64,000 bases of DNA from Amoebophrya sp. A120 (taxonomy: Eukaryota; Protista; Dinoflagellata). Where the stretch lies: positions 1 to 64,000 of the forward strand of contig CAJINV010000009.1 in NCBI GenBank assembly GCA_905178155.1, in the 5' to 3' direction. Positions 1 through 64,000 of the stretch are shown here, in pieces. Position 1 is the first letter of the stretch. Every line of letters begins with the position of its first letter. The notes under the pieces are model-generated. The model was not told where the DNA came from and did not search any database. It saw nothing but the letters and a program-made list of their open reading frames with translations. The translations under genes and the position numbers were made by a program.

Positions 1-3000
1 CGCCTGGGCCAATCAAACCCCGCGCATTCGGCAGGCTCACGCGCATGCATTTTATTGGCTCCAGCCTCGAGCCAGTCGCAGGACCGTCTGGTCCTAAGAG
101 CACAGCGCCCGAAGGCGGCGCCGAAGCGCAGTCGCGCTCGCCCGAACGCGAACAACCGAAGGTGGGGGCGGCTCCAAAAGCCGCGACCCGGCGGTGGGGC
201 ATCACAGCCAACGAGCTCTTCCGGACGGAAGAGGGGGGCGACCGAGCCCCCGAAACCCCACCGCCACCACGCTCTTTCGGGCGGAAGTGCTCGACCAATG
301 ATGAGGCGTCGCAACGGAAGCGCCGCATGCGATGGCATGCGAGCAAGGCCCCGATGAAGCGCCAATCAGCGCCAGCTGCGCGAAGCAGGCGGCCCTACGA
401 CAAGGCCAAAACCACCGCAGTCTGACAAGTAGCGCCACAGAAATATCTGTCCAAACGCCGGGCGCTACCTGCGAAGCATGCGCTAGCGCACCAACGCCGC
501 CCTCATCCATTCCGGATGGCCCGCCGCATTCGGGTCCTGATAGGAGACCCCACGAAGCCCCCAACCGCGGCAGCCGTAGCTGCCATCAGTGCACACACAT
601 CTTCCGCAGCAGCAGCTAGCGCCAGTAGCAGTGGGGCTCGCAAACAGTGCCAAAACAAAGGCGACGAAGCGCCGCGACCAGACGCGGTGGCTCGGTAGTC
701 ATCGCTCCGCGCCTACTGATGCGCAAGCGATCCAGGTCCGCGCGTGGTGGATGTAGCTTGCGCCACGCGCGACCAACCCACATTGGACGCGACGCCCGGC
801 GGCGCCAGTCATTACGCAATCGGCAAGACAAACCGAGCCCGACTCCGGGCAGCCTGCAAGCAAGAGTGAGCCAATCAGGGGCCCTAACCAGCCCGCGGCC
901 CCGGCGCAAGCATCCGGCCGGAACGAAATCGCGCATGACGCGGTGATTGCATCGCCTGCTGGCCGAAGGAAAAGGCCAGCAGAAAGCAGCCGCACCTGCA
1001 GCATGCTGTAAGCGCCGCGCGATCACCGTGCGCACCTCCGAGAAACCCAGGCGACGAAGCCTCGCTTCCAAGGCAGGTCGGACAAGCGTCCTCGCGACCA
1101 AGCGCCAGCAACCGTGCGGGGTGAGCCCAGCCTGAGCTGAACCCGACCGGCCCGCCTCGGAAGCAGAGCTCGTCGCCAGACGATGCAGCGAGAACTTGCG
1201 CGAAACTGTCATGTCCGCAGACAGAGGCCGCTGCGACCCGAAAAACGGGAGACAGCCGAAGCGGCGATGCCCATCTCACGCAAATGCGCCTCGAAAGGGG
1301 GGCTCGCACTAAGTAAGGTCAATCCTGGCGCCACCGCGCCCGTAAGCCACAGCGCAGCTACAACAGACTCAGCACCAACACCAACAACCGGAAGCCATAG
1401 CGACAGCCAGCTACTACAGAGACTGAACGGCGACAACCGCCGGGCCGAAATCCCTCTGGTGCCACGACACGTGGCTTGCCCCATGCGAAACGAGCCGTCG
1501 CGCTGGCCTAGATGCCAGCAGCAGCAATGCAAGTTGGCAACGAAGTGTCGCTCCCGACGTGAGTCGGTCGCAACAGCTTTGCACCGAAGCGCAAACGCCG
1601 CGCACCCGCGTGGGGTGAGTTCGGCCGGAGCCGAACCCGACCGACCCACCTCGGGAGCGACGCTCGTCGCCACCAAACATCACCAAAACGCGCGCCGCGG
1701 TAAACTGCGACCTTTTCAACCCCGAGGGGGAACCCCATAGAGGCCCGCGCTTGGCAGCAAAGCCATCAAGCAGGGACGCGTCGACCTGCGGCGGAAGTAT
1801 GGGCAAGCCTAGCTAGGCTCCGCAATCTCAAATACCACAGAGCCGACCACCGGCGTCAACCCGGGCGCGCTTCGCACAAGAAGCTCCATCACCTTGGGTC
1901 TGAGGCCACTGCAGATCGGCGCAGACAACGTCGAGCCACGTGCCACAGGCTGCACTACCTCACCACGAGGCGCAACGCAGGTCGCAACACAAACTCCCCA
2001 GCGCATAGGGGGGCTCCAACACGTAGGAGCGCAGGCCGCATCGACGCGTCGATGCTACAGCCTGCTCAGCAACACCGGCGCCGGCATTCCGCATGAATGT
2101 CCGACCCGACCCTGTGCTACACACAAGCACAGGCACCTGCAGTGGGGGAGGGCGGTGAGCTCCTCCAGGGAAACCGGCCTGGGCACAATCGTGTGCCCAC
2201 GGGCCTACAGCTTTCCCTGCTGCCCAATCATACAAAACAGCCAGGCATGAAGCCTGGCGATCGCAATAGCAGCTGATCACAGACAGCCCGGTAGGCCGGG
2301 CTCGCACGAACGTACCACGACCAGTGCCGGGCGCCGTCTGAGAGATAACTGACTGCGGCCAAGGAGTCAGGGGGACCACTTATGGTCGAAGGGGCCCGAG
2401 CGCCCGGACCACCGCGGGCCCCGCAGGGAGGGGGGGGCGCGGCCCCCCGAGTGATTCCCGGAAAAGCCTACCCGGCAAACAACCGCCCCGGGCAAGGATG
2501 CCCGCCCCTGCGCAACCGCTTGCCCACCCAGCGCACCAGCCGGCCGCGACCTTGGCCGCGCCTGGGCCAATCAAACCCCGCGCATTCGGCAGGCTCACGC
2601 GCATGCATTTTATTGGCTCCAGCCTCGAGCCAGTCGCAGGACCGTCTGGTCCTAAGAGCACAGCGCCCGAAGGCGGCGCCGAAGCGCAGTCGCGCTCGCC
2701 CGAACGCGAACAACCGAAGGTGGGGGCGGCTCCAAAAGCCGCGACCCGGCGGTGGGGCATCACAGCCACCGAGCTCTTCCGGACGGAAGAGGGGGGCGAC
2801 CGAGCCCCCGAAACCCCACCGCCACCACGCTCTTTCGGGCGGAAGTGCTCGACCAATGATGAGGCGTCGCAACGGAAGCGCCGCATGCGATGGCATGCGA
2901 GCAAGGCCCCGATGAAGCGCCAATCAGCGCCAGCTGCGCGAAGCAGGCGGCCCTACGACAAGGCCAAAACCACCGCAGTCTGACAAGTAGCGCCACAGAA

Positions 3001-5168
3001 ATATCTGTCCAAACGCCGGGCGCTACCTGCGAAGCATGCGCTAGCGCACCAACGCCGCCCTCATCCATTCCGGATGGCCCGCCGCATTCGGGTCCTGATA
3101 GGAGACCCCACGAAGCCCCCAACCGCGGCAGCCGTAGCTGCCATCAGTGCACACACATCTTCCGCAGCAGCAGCTAGCGCCAGTAGCAGTGGGGCTCGCA
3201 AACAGTGCCAAAACAAAGGCGACGAAGCGCCGCGACCAGACGCGGTGGCTCGGTAGTCATCGCTCCGCGCCTACTGATGCGCAAGCGATCCAGGTCCGCG
3301 CGTGGTGGATGTAGCTTGCGCCACGCGCGACCAACCCACATTGGACGCGACGCCCGGCGGCGCCAGTCATTACGCAATCGGCAAGACAAACCGAGCCCGA
3401 CTCCGGGCAGCCTGCAAGCAAGAGTGAGCCAATCAGGGGCCCTAACCAGCCCGCGGCCCCGGCGCAAGCATCCGGCCGGAACGAAATCGCGCATGACGCG
3501 GTGATTGCATCGCCTGCTGGCCGAAGGAAAAGGCCAGCAGAAAGCAGCCGCACCTGCAGCATGCTGTAAGCGCCGCGCGATCACCGTGCGCACCTCCGAG
3601 AAACCCAGGCGACGAGGCCTCGCTTCCGAGGCAGGTCGGACAAGCGTCCTCGCGACCAAGCGCCAGCAACCGTGCGGGGTGAGCCCAGCCTGAGCTGAAC
3701 CCGACCGGCCCGCCTCGGAAGCAGAGCTCGTCGCCAGACGATGCAGCGAGAACTTGCGCGCAACTGTCATGTCCGCAGACAGAGGCCGCTGCGACCCGAA
3801 AAACGGGAGACAGCCGAAGCGGCGATGCCCATCTCACGCAAATGCGCCTCGAAAGGGGGGCTCGCACTAAGTAAGGTCAATCCTGGCGCCACCGCGCCCG
3901 TAAGCCACAGCGCAGCTACAACAGACTCAGCACCAACACCAACAACCGGAAGCCATAGCGACAGCCAGCTACTACAGAGACTGAACGGCGACAACCGCCG
4001 GGCCGAAATCCCTCTGGTGCCACGACACGTGGCTTGCCCCATGCGAAACGAGCCGTCGCGCTGGCCTAGATGCCAGCAGCAGCAATGCAAGTTGGCAACG
4101 AAGTGTCGCTCCCGACGTGAGTCGGTCGCAACAGCTTTGCACCGAAGCGCAAACGCCGCGCACCCGCGTGGGGTGAGTTCGGCCGGAGCCGAACCCGACC
4201 GACCCACCTCGGGAGCGACGCTCGTCGCCACCAAACATCACCAAAACGCGCGCCGCGGTAAACTGCGACCTTTTCAACCCCGAGGGGGAACCCCATAGAG
4301 GCCCGCGCTTGGCAGCAAAGCCATCAAGCAGGGACGCGTCGACCTGCGGCGGAAGTATGGGCAAGCCTAGCTAGGCTCCGCAATCTCAAATACCACAGAG
4401 CCGACCACCGGCGTCAACCCGGGCGCGCTTCGCACAAGAAGCTCCATCACCTTGGGTCTGAGGCCACTGCAGATCGGCGCAGACAACGTCGAGCCGCGTG
4501 CCACAGGCTGCACTACCTCACCACGAGGCGCAACGCAGGTCGCAACACAAACTCCCCAGCGCATAGGGGGGCTCCAACACGTAGGAGCGCAGGCCGCATC
4601 GACGCGTCGATGCTACAGCCTGCTCAGCAACACCGGCGCCGGCATTCCGCATGAATGTCCGACCCGACCCTGTGCTACACACAAGCACAGGCACCTGCAG
4701 TGGGGGAGGGCGGTGAGCTCCTCCAGGGAAACCGGCCTGGGCACAATCGTGTGCCCACGGGCCTACAGCTTTCCCTGCTGCCCAATCATACAAAACAGCC
4801 AGGCATGAAGCCTGGCGATCGCAATAGCAGCTGATCACAGACAGCCCGGTAGGCCGGGCTCGCACGAACGTACCACGACCAGTGCCGGGCGCCGTCTGAG
4901 AGATAACTGACTGCGGCCAAGGAGTCAGGGGGACCACTTATGGTCGAAGGGGCCCGAGCGCCCGGACCACCGCGGGCCCCGCAGGGAGGGGGGGGCGCGG
5001 CCCCCCGAGTGATTCCCGGAAAAGCCTACCCGGCAAACAACCGCCCCGGGCAAGGATGCCCGCCCCTGCGCAACCGCTTGCCCACCCAGCGCACCAGCCG
5101 GCCGCGACCTTGGCCGCGCCTGGGCCAATCAAACCCCGCGCATTCGGCAGGCTCACGCGCATGCATTT
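1..5168. repeat. GC-rich tandem repeat, 2558-bp unit (two full copies plus 52 bp; truncated at window start)
   Basis: cgcctgggccaatcaaacc starts at 1, 2559 and 5117. The ORF track repeats with an offset of exactly 2558 and only a few substitutions. No credible protein. Confidence 0.95.
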
Positions 5169-5858
5169 GCGCCCCAGATTGCGCCGATAGAGAATTTTTA
5201 TTTTTTTGAAAATTTTTTGACATGGGCAAAATTTGTTATAAAAGAAGTATAAAGCTAAGAATTACGGCACCTCTATGCTCATCTGCATGGTATATTGAGA
5301 CCGTGAACCCTTGGTGGCCTATTTTTCTTAATAATTCTCGACACTGAAACTTTTGAAATTTTTTGACTTAAAAAAAACCAATAGAGTTCAGCTATCGACA
5401 TTGGCAACGCATTACCATTGTCCAATATGGACGGAATTCTAGTAAAGTTGGTGCTTTGATAGAGCTGAACTTCCGGAAGTTGTGATGTGCCTGGTCGTTT
5501 GTTTTTTTTTTTGAAATTTTTTTCCCTTCGGAAAAAATGGAGGATGGGAATTCTATCTAGCAGCTTATCAGATAGCCTGCCGCTCTCCATGCTTCTATAA
5601 CGGCCTACAAGTGAGCTACTGGGCCGGTTTCCGTCCGGACCCCACCCACCCACCCCTGCAGAGCTTGCAAGACTGCTGATCGCCACTAAGGCCCACCAGT
5701 TGGGGTCGCGCAGCCAAGGGGGTGCCCACCCCGGTCCCCCTACCCCTGGAGTAGCGTCCCCACTGTACTTAAATTGGGCACATGGCGCCCGATCTGAGTA
5801 TCTTCTATATATGTGGTCACCGGATTGCGTTGGCAGTAATGGTTCGAACCTCCGGACC

Positions 5859-6982
5859 CGATGGCCCAACATCGCTCAATTCCCCCTAGCCACCTGTGTA
5901 GCCCGGTTCAGAGAGCGCTGCTGCACCCGGCCGTCGGAGCGGAGGTGATCACGGACATGGCCTCGGGGGCCTTGCAGTTTCCTTTACGAAGGCGCGCGTG
6001 AGACCGTGAATGAGTATGCAGCTGCGTGAGCCTGCCGAATGCAGCCGGTTTGACTGCATTAGATGCGTAAGGGGCGCGCATCCCCTTCCTCGCTGCGTAG
6101 AGTGCACCTTCGCAGCGGTTCGATCGTTGAGCGCGAGAGACATTGCGCTTGAGAGCTGAGCGCGAGAGAATCGCGCTCGTTCGTATTGGCAGCAGGGAGT
6201 CCTCCTGCTGAGATTTTTTCTCAGCGTTGGCTCTCCGTGGTCTTACCATCCACGCCAACTGCAGGCACGCTTGTGCCACCCCACTGGTTGGGGTGTGATT
6301 GCAGGGCGATCGCATCTTGTTCTGATGCGCCCTAGTTGCACTTGCGTTACACGCCCCCCTCTCGATGAGGGGCGCTGTTTCGCGTCCTCGATCGGACGCT
6401 GCTGCCGCTACGCAGCCCGATTCCTGCTTGATTGTGCGCACGATGCGCCCCGCCGTGATTCGGCGCCCGCTCGCACGGCCGCGTGCTCGTTCCGGCCGCT
6501 GTTGGCCCGGTCGCACATGGCAGATGCATGTGCTTCCCCCCCCTGTTGCTGCTCGTTTTGCTTTTAGCCAGGCTGTCTACGATCCGTAGACAACCTGCGC
6601 GCGCTCACACGCGCCTCGCGTAGGATGCGACGCCCGATGATCCGCCGCGGAACACGTTGTTCCCCCGCTCTAGGCCGTCTACGATCCGTAGACGCCCTAG
6701 TGGCGCTTGGTCGCGCCACCGCTCGCGCTTGCTCGATGACCCGCCGCTGCGGGTCCGCTGCAGCATGCGTAGGACCCAAGGGTCCTGTCGGCGTTTTGGC
6801 GCAGCTCTCGAGGCAGGTCCGTCGCGATGGCCCAACATCGCTCAATTCCCCCTAGCCACCTGTGTAGCCCGGTTCAGAGAGCGCTGCTGCACCCGGCCGT
6901 CGGAGCGGAGGTGATCACGGACATGGCCTCGGGGGCCTTGCAGTTTCCTTTACGAAGGCGCGCGTGAGACCGTGAATGAGTA
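5859..6982. repeat. 158-bp direct repeats (5859-6016 and 6825-6982) flanking an 808-bp spacer
   Basis: cgatggcccaacatc...ccgtgaatgagta occurs twice, 966 bp apart. Confidence 0.9.
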
Positions 6983-7981
6983 CAACTTGCAATGCATCGG
7001 AGCGGCTTTTTATGCGTCCGGCTCTTCGCTTCGTGATCACCCGGCGCCATGCCGCGGCTGCGGTCGAAGAAGAATGGCGCCGCGGTGACGACCGTGATGT
7101 AGTATGCGACGGGGAATACCGAGTGCACGGCGCTAGCGCAACCGGCTCGCGACGTAGCATCGACCGAAAATGAATCCTGCCGCGACGCGGGAGGGGGCAG
7201 CGTGCCAAAGGCACGGTCGCGCTCAGCTACTGGCATGAGTGTACACGCCTTTGTTGTATCTTTGTTGGAACCCGACCTACTTCAGCAGGTCGCCTCCGTG
7301 AGATCTGGCGCTCGAAGAAAATCTGTGCCGGTCACCCACTTTCGCCACGTGGCGCCGAAAAACGACGCAGGATCAGCGGAAAACCGCAAGTAGGAGACAA
7401 CGAAGTCAGGATCAGTAAGATAAAGATACTATTAGACTCGCACCTCCATCACACTCGAGAGCTTACAAGCACGGTCTGCGCCGCGGCTGCTACCCTGAAG
7501 ACACAGCTTCGCTCGCCTGTATAGAAACATCGTGCCAGACCATGCAGCTCGGACGTGGTCTTCTCTTTTCGGTGTCATCTAGTTGTGGTCGGTCGTAGGA
7601 AAACAATATCTGACTGACAGTCGTATTGAAATGCCCCCTGATATTCGGTCTTCGCGTACGTGTTGAGCCAACTTGTGGTGCTGATGGTGATTCATCGTGG
7701 CGGGACATGTCTTTAAGCGTAAGCGCGTCGCTAACACCACAAACTCTGCCTCGGAATGGGTTGAAGCGCTCAGCGTAGCTGTCAAAATGAGCTACTTCGT
7801 CTTGTGGCATTGACCACAAAGGCCATCTTTTCATTCCCAATCCACCGCGCTAGCTACCGGCCCAATTTCAATATTACACGCTTCAAAGGGCGGAATTGTA
7901 TACGCTTCGACGCCCAAGCAGTTGTCATTGTAAGTATGTAGCAAAGTTCAGTGTCACTTTTTATTTTCCTCTTGGTTCAAC

Positions 7982-10900
7982 ATGGTACAGGAGGCCGCCG
8001 CCAAGCAGGAACAGTCTACTCAAGAAGTGGAAATCGAACTGCCGACGCTGACGAGCGGAGGCGGTCCGGCGGCGCCCCCCGCGGCCGCGAGTGCCAGCGG
8101 CAAAGCCACGGCGAGTAATATCGCTGGCGCCGCTCCGGTTGCCGCGGCCGACGTTGCAGTTGATGTTGCTGACGGCGGAGAACGGGATCCTGGGCGTACT
8201 TCATCTTCTAATGAGCTGCGACAAACCAACACCTCCAAAACCAAGGCGAAGGCCGCGGACCAAGACGCCGGTAGAAGATCGCAGGACGTCGGCGAGACAG
8301 GTCAAGGGGCTGCTGGAACAGCAGGAGATGCGGAGCCTTCGGACGGTAAAGCCAAGCCGCTCACACCGGAGCAAGTCGCGATGCAAACGGACGCTGCGAA
8401 GCGCGGTTTCATCGTGAAGATCTTGATTCTCGCCTGCTTTGTGGACACCTTCACCATGGTTTTGTTCATGCCGGCAATCAACATCCTGACGCAGAACGCC
8501 GAGGGCGGCCCCATCGAGGCTTACGCCGGCGCTCTTTCCGCCGCGGCGTCCGCGGTTCCGCCGAACGACCGCGGCGCGCGCGAAGCGGTGTGGGAGGCCC
8601 AGGGCATGGCTGACCTCGGCCTGTCCGACGAGTTCAAGGAGCTGTTTTTCACTTACGACGTCGCGGTGTTCAACACACTTCCGGGTTTGAAAGCGTTGGC
8701 GTTTGAGAAACTCGGCATGCCGAAGGCGTTTGACGCGGACGACGTGCCATTTAAGTTTTCGGCATCGTCAAATTTTCTCGCCGTGGTGATCGCGGTGACG
8801 AGCGCGGTTGGCCAGGCCGCGTGGGGTAACATTAGCGACAACTACGGCCGGATGCCCGCCCTCCACGCCGCGCACCTCGGCGCGTTCGCCGCGTTTGCGT
8901 TGATGTATCTCTCGGGCGTGTCCGGGGGCAGCTACTGGGGCTTCGCGGCTGGCCTAGCGCTGAAGGGGTTCTCGAATAGCACGCTGACGGTTGTGAACGG
9001 GTACATCCGGGACATCATGTCGGACGAGGAGGCAGGCCCAGGCGTGGCTGGAGACTTTGATGGGCGTGAACTTCCTCGGTGGTGCTACCGCGGGTCTGGT
9101 CTTGATGCCGTTTGTAGAGGGGCGGGGCGAGAATGTTTGGCGTGACCTGGGTCGCGTTCGGGAGCGTTGCGGTTTGCTACGCCCTTTTGTTGCTGTACGT
9201 GAAGGAACCCAAGAAGAAAAAACATGCCGACGAGTATCACGAGCTGCTCTCGGTGGAGGAAGAAAAGGATGCTGTTCTTACACCGGCCGGTTTACTAGCA
9301 ACTGAGGATGCAAGTAAGAGCACCGCCTTGGCGGTCAAAGCCGGTTCGCCAGAAACGGATGAGTCGAAGGACGCCACCAAGGGAAGCTCAGAAATTCCCG
9401 CTGCACCAGCGGCCAAAATAGAACCGAAGAACAAGATGTCGGACTTGCAACGAAAGATCCTCTGGATCACGATCGTTGGCTGCTCGTTCGATTCCGCCGG
9501 CGACGAGGGGACACGCATTGCGCGCGGCACGGTTCTGCAAAATGTCTGGCCCGCCACCAATGACATCATGTTTCAGAACGTCCTCCTCTTGTCCCTGATC
9601 GTCATCATCTGCCTCTCCATGGCCATCACCGGTATCGGCAGGGCGAAGGTCGGTCTCGGCGCGACGGCCGCCCTCGGCGCGGCCGCGACGTTGGGGACCC
9701 AACTCTGTTTGAACAAGGCCATCATCCACCATAAGAATTACACCACGTTTTTGGCGGTGTGGTATTTCGGGAAGCTGTTCGGGATCTGCAGCTCGTTGGC
9801 GGCATTCTTCATTGTGAACGACTACTCGCCGAAAGACCAGATCGGTACGTGGAGCGGGCGGCTCCAGCTGGCAATGGGCGTGATGGAGGCGATCTCGATG
9901 TCAAAAGGAAAAATCCCCCCTCCCCATATCGGAAACGAAATTTGTGATGCTGGATTTGAGTACACAAATCAGATTTGTCTTGCTGAAGAGGACTGCAGGC
10001 CCACATCAAGCCTGAGTAGAGAGGTTTTGGCCTAGGCGCTTAGCATGAGAAACGTCTGCGCTGTAGGCCAAACAGCATCACAAACCGCCTGCATAATGCG
10101 GCGGAGCCTGTGGAATTGCCTTCTTTCAAGACAGAGATCATTTGCGGTCGCAAATCAGCATTGCAAATTTTCTGCGACGTACCTTTTCGACATGGGGAGG
10201 GGGGATTTTTCCCCGGGATACTCGACCATGACCATCGCAAATGTGTACGACGCGGCAAATGAACCAGACGCGGATGGGAAGTTATCGGAAGACGGAAAGT
10301 ATACGGCTTTTTTTTCCTTTTGCTTTTGAACTTTGCATGGTTGGACCACCGAAGTAGACTTGAAAAAGTATGGCAATCGCCAGTGCCGAGCATCCCTGGG
10401 TTTCAGGGTTTTAGGATTTAGGCTTATTTCTCCCCGTTCGTCCACATGATATCGTACTCTACAACTGCGCTGGGCGCCAGTACTAGCACGCAGCACCATT
10501 CTTGGTTTTCGCTTCCTGCCCACGAGAGACATAAAATTTCCGCAGGTACGGTGTGGTCGCCATGTTTGTGACCGCGGGCGTTTCCACCATGGCCGTGTTC
10601 GCGTACGCCCCACTGATCCGCATGGTCCCCGCGCCGTTCCGTGCGGATGCAGAGCGCGAAAAGAAATTCACCTGCAAGTCGGTGGAGGAGTACCTCGCGC
10701 TGTCCGACGGCGACTGGGGGAAGCTGACCTACGAGGAAATCGACTACTACGAGGCGAAGCGCTACGCGAAGGTGCTCGAGCAGGCGGAAAAGGACAAGCT
10801 GGACGTGCAGGAGGCCCTCGCGGGGATTGTGCCACGGCAACCGAAATGGGGCGCCTACCCCGCCAACGGCGCCGCCGACGACGGGGGGGAGATTGCGGCC

Positions 10901-11519
10901 TTTCTTTCGAATGCCAGTGCGAATTTGCAGTTCGTGAAGACGAGGCTGACCGGTTCGCTGACGGACCACGCGAAGATGGAGGAGGAACGAAAAATGATAG
11001 TGGCCTACCAGAAAAACGTGGACGAGAAGGTCAATAGGGAGGAGCAGGCGATTCAGATGGGCAAGTGGCTGGCGGGCTACTTCGACGACGCGGGGTACAC
11101 CGACTGGAGCACCACACCGCAATTTTTCAAGGCGATGATGGTGGGGGCGTTCCCGCCCATCACGCCGCTGGATGGCTCCCGGGTGGACTACCAAACGGTC
11201 GACATGGAGAAGTTGTACGTGGGGTACATGTATGCATTGGAAAAGCATCGGATAGCAGGTAGTGCCTGCAGCATAAAAATTATTTTCGGGTGCAATGCAG
11301 TTTTTTATTTTCTTGAGAAATTTGTGTAAACGTAAAGATGCCTCTTTTGCTGGTGCGCTATATGCTTTTGCAATGCATAGTGTGAAATCATCGGACCGAC
11401 TGTTGGGGAACACGATCGCGGTGCAGAAAGACAAGGGGAGTGCCTTGGGTGGAGCCACAAAAGATAAGACGCAATTGATGGGAGTCACGAGGACGCTGTC
11501 GCACGGAAAGCTGAAGTGA
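7982..11519 (+). CDS. MFS-type multi-pass transporter; three introns and two apparent frameshifts near 9035 and 9135
   Basis: WGNISDNYGRMP (MFS motif A-like) and multiple hydrophobic helices. Introns: introner 9899-10225, GT-AG 10299-10545, GT-AG 11230-11380. Joins read ...EAIS|TMTIAN...DGK|YGVVAM...GYI|VKSSDR...KLK*. Confidence 0.75.
9899..10220. mobile_element. Introner family A (322 bp), reverse orientation
   Basis: TIR ggaaaaatcccccctccccat / atggggaggggggatttttcc; 5-bp direct repeat ctcga at 9894-9898 and 10221-10225. Confidence 0.9.
11231..11379. mobile_element. Short TIR element filling a GT-AG intron
   Basis: tatgcattggaaaagcat ... atgcttttgcaatgcata. Flanking G bases create GT at 11230 and AG at 11379-11380. 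Confidence 0.65.
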
Positions 11520-12188
11520 GGAGCCGGCCCGGATTTTTATCTTCAGTTGCTGGCAGGGAAGTGTACTTCTAAGAAAGCAGCAGAGCGGGGTAAAAACCCC
11601 GAAATGCGCAGGCTTTCGCCGTGCTTGAGTGGCAAACTCATGTTCGAAACTCTACAAGCCGCAGTGTTCTTCTTTGCAGGCGTTTCCGGCACATGTGCAG
11701 ACGACTTTGGTGTTGAAGGAAAAGATGATGCGCTGCAAAGTCAACATATTTATAATATTTATTGCGCTAATTCCGTAGTCGTGCGAATCGTTCCGAAGTC
11801 AGTATCGTGCAAATCGTTCGGCGTTGAAGTACCGTTTTCGTGCGAAAGTCAGCCGCTGTTTTCGTAGTCGGTCCGCTGTTCTACTATCGTTCGTTCACTT
11901 TCCGTAATCTTTGCTCTTCCGTAGTCCATCGCTTCGTGTAGAACAAGGTTGCTGGTTGAGAATCGTTCATGATCGGCAAGCTGAGCCAATAACTTCACCC
12001 AGATTTTTCTTCTGTCCCTTTTCATCCCGATTTCACACTGTGCGAGCGCTTTACGAATAAGTAGCTCTTCGTCTTATCACACCCTTCAACCAGTCTTGTC
12101 TGTGTTTGTACCGTTTCGCTCTGATTCATTGCGTTGCCCATCTACATTGCACGACGCTCCTTTTGGTTCGTTTTTACAAACAGGAACC

Positions 12189-14421
12189 ATGAGCCGAGGC
12201 AGTCAGAGACGCGGGACACTGGCAGCTCTGCCTTTCGGCATCTCCGCCGCGACTGCAGCTGCACTGCCAGCCATCGAAAGCGAGAACTTTCTGGCAAAGA
12301 ACAATCGCAAGAACCTCCGAAGAACGAAAACCAGTGCGCCCGAACGTTCGCACTCAAAGAACCACAAGCGAGCGTCGCTCCTACAAAGGGGTGTAGTGCA
12401 GACTCAACCACATCCGCGGGAGGAAATCGAAAAACGGTGCAGCTATCACACCGGAATATACAACCGTGACTCTCCTGATGAGATTCAGAAGTTTGAAGTG
12501 TACAGCGTGAAAGAAAACGCATCCTGGTGGTGTTGCCGGAGTTCACAAGCTACAATGACACGACCGGGGAACCCCGCGTCGTGGAAAAAACCGCAGAGCT
12601 ATGTGAGGAGTTCGCCAGCCGCTCGGTCTTCGAAAAAAAACTCAGTAACAAAATCAAGTGGGACGTTGTGGTTCCCTTGTTTCGCCCCGGAGCACAGTAC
12701 AAGGAGGACGACGCGGAAACAGGCAGCCGCTACTTTTACTGGGGGCGGAAGGGCAGCGCCAACACCTGGGGCACGAGGACCAACGGCGACAGCAACAAGG
12801 GCATGGTTTCGAGCAACGCGGGCACGCGAGCCACCAGCTTCCAGGTGATGGACAGGATCATGGACGTGGTGGCCCACGTCGCCACCCAGCAAGTCATCGT
12901 GGCGGGTCATTCCGGCGGAGCCCAGTTCGTGCAGCGCTGGTCCCTGGTTTCTCAGATGCACATCCCAGAAGAAAAGGACTTCCGCGTGCAGTTGGTCTTC
13001 GGCAGCGCCAGTTCCTACGGCTACCTCGACCACCTGCGGCCCACGAAGGAGTGGAAAGCGTCGCAGTGTCTCGGCGGCAGTAAGAGCGCGTCCTGCTACG
13101 CGCCGGACCAAGTTCTCGGCGGTCCGTCAGCCAGCAAGTGGACCGCGAGCCTGCACGACCAGGTACCGGACGAATTGAAGGAGGCAATGCACCAAAAGGG
13201 TGCTGTGAGCGACAGGGAGGACATTGTTGGCAACGCCACGTCTTACATGCCTGTTCGCTCCTGGGAGGATCTTGACAGGGATCAGTGCCCGAAGCAGTTT
13301 TGGCCCGAGCTGCTTCGCAGCAAGATGCATTGCGAACAAACTCCCGCGGCCGGCATTTTGTACGTGAATGATTATTCCGATGAATCCGACAGGATTAGTA
13401 TTGAGAAAGTGATGGACGTGAGCCAGTATCTGCGGACCGAGTACTTTCCCAGATTTCAGACCCACATTGTGATTAACGAAGGCGACCGCTGTGCCTGCCT
13501 GGACAGCCCCGAGGGTTCCGCCAAGGAGAAAACTTTTGGCGATTATGTTCGCAACAAAGAGACGAACAACTACGGCAATTGGATTTTTCCCGACGACTAC
13601 TGCATACCGAATTGAAAACACTTCTTACCCTTTCCGAGTCGATGTTTTTAGGACCAATCTTGATGTTGCTTGATTTTTATTATCCAGGCCGTGAACTAGA
13701 ATGGAAAAGGAAATCGAAATGGATATAAGAATTATTTGCGTCGTTAATGATGTAGCTCTTGTGCTGGTAGTTGTACTAGCAGCGCGATCCGCTTGATTCG
13801 TTCAATATCCCTGGTTTGTTGTGCATTCAGACTCGGAGAGCAAAGGAGGAAGTGTTTTTTCCAGACGGATACATGACCCCCGGAAGCTTTTCCGATACGT
13901 GGCTTGATGCCTGCGCCTTTCCCATCCAGGGCAAGCACGTGGACGCCCGGAAGCTTGCGTGGGCGCAGGGCCTCAGCCGGTACCAGCGAGGGTGGGCCTA
14001 CTACTACTGGCTGCGCTTTCACGCCGGCGATCGGTACCTTCCGGAGGAGGAATTGCAGGCTTTGGAAAAGTATTCCGTGAAGCCCGGTTTTGGGGACGAC
14101 GACAACCTGGGGCAGCAGGACACGCATGACAATGAACTGTCGCGCGCTCTGGTGCAGTTTCACCACCATTCCACTTTCCGCCACACCTGGACCAATGCCA
14201 AAAGGCGCATCCGATACCTGCTCAAGCGTCGCAACTACCACCGAAACAAACCCCCGAACACGCGGAAATCGAACCGGTACGCCGGCTACTACGCGAAGAA
14301 GCTGGGTGAGGTACGTGTCGCGCTGTCCGAGGAGGCGGTGACGGAGCTGGGCTCGGCGGCAGAGCTACTCGACGTTGCTCAATTGACTGTCGAGGACAAA
14401 GTGGAGTCGCTCTTTCAGTAG
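12189..14421 (+). CDS. Putative secreted alpha/beta hydrolase
   Basis: Hydrophobic N-terminus and VAGHSGGAQFVQRW nucleophile elbow (GxSxG). Frame change near 12497-12530 (intron or indel). Intron 13606-13826 bounded by tgcat repeats joins DDYCI|QTRRAKE. Confidence 0.6.
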
Positions 14422-15310
14422 AAGCGGCAGCGTCACATATCTTGCATAAGAGTAAGGGAAATAACACGACTAAAAGAATTGCCAAACCAGGATCTGCCCG
14501 TCACACAGCATTCTCGTTTTCAATTACAAGTTACCATAGTTCATTGCATGCCTTTGTTCACAAGTGTTAACATCACACATCCTGCGCATTAAGAGTAGCA
14601 GAAACTTTCATTTTCCCCGCAATCTTCCCGACCGACAGACGAAATTAAGACCCACTACTTTTCTTCTTCCAAGAAAGGATGTCGAGTTCGGAACCCGAAC
14701 AACCTGCCGAAGTGGTAAGATTTTCCTTTCCACAACTCAAATGTGCCTTGTCATCTGACGTACAATATTTTCATTATTTTCCAGGAGAAAAACAAAAAGC
14801 AATATTCGACAAGGACAACCCCGAACAAGATGCTGAATATGTTTTCCCATCTGTAACCCCATACGTAGGACAAAATTTTTTTTCGTGTTTATTGAGCCTC
14901 ATCGTTTTTAATGCCGCAGTGGGTGCGTGTTCAAGGGATTGGGATTCGAAATCGAATTCGATCGAGTGATAACTCATGAGGGATTGTGTTTCGTCGCCTC
15001 GTCGGCAATAGCTTTCTATTCTCTCTTCGTACTTTCCGGTGAAGCAGTGTCGTAATACATGAAGGGTAAGGATTCTACTTTGTTTTCTTCGCGATCTTGT
15101 TCTGGGCTTGGGGTAAGATTGATAACGTGTTGATCTTTATGCTCTTAGCGCTTGCCTTAACCAGAAAGTGTTTGCATGCCGCAGACTCACCAAATCCAAA
15201 ATTGCGATTTAGAAAAACAAAAGTACAACTACGTCGAGAGAACCAACAGCTTACCTTCGCACTACGAAGATTTATACCTAATCGGCAGAGCAGAAGTTCG
15301 AGAAAAAATC

Positions 15311-16576
15311 ATGACTGTCATCACCACTTCACCGCAGCAAAGCCCGTCCGCGGCGCTTTCCAAGGGGCTGTCCTCCATCGACCAGGACGGCAAAGCCGCG
15401 ACCAGCCACACGCCGGTGACGAACTCGCCCGCTTCTTCCGAGTCCGGACAGGAGCTCTCCTCTCCGGAAGAGCATCAGGACGTGGAGACAACCCCTTTCG
15501 GTGCGAAACAAAAGCTGCGCATTTCCGCGCACGCGAAGCAGGTGTCGGACGACCTGAAGAAGTGCGAGAAGGAGCAGGAGGTTTTGCTGAAAGAGAACAA
15601 GCAGCGGTGGGTGACCTTTCCCATCCACTACCCCGAAATCTGGGAGATGTACAAGCAGCACGAGGCCTCCTTCTGGACCGCGGAGGAGATCGACCTGACG
15701 GCCGACATGGCGGACTGGGACGGGAAGCTGACGGAGAAGGAGAAGCACTTTCTGAAGCACGTGCTCGCGTTCTTCGCGGGCTCCGACGGCATCGTGCTGG
15801 AAAACTTGAACATCAACTTCGCGTCCGAAGTGCAGCTGCCGGAAGCCCGCGCGTTCTACGGGTTCCAGGCCGGCATGGAGAACATCCACTCGGAAACCTA
15901 CTCCCTGCTGATCGACCAGTGCTGCCGCAACGACGAGCAGGAGAAGCAGAAGCTGTTTCACGCGATCACCACCATCCCGGTGATCAATAAAAAGGCCAGT
16001 TGGGCCGCGAGCTGGATGAACAACGAGCTGTGCTTCGCCATGCGGCTGATCGCGTTCGCGTGCGTGGAGGGGATCCTGTTCTCCGGGTCGTTCTGCGCCA
16101 TCTACTGGCTGAAGAAGCGCGGCCTGATGCCGGGGCTCACCTTCAGCAACGAGCTGATCGCCCGCGACGAGGGGCTGCACGCGGATTTCGCCTGTTTGCT
16201 CTACAACATGCTGCAGAACAAGTTGCCCGAAGAGATCGTGTTCGAAATCGTCCGCGGAGCGGTTGACGTGGAAAAGGATTTCATCTGCGACGCGCTCAGC
16301 TGCGACCTGATCGGCATGAACGCGAAACTGATGCAACAGTACATCGAATTCGTGGCCGACCGGTTGTTGGTCTCGTTGCACTACAACAAACTCTACAACG
16401 TGAAGAACCCCTTCGACTGGATGGAGCTCATCTCGCTGCAGGGCAAAACCAACTTCTTCGAGAAGCGGGTCGGCGACTACCAGAAGGCCGGGGTCATGAA
16501 GGCGGCCGAGGGAGCGGGGAACGGAACCAACACCGGCGCGGAAATGCACGGTTTCTCGATCGATGAGGACTTCTAA
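15311..16576 (+). CDS. RNR2: Ribonucleoside-diphosphate reductase small subunit, copy 1
   Basis: [47 protein letters not shown] and C-terminal DEDF; intronless. Confidence 0.97.
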
Positions 16577-17634
16577 GGAAGTGGCTGTGCTCAGGTCTCA
16601 CGTAAGATAGTCAGAATTTTGTACCTCGATGAAAATGAAATTGATGCGGACAAGCGAAAGCTGCTGAATCTCGAAACGAAAACCTCGGCCTCATACGAAC
16701 TGAATTTTGGTGCTACTGCTGGGACTTGCGTTTTATCCCGTTCGGGGCTGCTGCAAGTAGTGTGCATTATGCATTTCAAATATGTTGAAGTGAACGTAGT
16801 AAAATTGAGCTCGTCGTCCCATTGTATACTCATAAATGTATGATGATTTGTTTTTCTAGTCTTAGTAAACCGTTGAACTTCTTTTCCAGTGTACAGACTT
16901 GGTTGTTGCAGCACGCGACGTATCTTCTAAAAGTCTTCTTACAAAAGGAGGGTTTTAGTTGCACGGTGTAGTAGGTAGCAGGGAGAGGTTTCCTGCTTGT
17001 CCAGAAATAACTAGAGCAACTCACGGCAAAGGGAAAGAGCTTCTAAACTCTCAATTTCTTGCTTTAGAAAATATTATGTCGGACTTTCTTTAGTTTCCTG
17101 TACGAGTCGTTGCAAGCGCAATCCGCTGAAAAGCCAAAGGAAAACCGATGCCGAAGAGATAAGACGCTCGTATGTTTTGTGTCCAGTAGAAGTGCACTTG
17201 TTGAGTTTCAATTTTCTCGTGTTTAAACCTCATCTTTGTTAATGCCTCGGATGCGTGTTCATCGGATTCGATCGAGTGATAACTCATGAGGGATTGCGTT
17301 TCGTCGGCTCGTCGGCAATAGCTTTCTATTCTCTCGTCGTACTTTCCGGTGGAGCAGTGTCGTAGTACATGAAGGGTAAAGATTCTACTTTGTTTGCTTC
17401 GCGATCTTGTTCTGGGCTTGGGGTAAGATTGACGTGTTGATCGTGATGCTCTTAGCGCTTGCCTTAGCCAGAAAGTGTTTTCATGCCGCAAACACACCAA
17501 ACCCAAAATTGCGATTTAGAAAAACAAAAGTACAACTACTTCGAGAGAACCAACAGCTTAGTTTCGCACTACGAAGATTTATTTCGTCGGCTTGAAATAC
17601 CGAATCGGCGAAGCAGAAGCTCGAAAAAAAAATC

Positions 17635-18903
17635 ATGACTGTCATCACCACTTCACCGCAGCAAAGCCCGTCCGCGGCGCTTTCCAAGGGGCTTTCTTCT
17701 ATCGACCAGGACAGCAAGGTCGCGAGCATCGACACGCCGGTGACGAACTCGCCCGCTTCTTCCGAGTCCGGACAGGAGCTCTCCTCTCCGGAAGAGCGTG
17801 AGGACCACGTGGAGACCACCCCTTTCGGTGCGAAACAAAAGCTGCGCATCTCCGCGCACGCGAAGCAGGTGTCGGACGATTTGAAGACGTGCGAGAAGGA
17901 GCAGGAGGTTTTGCTGAAAGAGAACAAGCAACGGTGGGTGACCTTTCCCATCCACTACCCCGAAATCTGGGAGATGTACAAGCAGCACGAGGCCTCCTTC
18001 TGGACCGCGGAGGAGATCGACTTAACGGCCGACATGGCGGACTGGGACGGGAAGCTGACGGAGAAGGAGAAGCACTTTCTGAAGCACGTGCTCGCGTTCT
18101 TCGCGGGCTCCGACGGCATCGTGCTGGAAAACTTGAACATCAACTTCGCGTCCGAAGTGCAGCTGCCGGAAGCCCGCGCGTTCTACGGGTTCCAGGCCGG
18201 CATGGAGAACATCCACTCGGAAACCTACTCCCTGCTGATCGACCAGTGCTGCCGCAACGACGAGCAGGAGAAGCAGAAGCTGTTTCACGCGATCACCACC
18301 ATCCCGGTGATCAATAAAAAGGCCAGTTGGGCCGCGAGCTGGATGAACAACGAGCTGTGCTTCGCCATGCGGCTGATCGCGTTCGCGTGCGTGGAGGGGA
18401 TCCTGTTCTCCGGGTCGTTCTGCGCCATCTACTGGCTGAAGAAGCGCGGCCTGATGCCGGGGCTCACCTTCAGCAACGAGCTGATCGCCCGCGACGAGGG
18501 GCTGCACGCGGATTTCGCCTGTTTGCTCTACAACATGCTGCAGAACAAGTTGCCCGAAGAGATCGTGTTCGAAATCGTCCGCGGAGCGGTTGACGTGGAA
18601 AAGGATTTCATCTGCGACGCGCTCAGCTGCGACCTGATCGGCATGAACGCGAAACTGATGCAACAGTACATCGAATTCGTGGCCGACCGGTTGTTGGTCT
18701 CGTTGCACTACAACAAACTCTACAACGTGAAGAACCCCTTCGACTGGATGGAGCTCATCTCGCTGCAGGGCAAAACCAACTTCTTCGAGAAGCGGGTCGG
18801 CGACTACCAGAAGGCCGGGGTCATGAAGGCGGCCGAGGGAGCGGGGAACGGAACCAACACCGGCGCGGAAATGCACGGTTTCTCGATCGATGAGGACTTC
18901 TAA
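17635..18903 (+). CDS. RNR2: Ribonucleoside-diphosphate reductase small subunit, copy 2
   Basis: Same motifs as copy 1; protein differs only in the N-terminal extension. Confidence 0.97.
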
Positions 18904-19875
18904 GGAAGTGGCTGTGCTCAGGTCTCACGTAAGATAGTCAGAATTTTGTACCTCGATGAAAATGAAATTGATGCGGACAAGCGAAAGCTGCTGAATCTCG
19001 AAACGAAAACCTCGGCTTCATACGAACTGAATTTTGGTGCTACTGCTGGGACTTGCGTTTTATCCCGTTCGGGGCTGCTGCAAGTAGTGTGCATTATGCA
19101 TTTCAAAAATGTTGAAGTGAACGTAGTAAAATTGAGCTCGTCGTCCCACTGTACTGGTACTGATAAATGTATGATGATTTGTTTTCCTTCTCTTTACCGA
19201 AATAAACTTTTGAACTTCTTTTCCAGTGTACAGACTTGGTTGTTGCAGCAAGCGACGTATCTTCTAAAAGTCTTCTTACAAAAGGAGGGTTTTAGTTGCA
19301 CGCTTGTCCAGAAGTGAGTAGAGCAACTCACGGCAAAGGGGAGGAGCTTCTAAACTCTCAATTTCGTGCTGAAGAAAATATTATTTCGAACTTTCTTTAT
19401 TTTCCTGTACGAGTCGTTGCAAGCCAAGGGAAAACCGACGCCGAAGGAAGATAAGACGCTCGTATGTTTTGTGTCCAGTAGAAGTGCTGTGGTGTGCAGA
19501 ATGAATTCAAATTTATCGCTCAATGCGAGCTGGTGTACGAAGCGGCAAGCTTTTGTCTGGTTGCGGCGTTGGGAACCTCAACGCAATGTAGTTCGGGGAA
19601 GGAGAAGAAAAAGCGTACCTGCTAGAGCGCACGAACTTTTTTCGAGTGTGCACGCAGGAGCGGATCTGAAGAATGAAACATGAAAGAGTCGAAGGCCTTG
19701 CCGGCTCTATGATTGAGGGAGACCAAGTGTAACTGACGAGGGGTGCGAATCTTAACAGCTGCAATCATTTTCGCGATAAAAAAGGAAAGAAAAAATTTTT
19801 AGGATGAAAAAAATTTAAAGCGAATATCTGCCGGGCGCTCTTGCCCGGTAGTAGTTCTCTCTCGCCCGCAGCAGA

Positions 19876-22800
19876 ATGACGATGCGCGGCGTTCTTTCTC
19901 GGAGCAACAAAAGGCTCAACGGCGTTGCCATGCGCCTTCTCTGTTTTCTCGTCGCGGTACATTCTACTTCGGGACACGCCTCGCAACTGCAGAAAGCCCT
20001 ACATGAGGAACATTACCAGCACTCCTCGGAAACGCAGACCGGCCGACTCTTCGGCGAGCTCGCGACTGCTACCCTTCAGAGAGCTTCTTCCCGCGCAACT
20101 GCGACAGTCGAAGGCCGTTATGGTGAACAAATCGACCGCGGGGGCCTCGCAGCGAAGGGAGCAAAGAAGGGGTTTCTCCAAGGCGGGGGAGAAGGTGCAG
20201 CACAGGCGCGCCGAGACCACAGTGGTCCTCCTCTAGCAGAGTATCAAAAGTAAAAATGTCTGGGTCTGGAAACTTGTGATGCTGGGTGGCGTCTCATGAT
20301 GAGGCTACAAATGCTGGCTCAGCATGACAAGTTTCTGAGCGCCTAGGTGTTGCCTATTCTGCATGACAAACTGCGCTTCTGCATCACAAAAAAACGGAGC
20401 GCTTGGGTAACGTGCATGACAGATTTAAGAATCATGCCAGACAAGCATGACAAACATAAACTCTTCCAGACCCAGACATTTTTACATTTGATACAGAGCG
20501 ATCGTTCACCATCCCACTGACAAAGCAGTTATGTCTTCAACGGTCGTTAGCGTACAGAAGGGTGAATTTGTATTGCATGGCTTGCATTTAGTTAAAAGAG
20601 AAGGGCGCTGCGTATTAGACACACGAGCCCAAGCATCCCACGCAGCGTGAAGGGCTGCTCGTCGCGCGGTGGCACTTGCAGCACCGAAAGAAGTGGTCCT
20701 GCGGGGGCCCGCCGGACTGTGTAGGGCATATGTAACCAAAGATGGTGAATCGTGGGGCTCTTGTTCATCTGCGCGTCTGCCTCAGAAGTTCCTCTCCGGA
20801 ATGGTCGGGAGGGAGGGCGACGCCTGAACACAGGGGCACTAGTTCAACACGTGCGCTCTCACGAGTTGTGGCTGTGGCTTGGAATTGGATATCTGGGAGT
20901 AGCCTCGGGTGGAAGGGAAGGCACGACTCGGCTACGGGCACTAGCTTGCTTGGCCTGGTGTGCTCAAAAAAGTGCACAGATAGGCCATGGGAAGGAACGC
21001 AAAGGGGGAAAAAGCGGAGTCCTCTGCTGCCCTAAGCCCGTCTGTATTCTGCTGAAAATGCCGCAAGATTTCACGCGCCTGCCGGAAAAATGCGTCAAAG
21101 CTCTCGGCCGGGTCCTTTCGTCCTTGCCTGCCTTCTTGCTTAGTTGTATGCGCTTCGCAGCCTTTATTTCTGGCGTCTTTGCCGCGGCTGCTGCTGCTGC
21201 AGTGCTCTTCTGCGAGAACGGGGAGGCGCAAAAATCTGCCCAAAGAACGGCGCCCGGGCCATGTCCTCTGGCTGCCCACTGCACAAAAGCCCGCGGCTGC
21301 TGCGCGGTGCAGGGCCTTCTACTTCCCAGAACAGGGCCAAGAGGGACAGGGTCCCGGCGGGCTCATCTGCAATTTGTCATGCACAATTCACTACAAATTC
21401 ACCACTTCTCATGCTAACGCGTGTTAAAGCTCTAACTAAGCGATCGCTCACCATCCCGCTGACAAAGCAGAAGGTCGTGTTATTGTGAGGAAAAATCCCC
21501 CCTCCCCATACCAAACCGGGACACTTCTGAAAATTTGTGATGCAGATTTGAGACCACAAATCGTCGCTGTATTGCATGAAGGCAAGTCTACAGGCTCCGC
21601 CACATTCTACAGGCGGTTTGTCATGCTGTTGCTCCTACAGCGTAGACGTCTGCCATGCTACGCGCCTAGGCCAAAACTTGTCTACTCAGGCCTGATATGG
21701 GCCTGCAGTCCTCGCCAGCGAGACAAATCTGATTTGTGTACTCAAATACAGCATCGGGCGTTTGCCGTCACTATGCTACCCTCAAAAATTTATAAGAGGG
21801 TGGCGCGGCGAGCGGCGGTGTTGGCGAGTGGTTCTGCGGGGAGGTCCTTCCCTGCCTGGGAGGTGCTTTGCCTTCTACTACCTACATCCAGTCACAACGT
21901 AGCTGCTTTCACGGTGGAGTTGCGGCATGGTGTGTTTTGGTCGGGGCGGGCGGCCTCGCTGCGTCCCTTGCTGATGGTCTACGCGGTGTTTTCGGCGACG
22001 CCGTACTCTTCTGCAGGGCGCCACGGTGTCCTTTACTACGTCAGCTGGTCCTTCAAGAGCCCTTTCGTCGTCATCCCAGTGCTGTCGTTGACAGACCTCG
22101 GGCTGATAATCCCGTTGCAGGAGGTTCGGTCCTTGGCGCGTCTTCGCCACCGGCAGGAGTCAGGATGGGTAGATGGGTCTCCTCGTTGTTGCTTGAGCTT
22201 GCTCAGGTCTTCGCTGCTTTCGGTGGTTGGTGGCCGCTCTTGAGTTTCAGGTGTGGGTCGGAGTTCGTTTGCCTCTCGTCAGTTTGGACGGAGTGCTCTC
22301 GTTCAGCCACCCCCCGGCGGTCGACTGTCGGCTATCTGGCTCCCCCAGCTCATGATTGCAGTGTTGGCTGGTGACGACGAGGTTGCGGACAGTTGACTTG
22401 TCATCTGTCTGGTTCGCCTATTTTGCTGCCACGACTGTTTGGTCCCCGGTCCCCTGAGGCGGGGGGATACGGGTTACCTGGTCGGGATGTCGCGCGGAAG
22501 GTGTCTCTCACGTCCCTTGCTCTTCGTACTCGCCGCTGAGTACAGTCGAGCACCTTGGTTGATCGCCACACTGTTTCATAGTGCTGAAACGACCCGGCTT
22601 TCACTAGGGGGAGCATTCGTACACTTTGTGCCCTCCGGGACTATGCCTCTGCTTCCGTCTAAACTGAGGGGTCCACTTATCCCTCTCGGTATTCGGTCGC
22701 AGAGAAGGGTTGCCGGGGTCTCCCTCGCATCGGTTCTCGATGTCGGGTGTGAGTTTGTAACTGCGGGGGCAGTGGTTGGCTTAGGTTTGCGGAGTACATC

Positions 22801-25576
22801 TGAAAAGAGGCTCCCATTCCTTCTTCCAGGTAGCGATCCTAGATCGCAGCCACGCGGAGCCACCCCCGTATTTCACCCCCAGGGGGTTGTGGACCTGGCA
22901 AAACCGATGAGTTCGGGCTGCTGACTGTTCCACCTCTTCCGAGTGCGATCATGTTACGCCTCACGCCTCAAATACAGCATCACAAATTTCGTTTTCGATA
23001 TGGGGAGGGGGGATTTTTCCTTTTGATACGTGTATGAGACGCACTACGCAACTCAAGGTATGGCAATTCAAAACGATCAGTTTTGCATTTTGCGACCCCA
23101 AAACAACGCTGTATTATTGGGGTTTTGTAATGCGAATCTGCGATCCGTCTTCTCCGCCGGTCAGATTGTCTCCTGCTTTGAAGGTGTCAATTAGATATGA
23201 TATGAAAAAAGGTCCTGACTTGAGCTAGCTACTTTAGGCATGAAGGAGGGTTAATAGTTTGCAGGTAAGTTAGATAGTAAAGCAACTGCATATTGGTGAA
23301 CGCTAGAAAGGGAGCCCATGTTGCAGACGTGGAAATCGTTGAACTTGAGCAGGAATTTGCCACTGTACAGGTCGCGGCGCCATCTCGTTTCCGAGGACGA
23401 CTGCAAAGGGAGGCCTGAAAGTGGTCCAAAATGATCATCGTTCCACGAGCTAACGGGATCGCTTTTGCAAAATTTACACAGTCGCGACTCAAGAGGTATT
23501 TTTTAACGTCTAAAAGTGGCCTCATTTGGACCATATCTTGAGTTGTATCTAAGTACAAGCCTGCGACGCATCAAAAGGACCCTTATTTGGGACGTCTCCC
23601 GGAGAGGTCTGAATTGCGGCCCTCTTGCTCTATTTGCGCGGTATGCTCAATTCTACAAAAAAGCCAAGGCTTTTCAGCTAAGCACGGCGGTATACTGGTG
23701 CTCAGCATTCCATCTTTTCCGCCGTTAGCTCGGTACTCCTGCAAAGCACGAGCTAACTCTGGACTTGAGCGATTCCTGTGCTGTCAAGGGGTGCCCTACC
23801 TCTGGAGACGAACCAGACAGGCCTGCAACACTGATCCAAGCCGGCCTCTTTTATGATAGCACTTCAGCAGTCATGTCATTAGCTAGCTAGTTCAAATCAG
23901 GACCTTTTTTCATATCATAAAATGCATAAACCAAATCCGGCAACTGGACTTACCTTCGAACGCCGCCACTTCTGCGTCGCGAAACAGGATGGAAAATGGA
24001 TGATAAAGCTGGAGCTGCTATATAGATTGTTGAGACCGATTTTTTTGAATTGCCATACCTTGAATTGCGTAGTACATTTCATATCGTGTCTGCGTCGAAA
24101 AAAGAGCGATCGTTGACCATCCCACTGACAAAGCAGAAGGTCGTTTCTTTGTCGAAAAAAAAGCGAAATAATTTTCAACCGGGAAGACTTCTCCTGCAAC
24201 AGCGGCGAGAAAGGCATAGCGAGGATGGCCGCCGGTCGTCTTGGTCCGAAGAATATTATAACACGAAGAAACACAAGACCGCCTACTTCGGACAAATTTA
24301 CCTGGGTACCCCACCCCAAGAGTTCTCTGTTGTATTCGACACGGGGAGTGGAAACCTGATGGTCCCGGCAAAGGACTGCCACAGCAGCCCGTGTTTCTCG
24401 CATCGCCGCTATGATTCAAGACAGTCCGCCACCGCGAAAGAGATCAACTTCGACGGCACGAGCGTCTCGTCGGCCAGAAATAGCGACTCTTTTATCTTGC
24501 GAAACTACGCCGCAGAAGATGCAGATGCTGTTTTTATGGCAAAAGAAAGTAAAAATAGCCACCCCGAAGCAGTAGATCGCGACGTGCTCACGGTGACCTT
24601 TGGGACGGGTGAGATCAGTGGTGTGTTTGTGCGCGACGAGATCTGCTTGACATCGAAGGGAGCAGTCGAAGATAGAAATAATTTTTGCAGCTTTGGCAAC
24701 TTCGTCACAGCGGTCAAGGAGACCAATGAGCCGTTTGAGGACTTTGCCTTCGACGGGGTTCTGGGACTCTCTTTGCCAGAAATGAGCCAGGGTAGTGATT
24801 TCAACTTCCTGAACACGATGCTGTCGTCGGGTGGCACAAGAAATAGCGGCATGGTGTTCTCGGTGTTTCTATCGGACGATTCCGAGGCCGAACAATCGGA
24901 GATTACCTTCGGCAGTTACAAACCCGAGCACATCGCGAGCAGCGAAAAATCGCTTTTTTGGGTGCCCGTGTCGCGGCCCACGGGGTATTGGCAGGTCGAA
25001 ATGCGAGACATTGCAATAGATAGCCGAAGGCAGAACCTATGCTCGGCGTCGTCGCCATTTCTGGCAAACATACAGCTGGGCGCCGTGAACTCGAAGAACT
25101 TGCGGAGTTTCTCCGACGACCGTCACAGTTATGAGGAAGCTGCACTTGTTCCAACTACTACTTCCACTTGTCAGGTGGCGCTCGACACGGGTACGAGCCA
25201 GCTCGCGGGGCCGAGCGCGGTCGTGGAGGAGTTGCGACGGAGGCTGGACGTGAAACCCGACTGCAGCAACTACGACTCCCTGCCGACGCTGGGCTTCGTG
25301 CTTGGGGAAAGGATCCTCAACTTGGATCCGGAAGACTATGTTGAGCGGACAGGAGAAGAAAGCGGAAGTACGGTGTCATGCGATCTGTCCTTGATGACGA
25401 TCGACGTGCCCCCGCCAAACGGGCCTTTGTTTATCTTTGGGGACCCTTTCTTGCGGAAGTTCTACACAGTGTACGACAGCAACGAGCGGCGGATCGGATT
25501 CGCGGCGGCCAAGCACGCCGCGGTATCGGAAGAAAAGGCACAACGGAGCGTCATCGTGCTGCCGGAGGTGCTTTGA
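19876..25576 (+). CDS. Pepsin-family (A1) aspartic protease; pro-region split by nested introners
   Basis: FDTGSGNL and LDTGTSQL catalytic motifs, FDGVLGL, IFGDPFLRKFY. Signal-like MRLLCFLVAV in exon 1. Inferred exons 19876-20241, 20499-20528, 21441-21479 and 24089-25576 join in frame; the 20528/21441 join is the least certain. Confidence 0.8.
20242..20493. mobile_element. Introner family B (252 bp)
   Basis: TIR tatcaaaagtaaaaatgtctgggtctggaa / ttccagacccagacatttttacatttgata; TSD cagag at 20237-20241 and 20494-20498. Confidence 0.92.
20530..21434. mobile_element. Degenerate TIR element (about 0.9 kb) in a protease intron
   Basis: Left tatgtcttcaacggtcgttagcgtacagaagggtgaatttgta pairs imperfectly with right tacaaattcaccacttctcatgctaacgcgtgttaaagctcta. 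No TSD visible. Confidence 0.55.
21481..23028. mobile_element. Introner family A interrupted by a 1.2-kb insertion
   Basis: Family A TIRs; TSD cgtgt at 21476-21480 and 23029-23033. Length is 322 bp after removing the nested insert and one copy of its duplication. Confidence 0.9.
21756..22966. mobile_element. 1211-bp insertion with 15-bp target-site duplication (possibly retrotransposed)
   Basis: ctcaaatacagcatc at 21741-21755 and 22967-22981. The other family A copies carry the equivalent site only once. Confidence 0.8.
23033..24083. mobile_element. Introner family G carrying a nested TIR element
   Basis: TIR tatgagacgcactacgcaactcaaggtatggcaattcaaaa / ttttgaattgccataccttgaattgcgtagtacatttcata; TSD tcgtg at 21475-21479 and 24084-24088. 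Confidence 0.85.
23196..23919. mobile_element. TIR element H (724 bp) nested in G
   Basis: tatgatatgaaaaaaggtcctgacttgagctagcta pairs with tagctagttcaaatcaggaccttttttcatatcata. No matching TSD. Confidence 0.75.
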
Positions 25577-26225
25577 GAAGCGGAGTTCCGAATGGATTTA
25601 TTTTCTAAACAGCGAAGAAGTTGCTGCATGAATTTGAATTCATTTCTCGTGGCCGGAAAATTGTCCGGATGCGACCACCGTGTTGCAGTTGCGTAGTTTC
25701 GTTTCATTTGTATAATTGTTTGCTCATATTAAATTTCGGCTGCTCGTCGCACAGAATGCGTGCTTTTTCTTTTCCGAAGATTTTCAATCAATGGCGCGAC
25801 CAACTACTTCCACGACTCCAAGCGGCAAATACCACTGTAACTATTGCTTCTTCGACCGGGTAACTGTTCCGCACGTTGAAAAGCCCGATGCCACGCCTTT
25901 TTTTTCGACGCAAAAAAGTATGGTGCAAAAGGAAATAGCAATCTCCTATAGAAGGACACAAATACCCTCGGTCCTTGCCTAATCTGTTGCGCTTCATCTC
26001 CCCCGTCGGTGATCTCTGTGTAGTGGTCTTCTAGAAGTGATGAACGGAAAATAAACCGGAGAGGTAGACGACGAGAACCAGTTATTTTAAGGAGTCTTTA
26101 TTTTCACTCACTGGCATAAGCATGTAGAATTCAAATTTTGCCGGTTGTATGTATGCTTGTCTGCTTCTGGATGCTGTAAAATTCAATACAAAATCATTCA
26201 TCCATAAGGAAACGCTTTATCAAAT

Positions 26226-27338
26226 ATGACGCAAATCACCGCACCTCCACGGCAAGTGCAGCAGAGACCGCAGGTGGTAGAGGACAGCAGCGACAGCGAG
26301 GAAGAATTGGAATTCGACCAGGTAATAAGCCGCTGTGGGTCGACATTTTGCATCGCAAGAGAAGACCTGTTTTTGTTATGCAAGAAGCGCAACATCCATG
26401 ATGAAATTACTAACAAAAAACCGGAAATCAAGGTGAAAATCCTCGTTCTTGGCGACGGTGCCGTTGGGAAAACATCTTTGATCCAGCGTTTTGTCAATGA
26501 CCACTTTGCGCAGAGCTACAAGCAAACCATCGGGGTAGACTTTTGCACGAAGCGGCTCACCTTTGAGAAGCCGACGACCAAACAGGTGTGCCTGCAGATA
26601 TGGGACATCGGCGGGCAGAGCATCGGGGGCAAGATGATCCAGAGCTACTTGCACAAGGCGGACGCAGTGCTCCTTTGCTACGACATCACCTCTTTCCAGT
26701 CGTTTGAGAACCTGAAGGATTGGCTCAGCCTCGTGAAGCAGCACTGCAACGCCGGCAGCAGCGAAACACCAGACGTGAACGACAACTTTCCTCACCTAGT
26801 GCTGGTGGGAACCAAGGCCGACTTGCAGCACTTGCGCGCGGTGAAGGCAATACGGCATACCCAGTTTTGCGAAGTCGAAAGGATGAAGTACTTGCTGTGT
26901 AGTTTTTTGCTGACTTCGAGTTTTGACGTGCTCATTCCGTCTTTATTTTGTCCCTGTTCCTTTACGTTGGGTTTTGCGTTTTCCCTAAATCTAACACTGG
27001 AGAAAGAACTAACCAACGAGATCAGGAATTGTCGCAACTTGTTCTCACTTCGTATTAGCCAACATGATTTTCGGTCCACTCCATGGATGTCACAATAAAT
27101 GCTCAGGTCCGCGCACTTTGTGAGCAGCAAGCTTTCGGAGGGCGTTGACACGATGTTTTACAAAGTGGCCGCGGACTTGATTGGCATTTCGTTGACGCAG
27201 GCACAAGAGTCCGCTTACCAAAAGCCGGTCGTCGCCGAGATCATCGACCACCCCCGAAACGACCCAGCGCTGCCGGTCATCAACGCGACGCACAAGGGCG
27301 CCCGCTCCGAAAGTAAGAAGAAATGCGCAATCATGTAG
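26226..27338 (+). CDS. RAB28: Rab28-like small GTPase
   Basis: GDGAVGKT, WDIGGQSIGGKMI, acidic SDSEEE N-terminus, C-terminal CAIM CaaX box. GT-AG introns 26322-26432 (with tactaac branch site) and 26888-27106. Confidence 0.85.
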
Positions 27339-28664
27339 GGGACATACATTGATTCATCTTCGAGCAGAACCCACGACGGACTCGGCGGCCGTGGGTCATT
27401 GCGTCGACGTGTCTTTTCGGAAGTTTTTGGTCGTTTCTGATCCTGTCGCAACGCTCGCTCCGCCTCTTGCGCCCGCCAGAGACAGCGAGGAGGCCCGACA
27501 AGGGGAAGCAGCCGCAAACGATGAGCACCGGGATCTTGGTATTCAAGTCGACTGCATCTTCAAACTGCGCGTCTGCGTTTCTCATCAATTTGGTTTCTGC
27601 CTGCGCGTCTGAGTTGCGGTTTTGGCCGCACCATTCACTGCTGCGCCGCTCGCTTGGATGGTCTTTCTAGCGGAGCTTGTTTCATAGCTGCGGAGCGCCC
27701 ACGGTATGCGAAGTGGTTGCGTCGCACCTCCTCTAAAGCGGTCGCAAGTAGCTAGAGAGCTCCTGCAGAGGCACGCGCTGCATGTACGATCATTCCAAAA
27801 GGCTTTGCAACCTTGCGCAAATCAAGAAAGTTTCTCATTGCTAGTCATTCGAGTCGTTTTTTCGGCGGTGCGTCCAAAGAAAACGGCGCCAGCGATCATA
27901 CAGGACACCTCTGTCGGCGCGAGGCAAGGCAACGGAGTGTTGGATGAAATTGAGATCATTGTCGGTTTTTTTCTCCTGCGTCAGCACACTCGGTTCGTGC
28001 TAACCATGATGTATGAAGCTCATCTTATTGTCATTTGCCGCCCCGCGAAGTACGAAAACTTCGTCTAGCAATCACGCTATAGAACACCGTGCAAGATCGT
28101 GTACAGCGAGCACACCATCGTCGAAAATCGTACGTCCACAGGTCGCACCAGTAGGTGACTCGTACAGGAACGAAATGCAAAGGACCTTTTCTGAGATTGA
28201 AACGATTCACTCGGTTGCTATCGTTTTATATTTTCGCAACAATTGATCACTGTCGGTTGCACGTGGTTAGTGATTGCTTCCACGACTCCGAGTCGAATTT
28301 CCATCGGTGCCGTGTTTTTTTCCGTTCGTGCTCGTGCTGCGCACAACTCTTGTCGGAACTAGCTAGTACAGGTCGTGCATTCTGATATTCCGGCGCCATT
28401 AACGTTATTTGTAACACTTCTGCTACGGTTTTGCGACACAATTTCAGGTACAGGACAGACCCGTATTTGCAAAACTCATTATCGAGTAAGAAAGTCGTGA
28501 CTCACCCCCCCGCCTCCCCCAGTTTTACAATGCTCTTGTGTAGTTGACCGCAAAGAGCATATTATTTAATTCCGAAACTGTTTATTGCTGTTTCACGGCG
28601 GTGGACCACGATTGAGGCTTGTTCGACTGTACTCATTTCCCTTTCCCCGCTCTAGTAAGGAAAA

Positions 28665-31600
28665 ATGACGTCCCCACGACTACAACCACATTCCCTCCGT
28701 GCCGCCGCGGCCTTCTTTCTCCTCCACCTCGGAGCTACTAGGTTCGTGGCTGCGCAAGGGACGTCCACGGTCCGACTCAGCTTCGTATGTCCCTACAGAG
28801 AGGAGCCGGAATGTTGTCCGGTGTGGGCGGGGATCGCCGCGATCGCGGCCAAGCACGTGAACGAGCGGAACGGGTACGTGATCCCGGAAGTCGCCACCAG
28901 CTTCCGGGCCACCCTCTCGCCCGGCACTGCTATGAAATGTAAAAGTGTCTGGGTCTGGAAGAATGCAAGTTTGTCATGCTTGTCTGGCACGACTCGGGAA
29001 TCTGTGTTGCATAGGCACGAAAAAGCCTTCTTACCTGTCATGCAAAAACGCAGTTTGCCATGCGGAATACGTAAGGCATGGCAGCCAAAAAATTTGTCAT
29101 GCATAGCTGCGTATTGCAGTGCGTCTATCATTCATTTTTAGCATCACAAGTTTCCAGACCCAGACACTTTTACATTTGATAACTGCGAACGTGACGCAAG
29201 TGGCCCTGGCCGCTCAGGACCTGTCGCACTACCAGCCCCCGGCGAGCACGAGCTCCGCGACCATCACGTCTAACACGCCCCCGCTCACCGGGCTGACGCG
29301 CAACACACTGCTACCCGAGCTGTCCGCGGCTTACAACCTGGTGAAGGCGAGCCAAACCTCAGCCAACCCGGCGCACGGGTACCTGACCGCGTGGAGCGAC
29401 GACGACGTGTCAAACGCGCACAGCTACTTTTTAGAGAACGACGGTGCGAACGTGCCGCTCATCGCGGTCGGGGAAAAGCAGACCAGCGCGCGGTACATCA
29501 CCGACACCTACCCGAAGACGACGACCAACGCCTACCCGAACTTGTTCGGCATGCACCCGAACGACGGGCACGCCATCGAGCAGCTTGCGGAGGTGTTCGT
29601 GAACCAGTTTGGCTGGAGGCACTTCGCGGTGATCACCGAAGCGCCCCTGAGCACGACCTGGAGCCATCCGCTGAAGCAGCGGTTCGAAGATAAGGTGTGG
29701 GAGCTGCTGGGCCCGCTCACGGGGGGCAGCAAGCTGAACCAGGGGAAGCACCAGGGGATCGTCGAGCACCACATAGTGCTTCTAAGGGAGTCCGTCTTCG
29801 TCAGCACCGACGGGTCCGGGACGCTGCGCACGGCCGCGGACCTAGCGACGCTGGACACGTGGGCGGAGACCGTCGCGAACTTGCGGCGCAACACCCCGCG
29901 CGTGGTGATCTACGTCACGCGCGTTGCCGCGCACCTGGAGGCCATGATGACCGCCGCGGAGAGCGCCGGTATGGCGGGCCCGCTGTCCGCCGACTGGACG
30001 TGGGTGGTGCCCTCGGTGCTGGCCCTGGGCGGCAAGGGGCTGGTGAACAAGCGCCGCGCGTGGTTCACGGGGTACGCCAACGGCGTGTGGAGCATCATGG
30101 AGGACAACGCGGAGCACTCGTTTGGCACCGGGCCGCCCCAGCCAGGCTCGTCGGGGGCGAAGCTGCACTGGTTGCTGGAACAGGAGTGGAAGCGGGAGAT
30201 GGCGAGCGGCCCCTTGCCCACCGCCGAGCAAGTGCTCGGGCTGGCCGATTCGACCACGCAGAAGCACGGCGGCAGCGCGGCCATGGCAGTAGAGCTGCGG
30301 CAGGCGATCCCCGACCACTGCCAGACCACGGCGCCCTTCGTGTACGACGGGGTGGTCGCCGCCGCGTTCGGGTGGGACCGGTTCGCGAACGACGCGGCGG
30401 TGACCTCCTTCGCGGAGGGTCTTGCCGGTAGCCCCGCGGACCCGCTGAAGTTCACGGGGCTGACGGGACCGGTGAACCAAGTCGGCGAGATTGTGAACAA
30501 CACGGTCACCTCCTGGCCCACCCGCAACCCGGAGGGGCTGCGGTACTCTTTGCTGCGCGCCCAGGAGACCGGGCTGAACAAGCTCACCCCGAACGGGTTC
30601 ACCAACTCGAGCGAGGTCACGGTTGCCGGCGTCACCGCGCAGCTGAGGCCGACGGGCTTCAAAGTGCCGACCTCCTTCGCCGAGGGGGCGTGCTACCGCG
30701 ACAACGTGAGGTGCGGGAGTTTCGGCTTCTGCCAGGACGACGGGACCGGGGTCGGGTATCCGGACGGCCACTGCGTGTGCGAAACCGCGACCTACGTGGG
30801 CCAGCGGTGCGACATCTACACCAGCGTGACGTTCTCGTCCAAGAGCGGCCCGAGAGAGAAGCCGCCGCAGACCGGCGCCTCGTCCTCCCCGGCCGCTAGT
30901 ACCGCGGGCGCCTTCAAGCAGAAGCCCGTAACCCGGGCGCCGACCTTCGCGCGCGTGCAGTGGAGCAATTTCCGCGAGTACGCGGAAACGACGTTCACCG
31001 CGGTGCTGCAGATCGAGTAGGTGTTCCTGGACAAGCGCACGCGGGTATCGGACGGTGGCTATAACACGGAGGCCGTGAACGCCTTAGAGTCCTACGCGAG
31101 CATCAGCGCGGGGTACCTGCTGAGTACAACCGAGGAGCAGATGATCCCGCACGCCAGCATCTGGCTCCCCCGGGGCGCGGGGATGCCGCCCTGCGCGTCC
31201 GTGTCGGAGGGGTCGACCAAGTCGGTGGAGGTCAAGTACCCCTTCGTCTACTGGAGCTACCAGATCGAGGGCAAGGGCTGCACGGTGAGCTCCGAGTGGG
31301 ACTGGTACCCCTTCGACCAGCAGCAGATCGACGTGACCGCGCGGCCGAACGGCGACATCGAGTGGCTGTTCGACTACACCGAGTTCACGTGGCGGATCTA
31401 CGCCCTGTACGGCCCCTGGTCCGCGAAGTTCGGCATCGCCAGCGTCAGCTTCAACACCCACGACGAGGTGAAAGCCGCCCTGCTCGGGATCAAGGCGCTC
31501 AACGAGTCGCACGCGGAAGCCGCGGCGCAGAAGTACCCGGGGATCAGCCAGGCCACGCTGGACAGCAACTGGCAGCGGTCCTGGCCGGTGGTGTCGGCCG

Positions 31601-33055
31601 CGGTGACCCCCAATTACGACGAGAACGTGGTCGTACTCACCGCCACGGTGGAGCGCGACAGCGAGCTGTTTGCCTACCGGCTCTTCCTCCCGTGCGTGCT
31701 TCTCGGTCTCTTCGCGTTCAGCACCTTCATCGTCACCCCCGACAAGATGGTGCCGCGCTTCATGTCGGGGTTCCTCGCGTTTCTGGCCCTGCAGGCCTTC
31801 CGCAAGGGCGCCACCGACGACGCCCCGGACACGCTGACCAAGTTGTCGTACCTGGACGCGCTGCTGATGTATCTCACGTTGCACATGAGCAGCTGCATGC
31901 TGAACGTGATCATGGGGGAGGTCATCTTCCAGATCTACGGCCCCCTGGTCGTCCGGGATTTGGATTCCTTGTCCAAGCGCATCACGCCCGGGTGCTTCTT
32001 CTGCGGGATGATGACGGCGATTCTGTGCATCGGGGCGGACAACACGCTGGGGCTGTCGAGCATCGACACGCTGTTCGTGATTCTCACCTTCTTCGCCTCC
32101 ACGCCCGTTTGCTCCTGGTTTTGCTGGTACTTCATCGTGGTTAGCAACGGCGAGCACTTTTACCTCTACAACTGCATGCGGAGAGCGCAGTACGACCCGG
32201 CGGCGCCGTGCGTGCTGCAGGACAAGGAGCTCAGTGCGCTGTTCCGCTGGATCGGCTACCGCTACGGGTTTGCGCACGAAGACAAAGACGAACCGGACGA
32301 GGCGGACGACCACCTGCTGCGCGTGGACGACGTGGCGCGGTTCGTCGTGGACACCGTGAAGGGGGAGCTGGAAATGAAAATGTGCGTCCTGCTGATCGTG
32401 TTGATCCACGAAGAGGTGGACGAGAACAAGGACGGGAAGGTGGACGTGGCGGAGTTCAAGCGGTTGTTTCCCTTCGTGATTCACGGCGTGGCGAAGGGCA
32501 GCTGCGACCTGAAGGCCCGGTCGAGACTCTACCTGTTGCGGTTCTACTTGATGCGCATGCTGCTCGGCTACAAGCCCGTGCAGTACATCCGGAGCAGCAC
32601 GTACGGGGGCAAGCTGGTGCGCATGGCGAGTAGCGGAGGCTTCCAGATCGGCATCATCCGGGAGGATAGCGGTGCTGTGGTGTCCCCCTCCGAGGTGGTG
32701 AAGGCGGACGGACATCAGTAATCCGGTCGCGACATCATCAGAGGGGCTCCGGCACCGCACCTCGACGGTACTGTTCAACGCGGAGAAGGGGGGACGGGAG
32801 AAGGCAAAACTGTTCGTGTTGGAGCACCCTACCGGCGCGGACCCCATCGAGGAGTGTCACACTATCATGCGGGACCGACGGCTGGCGCGGCGGGCCTCGG
32901 CGACCTCGAGTAGCTTGCAAAACCCGGCGCGACCACAGGCCTCGCCGATGCAGGAGAGAGCCAGGAAAGACGAGGAGCGAAGACTGCTGCACGCACAGAC
33001 AAAGCAAGCAGAGGACGACGACGCCGGCGATGGCGGTGGGGACGCGGCGTTTTAG
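28665..33055 (+). CDS. Multidomain pentameric ligand-gated ion channel-like protein (signal peptide, periplasmic-binding-protein-like domain, EGF, pLGIC extracellular domain, TM helices, EF-hand)
   Basis: NQFGWRHFAVI; C-x5-C...CVC...GQRC; WDWYPFDQQ; hydrophobic helices with YRLFLPC; DENKDGKVDVAEF. Interrupted by introner 28931-29186 and an in-frame TAG at 31018. Ends at 32721, or at 33055 if the +1 shift near 32710 is corrected. Confidence 0.7.
28931..29181. mobile_element. Introner family B (251 bp), opposite orientation to the 20242 copy
   Basis: Family B TIRs; TSD actgc at 28926-28930 and 29182-29186; join reads SPGT|ANVTQ. Confidence 0.92.
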
Positions 33056-34056
33056 GTTTCTTGTTTGATGATAATGTAATCCATCATGTTGTCAGAGTCA
33101 GACCAAACCCCGGTCTAGCACTAGCTGTTTCGACTGATTTCTTCGATCTCGTTGGGATATTGCGCATCGGATAGATCTGTCTTCATTTTGACGCCGGTAG
33201 AAATCAAGAATGTTCATCGCATCAAAATGTCTGTCGTACAAAATACGAATTCGGAACAATTGATTTATCGAGCGGTGCATGATTGTTCGTGAAATCACCA
33301 CACTCAGACGACGAGAGCGAGATCACGCAACTCTTGCGTGATGATGAGATCCGGATCATGGAAAAAAAAGAACCTGTGGATCCCAATGCGTGATCGAGCC
33401 TCGGTCCATGTACCTGTCCAGAAAAATTTGTGCTGGTTGTGAGGACAACACTCCTGCTAATAGGATCGATTGCAAAAATCAAAAAGTGTGAGAACTTGAT
33501 CTGGAAATTCCAAGGCGCAAGATCAGAAGGTCCTTTTGGGTATGGAGTCGGTTAAAATCAATCTCTTCGGTTTTGATGTGCTAAAAATCCTACTTGCAAC
33601 TTGCTGTACTGGAACTGATCGTTGGGACATATCGGCCAAAGAAGGATTTCGTATCTGAATACGGCGGGGATGATCGATTCTTTCCTCATATTTCGCCGTG
33701 ACCTTTCGGATTGCTGTGAAGCGAAGTAGCACACCTGTATAATGGTGCAATTATGATTCAGCCTAGCAGGGGTTATCGTAATTCCGAAGAGCAACTGCAA
33801 AACGGTTTTTGGTGTTGTATATCAAGTTTTGATTGCATAAATATCGAAGGGGCAGCATTTGTTTAAAGCTATTTCTGCAAAATAAGAAGATAGACGTACC
33901 TTTTTATCTCTTTGCTGTTGTTTGTTGTTATCATAGCGACAGTATCTCTATTCTCTCTATCTTCACAATTCTCAACTCGAAGTACTTCCGTTTTCATCAA
34001 TCCACCACCGACCTCTACACCAACCTGAGACCGCACGAACTATCACCTGCAACCTG

Positions 34057-34860
34057 ATGGCAGCAACTACCATGCGGGCAAGGTCGTCCGGTGGCATTTC
34101 ACCGGGGCCGCGCTTGATGTCAATGTTCTCGCTTGTTGCCACGTTGCTCGCGAAGGCGAGTTTCGTCCTGGACACCGGGAGTGGGAGCCTGGTTGCCGCT
34201 CTAAGCATTAAGGCTGTGAGGAGCAGGGAGGAACGGTTCCCGACACCACCTCCATCCCCTAGAAACAAGTTAGACTTAGAGCGATGTTTGAAAGAGTTGA
34301 AGGCGGGTTGGAGGTACGACAACTTCAAGAAGAAACATGGCGATGTGAGTCTCAGCAACATGGATAAGGAAGCGTTCAAGGAAATGATTGAGTTTCTGCA
34401 AGACGAGGAGCGTGATACCCGCGGGAAACAGAGATGGACGGACTCGGAAGTAGACGAGTTGGACAAGCAACGCAAACATGGACAAAACAACGGCAGTGCC
34501 ACCAGTGCGGGACCGAAAGAGCGTCGTCGGAGCAAGAGTCCGTTAGCTCGTCGCGTCGGGGAAGGCACAGCCGATAGGCCACCGGCGGAACTGCAGGTGA
34601 AACGGGCAGAGGCCAGTGCTGCTAGCGGCAGTTTGGCCACCCGCATTTCCTCCGCCGAAACGGGGCCATCCCCATCTGCAAATTCGCCGGGTAGAAGCCG
34701 TTTGGGACCGCATCCTGCTGCTTCCCGACGCCAGGCAGCCCGGCATGCGGGCAAGGAACCCTGGCATCTTATCGGCGAAGATTGGGAAGACGATTGTGTG
34801 TTTGTAGAACATCAACCAGATCTTTCTCGTGAAGCTGAGCGCGTGCTCCAGGGAAGATGA
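34057..34860 (+). CDS. Hypothetical protein with hydrophobic N-terminal segment
   Basis: 267-aa ATG-initiated ORF on the same strand as its neighbours. Confidence 0.55.
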   Translation: MAATTMRARSSGGISPGPRLMSMFSLVATLLAKASFVLDTGSGSLVAALSIKAVRSREERFPTPPPSPRNKLDLERCLKELKAGWRYDNFKKKHGDVSLSNMDKEAFKEMIEFLQDEERDTRGKQRWTDSEVDELDKQRKHGQNNGSATSAGPKERRRSKSPLARRVGEGTADRPPAELQVKRAEASAASGSLATRISSAETGPSPSANSPGRSRLGPHPAASRRQAARHAGKEPWHLIGEDWEDDCVFVEHQPDLSREAERVLQGR

Positions 34861-36612
34861 CACGACTCTGAGCATGACACGGGTAGCAACACTCTTTGGG
34901 TCCTGTAACTAACGCTCGGTGAGCTTTTAGACACATCCCGCAGCTTGATCCATCGTTATTACTTTATTGATGGGCCAGGGCCACAAGACGTTCATCATCT
35001 GCGGAACAAATTATGCGAATGAACTCTATTTCTGCCACGCTGTGCAAAAGCCTCTTTTTGCAGGTGCGTCTGGCGAAATAATATATTGCTTGTGACGACG
35101 CGGTTTGTAGTACGTGCCTGTTACAAGCAAAAACCGCCACGCAGCATGCACACAACTCTTAATCTAATGAACCACACCCACATACATTCACATAAACACA
35201 CGAAGCATAGGAGTTGTGATGGCGATAATTAATGGGATTGCGTCAGTTAGTGTTTATTTCTGTACTTCTGGTGCATTGAGTCATGGCGGAGTAAGTAACT
35301 TCTCTGCCAGATGAAACAAAGAAGTAACTCGTGCCCGTGCAAAAGTTCTGATGCAAAGTACGAAACATTGATGTCTTTTTGCGCATGCACGTAGTAACAC
35401 CGAACAACTTCAATTTTGCGTTTGCGTTTTTAAAGTCAGCCAAACCACATTAAGACGACCAGTAAATTAAAAGCTGTGATCCTCGTTTGTGTTGAATTGA
35501 AGCATAGCGGCTAAATGAGTGACCTCCTGTACCCCCAAAAAACACCCCGCCCCCACCCCTCCTTGAGTAGGACCCCCTACAAAAAAGTCCGCGGTTTCTG
35601 GCACAATTAGGTTGGGAGTTCTCCGACCAAGTATTAATTTTGTGCCCGAACGAACCGGCGGGAACCCAAAAGTATAATGTTCAGTGCATGAACCGGAACT
35701 CCCTTCAATGCATCGACGATATGAACATGAAAAACAAGAATCAAAAACAAAATTACACAACTACAATGCCATTTTTTCCTGCGCCGGTTTGTCTGTTCAG
35801 GTTTCACGCGAGCGCTGGTTGCATTTGATCGAAACCCGATTTTGACAAGCCAAATACGATCATGATGGGATGGTCTTTCAGGGGCCTCGGCATCTCCTCG
35901 AGAAATGGAGAAAGAACTTTCGGAAATGCTCTTGCTCGTGTGACGAGCACCTGAGAAAATCGGTCGCGATGCTGGACTTAGTGCGGTTTGCTACCTATGT
36001 TATTGCGCCTGTTGTGTCTGTCGCCATCAAAAAAGTTGCAAAATTAAGAGCGACAGAAATTCGGTTCGGTGACCGTGGCGGCTTTGTTTGGGGCCGCCAC
36101 TGGTCAGTTTCTGCCCTTATAAATCGAAAATAGTATCGATCTTGAACGAAACGGTTGCGGTTCCGAGAAGGAAAAAAAATACATACGCACAGATGATCAT
36201 CTGCGGAATTGTCGGTACAAGTGTGATGTGCACAAATGAAGCGCCAGTATAAAGAAGGGAAAAGGGGGAGCATGGGTGAACGTTTTTTGCTCTCACGAAG
36301 GGAGACATACGTCCGAACAATTGAAATTGGAAGTATCCTCTCCGAAGTACACTACAGGTCTCCGATAGTGGACTACTTCATCTATTAAGCTTTGTTTTGA
36401 TTGACTGAATCCGTTATCCTTGCGTAGGGTATCTATTTTGGCTTATTTAACCTCTTTATCATAAGTAGCATTATTCTTCGAATTTTGATCCTAGGACCAT
36501 TTCTTGTTGCAAACCTTCCGAATCTGAAACTCGATCGTATATTGTACTAAACTTGACAACTTCACACACCAGTTTTTCTTTTTGACTTGGGAGCTGCACG
36601 TAAACTAACATC

Positions 36613-37293
36613 ATGTTGTCCTCGTCGAGATCTGGTGTTGTTTCGAAGGCGGGCGCCTTGTTGTGTTGCCTCGGACTGTTTTCTCCGACTGGCGTTGCGG
36701 GAGCGGGGCCTTGGTGCCATAGAGGTCCGGTCAAGTCCACGGGGATCACCAATAGAAAAGACATAAAGATACAGACAAGTTCGCGTGACGCGGAAAGCTT
36801 GTGGACACCCACCAGGATCCGTGAAGACCGTGAAGAGAGCGAACGGAAATTTCTGGCCTTCTTATGGCAGAAGTATGGAGGGATTCCTCGGGATACGATC
36901 CCTGTTCAGAGAAGGGCTGATCTGGATGAGTTTAACCGTCGTCAAACCGATAACGATATAGAGTTAGAGGAATTAGCTGCGAAGACCCCTGAGTTGTTGC
37001 CTGAGCAAGATAGAGAGCGCGGTTCCGCCGATGCGACTACGGCTGGAAGCGTCGCTGGAAGTTCTTCAGCTGCGGCTCAAAGTGCAGCTCCAGCTGCGAC
37101 TGAATCGGCGGACGATTCTTGGACGTCACCGGAGTATTGGTCGAGGTCGACGCCGAGTCTTGACTGGGAAAGATCGCAACTACGCCAGGCAGGCTTGCAC
37201 CAGGACGTGTATCCTGGAGGTGAGTTCCGGGGGGATTTTGATCCAGACCTTCGACGCACCCGGAAGAACCACTGGGACGAGGACTGGTACTAG
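36613..37293 (+). CDS. Hypothetical secreted protein
   Basis: 226-aa ORF with signal-peptide-like ALLCCLGLFSPTGVAG. Confidence 0.55.
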   Translation: MLSSSRSGVVSKAGALLCCLGLFSPTGVAGAGPWCHRGPVKSTGITNRKDIKIQTSSRDAESLWTPTRIREDREESERKFLAFLWQKYGGIPRDTIPVQRRADLDEFNRRQTDNDIELEELAAKTPELLPEQDRERGSADATTAGSVAGSSSAAAQSAAPAATESADDSWTSPEYWSRSTPSLDWERSQLRQAGLHQDVYPGGEFRGDFDPDLRRTRKNHWDEDWY

Positions 37294-38860
37294 GGCGACT
37301 GGTAAACTTAGATGGTGCGAGCGAGCAACCTGTGTATATCACTACATTCGTTCTACATGCTATGGATGCGCAAGAAAACTTAGCGATCTTCTATATCGAC
37401 GAGGACAAGGAACAGGAAGTAGGAGGACCGACAAAATGGGTAGTGAACAAGAGCTATTTTTTTTTCTTCGGTTCAACCCAAAAAGACAGACTAAGCATTA
37501 CCAACTCTCGCAATTTGCTCCGGATACAGTGATCTACTCGGACTTCTTTATTTTCTTGCTTTTGTGCAATTACAGTATACATGAAAGACCTCTGACATAC
37601 TACTTGTGGCTCTATATTACCTCATATGGCTCTTATATATATACGGCATCGGAGATCTGGACACCCTCGCATGTCCCGAGCGGCTTGCGCGGATCCCCAC
37701 TTATGCTAGATGCTGCACGGCAGAAGGTGATAGCACAGACGACGAGCACTGAACCCATGTCGGGAGATCAGTGCTGTTCCTAACATTCTAACTTTCAGCG
37801 ATCCACCCTGCATAGACCTCCTGTTAACACAGGCAGCAGCATCAACTTCTGAACGCCATATACCTATAAGTATAAGTAAAGTACTGCAACTCATAAGTAA
37901 GCCGCTGCTCGACTCCATGGAGTTGAAGTGCGCACTTTTGTGATAGAAGAAAAGAAAAGTACACAGGCAGCAGTTTTTCAGTGAATCGCTGAAGAGCGGC
38001 AACCACTGTGAACAAGTACCACGTACACGCAAACTCAATCCAAATGATCAAGCATGTCCCGATTTCAAAGCTTTACCTTCGTGATGAAGAAGATAGCGGC
38101 ATGAATTATGTCGTGCAGGCAAGTAATCTCTTTACCTCTTTGTTTGGCCAAAAGTTGTACGAGGGCGCACCAAGCACGCACGTACAGCAAAACGGCAACA
38201 ACCATGACGACAACGAGAAGGGGCCTGCGTTGTATAATTCTCATCGTCTCTGTCTCTCGAAACCCCAGCCCCACTCCGTGTAAAAACACTAAGAGTGCTC
38301 GATTAGAAATCTTAGAAATACAGATGGTGAACTACACCGACCCTAGACCACCCGTACAGTGATGAAGGTTTTCGCGCCAAAAGAACCTTGGCATAACTCT
38401 GCCAAAGATGCAGAGCCAACGGAAGTTGTAGCGGCGTAGCGGCACCATCGCCCTCGCAACGAACACGTATTCTGAAAGACAGCCTGAATTTGCGTGTCTT
38501 CTTGCGTCCATGCATTCGTCTGTGGCCGAGTTTTTAGTCCGAGGAAAATATCTCTTGTTCGTTGCGAGTTTTGCTTTCCGGATTGAGTGCCTCATTGGTA
38601 CTAGTATACAGCTGAACGAACCAGCGATAGACCAGCATGAACAAAGTCGAGCGAGCAGAGAGGTGCGCGTGAAGTCAGTGGTTGAGAAAAAGAAAATTGG
38701 AGCTTGTTCCAATGGATCCAGATTATCCTTGCACTGAATTTTGAAAGTGCTTTCCCCGAAGGATCTTTCTTTTTATTTCGAGAACAAAAAGCAACTGAAT
38801 ATTTGTGGCATGTAGTTCAATTGAAATTGAAGCCTCTACCCCAGAAGTACGTCCGCGCTC

Positions 38861-39931
38861 ATGCCGCTCCTGGGACGGGACCACTTGACTCGGGGCCAAA
38901 GTCATCCTCCGCGGCCACGTACTAAGTTTTGCTTCGCGGCGACCGAAGTCTTTGTTTGTTTTGTCGTGTACGCGCTATTATTTTCATCGTCACCACTCGG
39001 GACCGACAAGGGCTTTTCTTTGAGCCACGGGCTGATTTACTTTCTGAAGCACTTTTTGCACGTCAAAGCCGAAGCCGTCGATTCTTTTTTCACGAAACAG
39101 CGCGACTTAGACGAGAAGCAAAAGCTGTTACTATTTTTTGGCGCGGTTTTCTATTCGTTAAAAGTAACCACTTGGAATTTCTGTTTAAACCACACGGAAT
39201 CTGTCACGCTCATCAGCGGCTTGTTTATTGGCGGATGCTTTCACTTATTTTTCTTTTCTGCGACGGTGCTACTTGCAATACTAGCGTTTTCGCCGCATAA
39301 ACTTTCCACCACCAACGCCGTCCTGTGTTCGTTTCTGCTAGTGTCTGGCCTCGCACTGGAGCTGTACGCCGACTACGAATTGCACGCGTTCAAGCGAAGG
39401 AAGCTTTTACTGGCTTCTTCACAGAACAACAGCGTGACCGCACCTCACCCGAGCGGCTCCAATATCTACTCCGATCGGGCAACATCGGGGACCTCCGGAC
39501 GGGCGGAAGAGCGTGCGACTTACGACCTCGACCGACTGTTAGTGGATGATTCGTCTTCTACGTCGAATTTGGCTCCTACAACCGACAAAGCTGGCGCACA
39601 GCCACGGCTCCTCACGACGGGACTGCACGCGTATTCGCGGCACCCGAGCTACTTTTTCAACTGCTTTTCTTTTCTCGGCTACGCGGGTCTGAGCGGCTTC
39701 TTCGTTTACGGGATCGTGTGGTTTCTGCTGATGGTTGCCTGGGTATATTTCCAATCCGGCCCCGCGTTGGAGAAGCACATGGCTGTTCGTTACGGCGAAG
39801 AGTGGAGCGAGTATTGCAAACAGGTGCCCTTTTTCTGGCCGAAGAAGCTGCTGCTGCTAGGCTTCTTTGGGAGCAGGCGAGGTGAAGAAGATTTGGTGAC
39901 AGGAGCAAGACCACAAGAAGAAATCGTCTAA
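38861..39931 (+). CDS. DUF1295 / steroid 5-alpha-reductase-like membrane protein
   Basis: ELYADYELHAFK, LLTTGLHAYSRHPSYF, YGEEWSEYCKQVPFFWP and several TM segments; start uncertain. Confidence 0.8.
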   Translation: MPLLGRDHLTRGQSHPPRPRTKFCFAATEVFVCFVVYALLFSSSPLGTDKGFSLSHGLIYFLKHFLHVKAEAVDSFFTKQRDLDEKQKLLLFFGAVFYSLKVTTWNFCLNHTESVTLISGLFIGGCFHLFFFSATVLLAILAFSPHKLSTTNAVLCSFLLVSGLALELYADYELHAFKRRKLLLASSQNNSVTAPHPSGSNIYSDRATSGTSGRAEERATYDLDRLLVDDSSSTSNLAPTTDKAGAQPRLLTTGLHAYSRHPSYFFNCFSFLGYAGLSGFFVYGIVWFLLMVAWVYFQSGPALEKHMAVRYGEEWSEYCKQVPFFWPKKLLLLGFFGSRRGEEDLVTGARPQEEIV

Positions 39932-40477
39932 CATATTTAGAGAATTTATACTAAAATCTCGTCTATTCTCCTCCTGATGCCATCGAGATGATTTGGTTGC
40001 CCTTGTTGCCATCATGAGGAAACATATTCGGAGGAAGAAATGCATTGAAGTTCTGGCTTCATTTTTCCATGTGAAGCAAGCTGATATTCAGGAGGTACTG
40101 GTCAGAGCGGGAGCATGTGTTGCTCGTCCTATCGCGTCCAACAAGAGAACTCGACTCACAGTACTAATCGATCTCGCAGTACTAGGTGTGCCACACCACG
40201 AGCGAAGCCTCTTGTGAGCGACATTTCTGAGGGAGATTGCTGAACTACTTAGAGAAAAGTCTAGTTCGCAAGCCTCGGTTTCTGCGTTCGAGAATCGTTG
40301 TTGCTGCTCTTCGACTGCGATGAACGGGCGAAGCCAAAATTGATGCCCAACGTGTGACATCAAAAGCACAGCACCACTGCAGCACTCGTCAATAGGGTAA
40401 GGACTTAGTTGCCAACTGAGGCATAGTTTCAAGCTTATATATTCAAAAGAAGTGTTCGCGCTATCAAAGAACGCAAA

Positions 40478-43400
40478 ATGTTGAAAATCGCATCCTTGTT
40501 CCTGCCCCTGTACGGCGGGGGCGTCGTCTGGCAGATACAACTTTCCGCATTTAATATCGCAGTCCTGGCCGCGGAACAGGAGCAACCAGCCGAGAGCGAA
40601 GCGGTGTTGGCACAATACCTGCAGAAAATGATTCAAGCCGAGCGGGAGGAACAGGAACGCGAGGCACAAAAGGAAAAATTGCGGATGAACACCATGGGCG
40701 ATAATCAGCAGGCGACTTACGCCGGTGCAGCACTGAAGTCGGAGGACATGCAGTCCGGTGGCGCCGCAAAGGATGATGAAAGCAAAACTTCCGCAGGCAA
40801 GACGGCTCGAAACGTTCGTGTGCCTGCTTCGTCCGAGGTCGCCACCAAAGTAGACAATGCTGGTTCAACATCTTCGCAAAGCTCTGGCGGACGAGGAGTG
40901 TCGGAACGACAGGAAGTGGTAGCACGACTCCCAGCGGAGCAGCAGCGGCCAGTAGCGATGGCTGAGAAAAACGATGAGATGATGGCCGCCCTGCTGTTGC
41001 AAAGGCTGTTGGGACAACAGAATGAGAATGCGCAAGGCACAACTCCAGATGAAGTGCAGGCAACGCCAGCTGGAAACTTTGTCCCCATAGTCCGACGGAG
41101 CGGTCCCGGGGGCGCTCCGATGATCGGATTTCCTGGAGCTGTCGAACAACAGCAGGAGGTGCCGCAGCCGCGGGAACCAGCACAAGGGCAGCATCAACAA
41201 ACAGCGCAGGAGGCACAAGAGCAGCGCGCTCCGGAAGAGGTCTTCGTCGTGACGCAGCAGGGGCAGCCCCCGCGCGTCATCGTGATGCGGCCTCCCAGCC
41301 CGGACGGTCGTAGCGGCGGTGCCAGCAGTGCGGCGCGCGCGCCGATGCCGGCTGCGAGTCCTGCTCCCGTTCGGAAGCATGAAGATTCCCCACAGGATGA
41401 AAACCAGGAGCTGCTCGCGAAGCTGCTAGCTGAGTTGTCGCAGTCAGGTGGCGGAAGTGATGCTGCAGAGCACGAGGATGCAGCTTCGGTGCCTGGAAGC
41501 CACTATGCTGGCAGCGGAGGAATGGGACACCCGCAGGGCGGTCGTTCGGGGGAAAAGCAGCAGCCGAACGGGCAGGCAAAGCGGAGTCAGGAAAGTGCCC
41601 CTGTCGTTGCTGCGAAAAGCAGTGGCGTCGGCGAACAGGAACCGGACCAGGCGCTTTCTGCACTGCTTGCCCCGTTACTGGCAGATGGGCCGCCCGGAGC
41701 CCCCGCGGACGAGCAGAAACAAGATGGTGCGCATGCGGAAGAGGAAGACGAGGCACAAGCACAAGGCTCTACAGAACGGGAACAGCAGTCCAAGACACAT
41801 CCCACGTCCTCTGCCCCGGCGGCAAGTCCGCAAGAGCAGTTGCAACTTGCAGAGGCCCTGGCGAATCTGGGGCTCCTCACGGGTGCGGGCGCTGCTGCAG
41901 CGGAGCCTGCGGAAGGTGGCGGCGCATCGGCGCAGGGAGTGCGGCAGAGACGACCGAACACGAAAAACACTGACGCACGGATTGAATCGGCGCCTACTGG
42001 AGCTTCAGAACAGGAAGAGCAGCAAGCCGAAGGGGAACCTGAAGCGCAGCCCGAAAGTAGTTCTACTCCGGAGCAGCAGCAAGACTCCACGACTGCGTCC
42101 TCCGTGCAGGCGGCACCTGCTGCTGCCCCCGTTGACCAGCAAAGCTCTGCGCAGCGAAGTAGCGATCACGACGTGGGGCAACAATTGCTGGCGCTGCTGA
42201 AAGAACGCGGTTTACTGCTGCCAGAAGCTGCTGGAAGTGCGGTGGATGCTCCCTCGCCGGCCGCCCCATCATCCGACGCTCAGGCAGCTTCCGCGTTCCT
42301 GCAACTCCTGCAGGAGGCCCTGCTTGCAGGAGGGAGCGTGCGGGTGCTTACCCCGGACGAGAAAGAATTCCACCAGGACGAGGCGGCTTCGAAAGCTGAA
42401 TCGAAAGAGCACGTGGCGGAGGGGTTCAACCTGGACTCAATCACGGAGTGCGGCCCGGGTTTGGCCTGTCCGGGGCAAGAGGAGGCTGAGCCAAAACCCG
42501 CACGAAAAACGGACTCCTTCCTGCAGATGAACGTCGGTGGCAGTGGGGATGCTGCCGTGGCACCAGCGGCGGGCGGTGGGGATGCTGCGGTGGCACCGGC
42601 GGCGGGCGGTGGTGGTCGAAGCAAAGGCGGGCTGAGGATCATCAGACTGCAGCGCCGGTCGCGAGACCCATCACAGGGTGGTGTCTTACCCCAACAGGAT
42701 CCCAGTTCCGACAGCGGGAACCAGGCAGCAATGCCGTCGAAGGACTTTTCTGAGCAGGAGCGAATGGCGGAGGAGGAAAATTTTGCGGTGAACAACGAAG
42801 AAAGGGGTGCCTCATCGAAGGGTCCGCCACGGGATGATCCATCACAGACCCAAATCACGAATCCGGCAAGTGCGAACAATAATCCGCCACAGCTGCTTGC
42901 CTCGGAGCAGTCCACGATGACCGACACGCGGGATGCGGCACAGCAGGCAACGCAGCAGCCCGCGACGGCTAGTGTTTCGCAGGAGCATGATTCGCAACAC
43001 GCGAATCCGGCACAGAACGCCTATGAGAACTACACCCCGACGAACGCTGCGCAGCGAGGTGGTGACTCGACCGCGAGCACTGCAGCGTCCCAAGAACCAC
43101 AACCGTCCAGTCAGCCGCCGGATCCGTACGCATGGTACAATAACGAAATCCAAGCACAGCAAACAGGGAAGCGGAACTTGCCCAAGCTGCCGGCGATGGA
43201 GGCGCTAGAAGACCGTTTGCATGAACTTGAATACGAGCAAACGGCGCGGCAAGGACGGTGGCCCTACACAGAATGGATTTACAACGGGATCAAGAGCGCG
43301 GTGTTGGGGCTCGGAAATTTACCCACCTTGATCCGCGATTATTTCTACGGCGAAAACAGCAGCGGGAACGAAAATGGAGGAAATCCTGACTCTGCTGCTG

Positions 43401-44416
43401 TTGGCTCAAGTTCCGCGAGTTCGAACGATAATGAGAACCAGCAGCAGGTCCGTGGTAGCTCGTCCACGACCACGGGAGCGCAGAACGAAAACTTCGCAGC
43501 AAACAGTTATGACCAGCAGTCGATGGCCCCGAATTTCTATCCCGCCTCGCAATCATCGTACAACTCTTACGCTCCACAACAGAATACCGTACCCAGCGCT
43601 CCTTCCGACAAGAAATCGAGCGCATTCGCTCAACTTGAACACCCCGGCGTGCAGAGATCGTTCGGCTCCATGTTGCCGACGAATTTCCTGGAGCTTGAGC
43701 ACGTGAATCTGCACAAGAAACGCAACGGCGCCCGGGAATTAGTGTCGTTTCAAGAGCAATTGCAGCATCTCCAGGAGCTCGAAGAGCAGTTCTATCCAGC
43801 GAGTGGCACGACCACCAGCGAAAGTCTGCAGGTGAAACCGGCACCAGCGAAGACAAAGCGTCGCCACCGGGGCCACTACTCCAGCGGCGGGGGCATGTCT
43901 GCGAGGAGGAACAGCAACCACGCCGCGGTTTCCGAAGTTGCGGTTTTCGTCCCTCCCGAAGTAGATGCAACAGAGCGTGCAGCGAGAGCATCAAGTGTCA
44001 GGCACGCAGAAGAAGAGTCTTTTTCTCTTCTGGAACAACCAGGCAGCGGCCTTTCGCAGACCGACGAATTGATGAAGATGTTTGCCGTGAGCAACAGAAA
44101 TGCGACAAACGGAACCGCAGGTGCAAATGCCACTGCCGACGATTCGTTTTCGATCCCGACCAGCACCGACGAGGCAGAGGAGTTCCTGGACACCTGGTTT
44201 GGGAAGCTGGTGCTCGGCTTGGGGATCACCGGCGGGGGTGTTTCCTTGACGGCCCTGATCGCGGTCTATACGTGTTACTCAAGGGTGGCGTGGCTCATCC
44301 CCTACCTGTGCTACCCTTTCCGCTGCCTCTACTGCTTGTGTCAGTGCTGCTGTTCCACGGGCGGAGAGAAGGAACAGGCGGGGGCGCAGGAAGACGGGCC
44401 GGTCGAAGAAGTTTGA
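40478..44416 (+). CDS. Large low-complexity (Q/E/A/S) membrane-anchored protein with Cys-rich tail
   Basis: 1312-aa ORF; C-terminal TM followed by CLYCLCQCCC; 33-nt internal repeat encoding GDAAVAPAAGG. Confidence 0.75.
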   Translation: MLKIASLFLPLYGGGVVWQIQLSAFNIAVLAAEQEQPAESEAVLAQYLQKMIQAEREEQEREAQKEKLRMNTMGDNQQATYAGAALKSEDMQSGGAAKDDESKTSAGKTARNVRVPASSEVATKVDNAGSTSSQSSGGRGVSERQEVVARLPAEQQRPVAMAEKNDEMMAALLLQRLLGQQNENAQGTTPDEVQATPAGNFVPIVRRSGPGGAPMIGFPGAVEQQQEVPQPREPAQGQHQQTAQEAQEQRAPEEVFVVTQQGQPPRVIVMRPPSPDGRSGGASSAARAPMPAASPAPVRKHEDSPQDENQELLAKLLAELSQSGGGSDAAEHEDAASVPGSHYAGSGGMGHPQGGRSGEKQQPNGQAKRSQESAPVVAAKSSGVGEQEPDQALSALLAPLLADGPPGAPADEQKQDGAHAEEEDEAQAQGSTEREQQSKTHPTSSAPAASPQEQLQLAEALANLGLLTGAGAAAAEPAEGGGASAQGVRQRRPNTKNTDARIESAPTGASEQEEQQAEGEPEAQPESSSTPEQQQDSTTASSVQAAPAAAPVDQQSSAQRSSDHDVGQQLLALLKERGLLLPEAAGSAVDAPSPAAPSSDAQAASAFLQLLQEALLAGGSVRVLTPDEKEFHQDEAASKAESKEHVAEGFNLDSITECGPGLACPGQEEAEPKPARKTDSFLQMNVGGSGDAAVAPAAGGGDAAVAPAAGGGGRSKGGLRIIRLQRRSRDPSQGGVLPQQDPSSDSGNQAAMPSKDFSEQERMAEEENFAVNNEERGASSKGPPRDDPSQTQITNPASANNNPPQLLASEQSTMTDTRDAAQQATQQPATASVSQEHDSQHANPAQNAYENYTPTNAAQRGGDSTASTAASQEPQPSSQPPDPYAWYNNEIQAQQTGKRNLPKLPAMEALEDRLHELEYEQTARQGRWPYTEWIYNGIKSAVLGLGNLPTLIRDYFYGENSSGNENGGNPDSAAVGSSSASSNDNENQQQVRGSSSTTTGAQNENFAANSYDQQSMAPNFYPASQSSYNSYAPQQNTVPSAPSDKKSSAFAQLEHPGVQRSFGSMLPTNFLELEHVNLHKKRNGARELVSFQEQLQHLQELEEQFYPASGTTTSESLQVKPAPAKTKRRHRGHYSSGGGMSARRNSNHAAVSEVAVFVPPEVDATERAARASSVRHAEEESFSLLEQPGSGLSQTDELMKMFAVSNRNATNGTAGANATADDSFSIPTSTDEAEEFLDTWFGKLVLGLGITGGGVSLTALIAVYTCYSRVAWLIPYLCYPFRCLYCLCQCCCSTGGEKEQAGAQEDGPVEEV

Positions 44417-44678
44417 AGGAAGTAGACACGTATACACCACTAAGTAAGAAGCTTTGTCTTGAAAAGGAAGCGACTATGTAACAAACTAAATGTACCGAAT
44501 AGGAGATCATAGCTGTGCCTGTAATTTATGACTTTTTCGTAAAATCCAGATGAGGATACCCTATCTAAGTGTAAGTGATTTGTACAAAATCCTATTCCTT
44601 GTTCTGTATGTAAGATCCTAGATCAATGTACCTCCTTGAAGGCAAACAAATTGAATTCCTTGATGAGTAGTATTGTAT

Positions 44679-45372
44679 GTAGTGAGGTCACGAACGTTCT
44701 AATCTAGTGGTTTTTTTGACAGGCAGTGCGCAAAACGACCGGCAGTTTTCAAGCGGCCGGAAGTGTTTTTGGGCATAAAAAATTTTCAATTCTCAAGCGG
44801 CCGGGGCTTTGCCGTCAAACAAGCCCGAGCGGATTCTATCGATTCCCGCTTGATAAAACGACGCAGGGGAGCCGGCAAAAGGGGCGCCCTTCTGAGGCGC
44901 CCACCGCCTTAGTTTCTGGCGGTTTGGGCCGCCCAAAAAGGGGCGTTCAAAAAGCAGCAGTCCGAAAAAAACAGCGAAGCCGCATGGTATGGGCCCCATT
45001 TTGGCCCACATCCGGGCCGCCCAAAAGACGCCACCAAAATCCGCCATTTCAGAGGCGGACTTAAGGCCAGAAGATGCGGCGTTTTAACAAAAAAAACCAA
45101 AAAAAACAAAGTCAGCCAAAAGCAAAAAGCGAATCCGCATGCTATGGGCCCGATTTGGGGGCCCATGGGGCCGACCCGGGGGTGGGGCCTGGCGGGGCCA
45201 TAGCATGCGGCGAAGGTTTTTCGATTCGAAACCAAATGGAGGCCAGTTCTGGATCGACATTTTTAGCGACCGCCGTGCCGTCGTGCATAACATTACTCAC
45301 GATGGCGCGGTGGGCAGAGAAGTCGCTTCTGTTTTTAGCGTGAAGACAAAAAAACCGCCATGACCTCACTAC
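44679..45372. mobile_element. Possible intergenic MITE-like element
   Basis: Terminal gtagtgaggtca / tgacctcactac plus ggtttttttg / caaaaaaacc; internal repeats caagcggccgg x2 and ccgcatgNtatgggccc x2. No TSD. Confidence 0.45.
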
Positions 45373-45983
45373 CCCCGCTGAGGCGGCTATTATTGGTATT
45401 TCTGTTTCGGGCGCTTGCGCTGAAAGGAAAGCAGAAGCCACTGTGCGCAAAGGCAGTTGCAAAAGATTCTGCCGATGAAGAAGACAAAGAGCGTCCTGTA
45501 CTTGACCCAGCCTTGCGTAGAGAGAACAGATAAAAAAAAAAGCAGCGCAGGCACTGTCGCTTTGCGGAAATACGAGGCAAGTTTGTTTCCTCTCATGATC
45601 GTTCACTCCAAAAATAGAAAAGGTTTTTTTGAAATCGTTGGATCGAAATCGCGCAGAAAGATCCACAGCACAAAAAGTAGTCGCGTAGGACGGATCCAAC
45701 GCTAAACGAGGTGAATCGTTGCCAGATCATACGGATTCTGACCGTAACAGGAAAGAATATTCGCAACTCATGAATTAATTTTACCAAGATCCCAGAATCT
45801 CAGAGCAGGCACCAGAAAGAGACCAGAGTACTGAAATTCTTTGTTTGAAGATTCTTCTTTTCCCGCCTTCTACGATCTGGACAGTGCTGTTGCTGTTGTA
45901 GTTTACGAATCTTTATTCCACAGACATCATCGTACTTAATTTGAGTAGCTAAAGGCCTTTGTCGTACGACGAAAACCGTCATC

Positions 45984-46592
45984 ATGCCGAAGAGAAAGCC
46001 GGGCAGGGGGCCCTTCGTTCGCATTCCGCAATACGCGAAGAAGGAAATCCAGGAGTTGCGGAAGAAACAGAAAGCCAGAGCGGAACGGGAGGAACAGAGG
46101 TTACGGGAGGAGTACCCAAGCGATTACGAGGACGAGGAAACGAAAAACGACGACAACAAGAATTCATCTGCGGCCAATGAAATAAATGACAACAGCAGCG
46201 TCCTCGACGACGAGAAAGATGCAAATGGGGAGGAGCAAGTTACGACCCTCGAGAGGACGTTAGCAACAAGCAAGAATCCGGACGTTCGCAAGGCCGTGAA
46301 GGACTTCGTGGAGATGGGCAAGCAGCGCCGGAAGACTTTTGAGAGGTTGCAGAAAAAGGAGAACTTCTTCGTCAAAAGTGAGAAATCCGTCGAAAAACTT
46401 TTGAAAATCACCGGGAAGGACGGGGTGGAGCACGCCGTGGGGAACTGCTTCGACGAGATGAAACTGCGCCGAGAGTTTCCGGACCAGGGCGTCGGGCACA
46501 AATACTTCAGCAGTGGGAAGTTTGAAATCAAGTACGTGCTGTCCACAGAAGGGATTCCAGTCTGTTTAGTGGTAAAGAGACCGAAGGTGTAG
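45984..46592 (+). CDS. Hypothetical charged protein
   Basis: 202-aa ATG ORF with GC3-rich codons like neighbouring genes. Confidence 0.65.
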   Translation: MPKRKPGRGPFVRIPQYAKKEIQELRKKQKARAEREEQRLREEYPSDYEDEETKNDDNKNSSAANEINDNSSVLDDEKDANGEEQVTTLERTLATSKNPDVRKAVKDFVEMGKQRRKTFERLQKKENFFVKSEKSVEKLLKITGKDGVEHAVGNCFDEMKLRREFPDQGVGHKYFSSGKFEIKYVLSTEGIPVCLVVKRPKV

Positions 46593-47366
46593 GAACTAAA
46601 AGGCGAAGAAGCGCAGCACGTCTTTGTAAACTTTATTGTTGAACATGAACTTGCGAACTGTGGCATTGAAACTTGTTGCGGCCAGCGCTCATGCTCTTGC
46701 ACAAGCGAGAATATCACAAAATGAGTGAAAACAATGACGGCCGCGTAACGGATGAAGATTCTAAAGGTATTCGCGGCTGTTCGCCTCTGCTGTTCCTGTT
46801 CTGTTCTTGCCAATCGTTTCCTTTTTTAGAGGCAGACGCATGATGTTCCATTTTTTTCACCTTGGCGTCCAATAGAGTTGTCACAGTGCCAAAGAAGCTT
46901 GCGCTAAATTGTTTTTTTGGACCGAGAGAGTTTTTCTTTTTGTGCCACTTCGTCCTTTTTTGTCGTTGTCTTCGAGAAGTTTTGTGCGTTTCTTTCTTTT
47001 TTTAGTTTCACTTTTAAAGTGAAACATGGCATTAAAATCAATCGATGTTTTTCCATGCAGTGGCAGTTGGGCACGTAGATCCCCGTGCTCCATTTCGCAA
47101 GCTCTACCATCCGTCGACACCAGTTTTTTTGAAAAAAATTTTCAAGCTTTACTGGACCAGCCGCTTCCCGTCACCTTCGTATTCGTTTCTTCTTTCGTAT
47201 TCGTTAAGACTATTGAAATTTGCGTCGGCTTCTGCTTTCGACGAAAGCTGCAACTCAGAGTATGATTGCGACTAGAAGTCTGGAAGATGAAATTACACCT
47301 CTAGTCCCCGATTGTTTCGCATCGACGCAGCAAGTATTCAACGAAAACGTGCGTAAGACGGATATC

Positions 47367-50300
47367 ATGAGCGACCCGGCAACGGCCACCCACGAGCACG
47401 TGGCGACCACGGGCACTCTGCTGCAAGTCGGCGGAGATGCCATCCCCGTTTCCGCGGTGAAGTCAACGGTGAGTAACAAGGCGGGGGTCGTGAAGAAGGC
47501 AAGCGGTATCAAGCACCGCAGCCACACGGGCGGGGCGGCGCGGTTCGAGCGGGACTCCCGAGATTCGGTCGTGTTTGGAGGGGACAAGAAAACGTTCCGA
47601 AAAACGGGGTTCTTCAAGGGCAAGGAGGGCCTCAAGCAGCCTAAGTTCCGGAAAACCGGGTTTGCGCTGCCGATGAAGGAAGTGCTCACCACGAACGAGT
47701 TTTTCGTGGACTACAATGCCGCGAGGGCACAGATTGAGCGGGAAGCTATGCACAGGGGAGTTCCGGGTGAGCAGAGTGGATCAAAGGCTTTATTTGTTCT
47801 TGAGCTGGACCTCTATCGATTCAATTTCAATCTGTGATTCTGGTTGTACTTGAGAAGTTGTCGCTTTAGGGGCAAGGGGATGATTGATTATCGTTCTTCA
47901 GAGTGGTTCTTCGCACTTTTAGACCTGACACTAAACCAAAACCACAGCGTCGTTCACGACCACCCAGAAGAACGCGGGCAAGCAGATTTTTCACTCGAAG
48001 AAGGGTCCGGCCGCGACAGAGGGCGAGTCGTTTTGCAATGCGCTGGAGCGGTCCGCGGAGTTGGCGCCGGACCGCGCGGCGTTGCTGGTGGAGCGACCGC
48101 TTCCGGAGGCGGGAACGCGGGACGAAGCGTATTGAAAGGAAAAATCCCCCCCCCATATTGAAAGCGCGTCCTTCTGAAGATTTGCGATGCATATTTGTGA
48201 CCACAAATCCTGTCTGTCTTGCAAGAGAGCAAAGGCAGAGAGCCCACCGCGTTATGCAGGCGGTTTGTAATGCTGCAAGGCCTACAGGGCAGACGCCTGC
48301 CATGCTAAGCGCCCACCTCTAAGCGCCCCTCTCCAGGCTTTGCATCTGCCTGCAGTCCTCTACTGCAAGACAAATCTGATTTGTGTAGGCAAATCCAGCA
48401 TCACGAATTTCCCTTCTCGATATGGGGAAGGGGGATTTTTCCTTCTGATAAAGCGCTGCCACTGGAGCAGTGGTCGGTGTGGACCTACCAGGAGTACCGG
48501 GACGACGTGTGTCAACTGCAAAATTGTCTGGGTCTGGAAGATTGCAACTTGTCATGCTGTTTTTGGACTCTACAAAAATTTGTATTGCATGACCAGCAAG
48601 AGGGGTGCAATTTGTGCTACATGGACAGGGCATTTGTCATGCGGAAGGTGCATCAAGTTCAGGAAGCCCTCTAAAAGTCTGCGATGCTAGGTCATGCATT
48701 ACAGGCATCATGGGTCATGAGAAAAACAAATCTTGCATTCTTCCAGACCCAGACACTTTTGCATTTGATAACGTGCGGTCGATGGCCATCTCGTTTCTGA
48801 ACGACCTGAAGCCGCTGAAGGACCTGCCGTGCTACCAGAAGCTTTCCGAGTTGGAGCGCGCGAGCTGGCTCGAGAACGACCTGGACCCCACCGTGTGCAT
48901 CTTCGGGTTCAACGCCCCGGAGTGGAGCATCAGCGCCATGGCGGCCATCTACTGCGCGGGGTTGTTCTGCGGCATCTACCCGACGGACACGCAGGAACTA
49001 TCAACTGTAAAAATGTCTGGGTCTGGAAGATTCTGACACTTGTCATGCACGTTTTGAATGAGCCGCGATGTCTGTGATGCATACCCAAGCAATACAAATT
49101 TTTTCAGGGCTTCTTGATCGTTGCCTATTCTGCATGACAAATGCCTTCTCAGTGTAGCAGAAATTGCATTCCCTTTGCTACTCATGCAATACAGATTTTT
49201 TTTGGAATTCAAATGCAGCATGACAAACTTGTATTCTTCCAGACACAGACATTTTTGCATTTGATAGGAACAGGTGCAGTACAAGGTCGACCACAGCTAT
49301 GCAAGAAAAAAACTGTGTAAGTGTAAATCTGTGATGCAGAACATGCAACAGAGTTACAGCTGTCATGCCAGACAGCGATGCAGTCCTCTTTTCATGTGTG
49401 TTTTCCCTTACAAACCACGCATGACAGGTTTTCTCTGTCATGTAGAGCAAATTTGTGATGCTGTCAGCCAAAGAAAGTTACACTAACACAGTTTTTTTCT
49501 TCGATAACAGCAACGCTTCGGTGGTGGTGGTCGACATGACAGAGGGCGAAAAGAAGTACCAGGCCGTCGCGGACTCGCTCGAAAACTGCCCGACAGTGCA
49601 ACTGGTGCTCGTTTGGGGGGAGATGAACCGCGACCAGTTTTTTGGTCCCGGGAAAACGGAAAAGGAGTTCACCCGATCGGACGGCTCCGTCGTGATTGTG
49701 CGTTCCTGGACCGCCCAGCTGCAGCGCGGCCGAGACAACAGCGACGACGACTCCGAACTGATAGACCGCATGGAGTCCATCGACCCCTCGCAGTGCTGCT
49801 GCCTCGTCTACACGTCGGGCACCACTGGGTGGCCCAAGGGCGTCATGTTGTCCCACGACAATCTCAGCTATTCCGGTACTTACGATTCGTTTTGATATTT
49901 ACACTGTATAGAAATTTTGTATATGCAACGTGATACCTTTGGGTTTCCCTTCTCATGAATTGTTTGACAAAGACACTACACACAGAATTGTATGATAATT
50001 ACTACGGAACTTATATATTCGAAAAGCGAATGTGAACCGCCATTGTCAGGTGCTGCGGCTTGCGACCCAGAATACGGGTGGCACCGCACGTATGGCAGCT
50101 GCGGAGAGGAGCGGCTCGTGTCGTACTTGCCCCTCTCCCACATCGCCGGCACTATTTGCGATCTGCTAGCTCCGCTGTACGTGACCGCACTCGGACGGAG
50201 GAACAAGTTAAACCCGAAAGCTGAGGAAGAGGGCGACGTTGGCTACGTCTCGGTGTACTTCGTGCGCCCGTACGACATGAGGGTCGGCACGATGAAGAAT

Positions 50301-53300
50301 CGGATCCTGCTCTGCCGTCCCACGGTGTTCTTCGGGGTTCCTCGCGTGTACGAAAAACTGATGATGGGTGTGCAGCTCGTGCTCGCGAAGAAAACCAAGG
50401 GCTACGTCGGCGGCTGCATCGGCGCGCTCATCAACCGGGCACGCCGGGCGTGCCTGAAAACCTACCGAGCGATGGAGCACGACAACTTGGATTTGATTGC
50501 GGCAGGCGACAAGACTGCTTTGCAGCCGAACTCCTGGAGTTCGTGGTGGGAGAAAATATTGATCTTCAAAATTCGCAAAAACCTTGGCCTGGACCAGACG
50601 CGCATCTTCATGACTGGGGCGGTATAGTAGAGTTTGCTCATAGAAGCGGCATACTTATTACGAACAATTTTTCCTCACGCGGGCTTGAATTTTGTTTTTT
50701 TGGTCTCTGTCATGATTGATCTTCGGTTCGTTGGCGCGATGTCACGGCCTCTGGTTCGGTCGAACAATATTCAAAAAAAAATCTTCCCAGGCTCCGATGC
50801 CCCCCGCGGTGCAAGAGTTTTTTCTTTCTTTCGGTATCCGCGTTTCCGATACGTATGGTATGTCGGAGTCCTGCGCTGCAGTTACTGTTTCGCAGGCGGA
50901 ATCCAGCACCCCTATGCTTCCGGTCGACTTCTACAAAAATCTGTCGGAGCGCAGAGAAAACGCCAAGTGCGGCGTGCTCGGGAAGCCGCAAGCGGGCGCG
51001 GAACTGGCCATTATGACGGAAAAGGCACCGGGCGTGTACTGATTTTTCTTTCGAGAATATAGTGATCCCGAGTGTATCATCAATTTCGGTACCTAGAAGC
51101 AGCACTGCCTCGTGCTGAAGATGAAATGTCTATACTCATAAACTACTCTTTCTGTAGTTCCACTAAAATACACCTTCTCAGCTTCGTCCGCTGCCCGCCG
51201 GCCTCGAACATAGAGAACCCCGAGTTGGACAGTCAGGGCGAGATCTGCTACCGCGGGCGGCACATCATGCTGGGGTACCTGGCGAATCCCCGGTTCGGCG
51301 CGGACCACGTGAGGGAGATCGAGGAGAAAAACCGCGCCACGATTATGACCTGCTCAAACGTTACAATCTCAAACGCTACAATAGAATCTGAGATTTGTCT
51401 TGCATGATCAACATGACAGACTCGGACAGCATTCCACTTTCTGCAATACAAATTTCGCCAGATTGTAGTGCGGATTGGGTGGACTCTAGAACTTGTCATG
51501 CGTAATCCTGTGGGAGTAGGGTAGAGCATGCACTTCTTGCAACACAAGTTCCAGATTCTATTGTAACGTTCGAGATTGTAACACTTGAGCAGGTTATAAC
51601 GATCGACCAGGACGGCTGGCTCCACAGCGGAGACAAGGGCTGCCAGAACTTTGACGGCTTCGTGAAGCTGACGGGGCGGTACAAGGAACTGCTGATCTCT
51701 GCTACTACAGTGAAAAATGCCCCCACCCCCAAAGTCGCACAAACTTGTGATGCGAAGTTTCCAAATGCAAACCTTTTGTCATGCAGATGCATGAAAGAAG
51801 TAGGAATCTTTCTGATGCAGAGTCTAGGCCTGTATCGCATCGCTTGCATGACAAGCGCCACTTTTGTTGGGATCTTTTGCAATACAAATGTTTGCTATTC
51901 ACGATTGGAAATCTGTGATGCTGATAGGTGCAAGAGGGCGAGTGTTTCATTTGGAAAGGTTTGCAATACACATGCTCCCAAGTTCGGGGATGGGGGCACT
52001 TTTCAACTTGATCTCCGCCGGGGGCGAGAACATTGCGCCCGTGCCGATCGAGCAGTCGTTGAAGGCCTTGGTTTATCCAAGAAAAAAAGTGTGTAGGTGT
52101 AACTTTTTTGCAGAACCAGCATCACAGATTTGTTTTGCATGACAGAGAAAACCTGTCATACGTAGCTAGTAAGCGAAAACACGTATAATTAAAATAGCCT
52201 CTGATGCATATCCGGCATGACAAGCGTAACTGTATTGCAGCATCTGCAAGACAAATACACAGTTTTTTTCTTGCATACGGTTCCGGGGGTGTCCAACGTG
52301 GTCATGATCGGGGACAAGCGGCAGTACAACGTGATACTGGTCACCCTGCTCGTCAAGGGCAACACCGGCGAACTGCCCGGAACAAACGAGCTGATGGGTC
52401 CGGCGCTGCAGGTCTCGCCGAACTGCGCAACGACCCTGGACGCCAGGGACGATGCCATCTGGAAGGAAAAAATTGAGTCCGCGATCAAAAAGGTATCTTT
52501 GTGCTTTGGAGATCGTAAATCTTTTTGATTGATGTCAAAGGCGCTGGAGCGGTCGTGCTTCAGCGCATATGTGCTTCGCTTAAGTGCTTCGCTTGGTTGC
52601 TGAAGTGCTTCAAATCGCTTAGGTGCTTCGATCGTGTAAAAAAATGCTTTTATCGCTACAGTGTGTCGCTTAAGTGTTTCGCTTAAGTGTTTCGCTTAAG
52701 TGTTTCGCTTAAGTGTTTCGCTTAAGTGATTCGCTTAAGTATTCAGTGCTTCACTTAAGTGTTTCACCTAAGTGTTTCACCTAAGTGTTTCGCCTAAGTG
52801 TTTCGCCTAAGTGTTTCGCTTAAGTGTTTCGCTTAAGTGTTTCGCTTAAGTATTCCAGTGCTTCGCCTAAGTGTTTCGCCTATGTGTTTCGCTTATGTGT
52901 TTCGCGTAAGCGTTTTGCCTAAGTGTTGCGCTTAAGTGTTTCGCTTTGCTGAGGTGCCTCGCTGCTGAAGTTCCCCTCTTGAGTGGCGCTTCGCTTAAAT
53001 TAGTGGTGCTTCGCTTAAGTAGTGCGCTGCTAAAGTAGTGCGCTGTTTAACTAGTGCGTTGCTTAGGTAGTGCGCTGCTTAAGCAAAGCGCTGCTTAAGT
53101 AGTGCGCTGCTTAAGTAGTGCTTCAGTAGTGCACAGCTTAAGCAGTGGCTCGCTTCAGTAGTGCTTCATCAGTGCGCCGCTTAAGTAGTGCGGTCCTTAG
53201 GCAGTGCCTCGCTTCAGTCGTGCCTCGCTTAAGTAGTGCCTCGCTCAAGTAGTGCCTCGCTTAAGCAGTGCTTCGATTCTTAAGTAGTGCTTCCTCTAAG

Positions 53301-53734
53301 TCGCTTAAGTAGTGCTTCGGTTGAACTTGAACAGTGTTGCGCAGTAACTCGCGCGTCGCATAAGCAGTGCGTCGCTGCGGTCGCAGTGCTTCGCTTCAAG
53401 CTCAAGTGCTTCGCGTATGTCCTCGCTCAGGCGTGTTCAGCTGGAGTGCTTCGCTGAGGCGCGGCGTCTGCTTTTGAGTGCAGTGCCTAAGGGCTTTCCT
53501 CCAATAAATCATTCGCTTGAAGATGAAGTCCTGCAAATGGAATTTGAAATATGTCACCACCTGCAGGTGAATGCCGATAGCGTGGTGTGCGCCAACAACG
53601 CGTGGAAGGTGCAGAAGTTTGCGATTCTCCCGAGGGACTTCTCGGTCGAGACGGGCGAGCTGACCGGAACGATGAAGCTCAAACGGGACGATATTGCGCG
53701 AATCTGGGCAGATGAAATCGAGAAACTGTATTGA
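47367..53734 (+). CDS. Long-chain fatty acyl-CoA synthetase (bubblegum/ACSBG-like), 12 introns
   Basis: [64 protein letters not shown] introns 47767-47947, 49876-50049, 50622-50790, 51036-51181 and 52493-53566, plus seven introners; all joins are in frame. Confidence 0.92.
48130..48450. mobile_element. Introner family A (321 bp)
   Basis: Family A TIRs; TSD aagcg; join TRDEA|LPLEQW. Confidence 0.92.
48510..48770. mobile_element. Introner family B (261 bp)
   Basis: Family B TIRs; TSD acgtg; join YRDDV|RSMAI. Confidence 0.92.
48999..49266. mobile_element. Introner family B (268 bp)
   Basis: Family B TIRs; TSD ggaac; join DTQE|QVQYK. Confidence 0.92.
49298..49506. mobile_element. Introner family C (209 bp)
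   Basis: TIR tatgcaagaaaaaaactgtgt / acacagtttttttcttcgata; TSD acagc; join VDHS|NASVV. Confidence 0.92.
51344..51598. mobile_element. Introner family D (255 bp)
   Basis: TIR of about 48 bp, tatgacctgctcaa...atagaatctg / cagattctat...ttgagcaggttata; TSD acgat; join NRAT|IDQDGW. Confidence 0.92.
51700..52008. mobile_element. Introner family E with eroded termini
   Basis: TIR tgaaaaatgcccccacccc / ggggatgggggcacttttca; direct repeat tgatctc at 51693-51699 and 52009-52015; join LLIS|AGGEN. Confidence 0.8.
52074..52277. mobile_element. Introner family C (204 bp), opposite orientation to the 49298 copy
   Basis: Family C TIRs; imperfect TSD tggtt / cggtt; join ALV|PGVSN. Confidence 0.9.
52571..53420. 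repeat. Intronic minisatellite: 13-mer gcttaagtgtttc grading into a 15-16-mer gcttaagtagtgcgct
   Basis: Visible tandem units inside the GT-AG intron 52493-53566. Confidence 0.9.
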
Positions 53735-54688
53735 GTCCGCGAGCCCTAGTCGCCGGAGGAGCATACAGAATGACGGGTCGACAGGATGTGCACACACATT
53801 TTTGACCAGCGACGACCTGTCACCACGGGCGTCTTGTAAGTTTACAAGTTTTTTATTCTCACATGGCTGAACGAACATTTTCAGATTCAGTGCGATGAAA
53901 TTGTAGTATTGTGAAATGTCACTAAGTACTACCTAGATGGCATGGAAATGCAAATTGACATATATCAAAAATGAAACTGTAACTGTTAAACTCCAACATG
54001 GAGACTTAGTGAGCCAAACCAGGAATGCGTAAAATTCAGTATCAGTTTCGACAATTTTGTTTTATACCACTACACTCTCGACAAACAACATGGAGAAGCG
54101 GTTTAGTATGAAAGATTGGAAGAATAGAAATGAAATTACTTAGAAATAAAGTATGTAAGATAGATAATGATGGGTTCACTTTCAAGCGCTAACTACAACT
54201 CTGGGTCATTGTGCGAAACCCAAGCCTTCCGCAGAGAAGATTTACTTGGATCATCAGCCAGCTTGCTTGGGACATGCACATGTTTGCTGGTCGACTGTAT
54301 AATACGCATGTTTTTATTCTTGAAGTTAGGCTTAGGCAAACGCAAAAACGAATGAATGTCGAAGATGGAAATAATTGTCAAGTTGTTCTTGTTTGCTTTT
54401 CGCTTTGTACTATATCTTGTCGCTGTCACCTTAGGTCGTTGCTCCTATTCGCTTGTCGCAAGAAACTTTGTCGTGGTCACAAGTAGATTCGAAAGAAAGT
54501 AAGTCGTTGCCATTCGCTCGTCATCGTGCGTCGTCACGCGTGTTTCTCATATCGCAAGTTTTGATCGCGTGCCGCAGAACATCAGCAGTCGCAGCCCGGT
54601 ACGGAAATCCCTCGCAAGTGACTGTAGTGCGACAAAGTCTTGGAGAGTAGGAACTCTTCAAAATAAAACACACGCACGAATTTCCAAG

Positions 54689-55945
54689 ATGCGCTACACT
54701 CCAGCAGGTTCTGAGATTCCTGGCTCCGCGTATCAGGATATGTGGACCTGGTTGCTGGGAGGCCTTCTACAACAAATTCACGGCCGTTCGACAACTTCGT
54801 TCAACCATCGCACGGCCGAGCAAGTACACGACGAAGAAAGTCGCACAGTGCACGAACATGCACTCGTTTCCTCTTTTACCACTCAAGCAGTTCCTTCCGG
54901 GATGAAAAGACGACACCAAGTAAAGGCCCGCGCATCGACTTCCTTCGCCATCGTGCCGTCCTTCATCAAGGCCATGACTCCCTTTCCGAATCCGGCGAAG
55001 CTGATGGCGTCGGCGGGACCCATGATGAACAACGCGTTGGTGAAGATCCCGCAGATGATGGGTTTGTCGAAACAGGCGGGGATCAACGTGCCCACGCCGT
55101 TTGAGGACGCCAACTGGTGGCGGTATGACTACAAGGGGAAGTACAAGTTAGGCTCCAAACTCCGCTACGAGTACTTGAAGGTGGAGCGGTGCTCTTTGAC
55201 CAATTCCGCGAAGTGCACCCACCGGAAGCGCAGCTCGCTTACCTGCACAGGCGCGGATCAGTGCAGACAGAAGTGCTTCGAGAAGATCGCAGCCATGGAT
55301 CAGCAGGTCACGACGGAGAATTACGGCACCGCGAAGACAGCGGAGCAACGAGCGGCGGAGAAATTGGCGCAGGAGAACAAGGGGCGGAAATTGCGCGGGT
55401 GCTTGGACGAGGTGGACCGACGGGAGCGGAACGCGATGCACAACTACTTTCAGTACACCGTCGGGACCCAGGGGCTCCCTTGCGGCAGCTTCTGCTCGCA
55501 GAGAATACCGAACATGAAGATCATGCGGAAGATCGAGGACGGGTTGGTCAAGTACGGGCGCAAGATCGAGTACGTCAAGTTCCAGATGGACAGTTTGAAG
55601 AAGCAACTGCCGGCGAAAGACGCGCCAGACCCACCGGCGCACTTCAAGAAGCCGGCCGTGACCGACGAAGCGACGCCGGAAGCAACGGAGGAATTGGAAC
55701 CGGAGGAAGAGAAGGAGCTGAGCGGAACGGACACCTTCGCGTGGTTCAAAAAGCAGCGTGAGGAGCTCTACGACAAGTACGCCGAGGCGGAGAAAAAGAT
55801 GGACGCGATCCTCTCGGGCGGCGGGATGCCCACGCCCACGCCGACCGGCGACATGGAAAATGGGGTCACAGGCGGGAACGGAGGGGATGACGAACCGGGG
55901 GAACCGCCAGTACAGCCACCGGCGGGGGATGACGTCGACGAGTAA
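54689..55945 (+). CDS. Hypothetical protein with Cys-rich core and acidic tail
   Basis: Long ORF, GC3-rich in its 3' part; start uncertain. Confidence 0.7.
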   Translation: MRYTPAGSEIPGSAYQDMWTWLLGGLLQQIHGRSTTSFNHRTAEQVHDEESRTVHEHALVSSFTTQAVPSGMKRRHQVKARASTSFAIVPSFIKAMTPFPNPAKLMASAGPMMNNALVKIPQMMGLSKQAGINVPTPFEDANWWRYDYKGKYKLGSKLRYEYLKVERCSLTNSAKCTHRKRSSLTCTGADQCRQKCFEKIAAMDQQVTTENYGTAKTAEQRAAEKLAQENKGRKLRGCLDEVDRRERNAMHNYFQYTVGTQGLPCGSFCSQRIPNMKIMRKIEDGLVKYGRKIEYVKFQMDSLKKQLPAKDAPDPPAHFKKPAVTDEATPEATEELEPEEEKELSGTDTFAWFKKQREELYDKYAEAEKKMDAILSGGGMPTPTPTGDMENGVTGGNGGDDEPGEPPVQPPAGDDVDE

Positions 55946-56577
55946 ATTGATTGAAGTACATAACTTCTACTACGGTGCAGTACTAGGGCGTCTTCAGACG
56001 TTCGTGCCTGTTTGGATTCTTTTGTCACTGATGCGAGCACAAATTCTATAGTGCCGTCATGTAGTTGTACTAGGGTTGAAAGCCGCTGTTCGAAAGTCGT
56101 TTGCGGAAGCATTGAAAATTCGTCGGGTAAGTGAGGTATAGACCCACATCGTAAATGCATGCCGTGTTGTTCGTCAGGAACGAGTTATGCTTTTGTATCA
56201 AGAAAAAAAAGTCGGAAGCTCACAGCAACACTAAAAGTAGAACTGTACGTGAAGTTTTTGTCGCTCGTTTCATGCAGCGGCAGTGCGCTACTGCCACGGT
56301 AAAAACCGTGTTTCACCCATCGTTGACATCGTGGACAAAAAAGGATTCAAAGGTCGTTTGAATGTCGTCATGTGATCTCGTCGGTTGCGGAAGGCTGAAA
56401 TCCAATTTGTGTATAGTTGTTTGTCGGTCAAAATACGACCACCAGGTTTTTTTCCAACTTTTTTGCTCTCTTTGGCTGGCTTTATTTCACCGACTACCTT
56501 GGGATGAAGAGTAGTCGTACGTAGATATTTACTTCTTTGCAAAGTCTGATCGGAGATAAAACCAAGACTTTCATGAC

Positions 56578-59500
56578 ATGGACTTCAGTCGCGGAGTAAC
56601 CGGCAGGTCTCGTTCTCCCGGGGGCCGATCGCCTGCTCGTAACGAAGAGAACGCGAATAAAAGCCGGGAATCCACCAGCATTAAGAAGAGAACGCTACGC
56701 CACAAACCCCTTTCGGAGCCAAAGCATCCGCCGTTGTCGAAAGCCGTCACGCCCCCCGTCCGAGCGACGCAAAGTACTAGCTACTGGACGGCAAATTTAA
56801 GATCGAGAGTGTCAGCGTTAAGGGCCTTTCAGGGAGCAGCAGCCTCTTCGCCTGTTGGAAATAACAGGCTTGGTTTGAAAAAGGAGGGAGATGCAGTTCC
56901 CGGTGCTGCGTCTACTGTCGGAGCTGCCGCGGGCAGCACGACTGCAGCGACGGGAGCTTTATTATCGCAGGGAGCGCTGTCCGGGCACTACGTGGACCTA
57001 GTTGCTGCAGCTCTGGCGGGTGAAGCCAGAAAGCCGCCCGTGCCTGAACCGAAAGTGGAAAGAGAGGATGTCGTCGCCCCCGTTGTAGTTCCGAGCATAG
57101 AAGACGCGGCGGCCGTGGACCGTCGTGTGTCGTCTACGTCGAGCATGAATGATGGAGAGGAGAACGTTACCAGCTCGTCGACTTCGTCCAGTGCTAGAAG
57201 TGGAAGAAATGACAATGGGGAAATCAAATCCACAACGTCGAGGATGCAGGAGAACAGCGACACTGAAAAAGAGAGATTTTCTCTAGACTTTTACGGGGGC
57301 GCGAATTCTGGGTTCTCGAAAGAGTTCGCCCGACAGATGAAGCTTTTCGGTTTGAGACTCGGGGAGGACGCCGACGTCGACCAGGACTCTTCATTATTAG
57401 CGAAAAATCCGTATGGCCGCGACAATAGCTTTGACGGCGGAAAAATTCTAGAACTTTTGAACACGCGAGGCACGGTTCTGGTCGAAGCCATCGCGGTATT
57501 CCGGAGCAGTAAACAAGCTGATAACTACGAGGACGACCAGGATTTTGACGAAGTCATTCTTTCGCAGTTGGAATCCGATTTGAGAACCGCTTTTGGAGAT
57601 GCGCTGGACAGGAGGAGCAGTAACAGCACGTCGAAAACTGTCAGGAGAAGAATTTCCCGTACTTTTCGGCGGTTCCCGAAATTGAACAACTTTGACCTTT
57701 CGACCGTCCGTGCTCTCGATTTCATCGACCGCAGTCTGAAAGAGCAGGTCGCGCTGGAACTCGCGGAGTTGCAGAACACGAATTCCGTCGAGAACAATTC
57801 AGAAAGATTTGTCAAGCTTGGCACGCCGGGAAGAGTGGCGGGTTTAGAGCATCAGACAGACGAAAAGCTGCAGAAAATTCTGCAATTGAGAAATTTGCAG
57901 CGCGCCTTGGCAGCGGCAGGCGAAGGTGGGGAGAGGAATACGAATGGTGCGAGCGCTGCACTTCGCGCTCCTAGTGAAATAAAGCGATCCATTCAGCAAA
58001 CGCCAAACAAGAAGATAGCGCATGGTGGCACCAGTCAGAAGCAGGGTTTGAGGGAAACAAACGTGCAGCAGGGAGCTACAACGGTGTCTACCAGTGCGAG
58101 GAAGAGGAACGCGTCACTTTCGCCATTCAAATCTCCCGCGAAAGCAGCTGCCGGAACTGACTCGACAACCAAAAATGTGCCCGACCAAGTGGAAAAAGTT
58201 CTACGTCGCGTTTTAAAAGAACACGAGGCGGAGCAGAACCAGAGACAGACCGAAAAAAGTCTCTTGAATGCACCAGCAGTTTATCAGGGAGAGCCAGGCT
58301 TGAATACGCGGCCTGAATCAGCCCGAGAAACCGCCTCTGCCCCTGTTCCTTTTCCCGACGACGTAGGAAAAGCGGCGGCAAATCGTGGTTCTGGCATTGA
58401 AGATGTCGTAGAAGACTCGCCTCAGACGAAGAACGAAAATAAACTACAGCAGGAAAAACCAGTATTGAACCTCTCCAAGTCGTCTACCGCGGGGGGCGGC
58501 GGATGGGGGCAGAATTGTCCTTTCAAATTTATCCCAGACTGCGGGTCTTGCCTAGATAGCTACCGTGGAAATGGGGACGAGGGAGAGGAAGACAAAAGGA
58601 AGCAGGAGCTTCTGGACAGCGGCTCAGAGCGGGGGCTGGAAGATGGTAGAAATAACAAGAATTCCGCTGCTAAAAACGGATTGGTGTGCTGCAGCTTCCT
58701 CGAGAACAGTGCGATGCTAAGCAATCGAGTGTTCTGTTCCTACGCGACTGGGGTGAAGAACGAGGTGGAGGTGGCTGCCGTGAGCGAGGACCAGGAGATT
58801 TCAAAGAAAGGCGAGGAAGGTGAAGGACCGGATAGCGAGAAGAAAATTGCTAGAGGAAGCAACAAGAACGGTTCTCGTGACGAGAAAGCCCTGGTTCTCT
58901 GCAGTTGGCTATCCCACAGAAAAAAGCTGGCAGGGCATATTTGTAATGCAAAAATAAATACACAGAAAAATCTGTCATGGGCGGCCTCATAGCATGCTAT
59001 TTAGGATATGCAATGCAAATTTTTTTGTCAATTTATTTTTGCATTACAAATATGCCCTGCCGGCTTTTTTCTGTGTGATATTGGCTCGAAAACTACAACC
59101 CCAAGACGCCGTATTCGAACATTTGCTTTTCCTTCGTCAACGGCGAGCAAGAGCAAGAAAAAAACGAAAACGACGAGAAATCCGAGGACAAAATTTTGTA
59201 CGCATCATCCAGCAGCTTTTTCTCGAACAAGAACCAGTCGAAAAACACCGACCTCAGTGAGACGAGCACGAAGAACTTGCTGTTGACCAAGAAAAGTCGT
59301 GGGGTGCAGTCGAACGGCACGCCGAGCGCGTTTACTTTTTTCAGAGAAAAGGAACAAGCTGAAACTGGTCCGCGGGACGATAGTATTCCATTAACGGCGC
59401 GGGGGGCTGAAGCGACTGCGTCCGGTGGGAAAATTTCCGCCGCTGGAGATACTACGCCTGTCGTGGCCGGTGCACTAGTGCGACCTGCGGCGGGTACTAG

Positions 59501-62500
59501 TACCGGAGTAGAAAATGTAGTCGCGCCAGTCTTGTCTTCGTTGGAAGCTAGTCAGCCTGTTGCGGTGCCCACCTCGATGGCTTGCCAGCCACGGGATATC
59601 ATGCTCAGTTCCGGTAAAAATTATGGAGCACCAACCGGCGCTTCCAATTCGTTTTTATCGAAGAAGACGATTCAGAACTACCCACTCCCGCCCGCAAATA
59701 CTGCCAATGTCAATGTGGAGACGGATACGGAACAGCAAACCAGCAATTTCGTCGTGACGATGCCTGGCGTACTGGTGAGAGAAAAAAAGCCCTACTCCGA
59801 ATTTATCACTCCACCAACCATATCTGACTTTTTCACCGCGATGCCACCGGTTGCGAAAGCCAGAGAATCCTCGATGGTCCTAACCACGCATGCAGATATG
59901 GTCTCGACGATAATTCCAGACGATGATTTCGAAGCCAGCAATCAGCAGAAACAACGTGCGGAAACGTATTTCGGCTTCCAGCCACAGCTGCGACCGACGG
60001 GGAGGTTCACGGGTTTTGACAACGTAAATTTTCGTGGTACAACTGCAGCGCAAACGTCTACTGGGTTGTTGAATTCTGACATCAGCACGTACAACCAGAC
60101 GAGGGCGACCGCGGCCCGGATGTCCGCCGCACAGTTCGCCAGTGATCGAGGCACGGGCACTTCTGAACGAATTTCCGGCGTGGTCAACACAACTGTGCTG
60201 GACAAAAGTGCAGCAAAACAGGAGGACCTGCAGCCGGTGAAGAAAATCAGCAAGAAAACGCTGTCGCCGCAGGGGCAGTCACAAGAATCGCTAGTCGTGC
60301 AGCGCGAGGAAACACTGCGGAAATCACAGACCGTAACGGCAGAGAAGCCAGGAGTTCAGGAATTCAGCACAGTGATGGAATTTGACATTGTCACCAACAA
60401 AGACACAGGGAAGCAAAGCCTGCAAGCCGCCACGAAGCCGTTGTTGCCACCAGCGGTGAGCGGCAGCGTTGTGAAGAATAAAGTGCAATGGACGCGAACG
60501 ACCCCCAGTCAGGCGGTCTTCCAGGGCAGCGGCGTGGATGTTGTTCTGGAGATGGAAGAGGGGAGAGTGGTACCGGAACGGGAGGAACAAAGAAGTAGCC
60601 AGAGACAACAAAGTAGTAACACGGTGGAGAATAAAGTGCAACAAGCAAATAACAACGCCGACAGCAGTAAGCCTGCTCCTCTGCTTTACTTGTTCGACCG
60701 GCAGTCGGAGCAAGTGTGGAGTGACAATGAGCACGGGGATGATTTTGTGGAAAACAACAAAAATGGGGACCTGCAAAAAATTTTTGAACCCTCGTCGTCT
60801 TCTTTGGTTTCAGTCGAGTCTGCTGCTACGGCAGAAGACGCAGCCCCAGAAGCTGATGTTGAAAGATTGCCATCGATGGAAGTGCAGGAAGGAAAAGAAA
60901 TAAATCGGCAGGAAACGAGCTCCCATGCGGCAGAATTAGGAGCGGGGGGCCACGTAGAAGTGGAGACAGTAGTCAGAGAAGAAGAAGCTCATCCTGTTCT
61001 ACATCATCATGTTCCGACCACAAATGTAACTGTTTATCGCAGTACTCTCACCTTGCCAACGCCACTGCTGAAAATGCCACAGCTTTGCGTCGGGATCGAC
61101 AGCTTGCTCTTTCCAGGGCTGCGGAAAAATGATGTTCCACCAGTATCCACCGCGGGGTTGTCAAATGAACCGAAACCAGTGGTCTCCTCATTTTCTGCAG
61201 GTTCCAATGTTGCATCAGCGCCGGAGGTTCTCCAGGCATCTGAACAAGGAAAAGACCATCAGCAGTTATCCCCAGAACCGTCGTCAAAAGGCACCGTGAG
61301 CCTGCAGCAGAGTTCGGTTGTCACCGAGGAGAACCACGAAGTTGAGAACGATATCCGGGACGAGCACTTTAACGCAGAAGCAACGGCGGTAGAGAATTTT
61401 GATTCAGGCGAGGGTCACGGAACGCTTAAAGCTGAACTCATCAAAAGCACACCTGAGTCCGAAGCTAATCACAAGTTTGACGAGCCTCAGCCTTTCCTTA
61501 TCAACACGGAGCAGGCCGCGGCAGAGATCCAAGCGGCGCTGGCGGCAGATGTTTTCCCGCTTCCAGTTCTAATGGCCTCGACAAGCTTTGTTGCATTATC
61601 TCCTGATGCGGCAGAGCTCGCGAAAGACTTGCGGTCAACATCTGCTCAAAATTTGTCCTCGGAGTTCTTTCAGGACGAGCAAGCAGATGGTCAACAGGAA
61701 GCGGCTCCGGCTCCTGCAATTACCGTGCGACGAGAGCAGGAAAAAGCTCAAGATGGAGGTGTAAAAACGACCGAAAATATAGATAGCCATCCTGTTGACA
61801 AAGAACCAAAAAGCGCCTTTCTTTTTTTTCCGGAATCTCCGGACGACGATCTTGCGGAAATCGAGCTTTTGGAGGTTGATAAGGCAGAAAATAAACCGAA
61901 AATAAGCAGGCCGAACTCGCATAAGTCCTACCATTCAGCGACTAGTGGCACGGTGATATTAGCCAAAGCGGACGACGCGGCGACGCTGCTTCTGCCGGAA
62001 GTCATCCACGATCGGCATTTTGAGTGCAACGACCGAGACAGTTTTCACCGAAACATGTTCCAGAACTTCTACCTGCACGCCGGCGAACAGGAGGCGCGGG
62101 ACCAGTTGCTGACCCTGTCGCAAACCGCCCCACGAAGTAAAGTTTTGGAGTCGATTCACTTCGAAAAGTTCTTTGAGTCCGCCAAATCCAGTCGGCAGAC
62201 CTCCCCGACGATTGTCCCGCGGAAGTTGACAACGAGTCTGCTCGCAAAACTGCCGGAGGAAAAGAAACGGGGCAAGCTGCCGGCGCGGTTTGTCGGACGC
62301 GGGCCAACGCCGTTGTTCGTGAACAACCACGAGAGAAGGCAGGATGATGAAGTTGAAAGTCAAAGCACTGTTAAGGTGGTCGACGAGGATATCAAGTCGA
62401 GTAGGCCCGCAAGCAGTTCGTCGAATAGGAGCAGTTCCGGGCAGGAGGGCAAGGATTTTAAGGACAAGGAGCAGGCCACCGGCCGTCAACAGGGAGAAAA

Positions 62501-63857
62501 ACAAGAAGACCAGAGCGGGGACGAGGAGTACAACGACGAGGAAGAAGAAAGTAGTGAATACACTTACACGGACGACTCGCTCTCCGACAAATCTGAATTG
62601 ACGAAGCAGTCGCAGAAGCAGCTCAGACGCGCTTTAGAGGCGGGAAAGCTGGACCACCTGGAGAAGCGGCAACTGGAGGCAATTCGGAGACTCGTGAAGT
62701 TTGGCAGCTTGAAGAAAAAGAAGAAACCGGAGGTTCTTGTGGAAGAAAAACAGGCAAGTAGCGGAGAAAAGCAGGGGGAAATCAAAGCGGATTCGAGGAG
62801 AAGAAAACAGGAGATCGACTTGCGCAGCAGCGAAGATCAGGCGTCTTCAAGTAGTGGAAATTCGTCAAGTCAAGTTCAAATCCGGCCAGGACAGAACAAA
62901 AATGAGAAGTCAGATCGGGTTCAACATCCGAAGGGGAACAAAGCACTACAACCTGTTCGCGGTGTGGCAACATCTTCAGAAGAAGAGGAGGAGGGAGAGA
63001 GCAGTTCTGGTAAAAATTCGTCCTCTAACGGAGTGGAAGAGGAAGAACCAAGCTCCTCTGGTACTAGCGGGCTTACGGAGGTGGACCACGACCAGCATTC
63101 CAGTAGCAGCGGCAACACAATGTTCGACAGTAGCGGTGCTGAACAAGCCAACCCGAGACGGAGCGAAGAGGAAAAAAGCTCGATGCTGTCATCTGTAGAA
63201 AGCGAGAGTAGTTCCTCGAAGAGCTCGGGGAGCGAGGCGGTGAGTAGCAGTGGTTTAGCAACTACATCTTCATCCGAAGAACAGTTTTCTGCCGGACAAA
63301 ATCAAACGATTGTAACTTCCTCGGAGGCCGCCTCGGGTTCGGAGGACCCGTATCAAACGTTAGAGAAAACTCTGGAAAAAGAAGACAAGCTCGCGGCTGA
63401 AGAGCGGACTCAGCGGGCGAGCAACACTAGAATGGACGGATCAAGTCAGAAGGAAAAGCGGAATCGCAGGAACGGCATTGCAAAAAAGTGGAAGGAACAA
63501 GCAAGGCTGAAAAAGCAAGAGCTCAAGGACGTCGAGCGGGCGAAATCTTCGGCGAGCGAGGAAGCAGGACAATCTGTGAAGCAGGGTGCAAAAAAATCGA
63601 CCGCTGAGGTCGTCCGCCGCAGGGTTACTTACAGGAATGAAAAGAGGAATGAGAAAGACCAGGCACCAGTTCCTTCTCCACGCCCCATCGACGAAGAAGA
63701 TCTGTTATTGACTGACTTGAATGAAGAAGAGGGAATGGAGGCAGGAGCTGCAGCTTCCAGTCCCGTTGGGTTGTTGGTGAAGAATCTGTTCTCATGGACC
63801 GCGGATGGAATTCGGAGTTTAGCTTCCAGTCCGGGCGGCGGGAAAGAAAAGGAATAA
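56578..63857 (+). CDS. Very large (about 2367 aa) low-complexity hypothetical protein with one introner
   Basis: ORFs 56578-58992 and 59196-63857 fuse in frame after removing 58910-59085: LCSW|LENYNPK...DKILYASS. Confidence 0.8.
58910..59080. mobile_element. Introner family F (171 bp, TIRs about 50 bp)
   Basis: tatcccacagaaaaaagctggcagggcatatttgtaatgcaaaaataaat pairs with its near-perfect reverse complement; TSD ttggc at 58905-58909 and 59081-59085. Confidence 0.93.
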
Positions 63858-64000
63858 GGTAAGTGTCACATGATTTCAGGCTCCTTTACTGGCGCGAAAG
63901 ACTGGCTAGCAGCAGTGGTACGGAATTAGAGCATAGAGAAAGAGAAAGTCGTTGAAAATATCATGCAAGTTGTTTCTTTCGGTTTTATACATCATCACAG

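What the first reader, a model, noticed from the sequence alone, without database searches (positions are those of the whole stretch)
9899..59080. Exonic TIR elements with 5-bp TSDs that must be removed precisely without GT-AG signals
Seen: at least 12 elements with TAT...ATA (or TGTC) ends interrupt coding exons of five genes. They are flanked by 5-bp repeats: ctcga, cagag, cgtgt, tcgtg, actgc, aagcg, acgtg, ggaac, acagc, acgat, t/cggtt, ttggc. Deleting element plus one repeat restores the frame and conserved motifs. Sliding the junction through the repeat never gives GT-AG; only ggaac allows GA-AG. Known: non-canonical introner introns with inverted and direct repeats are reported in Amoebophrya genomes, but to my knowledge their removal mechanism is unresolved. 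Inference: a structure-guided excision system acts at RNA or DNA level and discards exactly one TSD copy.
Basis: partly seen in the sequence, partly recalled or inferred. Interest (0 to 1): 0.85.

Follow-up and report, generated by a model that had tools for sequence, protein, structure and literature searches.

The report
Transposon introns spliced without GT-AG
Fourteen small hairpin-ended transposons sit inside five genes and are missing, with one copy of their 5-base duplication, from the RNA-type assemblies wherever these cover them; this matches an intron class already described in the parasite Amoebophrya, whose likely hairpin-guided splicing mechanism is still unproven.

Summary
All 12 listed elements are real (10 strict hits vs 0 in 20 shuffles), and two more were found. 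A DNA-type run keeps the elements in place, so removal is at RNA level. The class is already known: Amoebophrya A120-type introner elements (Farhat 2021, PMC7789003; 5-bp repeats in its Fig. S19). The scan noted similar elements on other DNA (e1-7693921, e1-7695377).

Added here:
- The duplication is exactly 5 bp in 106 of 121 related copies.
- GT-AG is reachable by sliding in 2 of 61.
- Elements are spliced in both orientations.
- Two abutting elements leave together.
- Two drifted sites keep the first bases of the upstream repeat copy.

Best reading: a relaxed spliceosome cuts one base before the TAT end (N-TAT mimics the GTAT donor) and four bases after the far end, aided by end pairing. 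This is inferred. A wobble test went against selection for stem stability. No lariat, circle or direct-RNA data are available.

The parts
9899..10220 (.). E1, TIR element (TGT...ATA), repeat CTCGA, in a predicted membrane-protein gene on +
   Evidence: not covered by an RNA lay
20242..20493 (.). E2, TIR element, repeat CAGAG, aspartic-protease gene
   Evidence: RNA-type joint 20236>20494, 257 nt, 5 nt ambiguous; host Pfam PF00026
20527..21440 (.). Degenerate TIRs about 20530-21434; repeat drifted; 912 nt removed with 2 nt of ambiguity (AG..TA, GT..AA or TT..AG)
   Evidence: joint 20526>21439; end alignment
21481..23028 (.). EA, TIR element of the E1/E5 family, repeat CGTGT, inserted one base into the 5' end of EB
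   Evidence: joint 21474>24084 removes EA and EB, 2609 nt
21756..22966 (.). 1.2-kb secondary insert inside EA, flanked by an exact 15-bp duplication (21741-21755 / 22967-22981)
   Evidence: no Pfam hit in 3 of its ORFs
23033..24083 (.). EB, TIR element, repeat TCGTG, with an inner TIR pair 23196-23231 / 23884-23919
28931..29181 (.). E4, TIR element of the E2 family in opposite orientation to E2, repeat ACTGC
   Evidence: joint 28925>29182, 256 nt, in runs X1, X3, X4 (one sample)
48130..48450 (.). E5, TIR element, repeat AAGCG, AMP-binding (acyl-CoA synthetase-like) gene
   Evidence: X2 contig has 59 further letters, which fits removal, but the piece is not shown
48510..48770 (.). E6, TIR element (TGT...ATA), repeat ACGTG
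   Evidence: junction not bridged by a shown RNA contig
48999..49266 (.). E7, TIR element, repeat GGAAC, inverted relative to E6
   Evidence: X2 contig has 27 nt between 48992 and 49507 = E7 and E8 each removed with 5 nt
49298..49506 (.). E8, TIR element, repeat ACAGC
51344..51598 (.). E9, TIR element, repeat ACGAT
   Evidence: X2 contig has 155 nt between 51338 and 52279 = E9, E10, E11 each removed with 5 nt
51703..52013 (.).
52074..52277 (.). E11, TIR element of the E8 family in opposite orientation, repeat TGGTT/CGGTT; RNA keeps the upstream T
   Evidence: X2 piece begins at 52279, not 52278
58910..59080 (.). E12, TIR element, repeat TTGGC, in a frame of at least 2362 codons
   Evidence: not covered by an RNA lay

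Best explanation
These are non-autonomous transposons with paired ends and 5-bp target duplications that are cut out of the RNA together with 5 flanking bases, likely by a relaxed spliceosome that would use the paired ends, not GT-AG, to place its cuts. SHOWN: the elements, their exact 5-bp repeats, their presence in DNA-type and absence from RNA-type contigs, removal in either orientation and over 209-1548 nt, and retention of the first bases of the upstream repeat at two drifted sites. INFERRED: (1) insertion by a DDE transposase making a 5-nt staggered cut (none found here); (2) the two ends pair during transcription and bring the exons together in place of U1, which Farhat 2021 could not find; (3) the 5' cut lies one base before the TAT/TGT/TAC end, so the intron starts N-TA-Y like the genome's GTAY donors with a free first base; the 3' cut lies four bases past the far end; so 1+4 bases of the two repeats leave and one full copy is rebuilt.
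For: RNA level: joints 20236>20494, 20526>21439, 21474>24084 and 28925>29182 in runs that also skip GT-AG introns and leave intergenic bins empty. Contig lengths of 27 and 155 nt fit five more removals, and X5 contigs hold the element-exon borders. Generality: exact 5-bp repeat in 106 of 121 copies; frame restored by element+5 in 39 of 41 copies with independent frame calls on both sides (77 of 104 without thresholds); retention gives a stop in 60 of 61. No linear signal: GT-AG reachable in 2 of 61, and no repeat position stands out. Symmetry: E2/E4 and E8/E11 are opposite-orientation family pairs and all four are removed; orientation 13:12 and 14:19 and balanced within interior clusters (52 of 61 copies); ends fold together in 14 of 14, weakly for E10. 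Register: E11 keeps at least 1 base of the upstream repeat. E3 is cut 1-3 nt before its TAT, and the one-base option gives TT...TAAG, a normal acceptor. Of 9 GT donors inspected, 8 have A at +3. All 9 top A120 boundary pairs in Farhat Table S4 have T at +2.
Against: Wobble test: in host-sense orientation the stems have 28 G-U against 59 A-C pairs (p=0.001; 11 vs 30 elements). Selection for a stable RNA stem predicts the reverse. The variants are shared alleles, so the counts are not independent, and the window's own 13 show no bias (16 vs 17). The one-base register rests on one drifted element; a second parse of E3 also allows a cut exactly at the TIR edge. The first base shows no G preference (A21 G17 C13 T10). 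Table S4 placements may reflect the aligner's choice among equal cuts, and the paper calls the border unknown. No lariat, branch point, circle or trans factor was tested. All RNA evidence is assembled contigs of runs only guessed to be RNA, from 2 samples of 1 study.
Confidence: 0.5

Rival explanations
1. A separate, non-spliceosomal endonuclease/ligase recognises the terminal stem and cuts at fixed distances from it, releasing a circle or linear hairpin, as proposed for euglenid nonconventional introns.
For: No preferred base at any repeat position in 61 copies; orientation independence. Euglena introns use paired motifs with an asymmetric spacer (5'-N3CDG ... CH'GN5-6) and are thought to use non-spliceosomal factors (abstract, discussion); they leave as circles (review passage).
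Against: Element ends read as N-TAT/N-TGT/N-TAC resemble the GTAY/GTGA donors of the same window. The old element E3 can be read as ending in TAAG. Farhat 2021 found 83 of 89 spliceosomal proteins and reports the same repeats in 15% of canonical A120 introns, suggesting a continuum.
Confidence: 0.27
2. Removal is RNA splicing, but the ends are read as sequence by a protein or small RNA (for example a domesticated transposase domain or a U1 substitute) and stem pairing is incidental.
For: A-C exceeds G-U in host-sense stems. 5' ends are somewhat closer to consensus than 3' ends (91 vs 122 mismatches, 29 vs 19 elements, p=0.19). E6 and E7 could pair across their shared exon (26 of 30), yet that exon is kept.
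Against: At least six unrelated end families (E1/E5/EA, E2/E4/E6/E7, E8/E11, E9, E12, EB, plus E3, E10) share little beyond the terminal triplet. A triplet alone cannot specify sites; pairing is the shared feature.
Confidence: 0.16
3. The elements are excised from DNA in some life stage (ciliate IES-like), and transcripts come from empty loci.
For: Transposon anatomy; removal leaves exactly one repeat copy; the life stage of the DNA-type run is unknown.
Against: X5 contigs bridge element-exon borders at the same depth (about 21-30) as exons, and none of the 15 joints shown is an empty site (279 not shown). RNA-type runs hold element sequence, including a piece from inside EB. The cut at E3 does not respect the 5-bp repeat.
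Confidence: 0.04
4. The joints are cDNA artefacts: reverse transcriptase jumps across a hairpin between direct repeats.
For: Hairpin plus direct repeat is the classic substrate (recalled; PMC2923612 seen only as a search listing and abstract start). All RNA data here come from assembled sequencing runs.
Against: Retention breaks every host frame, including seven times in a 954-aa gene with intact AMP-binding motifs. E3 has only 2 nt of junction homology. Joined contigs have exon-level depth while element interiors are near zero.
Confidence: 0.03

Closest known systems
Introner elements (IEs) / non-canonical introns of Amoebophrya sp. A120 (Farhat et al. 2021, PMC7789003)
   Same: TAT start followed by an A-run, terminal inverted repeats, 3-5 nt direct repeats (5 bp in Fig. 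S19), about 240 nt, many families, RNA-seq-validated removal without GT-AG (abstract, sections 11 and 16, passages and supplement passages read).
   Different: No difference in kind. The paper leaves the border unknown and gives variable repeat lengths; here the repeat is 5 bp in 106 of 121 copies and the register is narrowed. The words orientation, nested and template switch occur in no passage on introners in its main text. I did not test that the window comes from that strain.
A120 introner families in Gozashti et al. 2025 (PMC12130899)
   Same: Mostly classed as TIR DNA elements of unknown superfamily; about half of boundaries non-canonical; TSD 5 for three of the 21 rows seen.
   Different: Automated TSD calls range 2-5 and no removal mechanism is given in the passages read; 21 of 58 A120 rows seen, supplements 13-14 not searched.
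Euglenid nonconventional introns (Nomura et al. 2025, PMC12501133; review PMC11282704)
   Same: MITE-like origin, paired ends, repeats at junctions, asymmetric spacing from the stem, unknown machinery.
   Different: CAG/CTG motif and a purine rule at the next exon; neither is seen here. Unrelated lineage.
Fritillaria borealis non-canonical MITE-derived introns
   Same: TIR/TSD-bearing introns removed by a modified U2 spliceosome (review passage).
   Different: Preferred boundaries AG-AC/AG-AT and a fixed exonic TAC; here the target sequence is free.
Ginger2/TDD-4, TDD-5 integrase-type DNA transposons (PMC2836005)
   Same: 5-bp TSD in TDD-4/5; TGT termini, seen at the 5' end of E1 and E6 (passages).
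   Different: Most ends here are TAT, not TGTNR; no transposase was found; Gozashti 2025 notes that A120 family 38 lacks Ginger homology.

Membership tests
Amoebophrya A120-type introner elements | Terminal inverted repeats starting TAT, with an A-run about 10 nt in | tested here: met
   TAT at both ends in 58 of 61 oriented copies; in the window 11 of 14 start TAT, and E9 and EB lack the A-run
Amoebophrya A120-type introner elements | 3-5 nt direct repeat at the exon-intron borders | tested here: met
   exact 5 bp in 106 of 121 copies; 11 of 14 exact in the window counting EB
Amoebophrya A120-type introner elements | Removed from transcripts at non-GT-AG borders | tested here: met
   9 of 14 window elements absent from RNA-type contigs; E1, E6, E12 untested, E5 only length-compatible
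Amoebophrya A120-type introner elements | Repeated family members across the genome | tested here: met
Amoebophrya A120-type introner elements | Host is Amoebophrya | not tested
   no genome held; inferred from the match to the published description only
Spliceosomal (U2-type) intron | GT/GC-AG ends | tested here: not met
   0 of 13 window elements, 2 of 61 related copies
Spliceosomal (U2-type) intron | Lariat via a branch-point adenosine, dependence on U2/U5/U6 | not testable with these tools
   needs lariat sequencing or spliceosome perturbation
Euglenid nonconventional intron | N3-CDG ... CH'G-N5-6 motif and purine at next exon start | tested here: not met
   ends are TAT...ATA; no position-specific purine rule at n=61
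Ginger2/TDD transposon | TGTNR termini | tested here: not met
   TGT at 1 of 122 ends in oriented copies and 2 of 28 in the window
Ginger2/TDD transposon | Gypsy-integrase-like DDE transposase in an autonomous copy | tested here: inconclusive
   no transposase Pfam hit in 8 ORFs inside E3, EA, EB; whole genome not available
Self-splicing group I/II or other Rfam RNA | Match to a curated RNA family | tested here: not met
   0 matches at gathering score in the window

The most novel reading that the evidence does not exclude
The organism has a dedicated second splicing machine, independent of the spliceosome, that removes any TAT...ATA-ended hairpin from RNA with a fixed 5-nt ruler, whatever its family, orientation, length or flanking sequence: a general anti-transposon splicing system that makes coding exons free landing sites.
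Probability: 0.27. Interest if true: 0.85.

Novelty: already known. Interest (0 to 1): 0.4.

Why it matters
How tens of thousands of introns without GT-AG are removed in an organism apparently lacking U1 snRNA is an open question (Farhat 2021; no later mechanism found in searches). This window is ordinary for such a genome but supplies sharp test cases: opposite-orientation pairs that both splice, two abutting elements, and drifted repeats that reveal where the cut falls. If the register is N-TAT with a 4-nt overhang, one modified spliceosome would explain both published strains (nTA at +1 to +3). If not, a new RNA cutting and joining activity is implied.

Tried and rejected
- No whole genome was held, so no search for an autonomous element, transposase or U1 was possible.
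- The look-up of sequencing runs listed no holder on record as RNA; X1-X4 are guessed RNA.
- Which base of E10's mismatched repeat is kept could not be read, because the tables were cut.
- An apparent purine rule at repeat position 2 (28 of 33) vanished at n=61 (41 of 61; similar at positions 3-5) and is rejected. A terminal-G rule is likewise unsupported.
- Six mismatched repeats among the oriented copies did not fix the register.
- The TIR motif had 0 matches in viral contigs. Rfam gave no match.
- The first frame tests used wrong start frames (parts of 40 and 44) and were redone.
- PMC13326754 held none of the terms inverted repeat, hairpin, TSD, MITE or Amoebophrya in its text and was not used.
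Full report
1. Observation. A scan for exact 5-bp repeats directly flanking complementary ends recovered ten elements with T.T...ATA ends; 20 dinucleotide-preserving shuffles gave none, and 0-4 hits without the end rule. They fall into several families by sequence: E1/E5/EA, E2/E4/E6/E7, E8/E11, and singletons. Only removal of element plus 5 nt gives open frames among seven offsets tried.

2. RNA versus DNA. Runs X1-X4 are only guessed to be RNA, but they skip GT-AG introns and leave intergenic bins empty. They show joints 20236>20494 (E2+5), 20526>21439 (E3, 912 nt), 21474>24084 (EA+5 plus EB+5 = 2609 nt) and 28925>29182 (E4+5). One X2 contig of 2215 nt runs through the whole aspartic-protease gene, and the joined frame is open for 640 codons. 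In the AMP-binding gene, X2 contigs have 27 letters between 48992 and 49507 and 155 letters between 51338 and 52279. These equal removal of E7, E8 and of E9, E10, E11 with five bases each, by the exon coordinates. These are sums, but the frame test needs each removal to be exact modulo 3. E5 is only length-compatible; E1, E6 and E12 are untested. Run X5 covers introns and exons evenly and its contigs bridge element-exon borders; 15 of 294 joints were shown and none is an empty site. The RNA evidence comes from 2 samples of 1 study, as contigs.

3. Related copies. Of these, 106 have an exact 5-bp repeat, 10 have one or two mismatches and 5 do not fit. With frames called separately on each side, element+5 restores frame in 39 of 41 confident cases and 77 of 104 overall. 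Of the 116 copies with at most two mismatches, 61 could be oriented; the method called strand and frame right in 162 of 164 selected held-out tests. In these, GT-AG is reachable in 2, GA-AG in 5, AT-AC in 4 and GC-AG in 0 of 61, and no repeat position shows a base rule. Elements lie in both orientations about equally. In the window the opposite-orientation pairs E2/E4 and E8/E11 are all removed.

4. Where the cut falls. With identical repeats the cut cannot be placed. At E11 (TGGTT/CGGTT) the RNA piece starts at 52279, so the first base comes from the upstream copy. At E3 the joint has only 2 nt of ambiguity: the cut is 1-3 nt before TAT at 20530 and resumes 4-6 nt after the matching end at 21434. 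Read this way the cut is inside the repeat. A second parse (element 20529-21435, repeats AGCAG/CTAAG) keeps the 5-nt rule and allows a cut at the TIR edge. Either way at least two upstream repeat bases are kept, if E3 is typical. The one-base option gives TTATG...TAAG; a GT-AG pair one base away (913 nt) is not used. N-TAT, N-TGT and N-TAC resemble the window's GT donors, 8 of 9 of which have A at +3. All nine top A120 boundary pairs in Farhat's Table S4 are NT-, and all nine A25 pairs are TT-; this may be biased by the aligner. EA sits one base inside EB; keeping the first upstream repeat base lets the two leave in either order (inference).

5. Results against the reading. If RNA stem stability were selected, host-sense mismatches should favour G-U. 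They favour A-C, 59 to 28, in both high- and low-confidence strand calls. The window's 13 show no bias. Insertion phase is skewed 32:15:14 (p=0.002); I have no tested explanation. The first intron base under my register has no G preference.

6. Comparison. Farhat et al. 2021 (abstract, sections 11 and 16, passages, supplement passages) describe these elements: TAT-starting inverted repeats, 3-5 nt direct repeats with a 5-bp example, RNA-seq support, missing U1, border unknown. Gozashti et al. 2025 (passages, 21 of 58 supplement rows) class most such families as TIR DNA elements of unknown superfamily. Euglenid and Fritillaria introns are functional analogues (review passages; abstract and discussion). 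TDD-4/5 share the 5-bp duplication, but termini and transposase tests do not support membership. Searches found no later paper on the removal mechanism; the library lacks most subscription journals, and Roy et al. 2023 was seen only as a citation. Earlier scan notes report similar elements in other dinoflagellate genomes; I did not check them.

7. Verdict. The feature is real, RNA-level and already known. The mechanism is open. A relaxed spliceosome guided by paired ends with a 1+4 register is most likely (0.5); a separate stem-guided nuclease/ligase is the main rival (0.27). Interest 0.4.

Noticed in passing
window 31018-31020: A single in-frame TAG splits the E4 host gene into open frames of about 700 and 566 codons; the gene has high RNA-type depth up to 31000, where my lay ended. 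Assembly error, nonsense allele or readthrough.
   Followed up: partly
window 21741-22981: A 1.2-kb GC-rich insert with an exact 15-bp duplication lies inside EA, as a non-LTR retroelement would leave; no Pfam hit. The host transcript still loses the enlarged element.
   Followed up: partly
loci L001-L149: TIR end variants (positions 4, 5, 7, 10, 15) are shared across interior subfamilies and appear at either end, as if ends are exchanged between copies; their host-sense arrangement favours A-C over G-U pairs.
   Followed up: partly
loci L001-L149: Codon phase after the upstream repeat is skewed 32:15:14 in 61 copies (p=0.002).
   Followed up: partly
window 44980-45210: A different inverted-repeat element (CCGC...GCGG ends) with a 5-bp repeat CGAAG, apparently intergenic.
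   Followed up: no
window 52560-53400: 13- and 16-bp satellite arrays inside a predicted 1074-nt GT-AG intron of the AMP-binding gene.
   Followed up: no
window 14950-19430: Tandem duplication of about 2.3 kb holding an intronless gene that looks like the ribonucleotide reductase small subunit (name from recall, not searched).
   Followed up: no
window 1-5170: Tandem 2558-bp repeat with identical copies, GC-rich and A-skewed.
   Followed up: no
window 20494-24161: The protease N-terminus has three copies of an SxTIPLTKQ repeat, and elements E2, E3, EA and EB all lie at or within these repeats.
   Followed up: partly
run X8 on window 48520-49032: Raw RNA reads of 2026 carry the same element ends joined to other flanks but cover no exon here: a related strain or a low share of the organism.
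   Followed up: no
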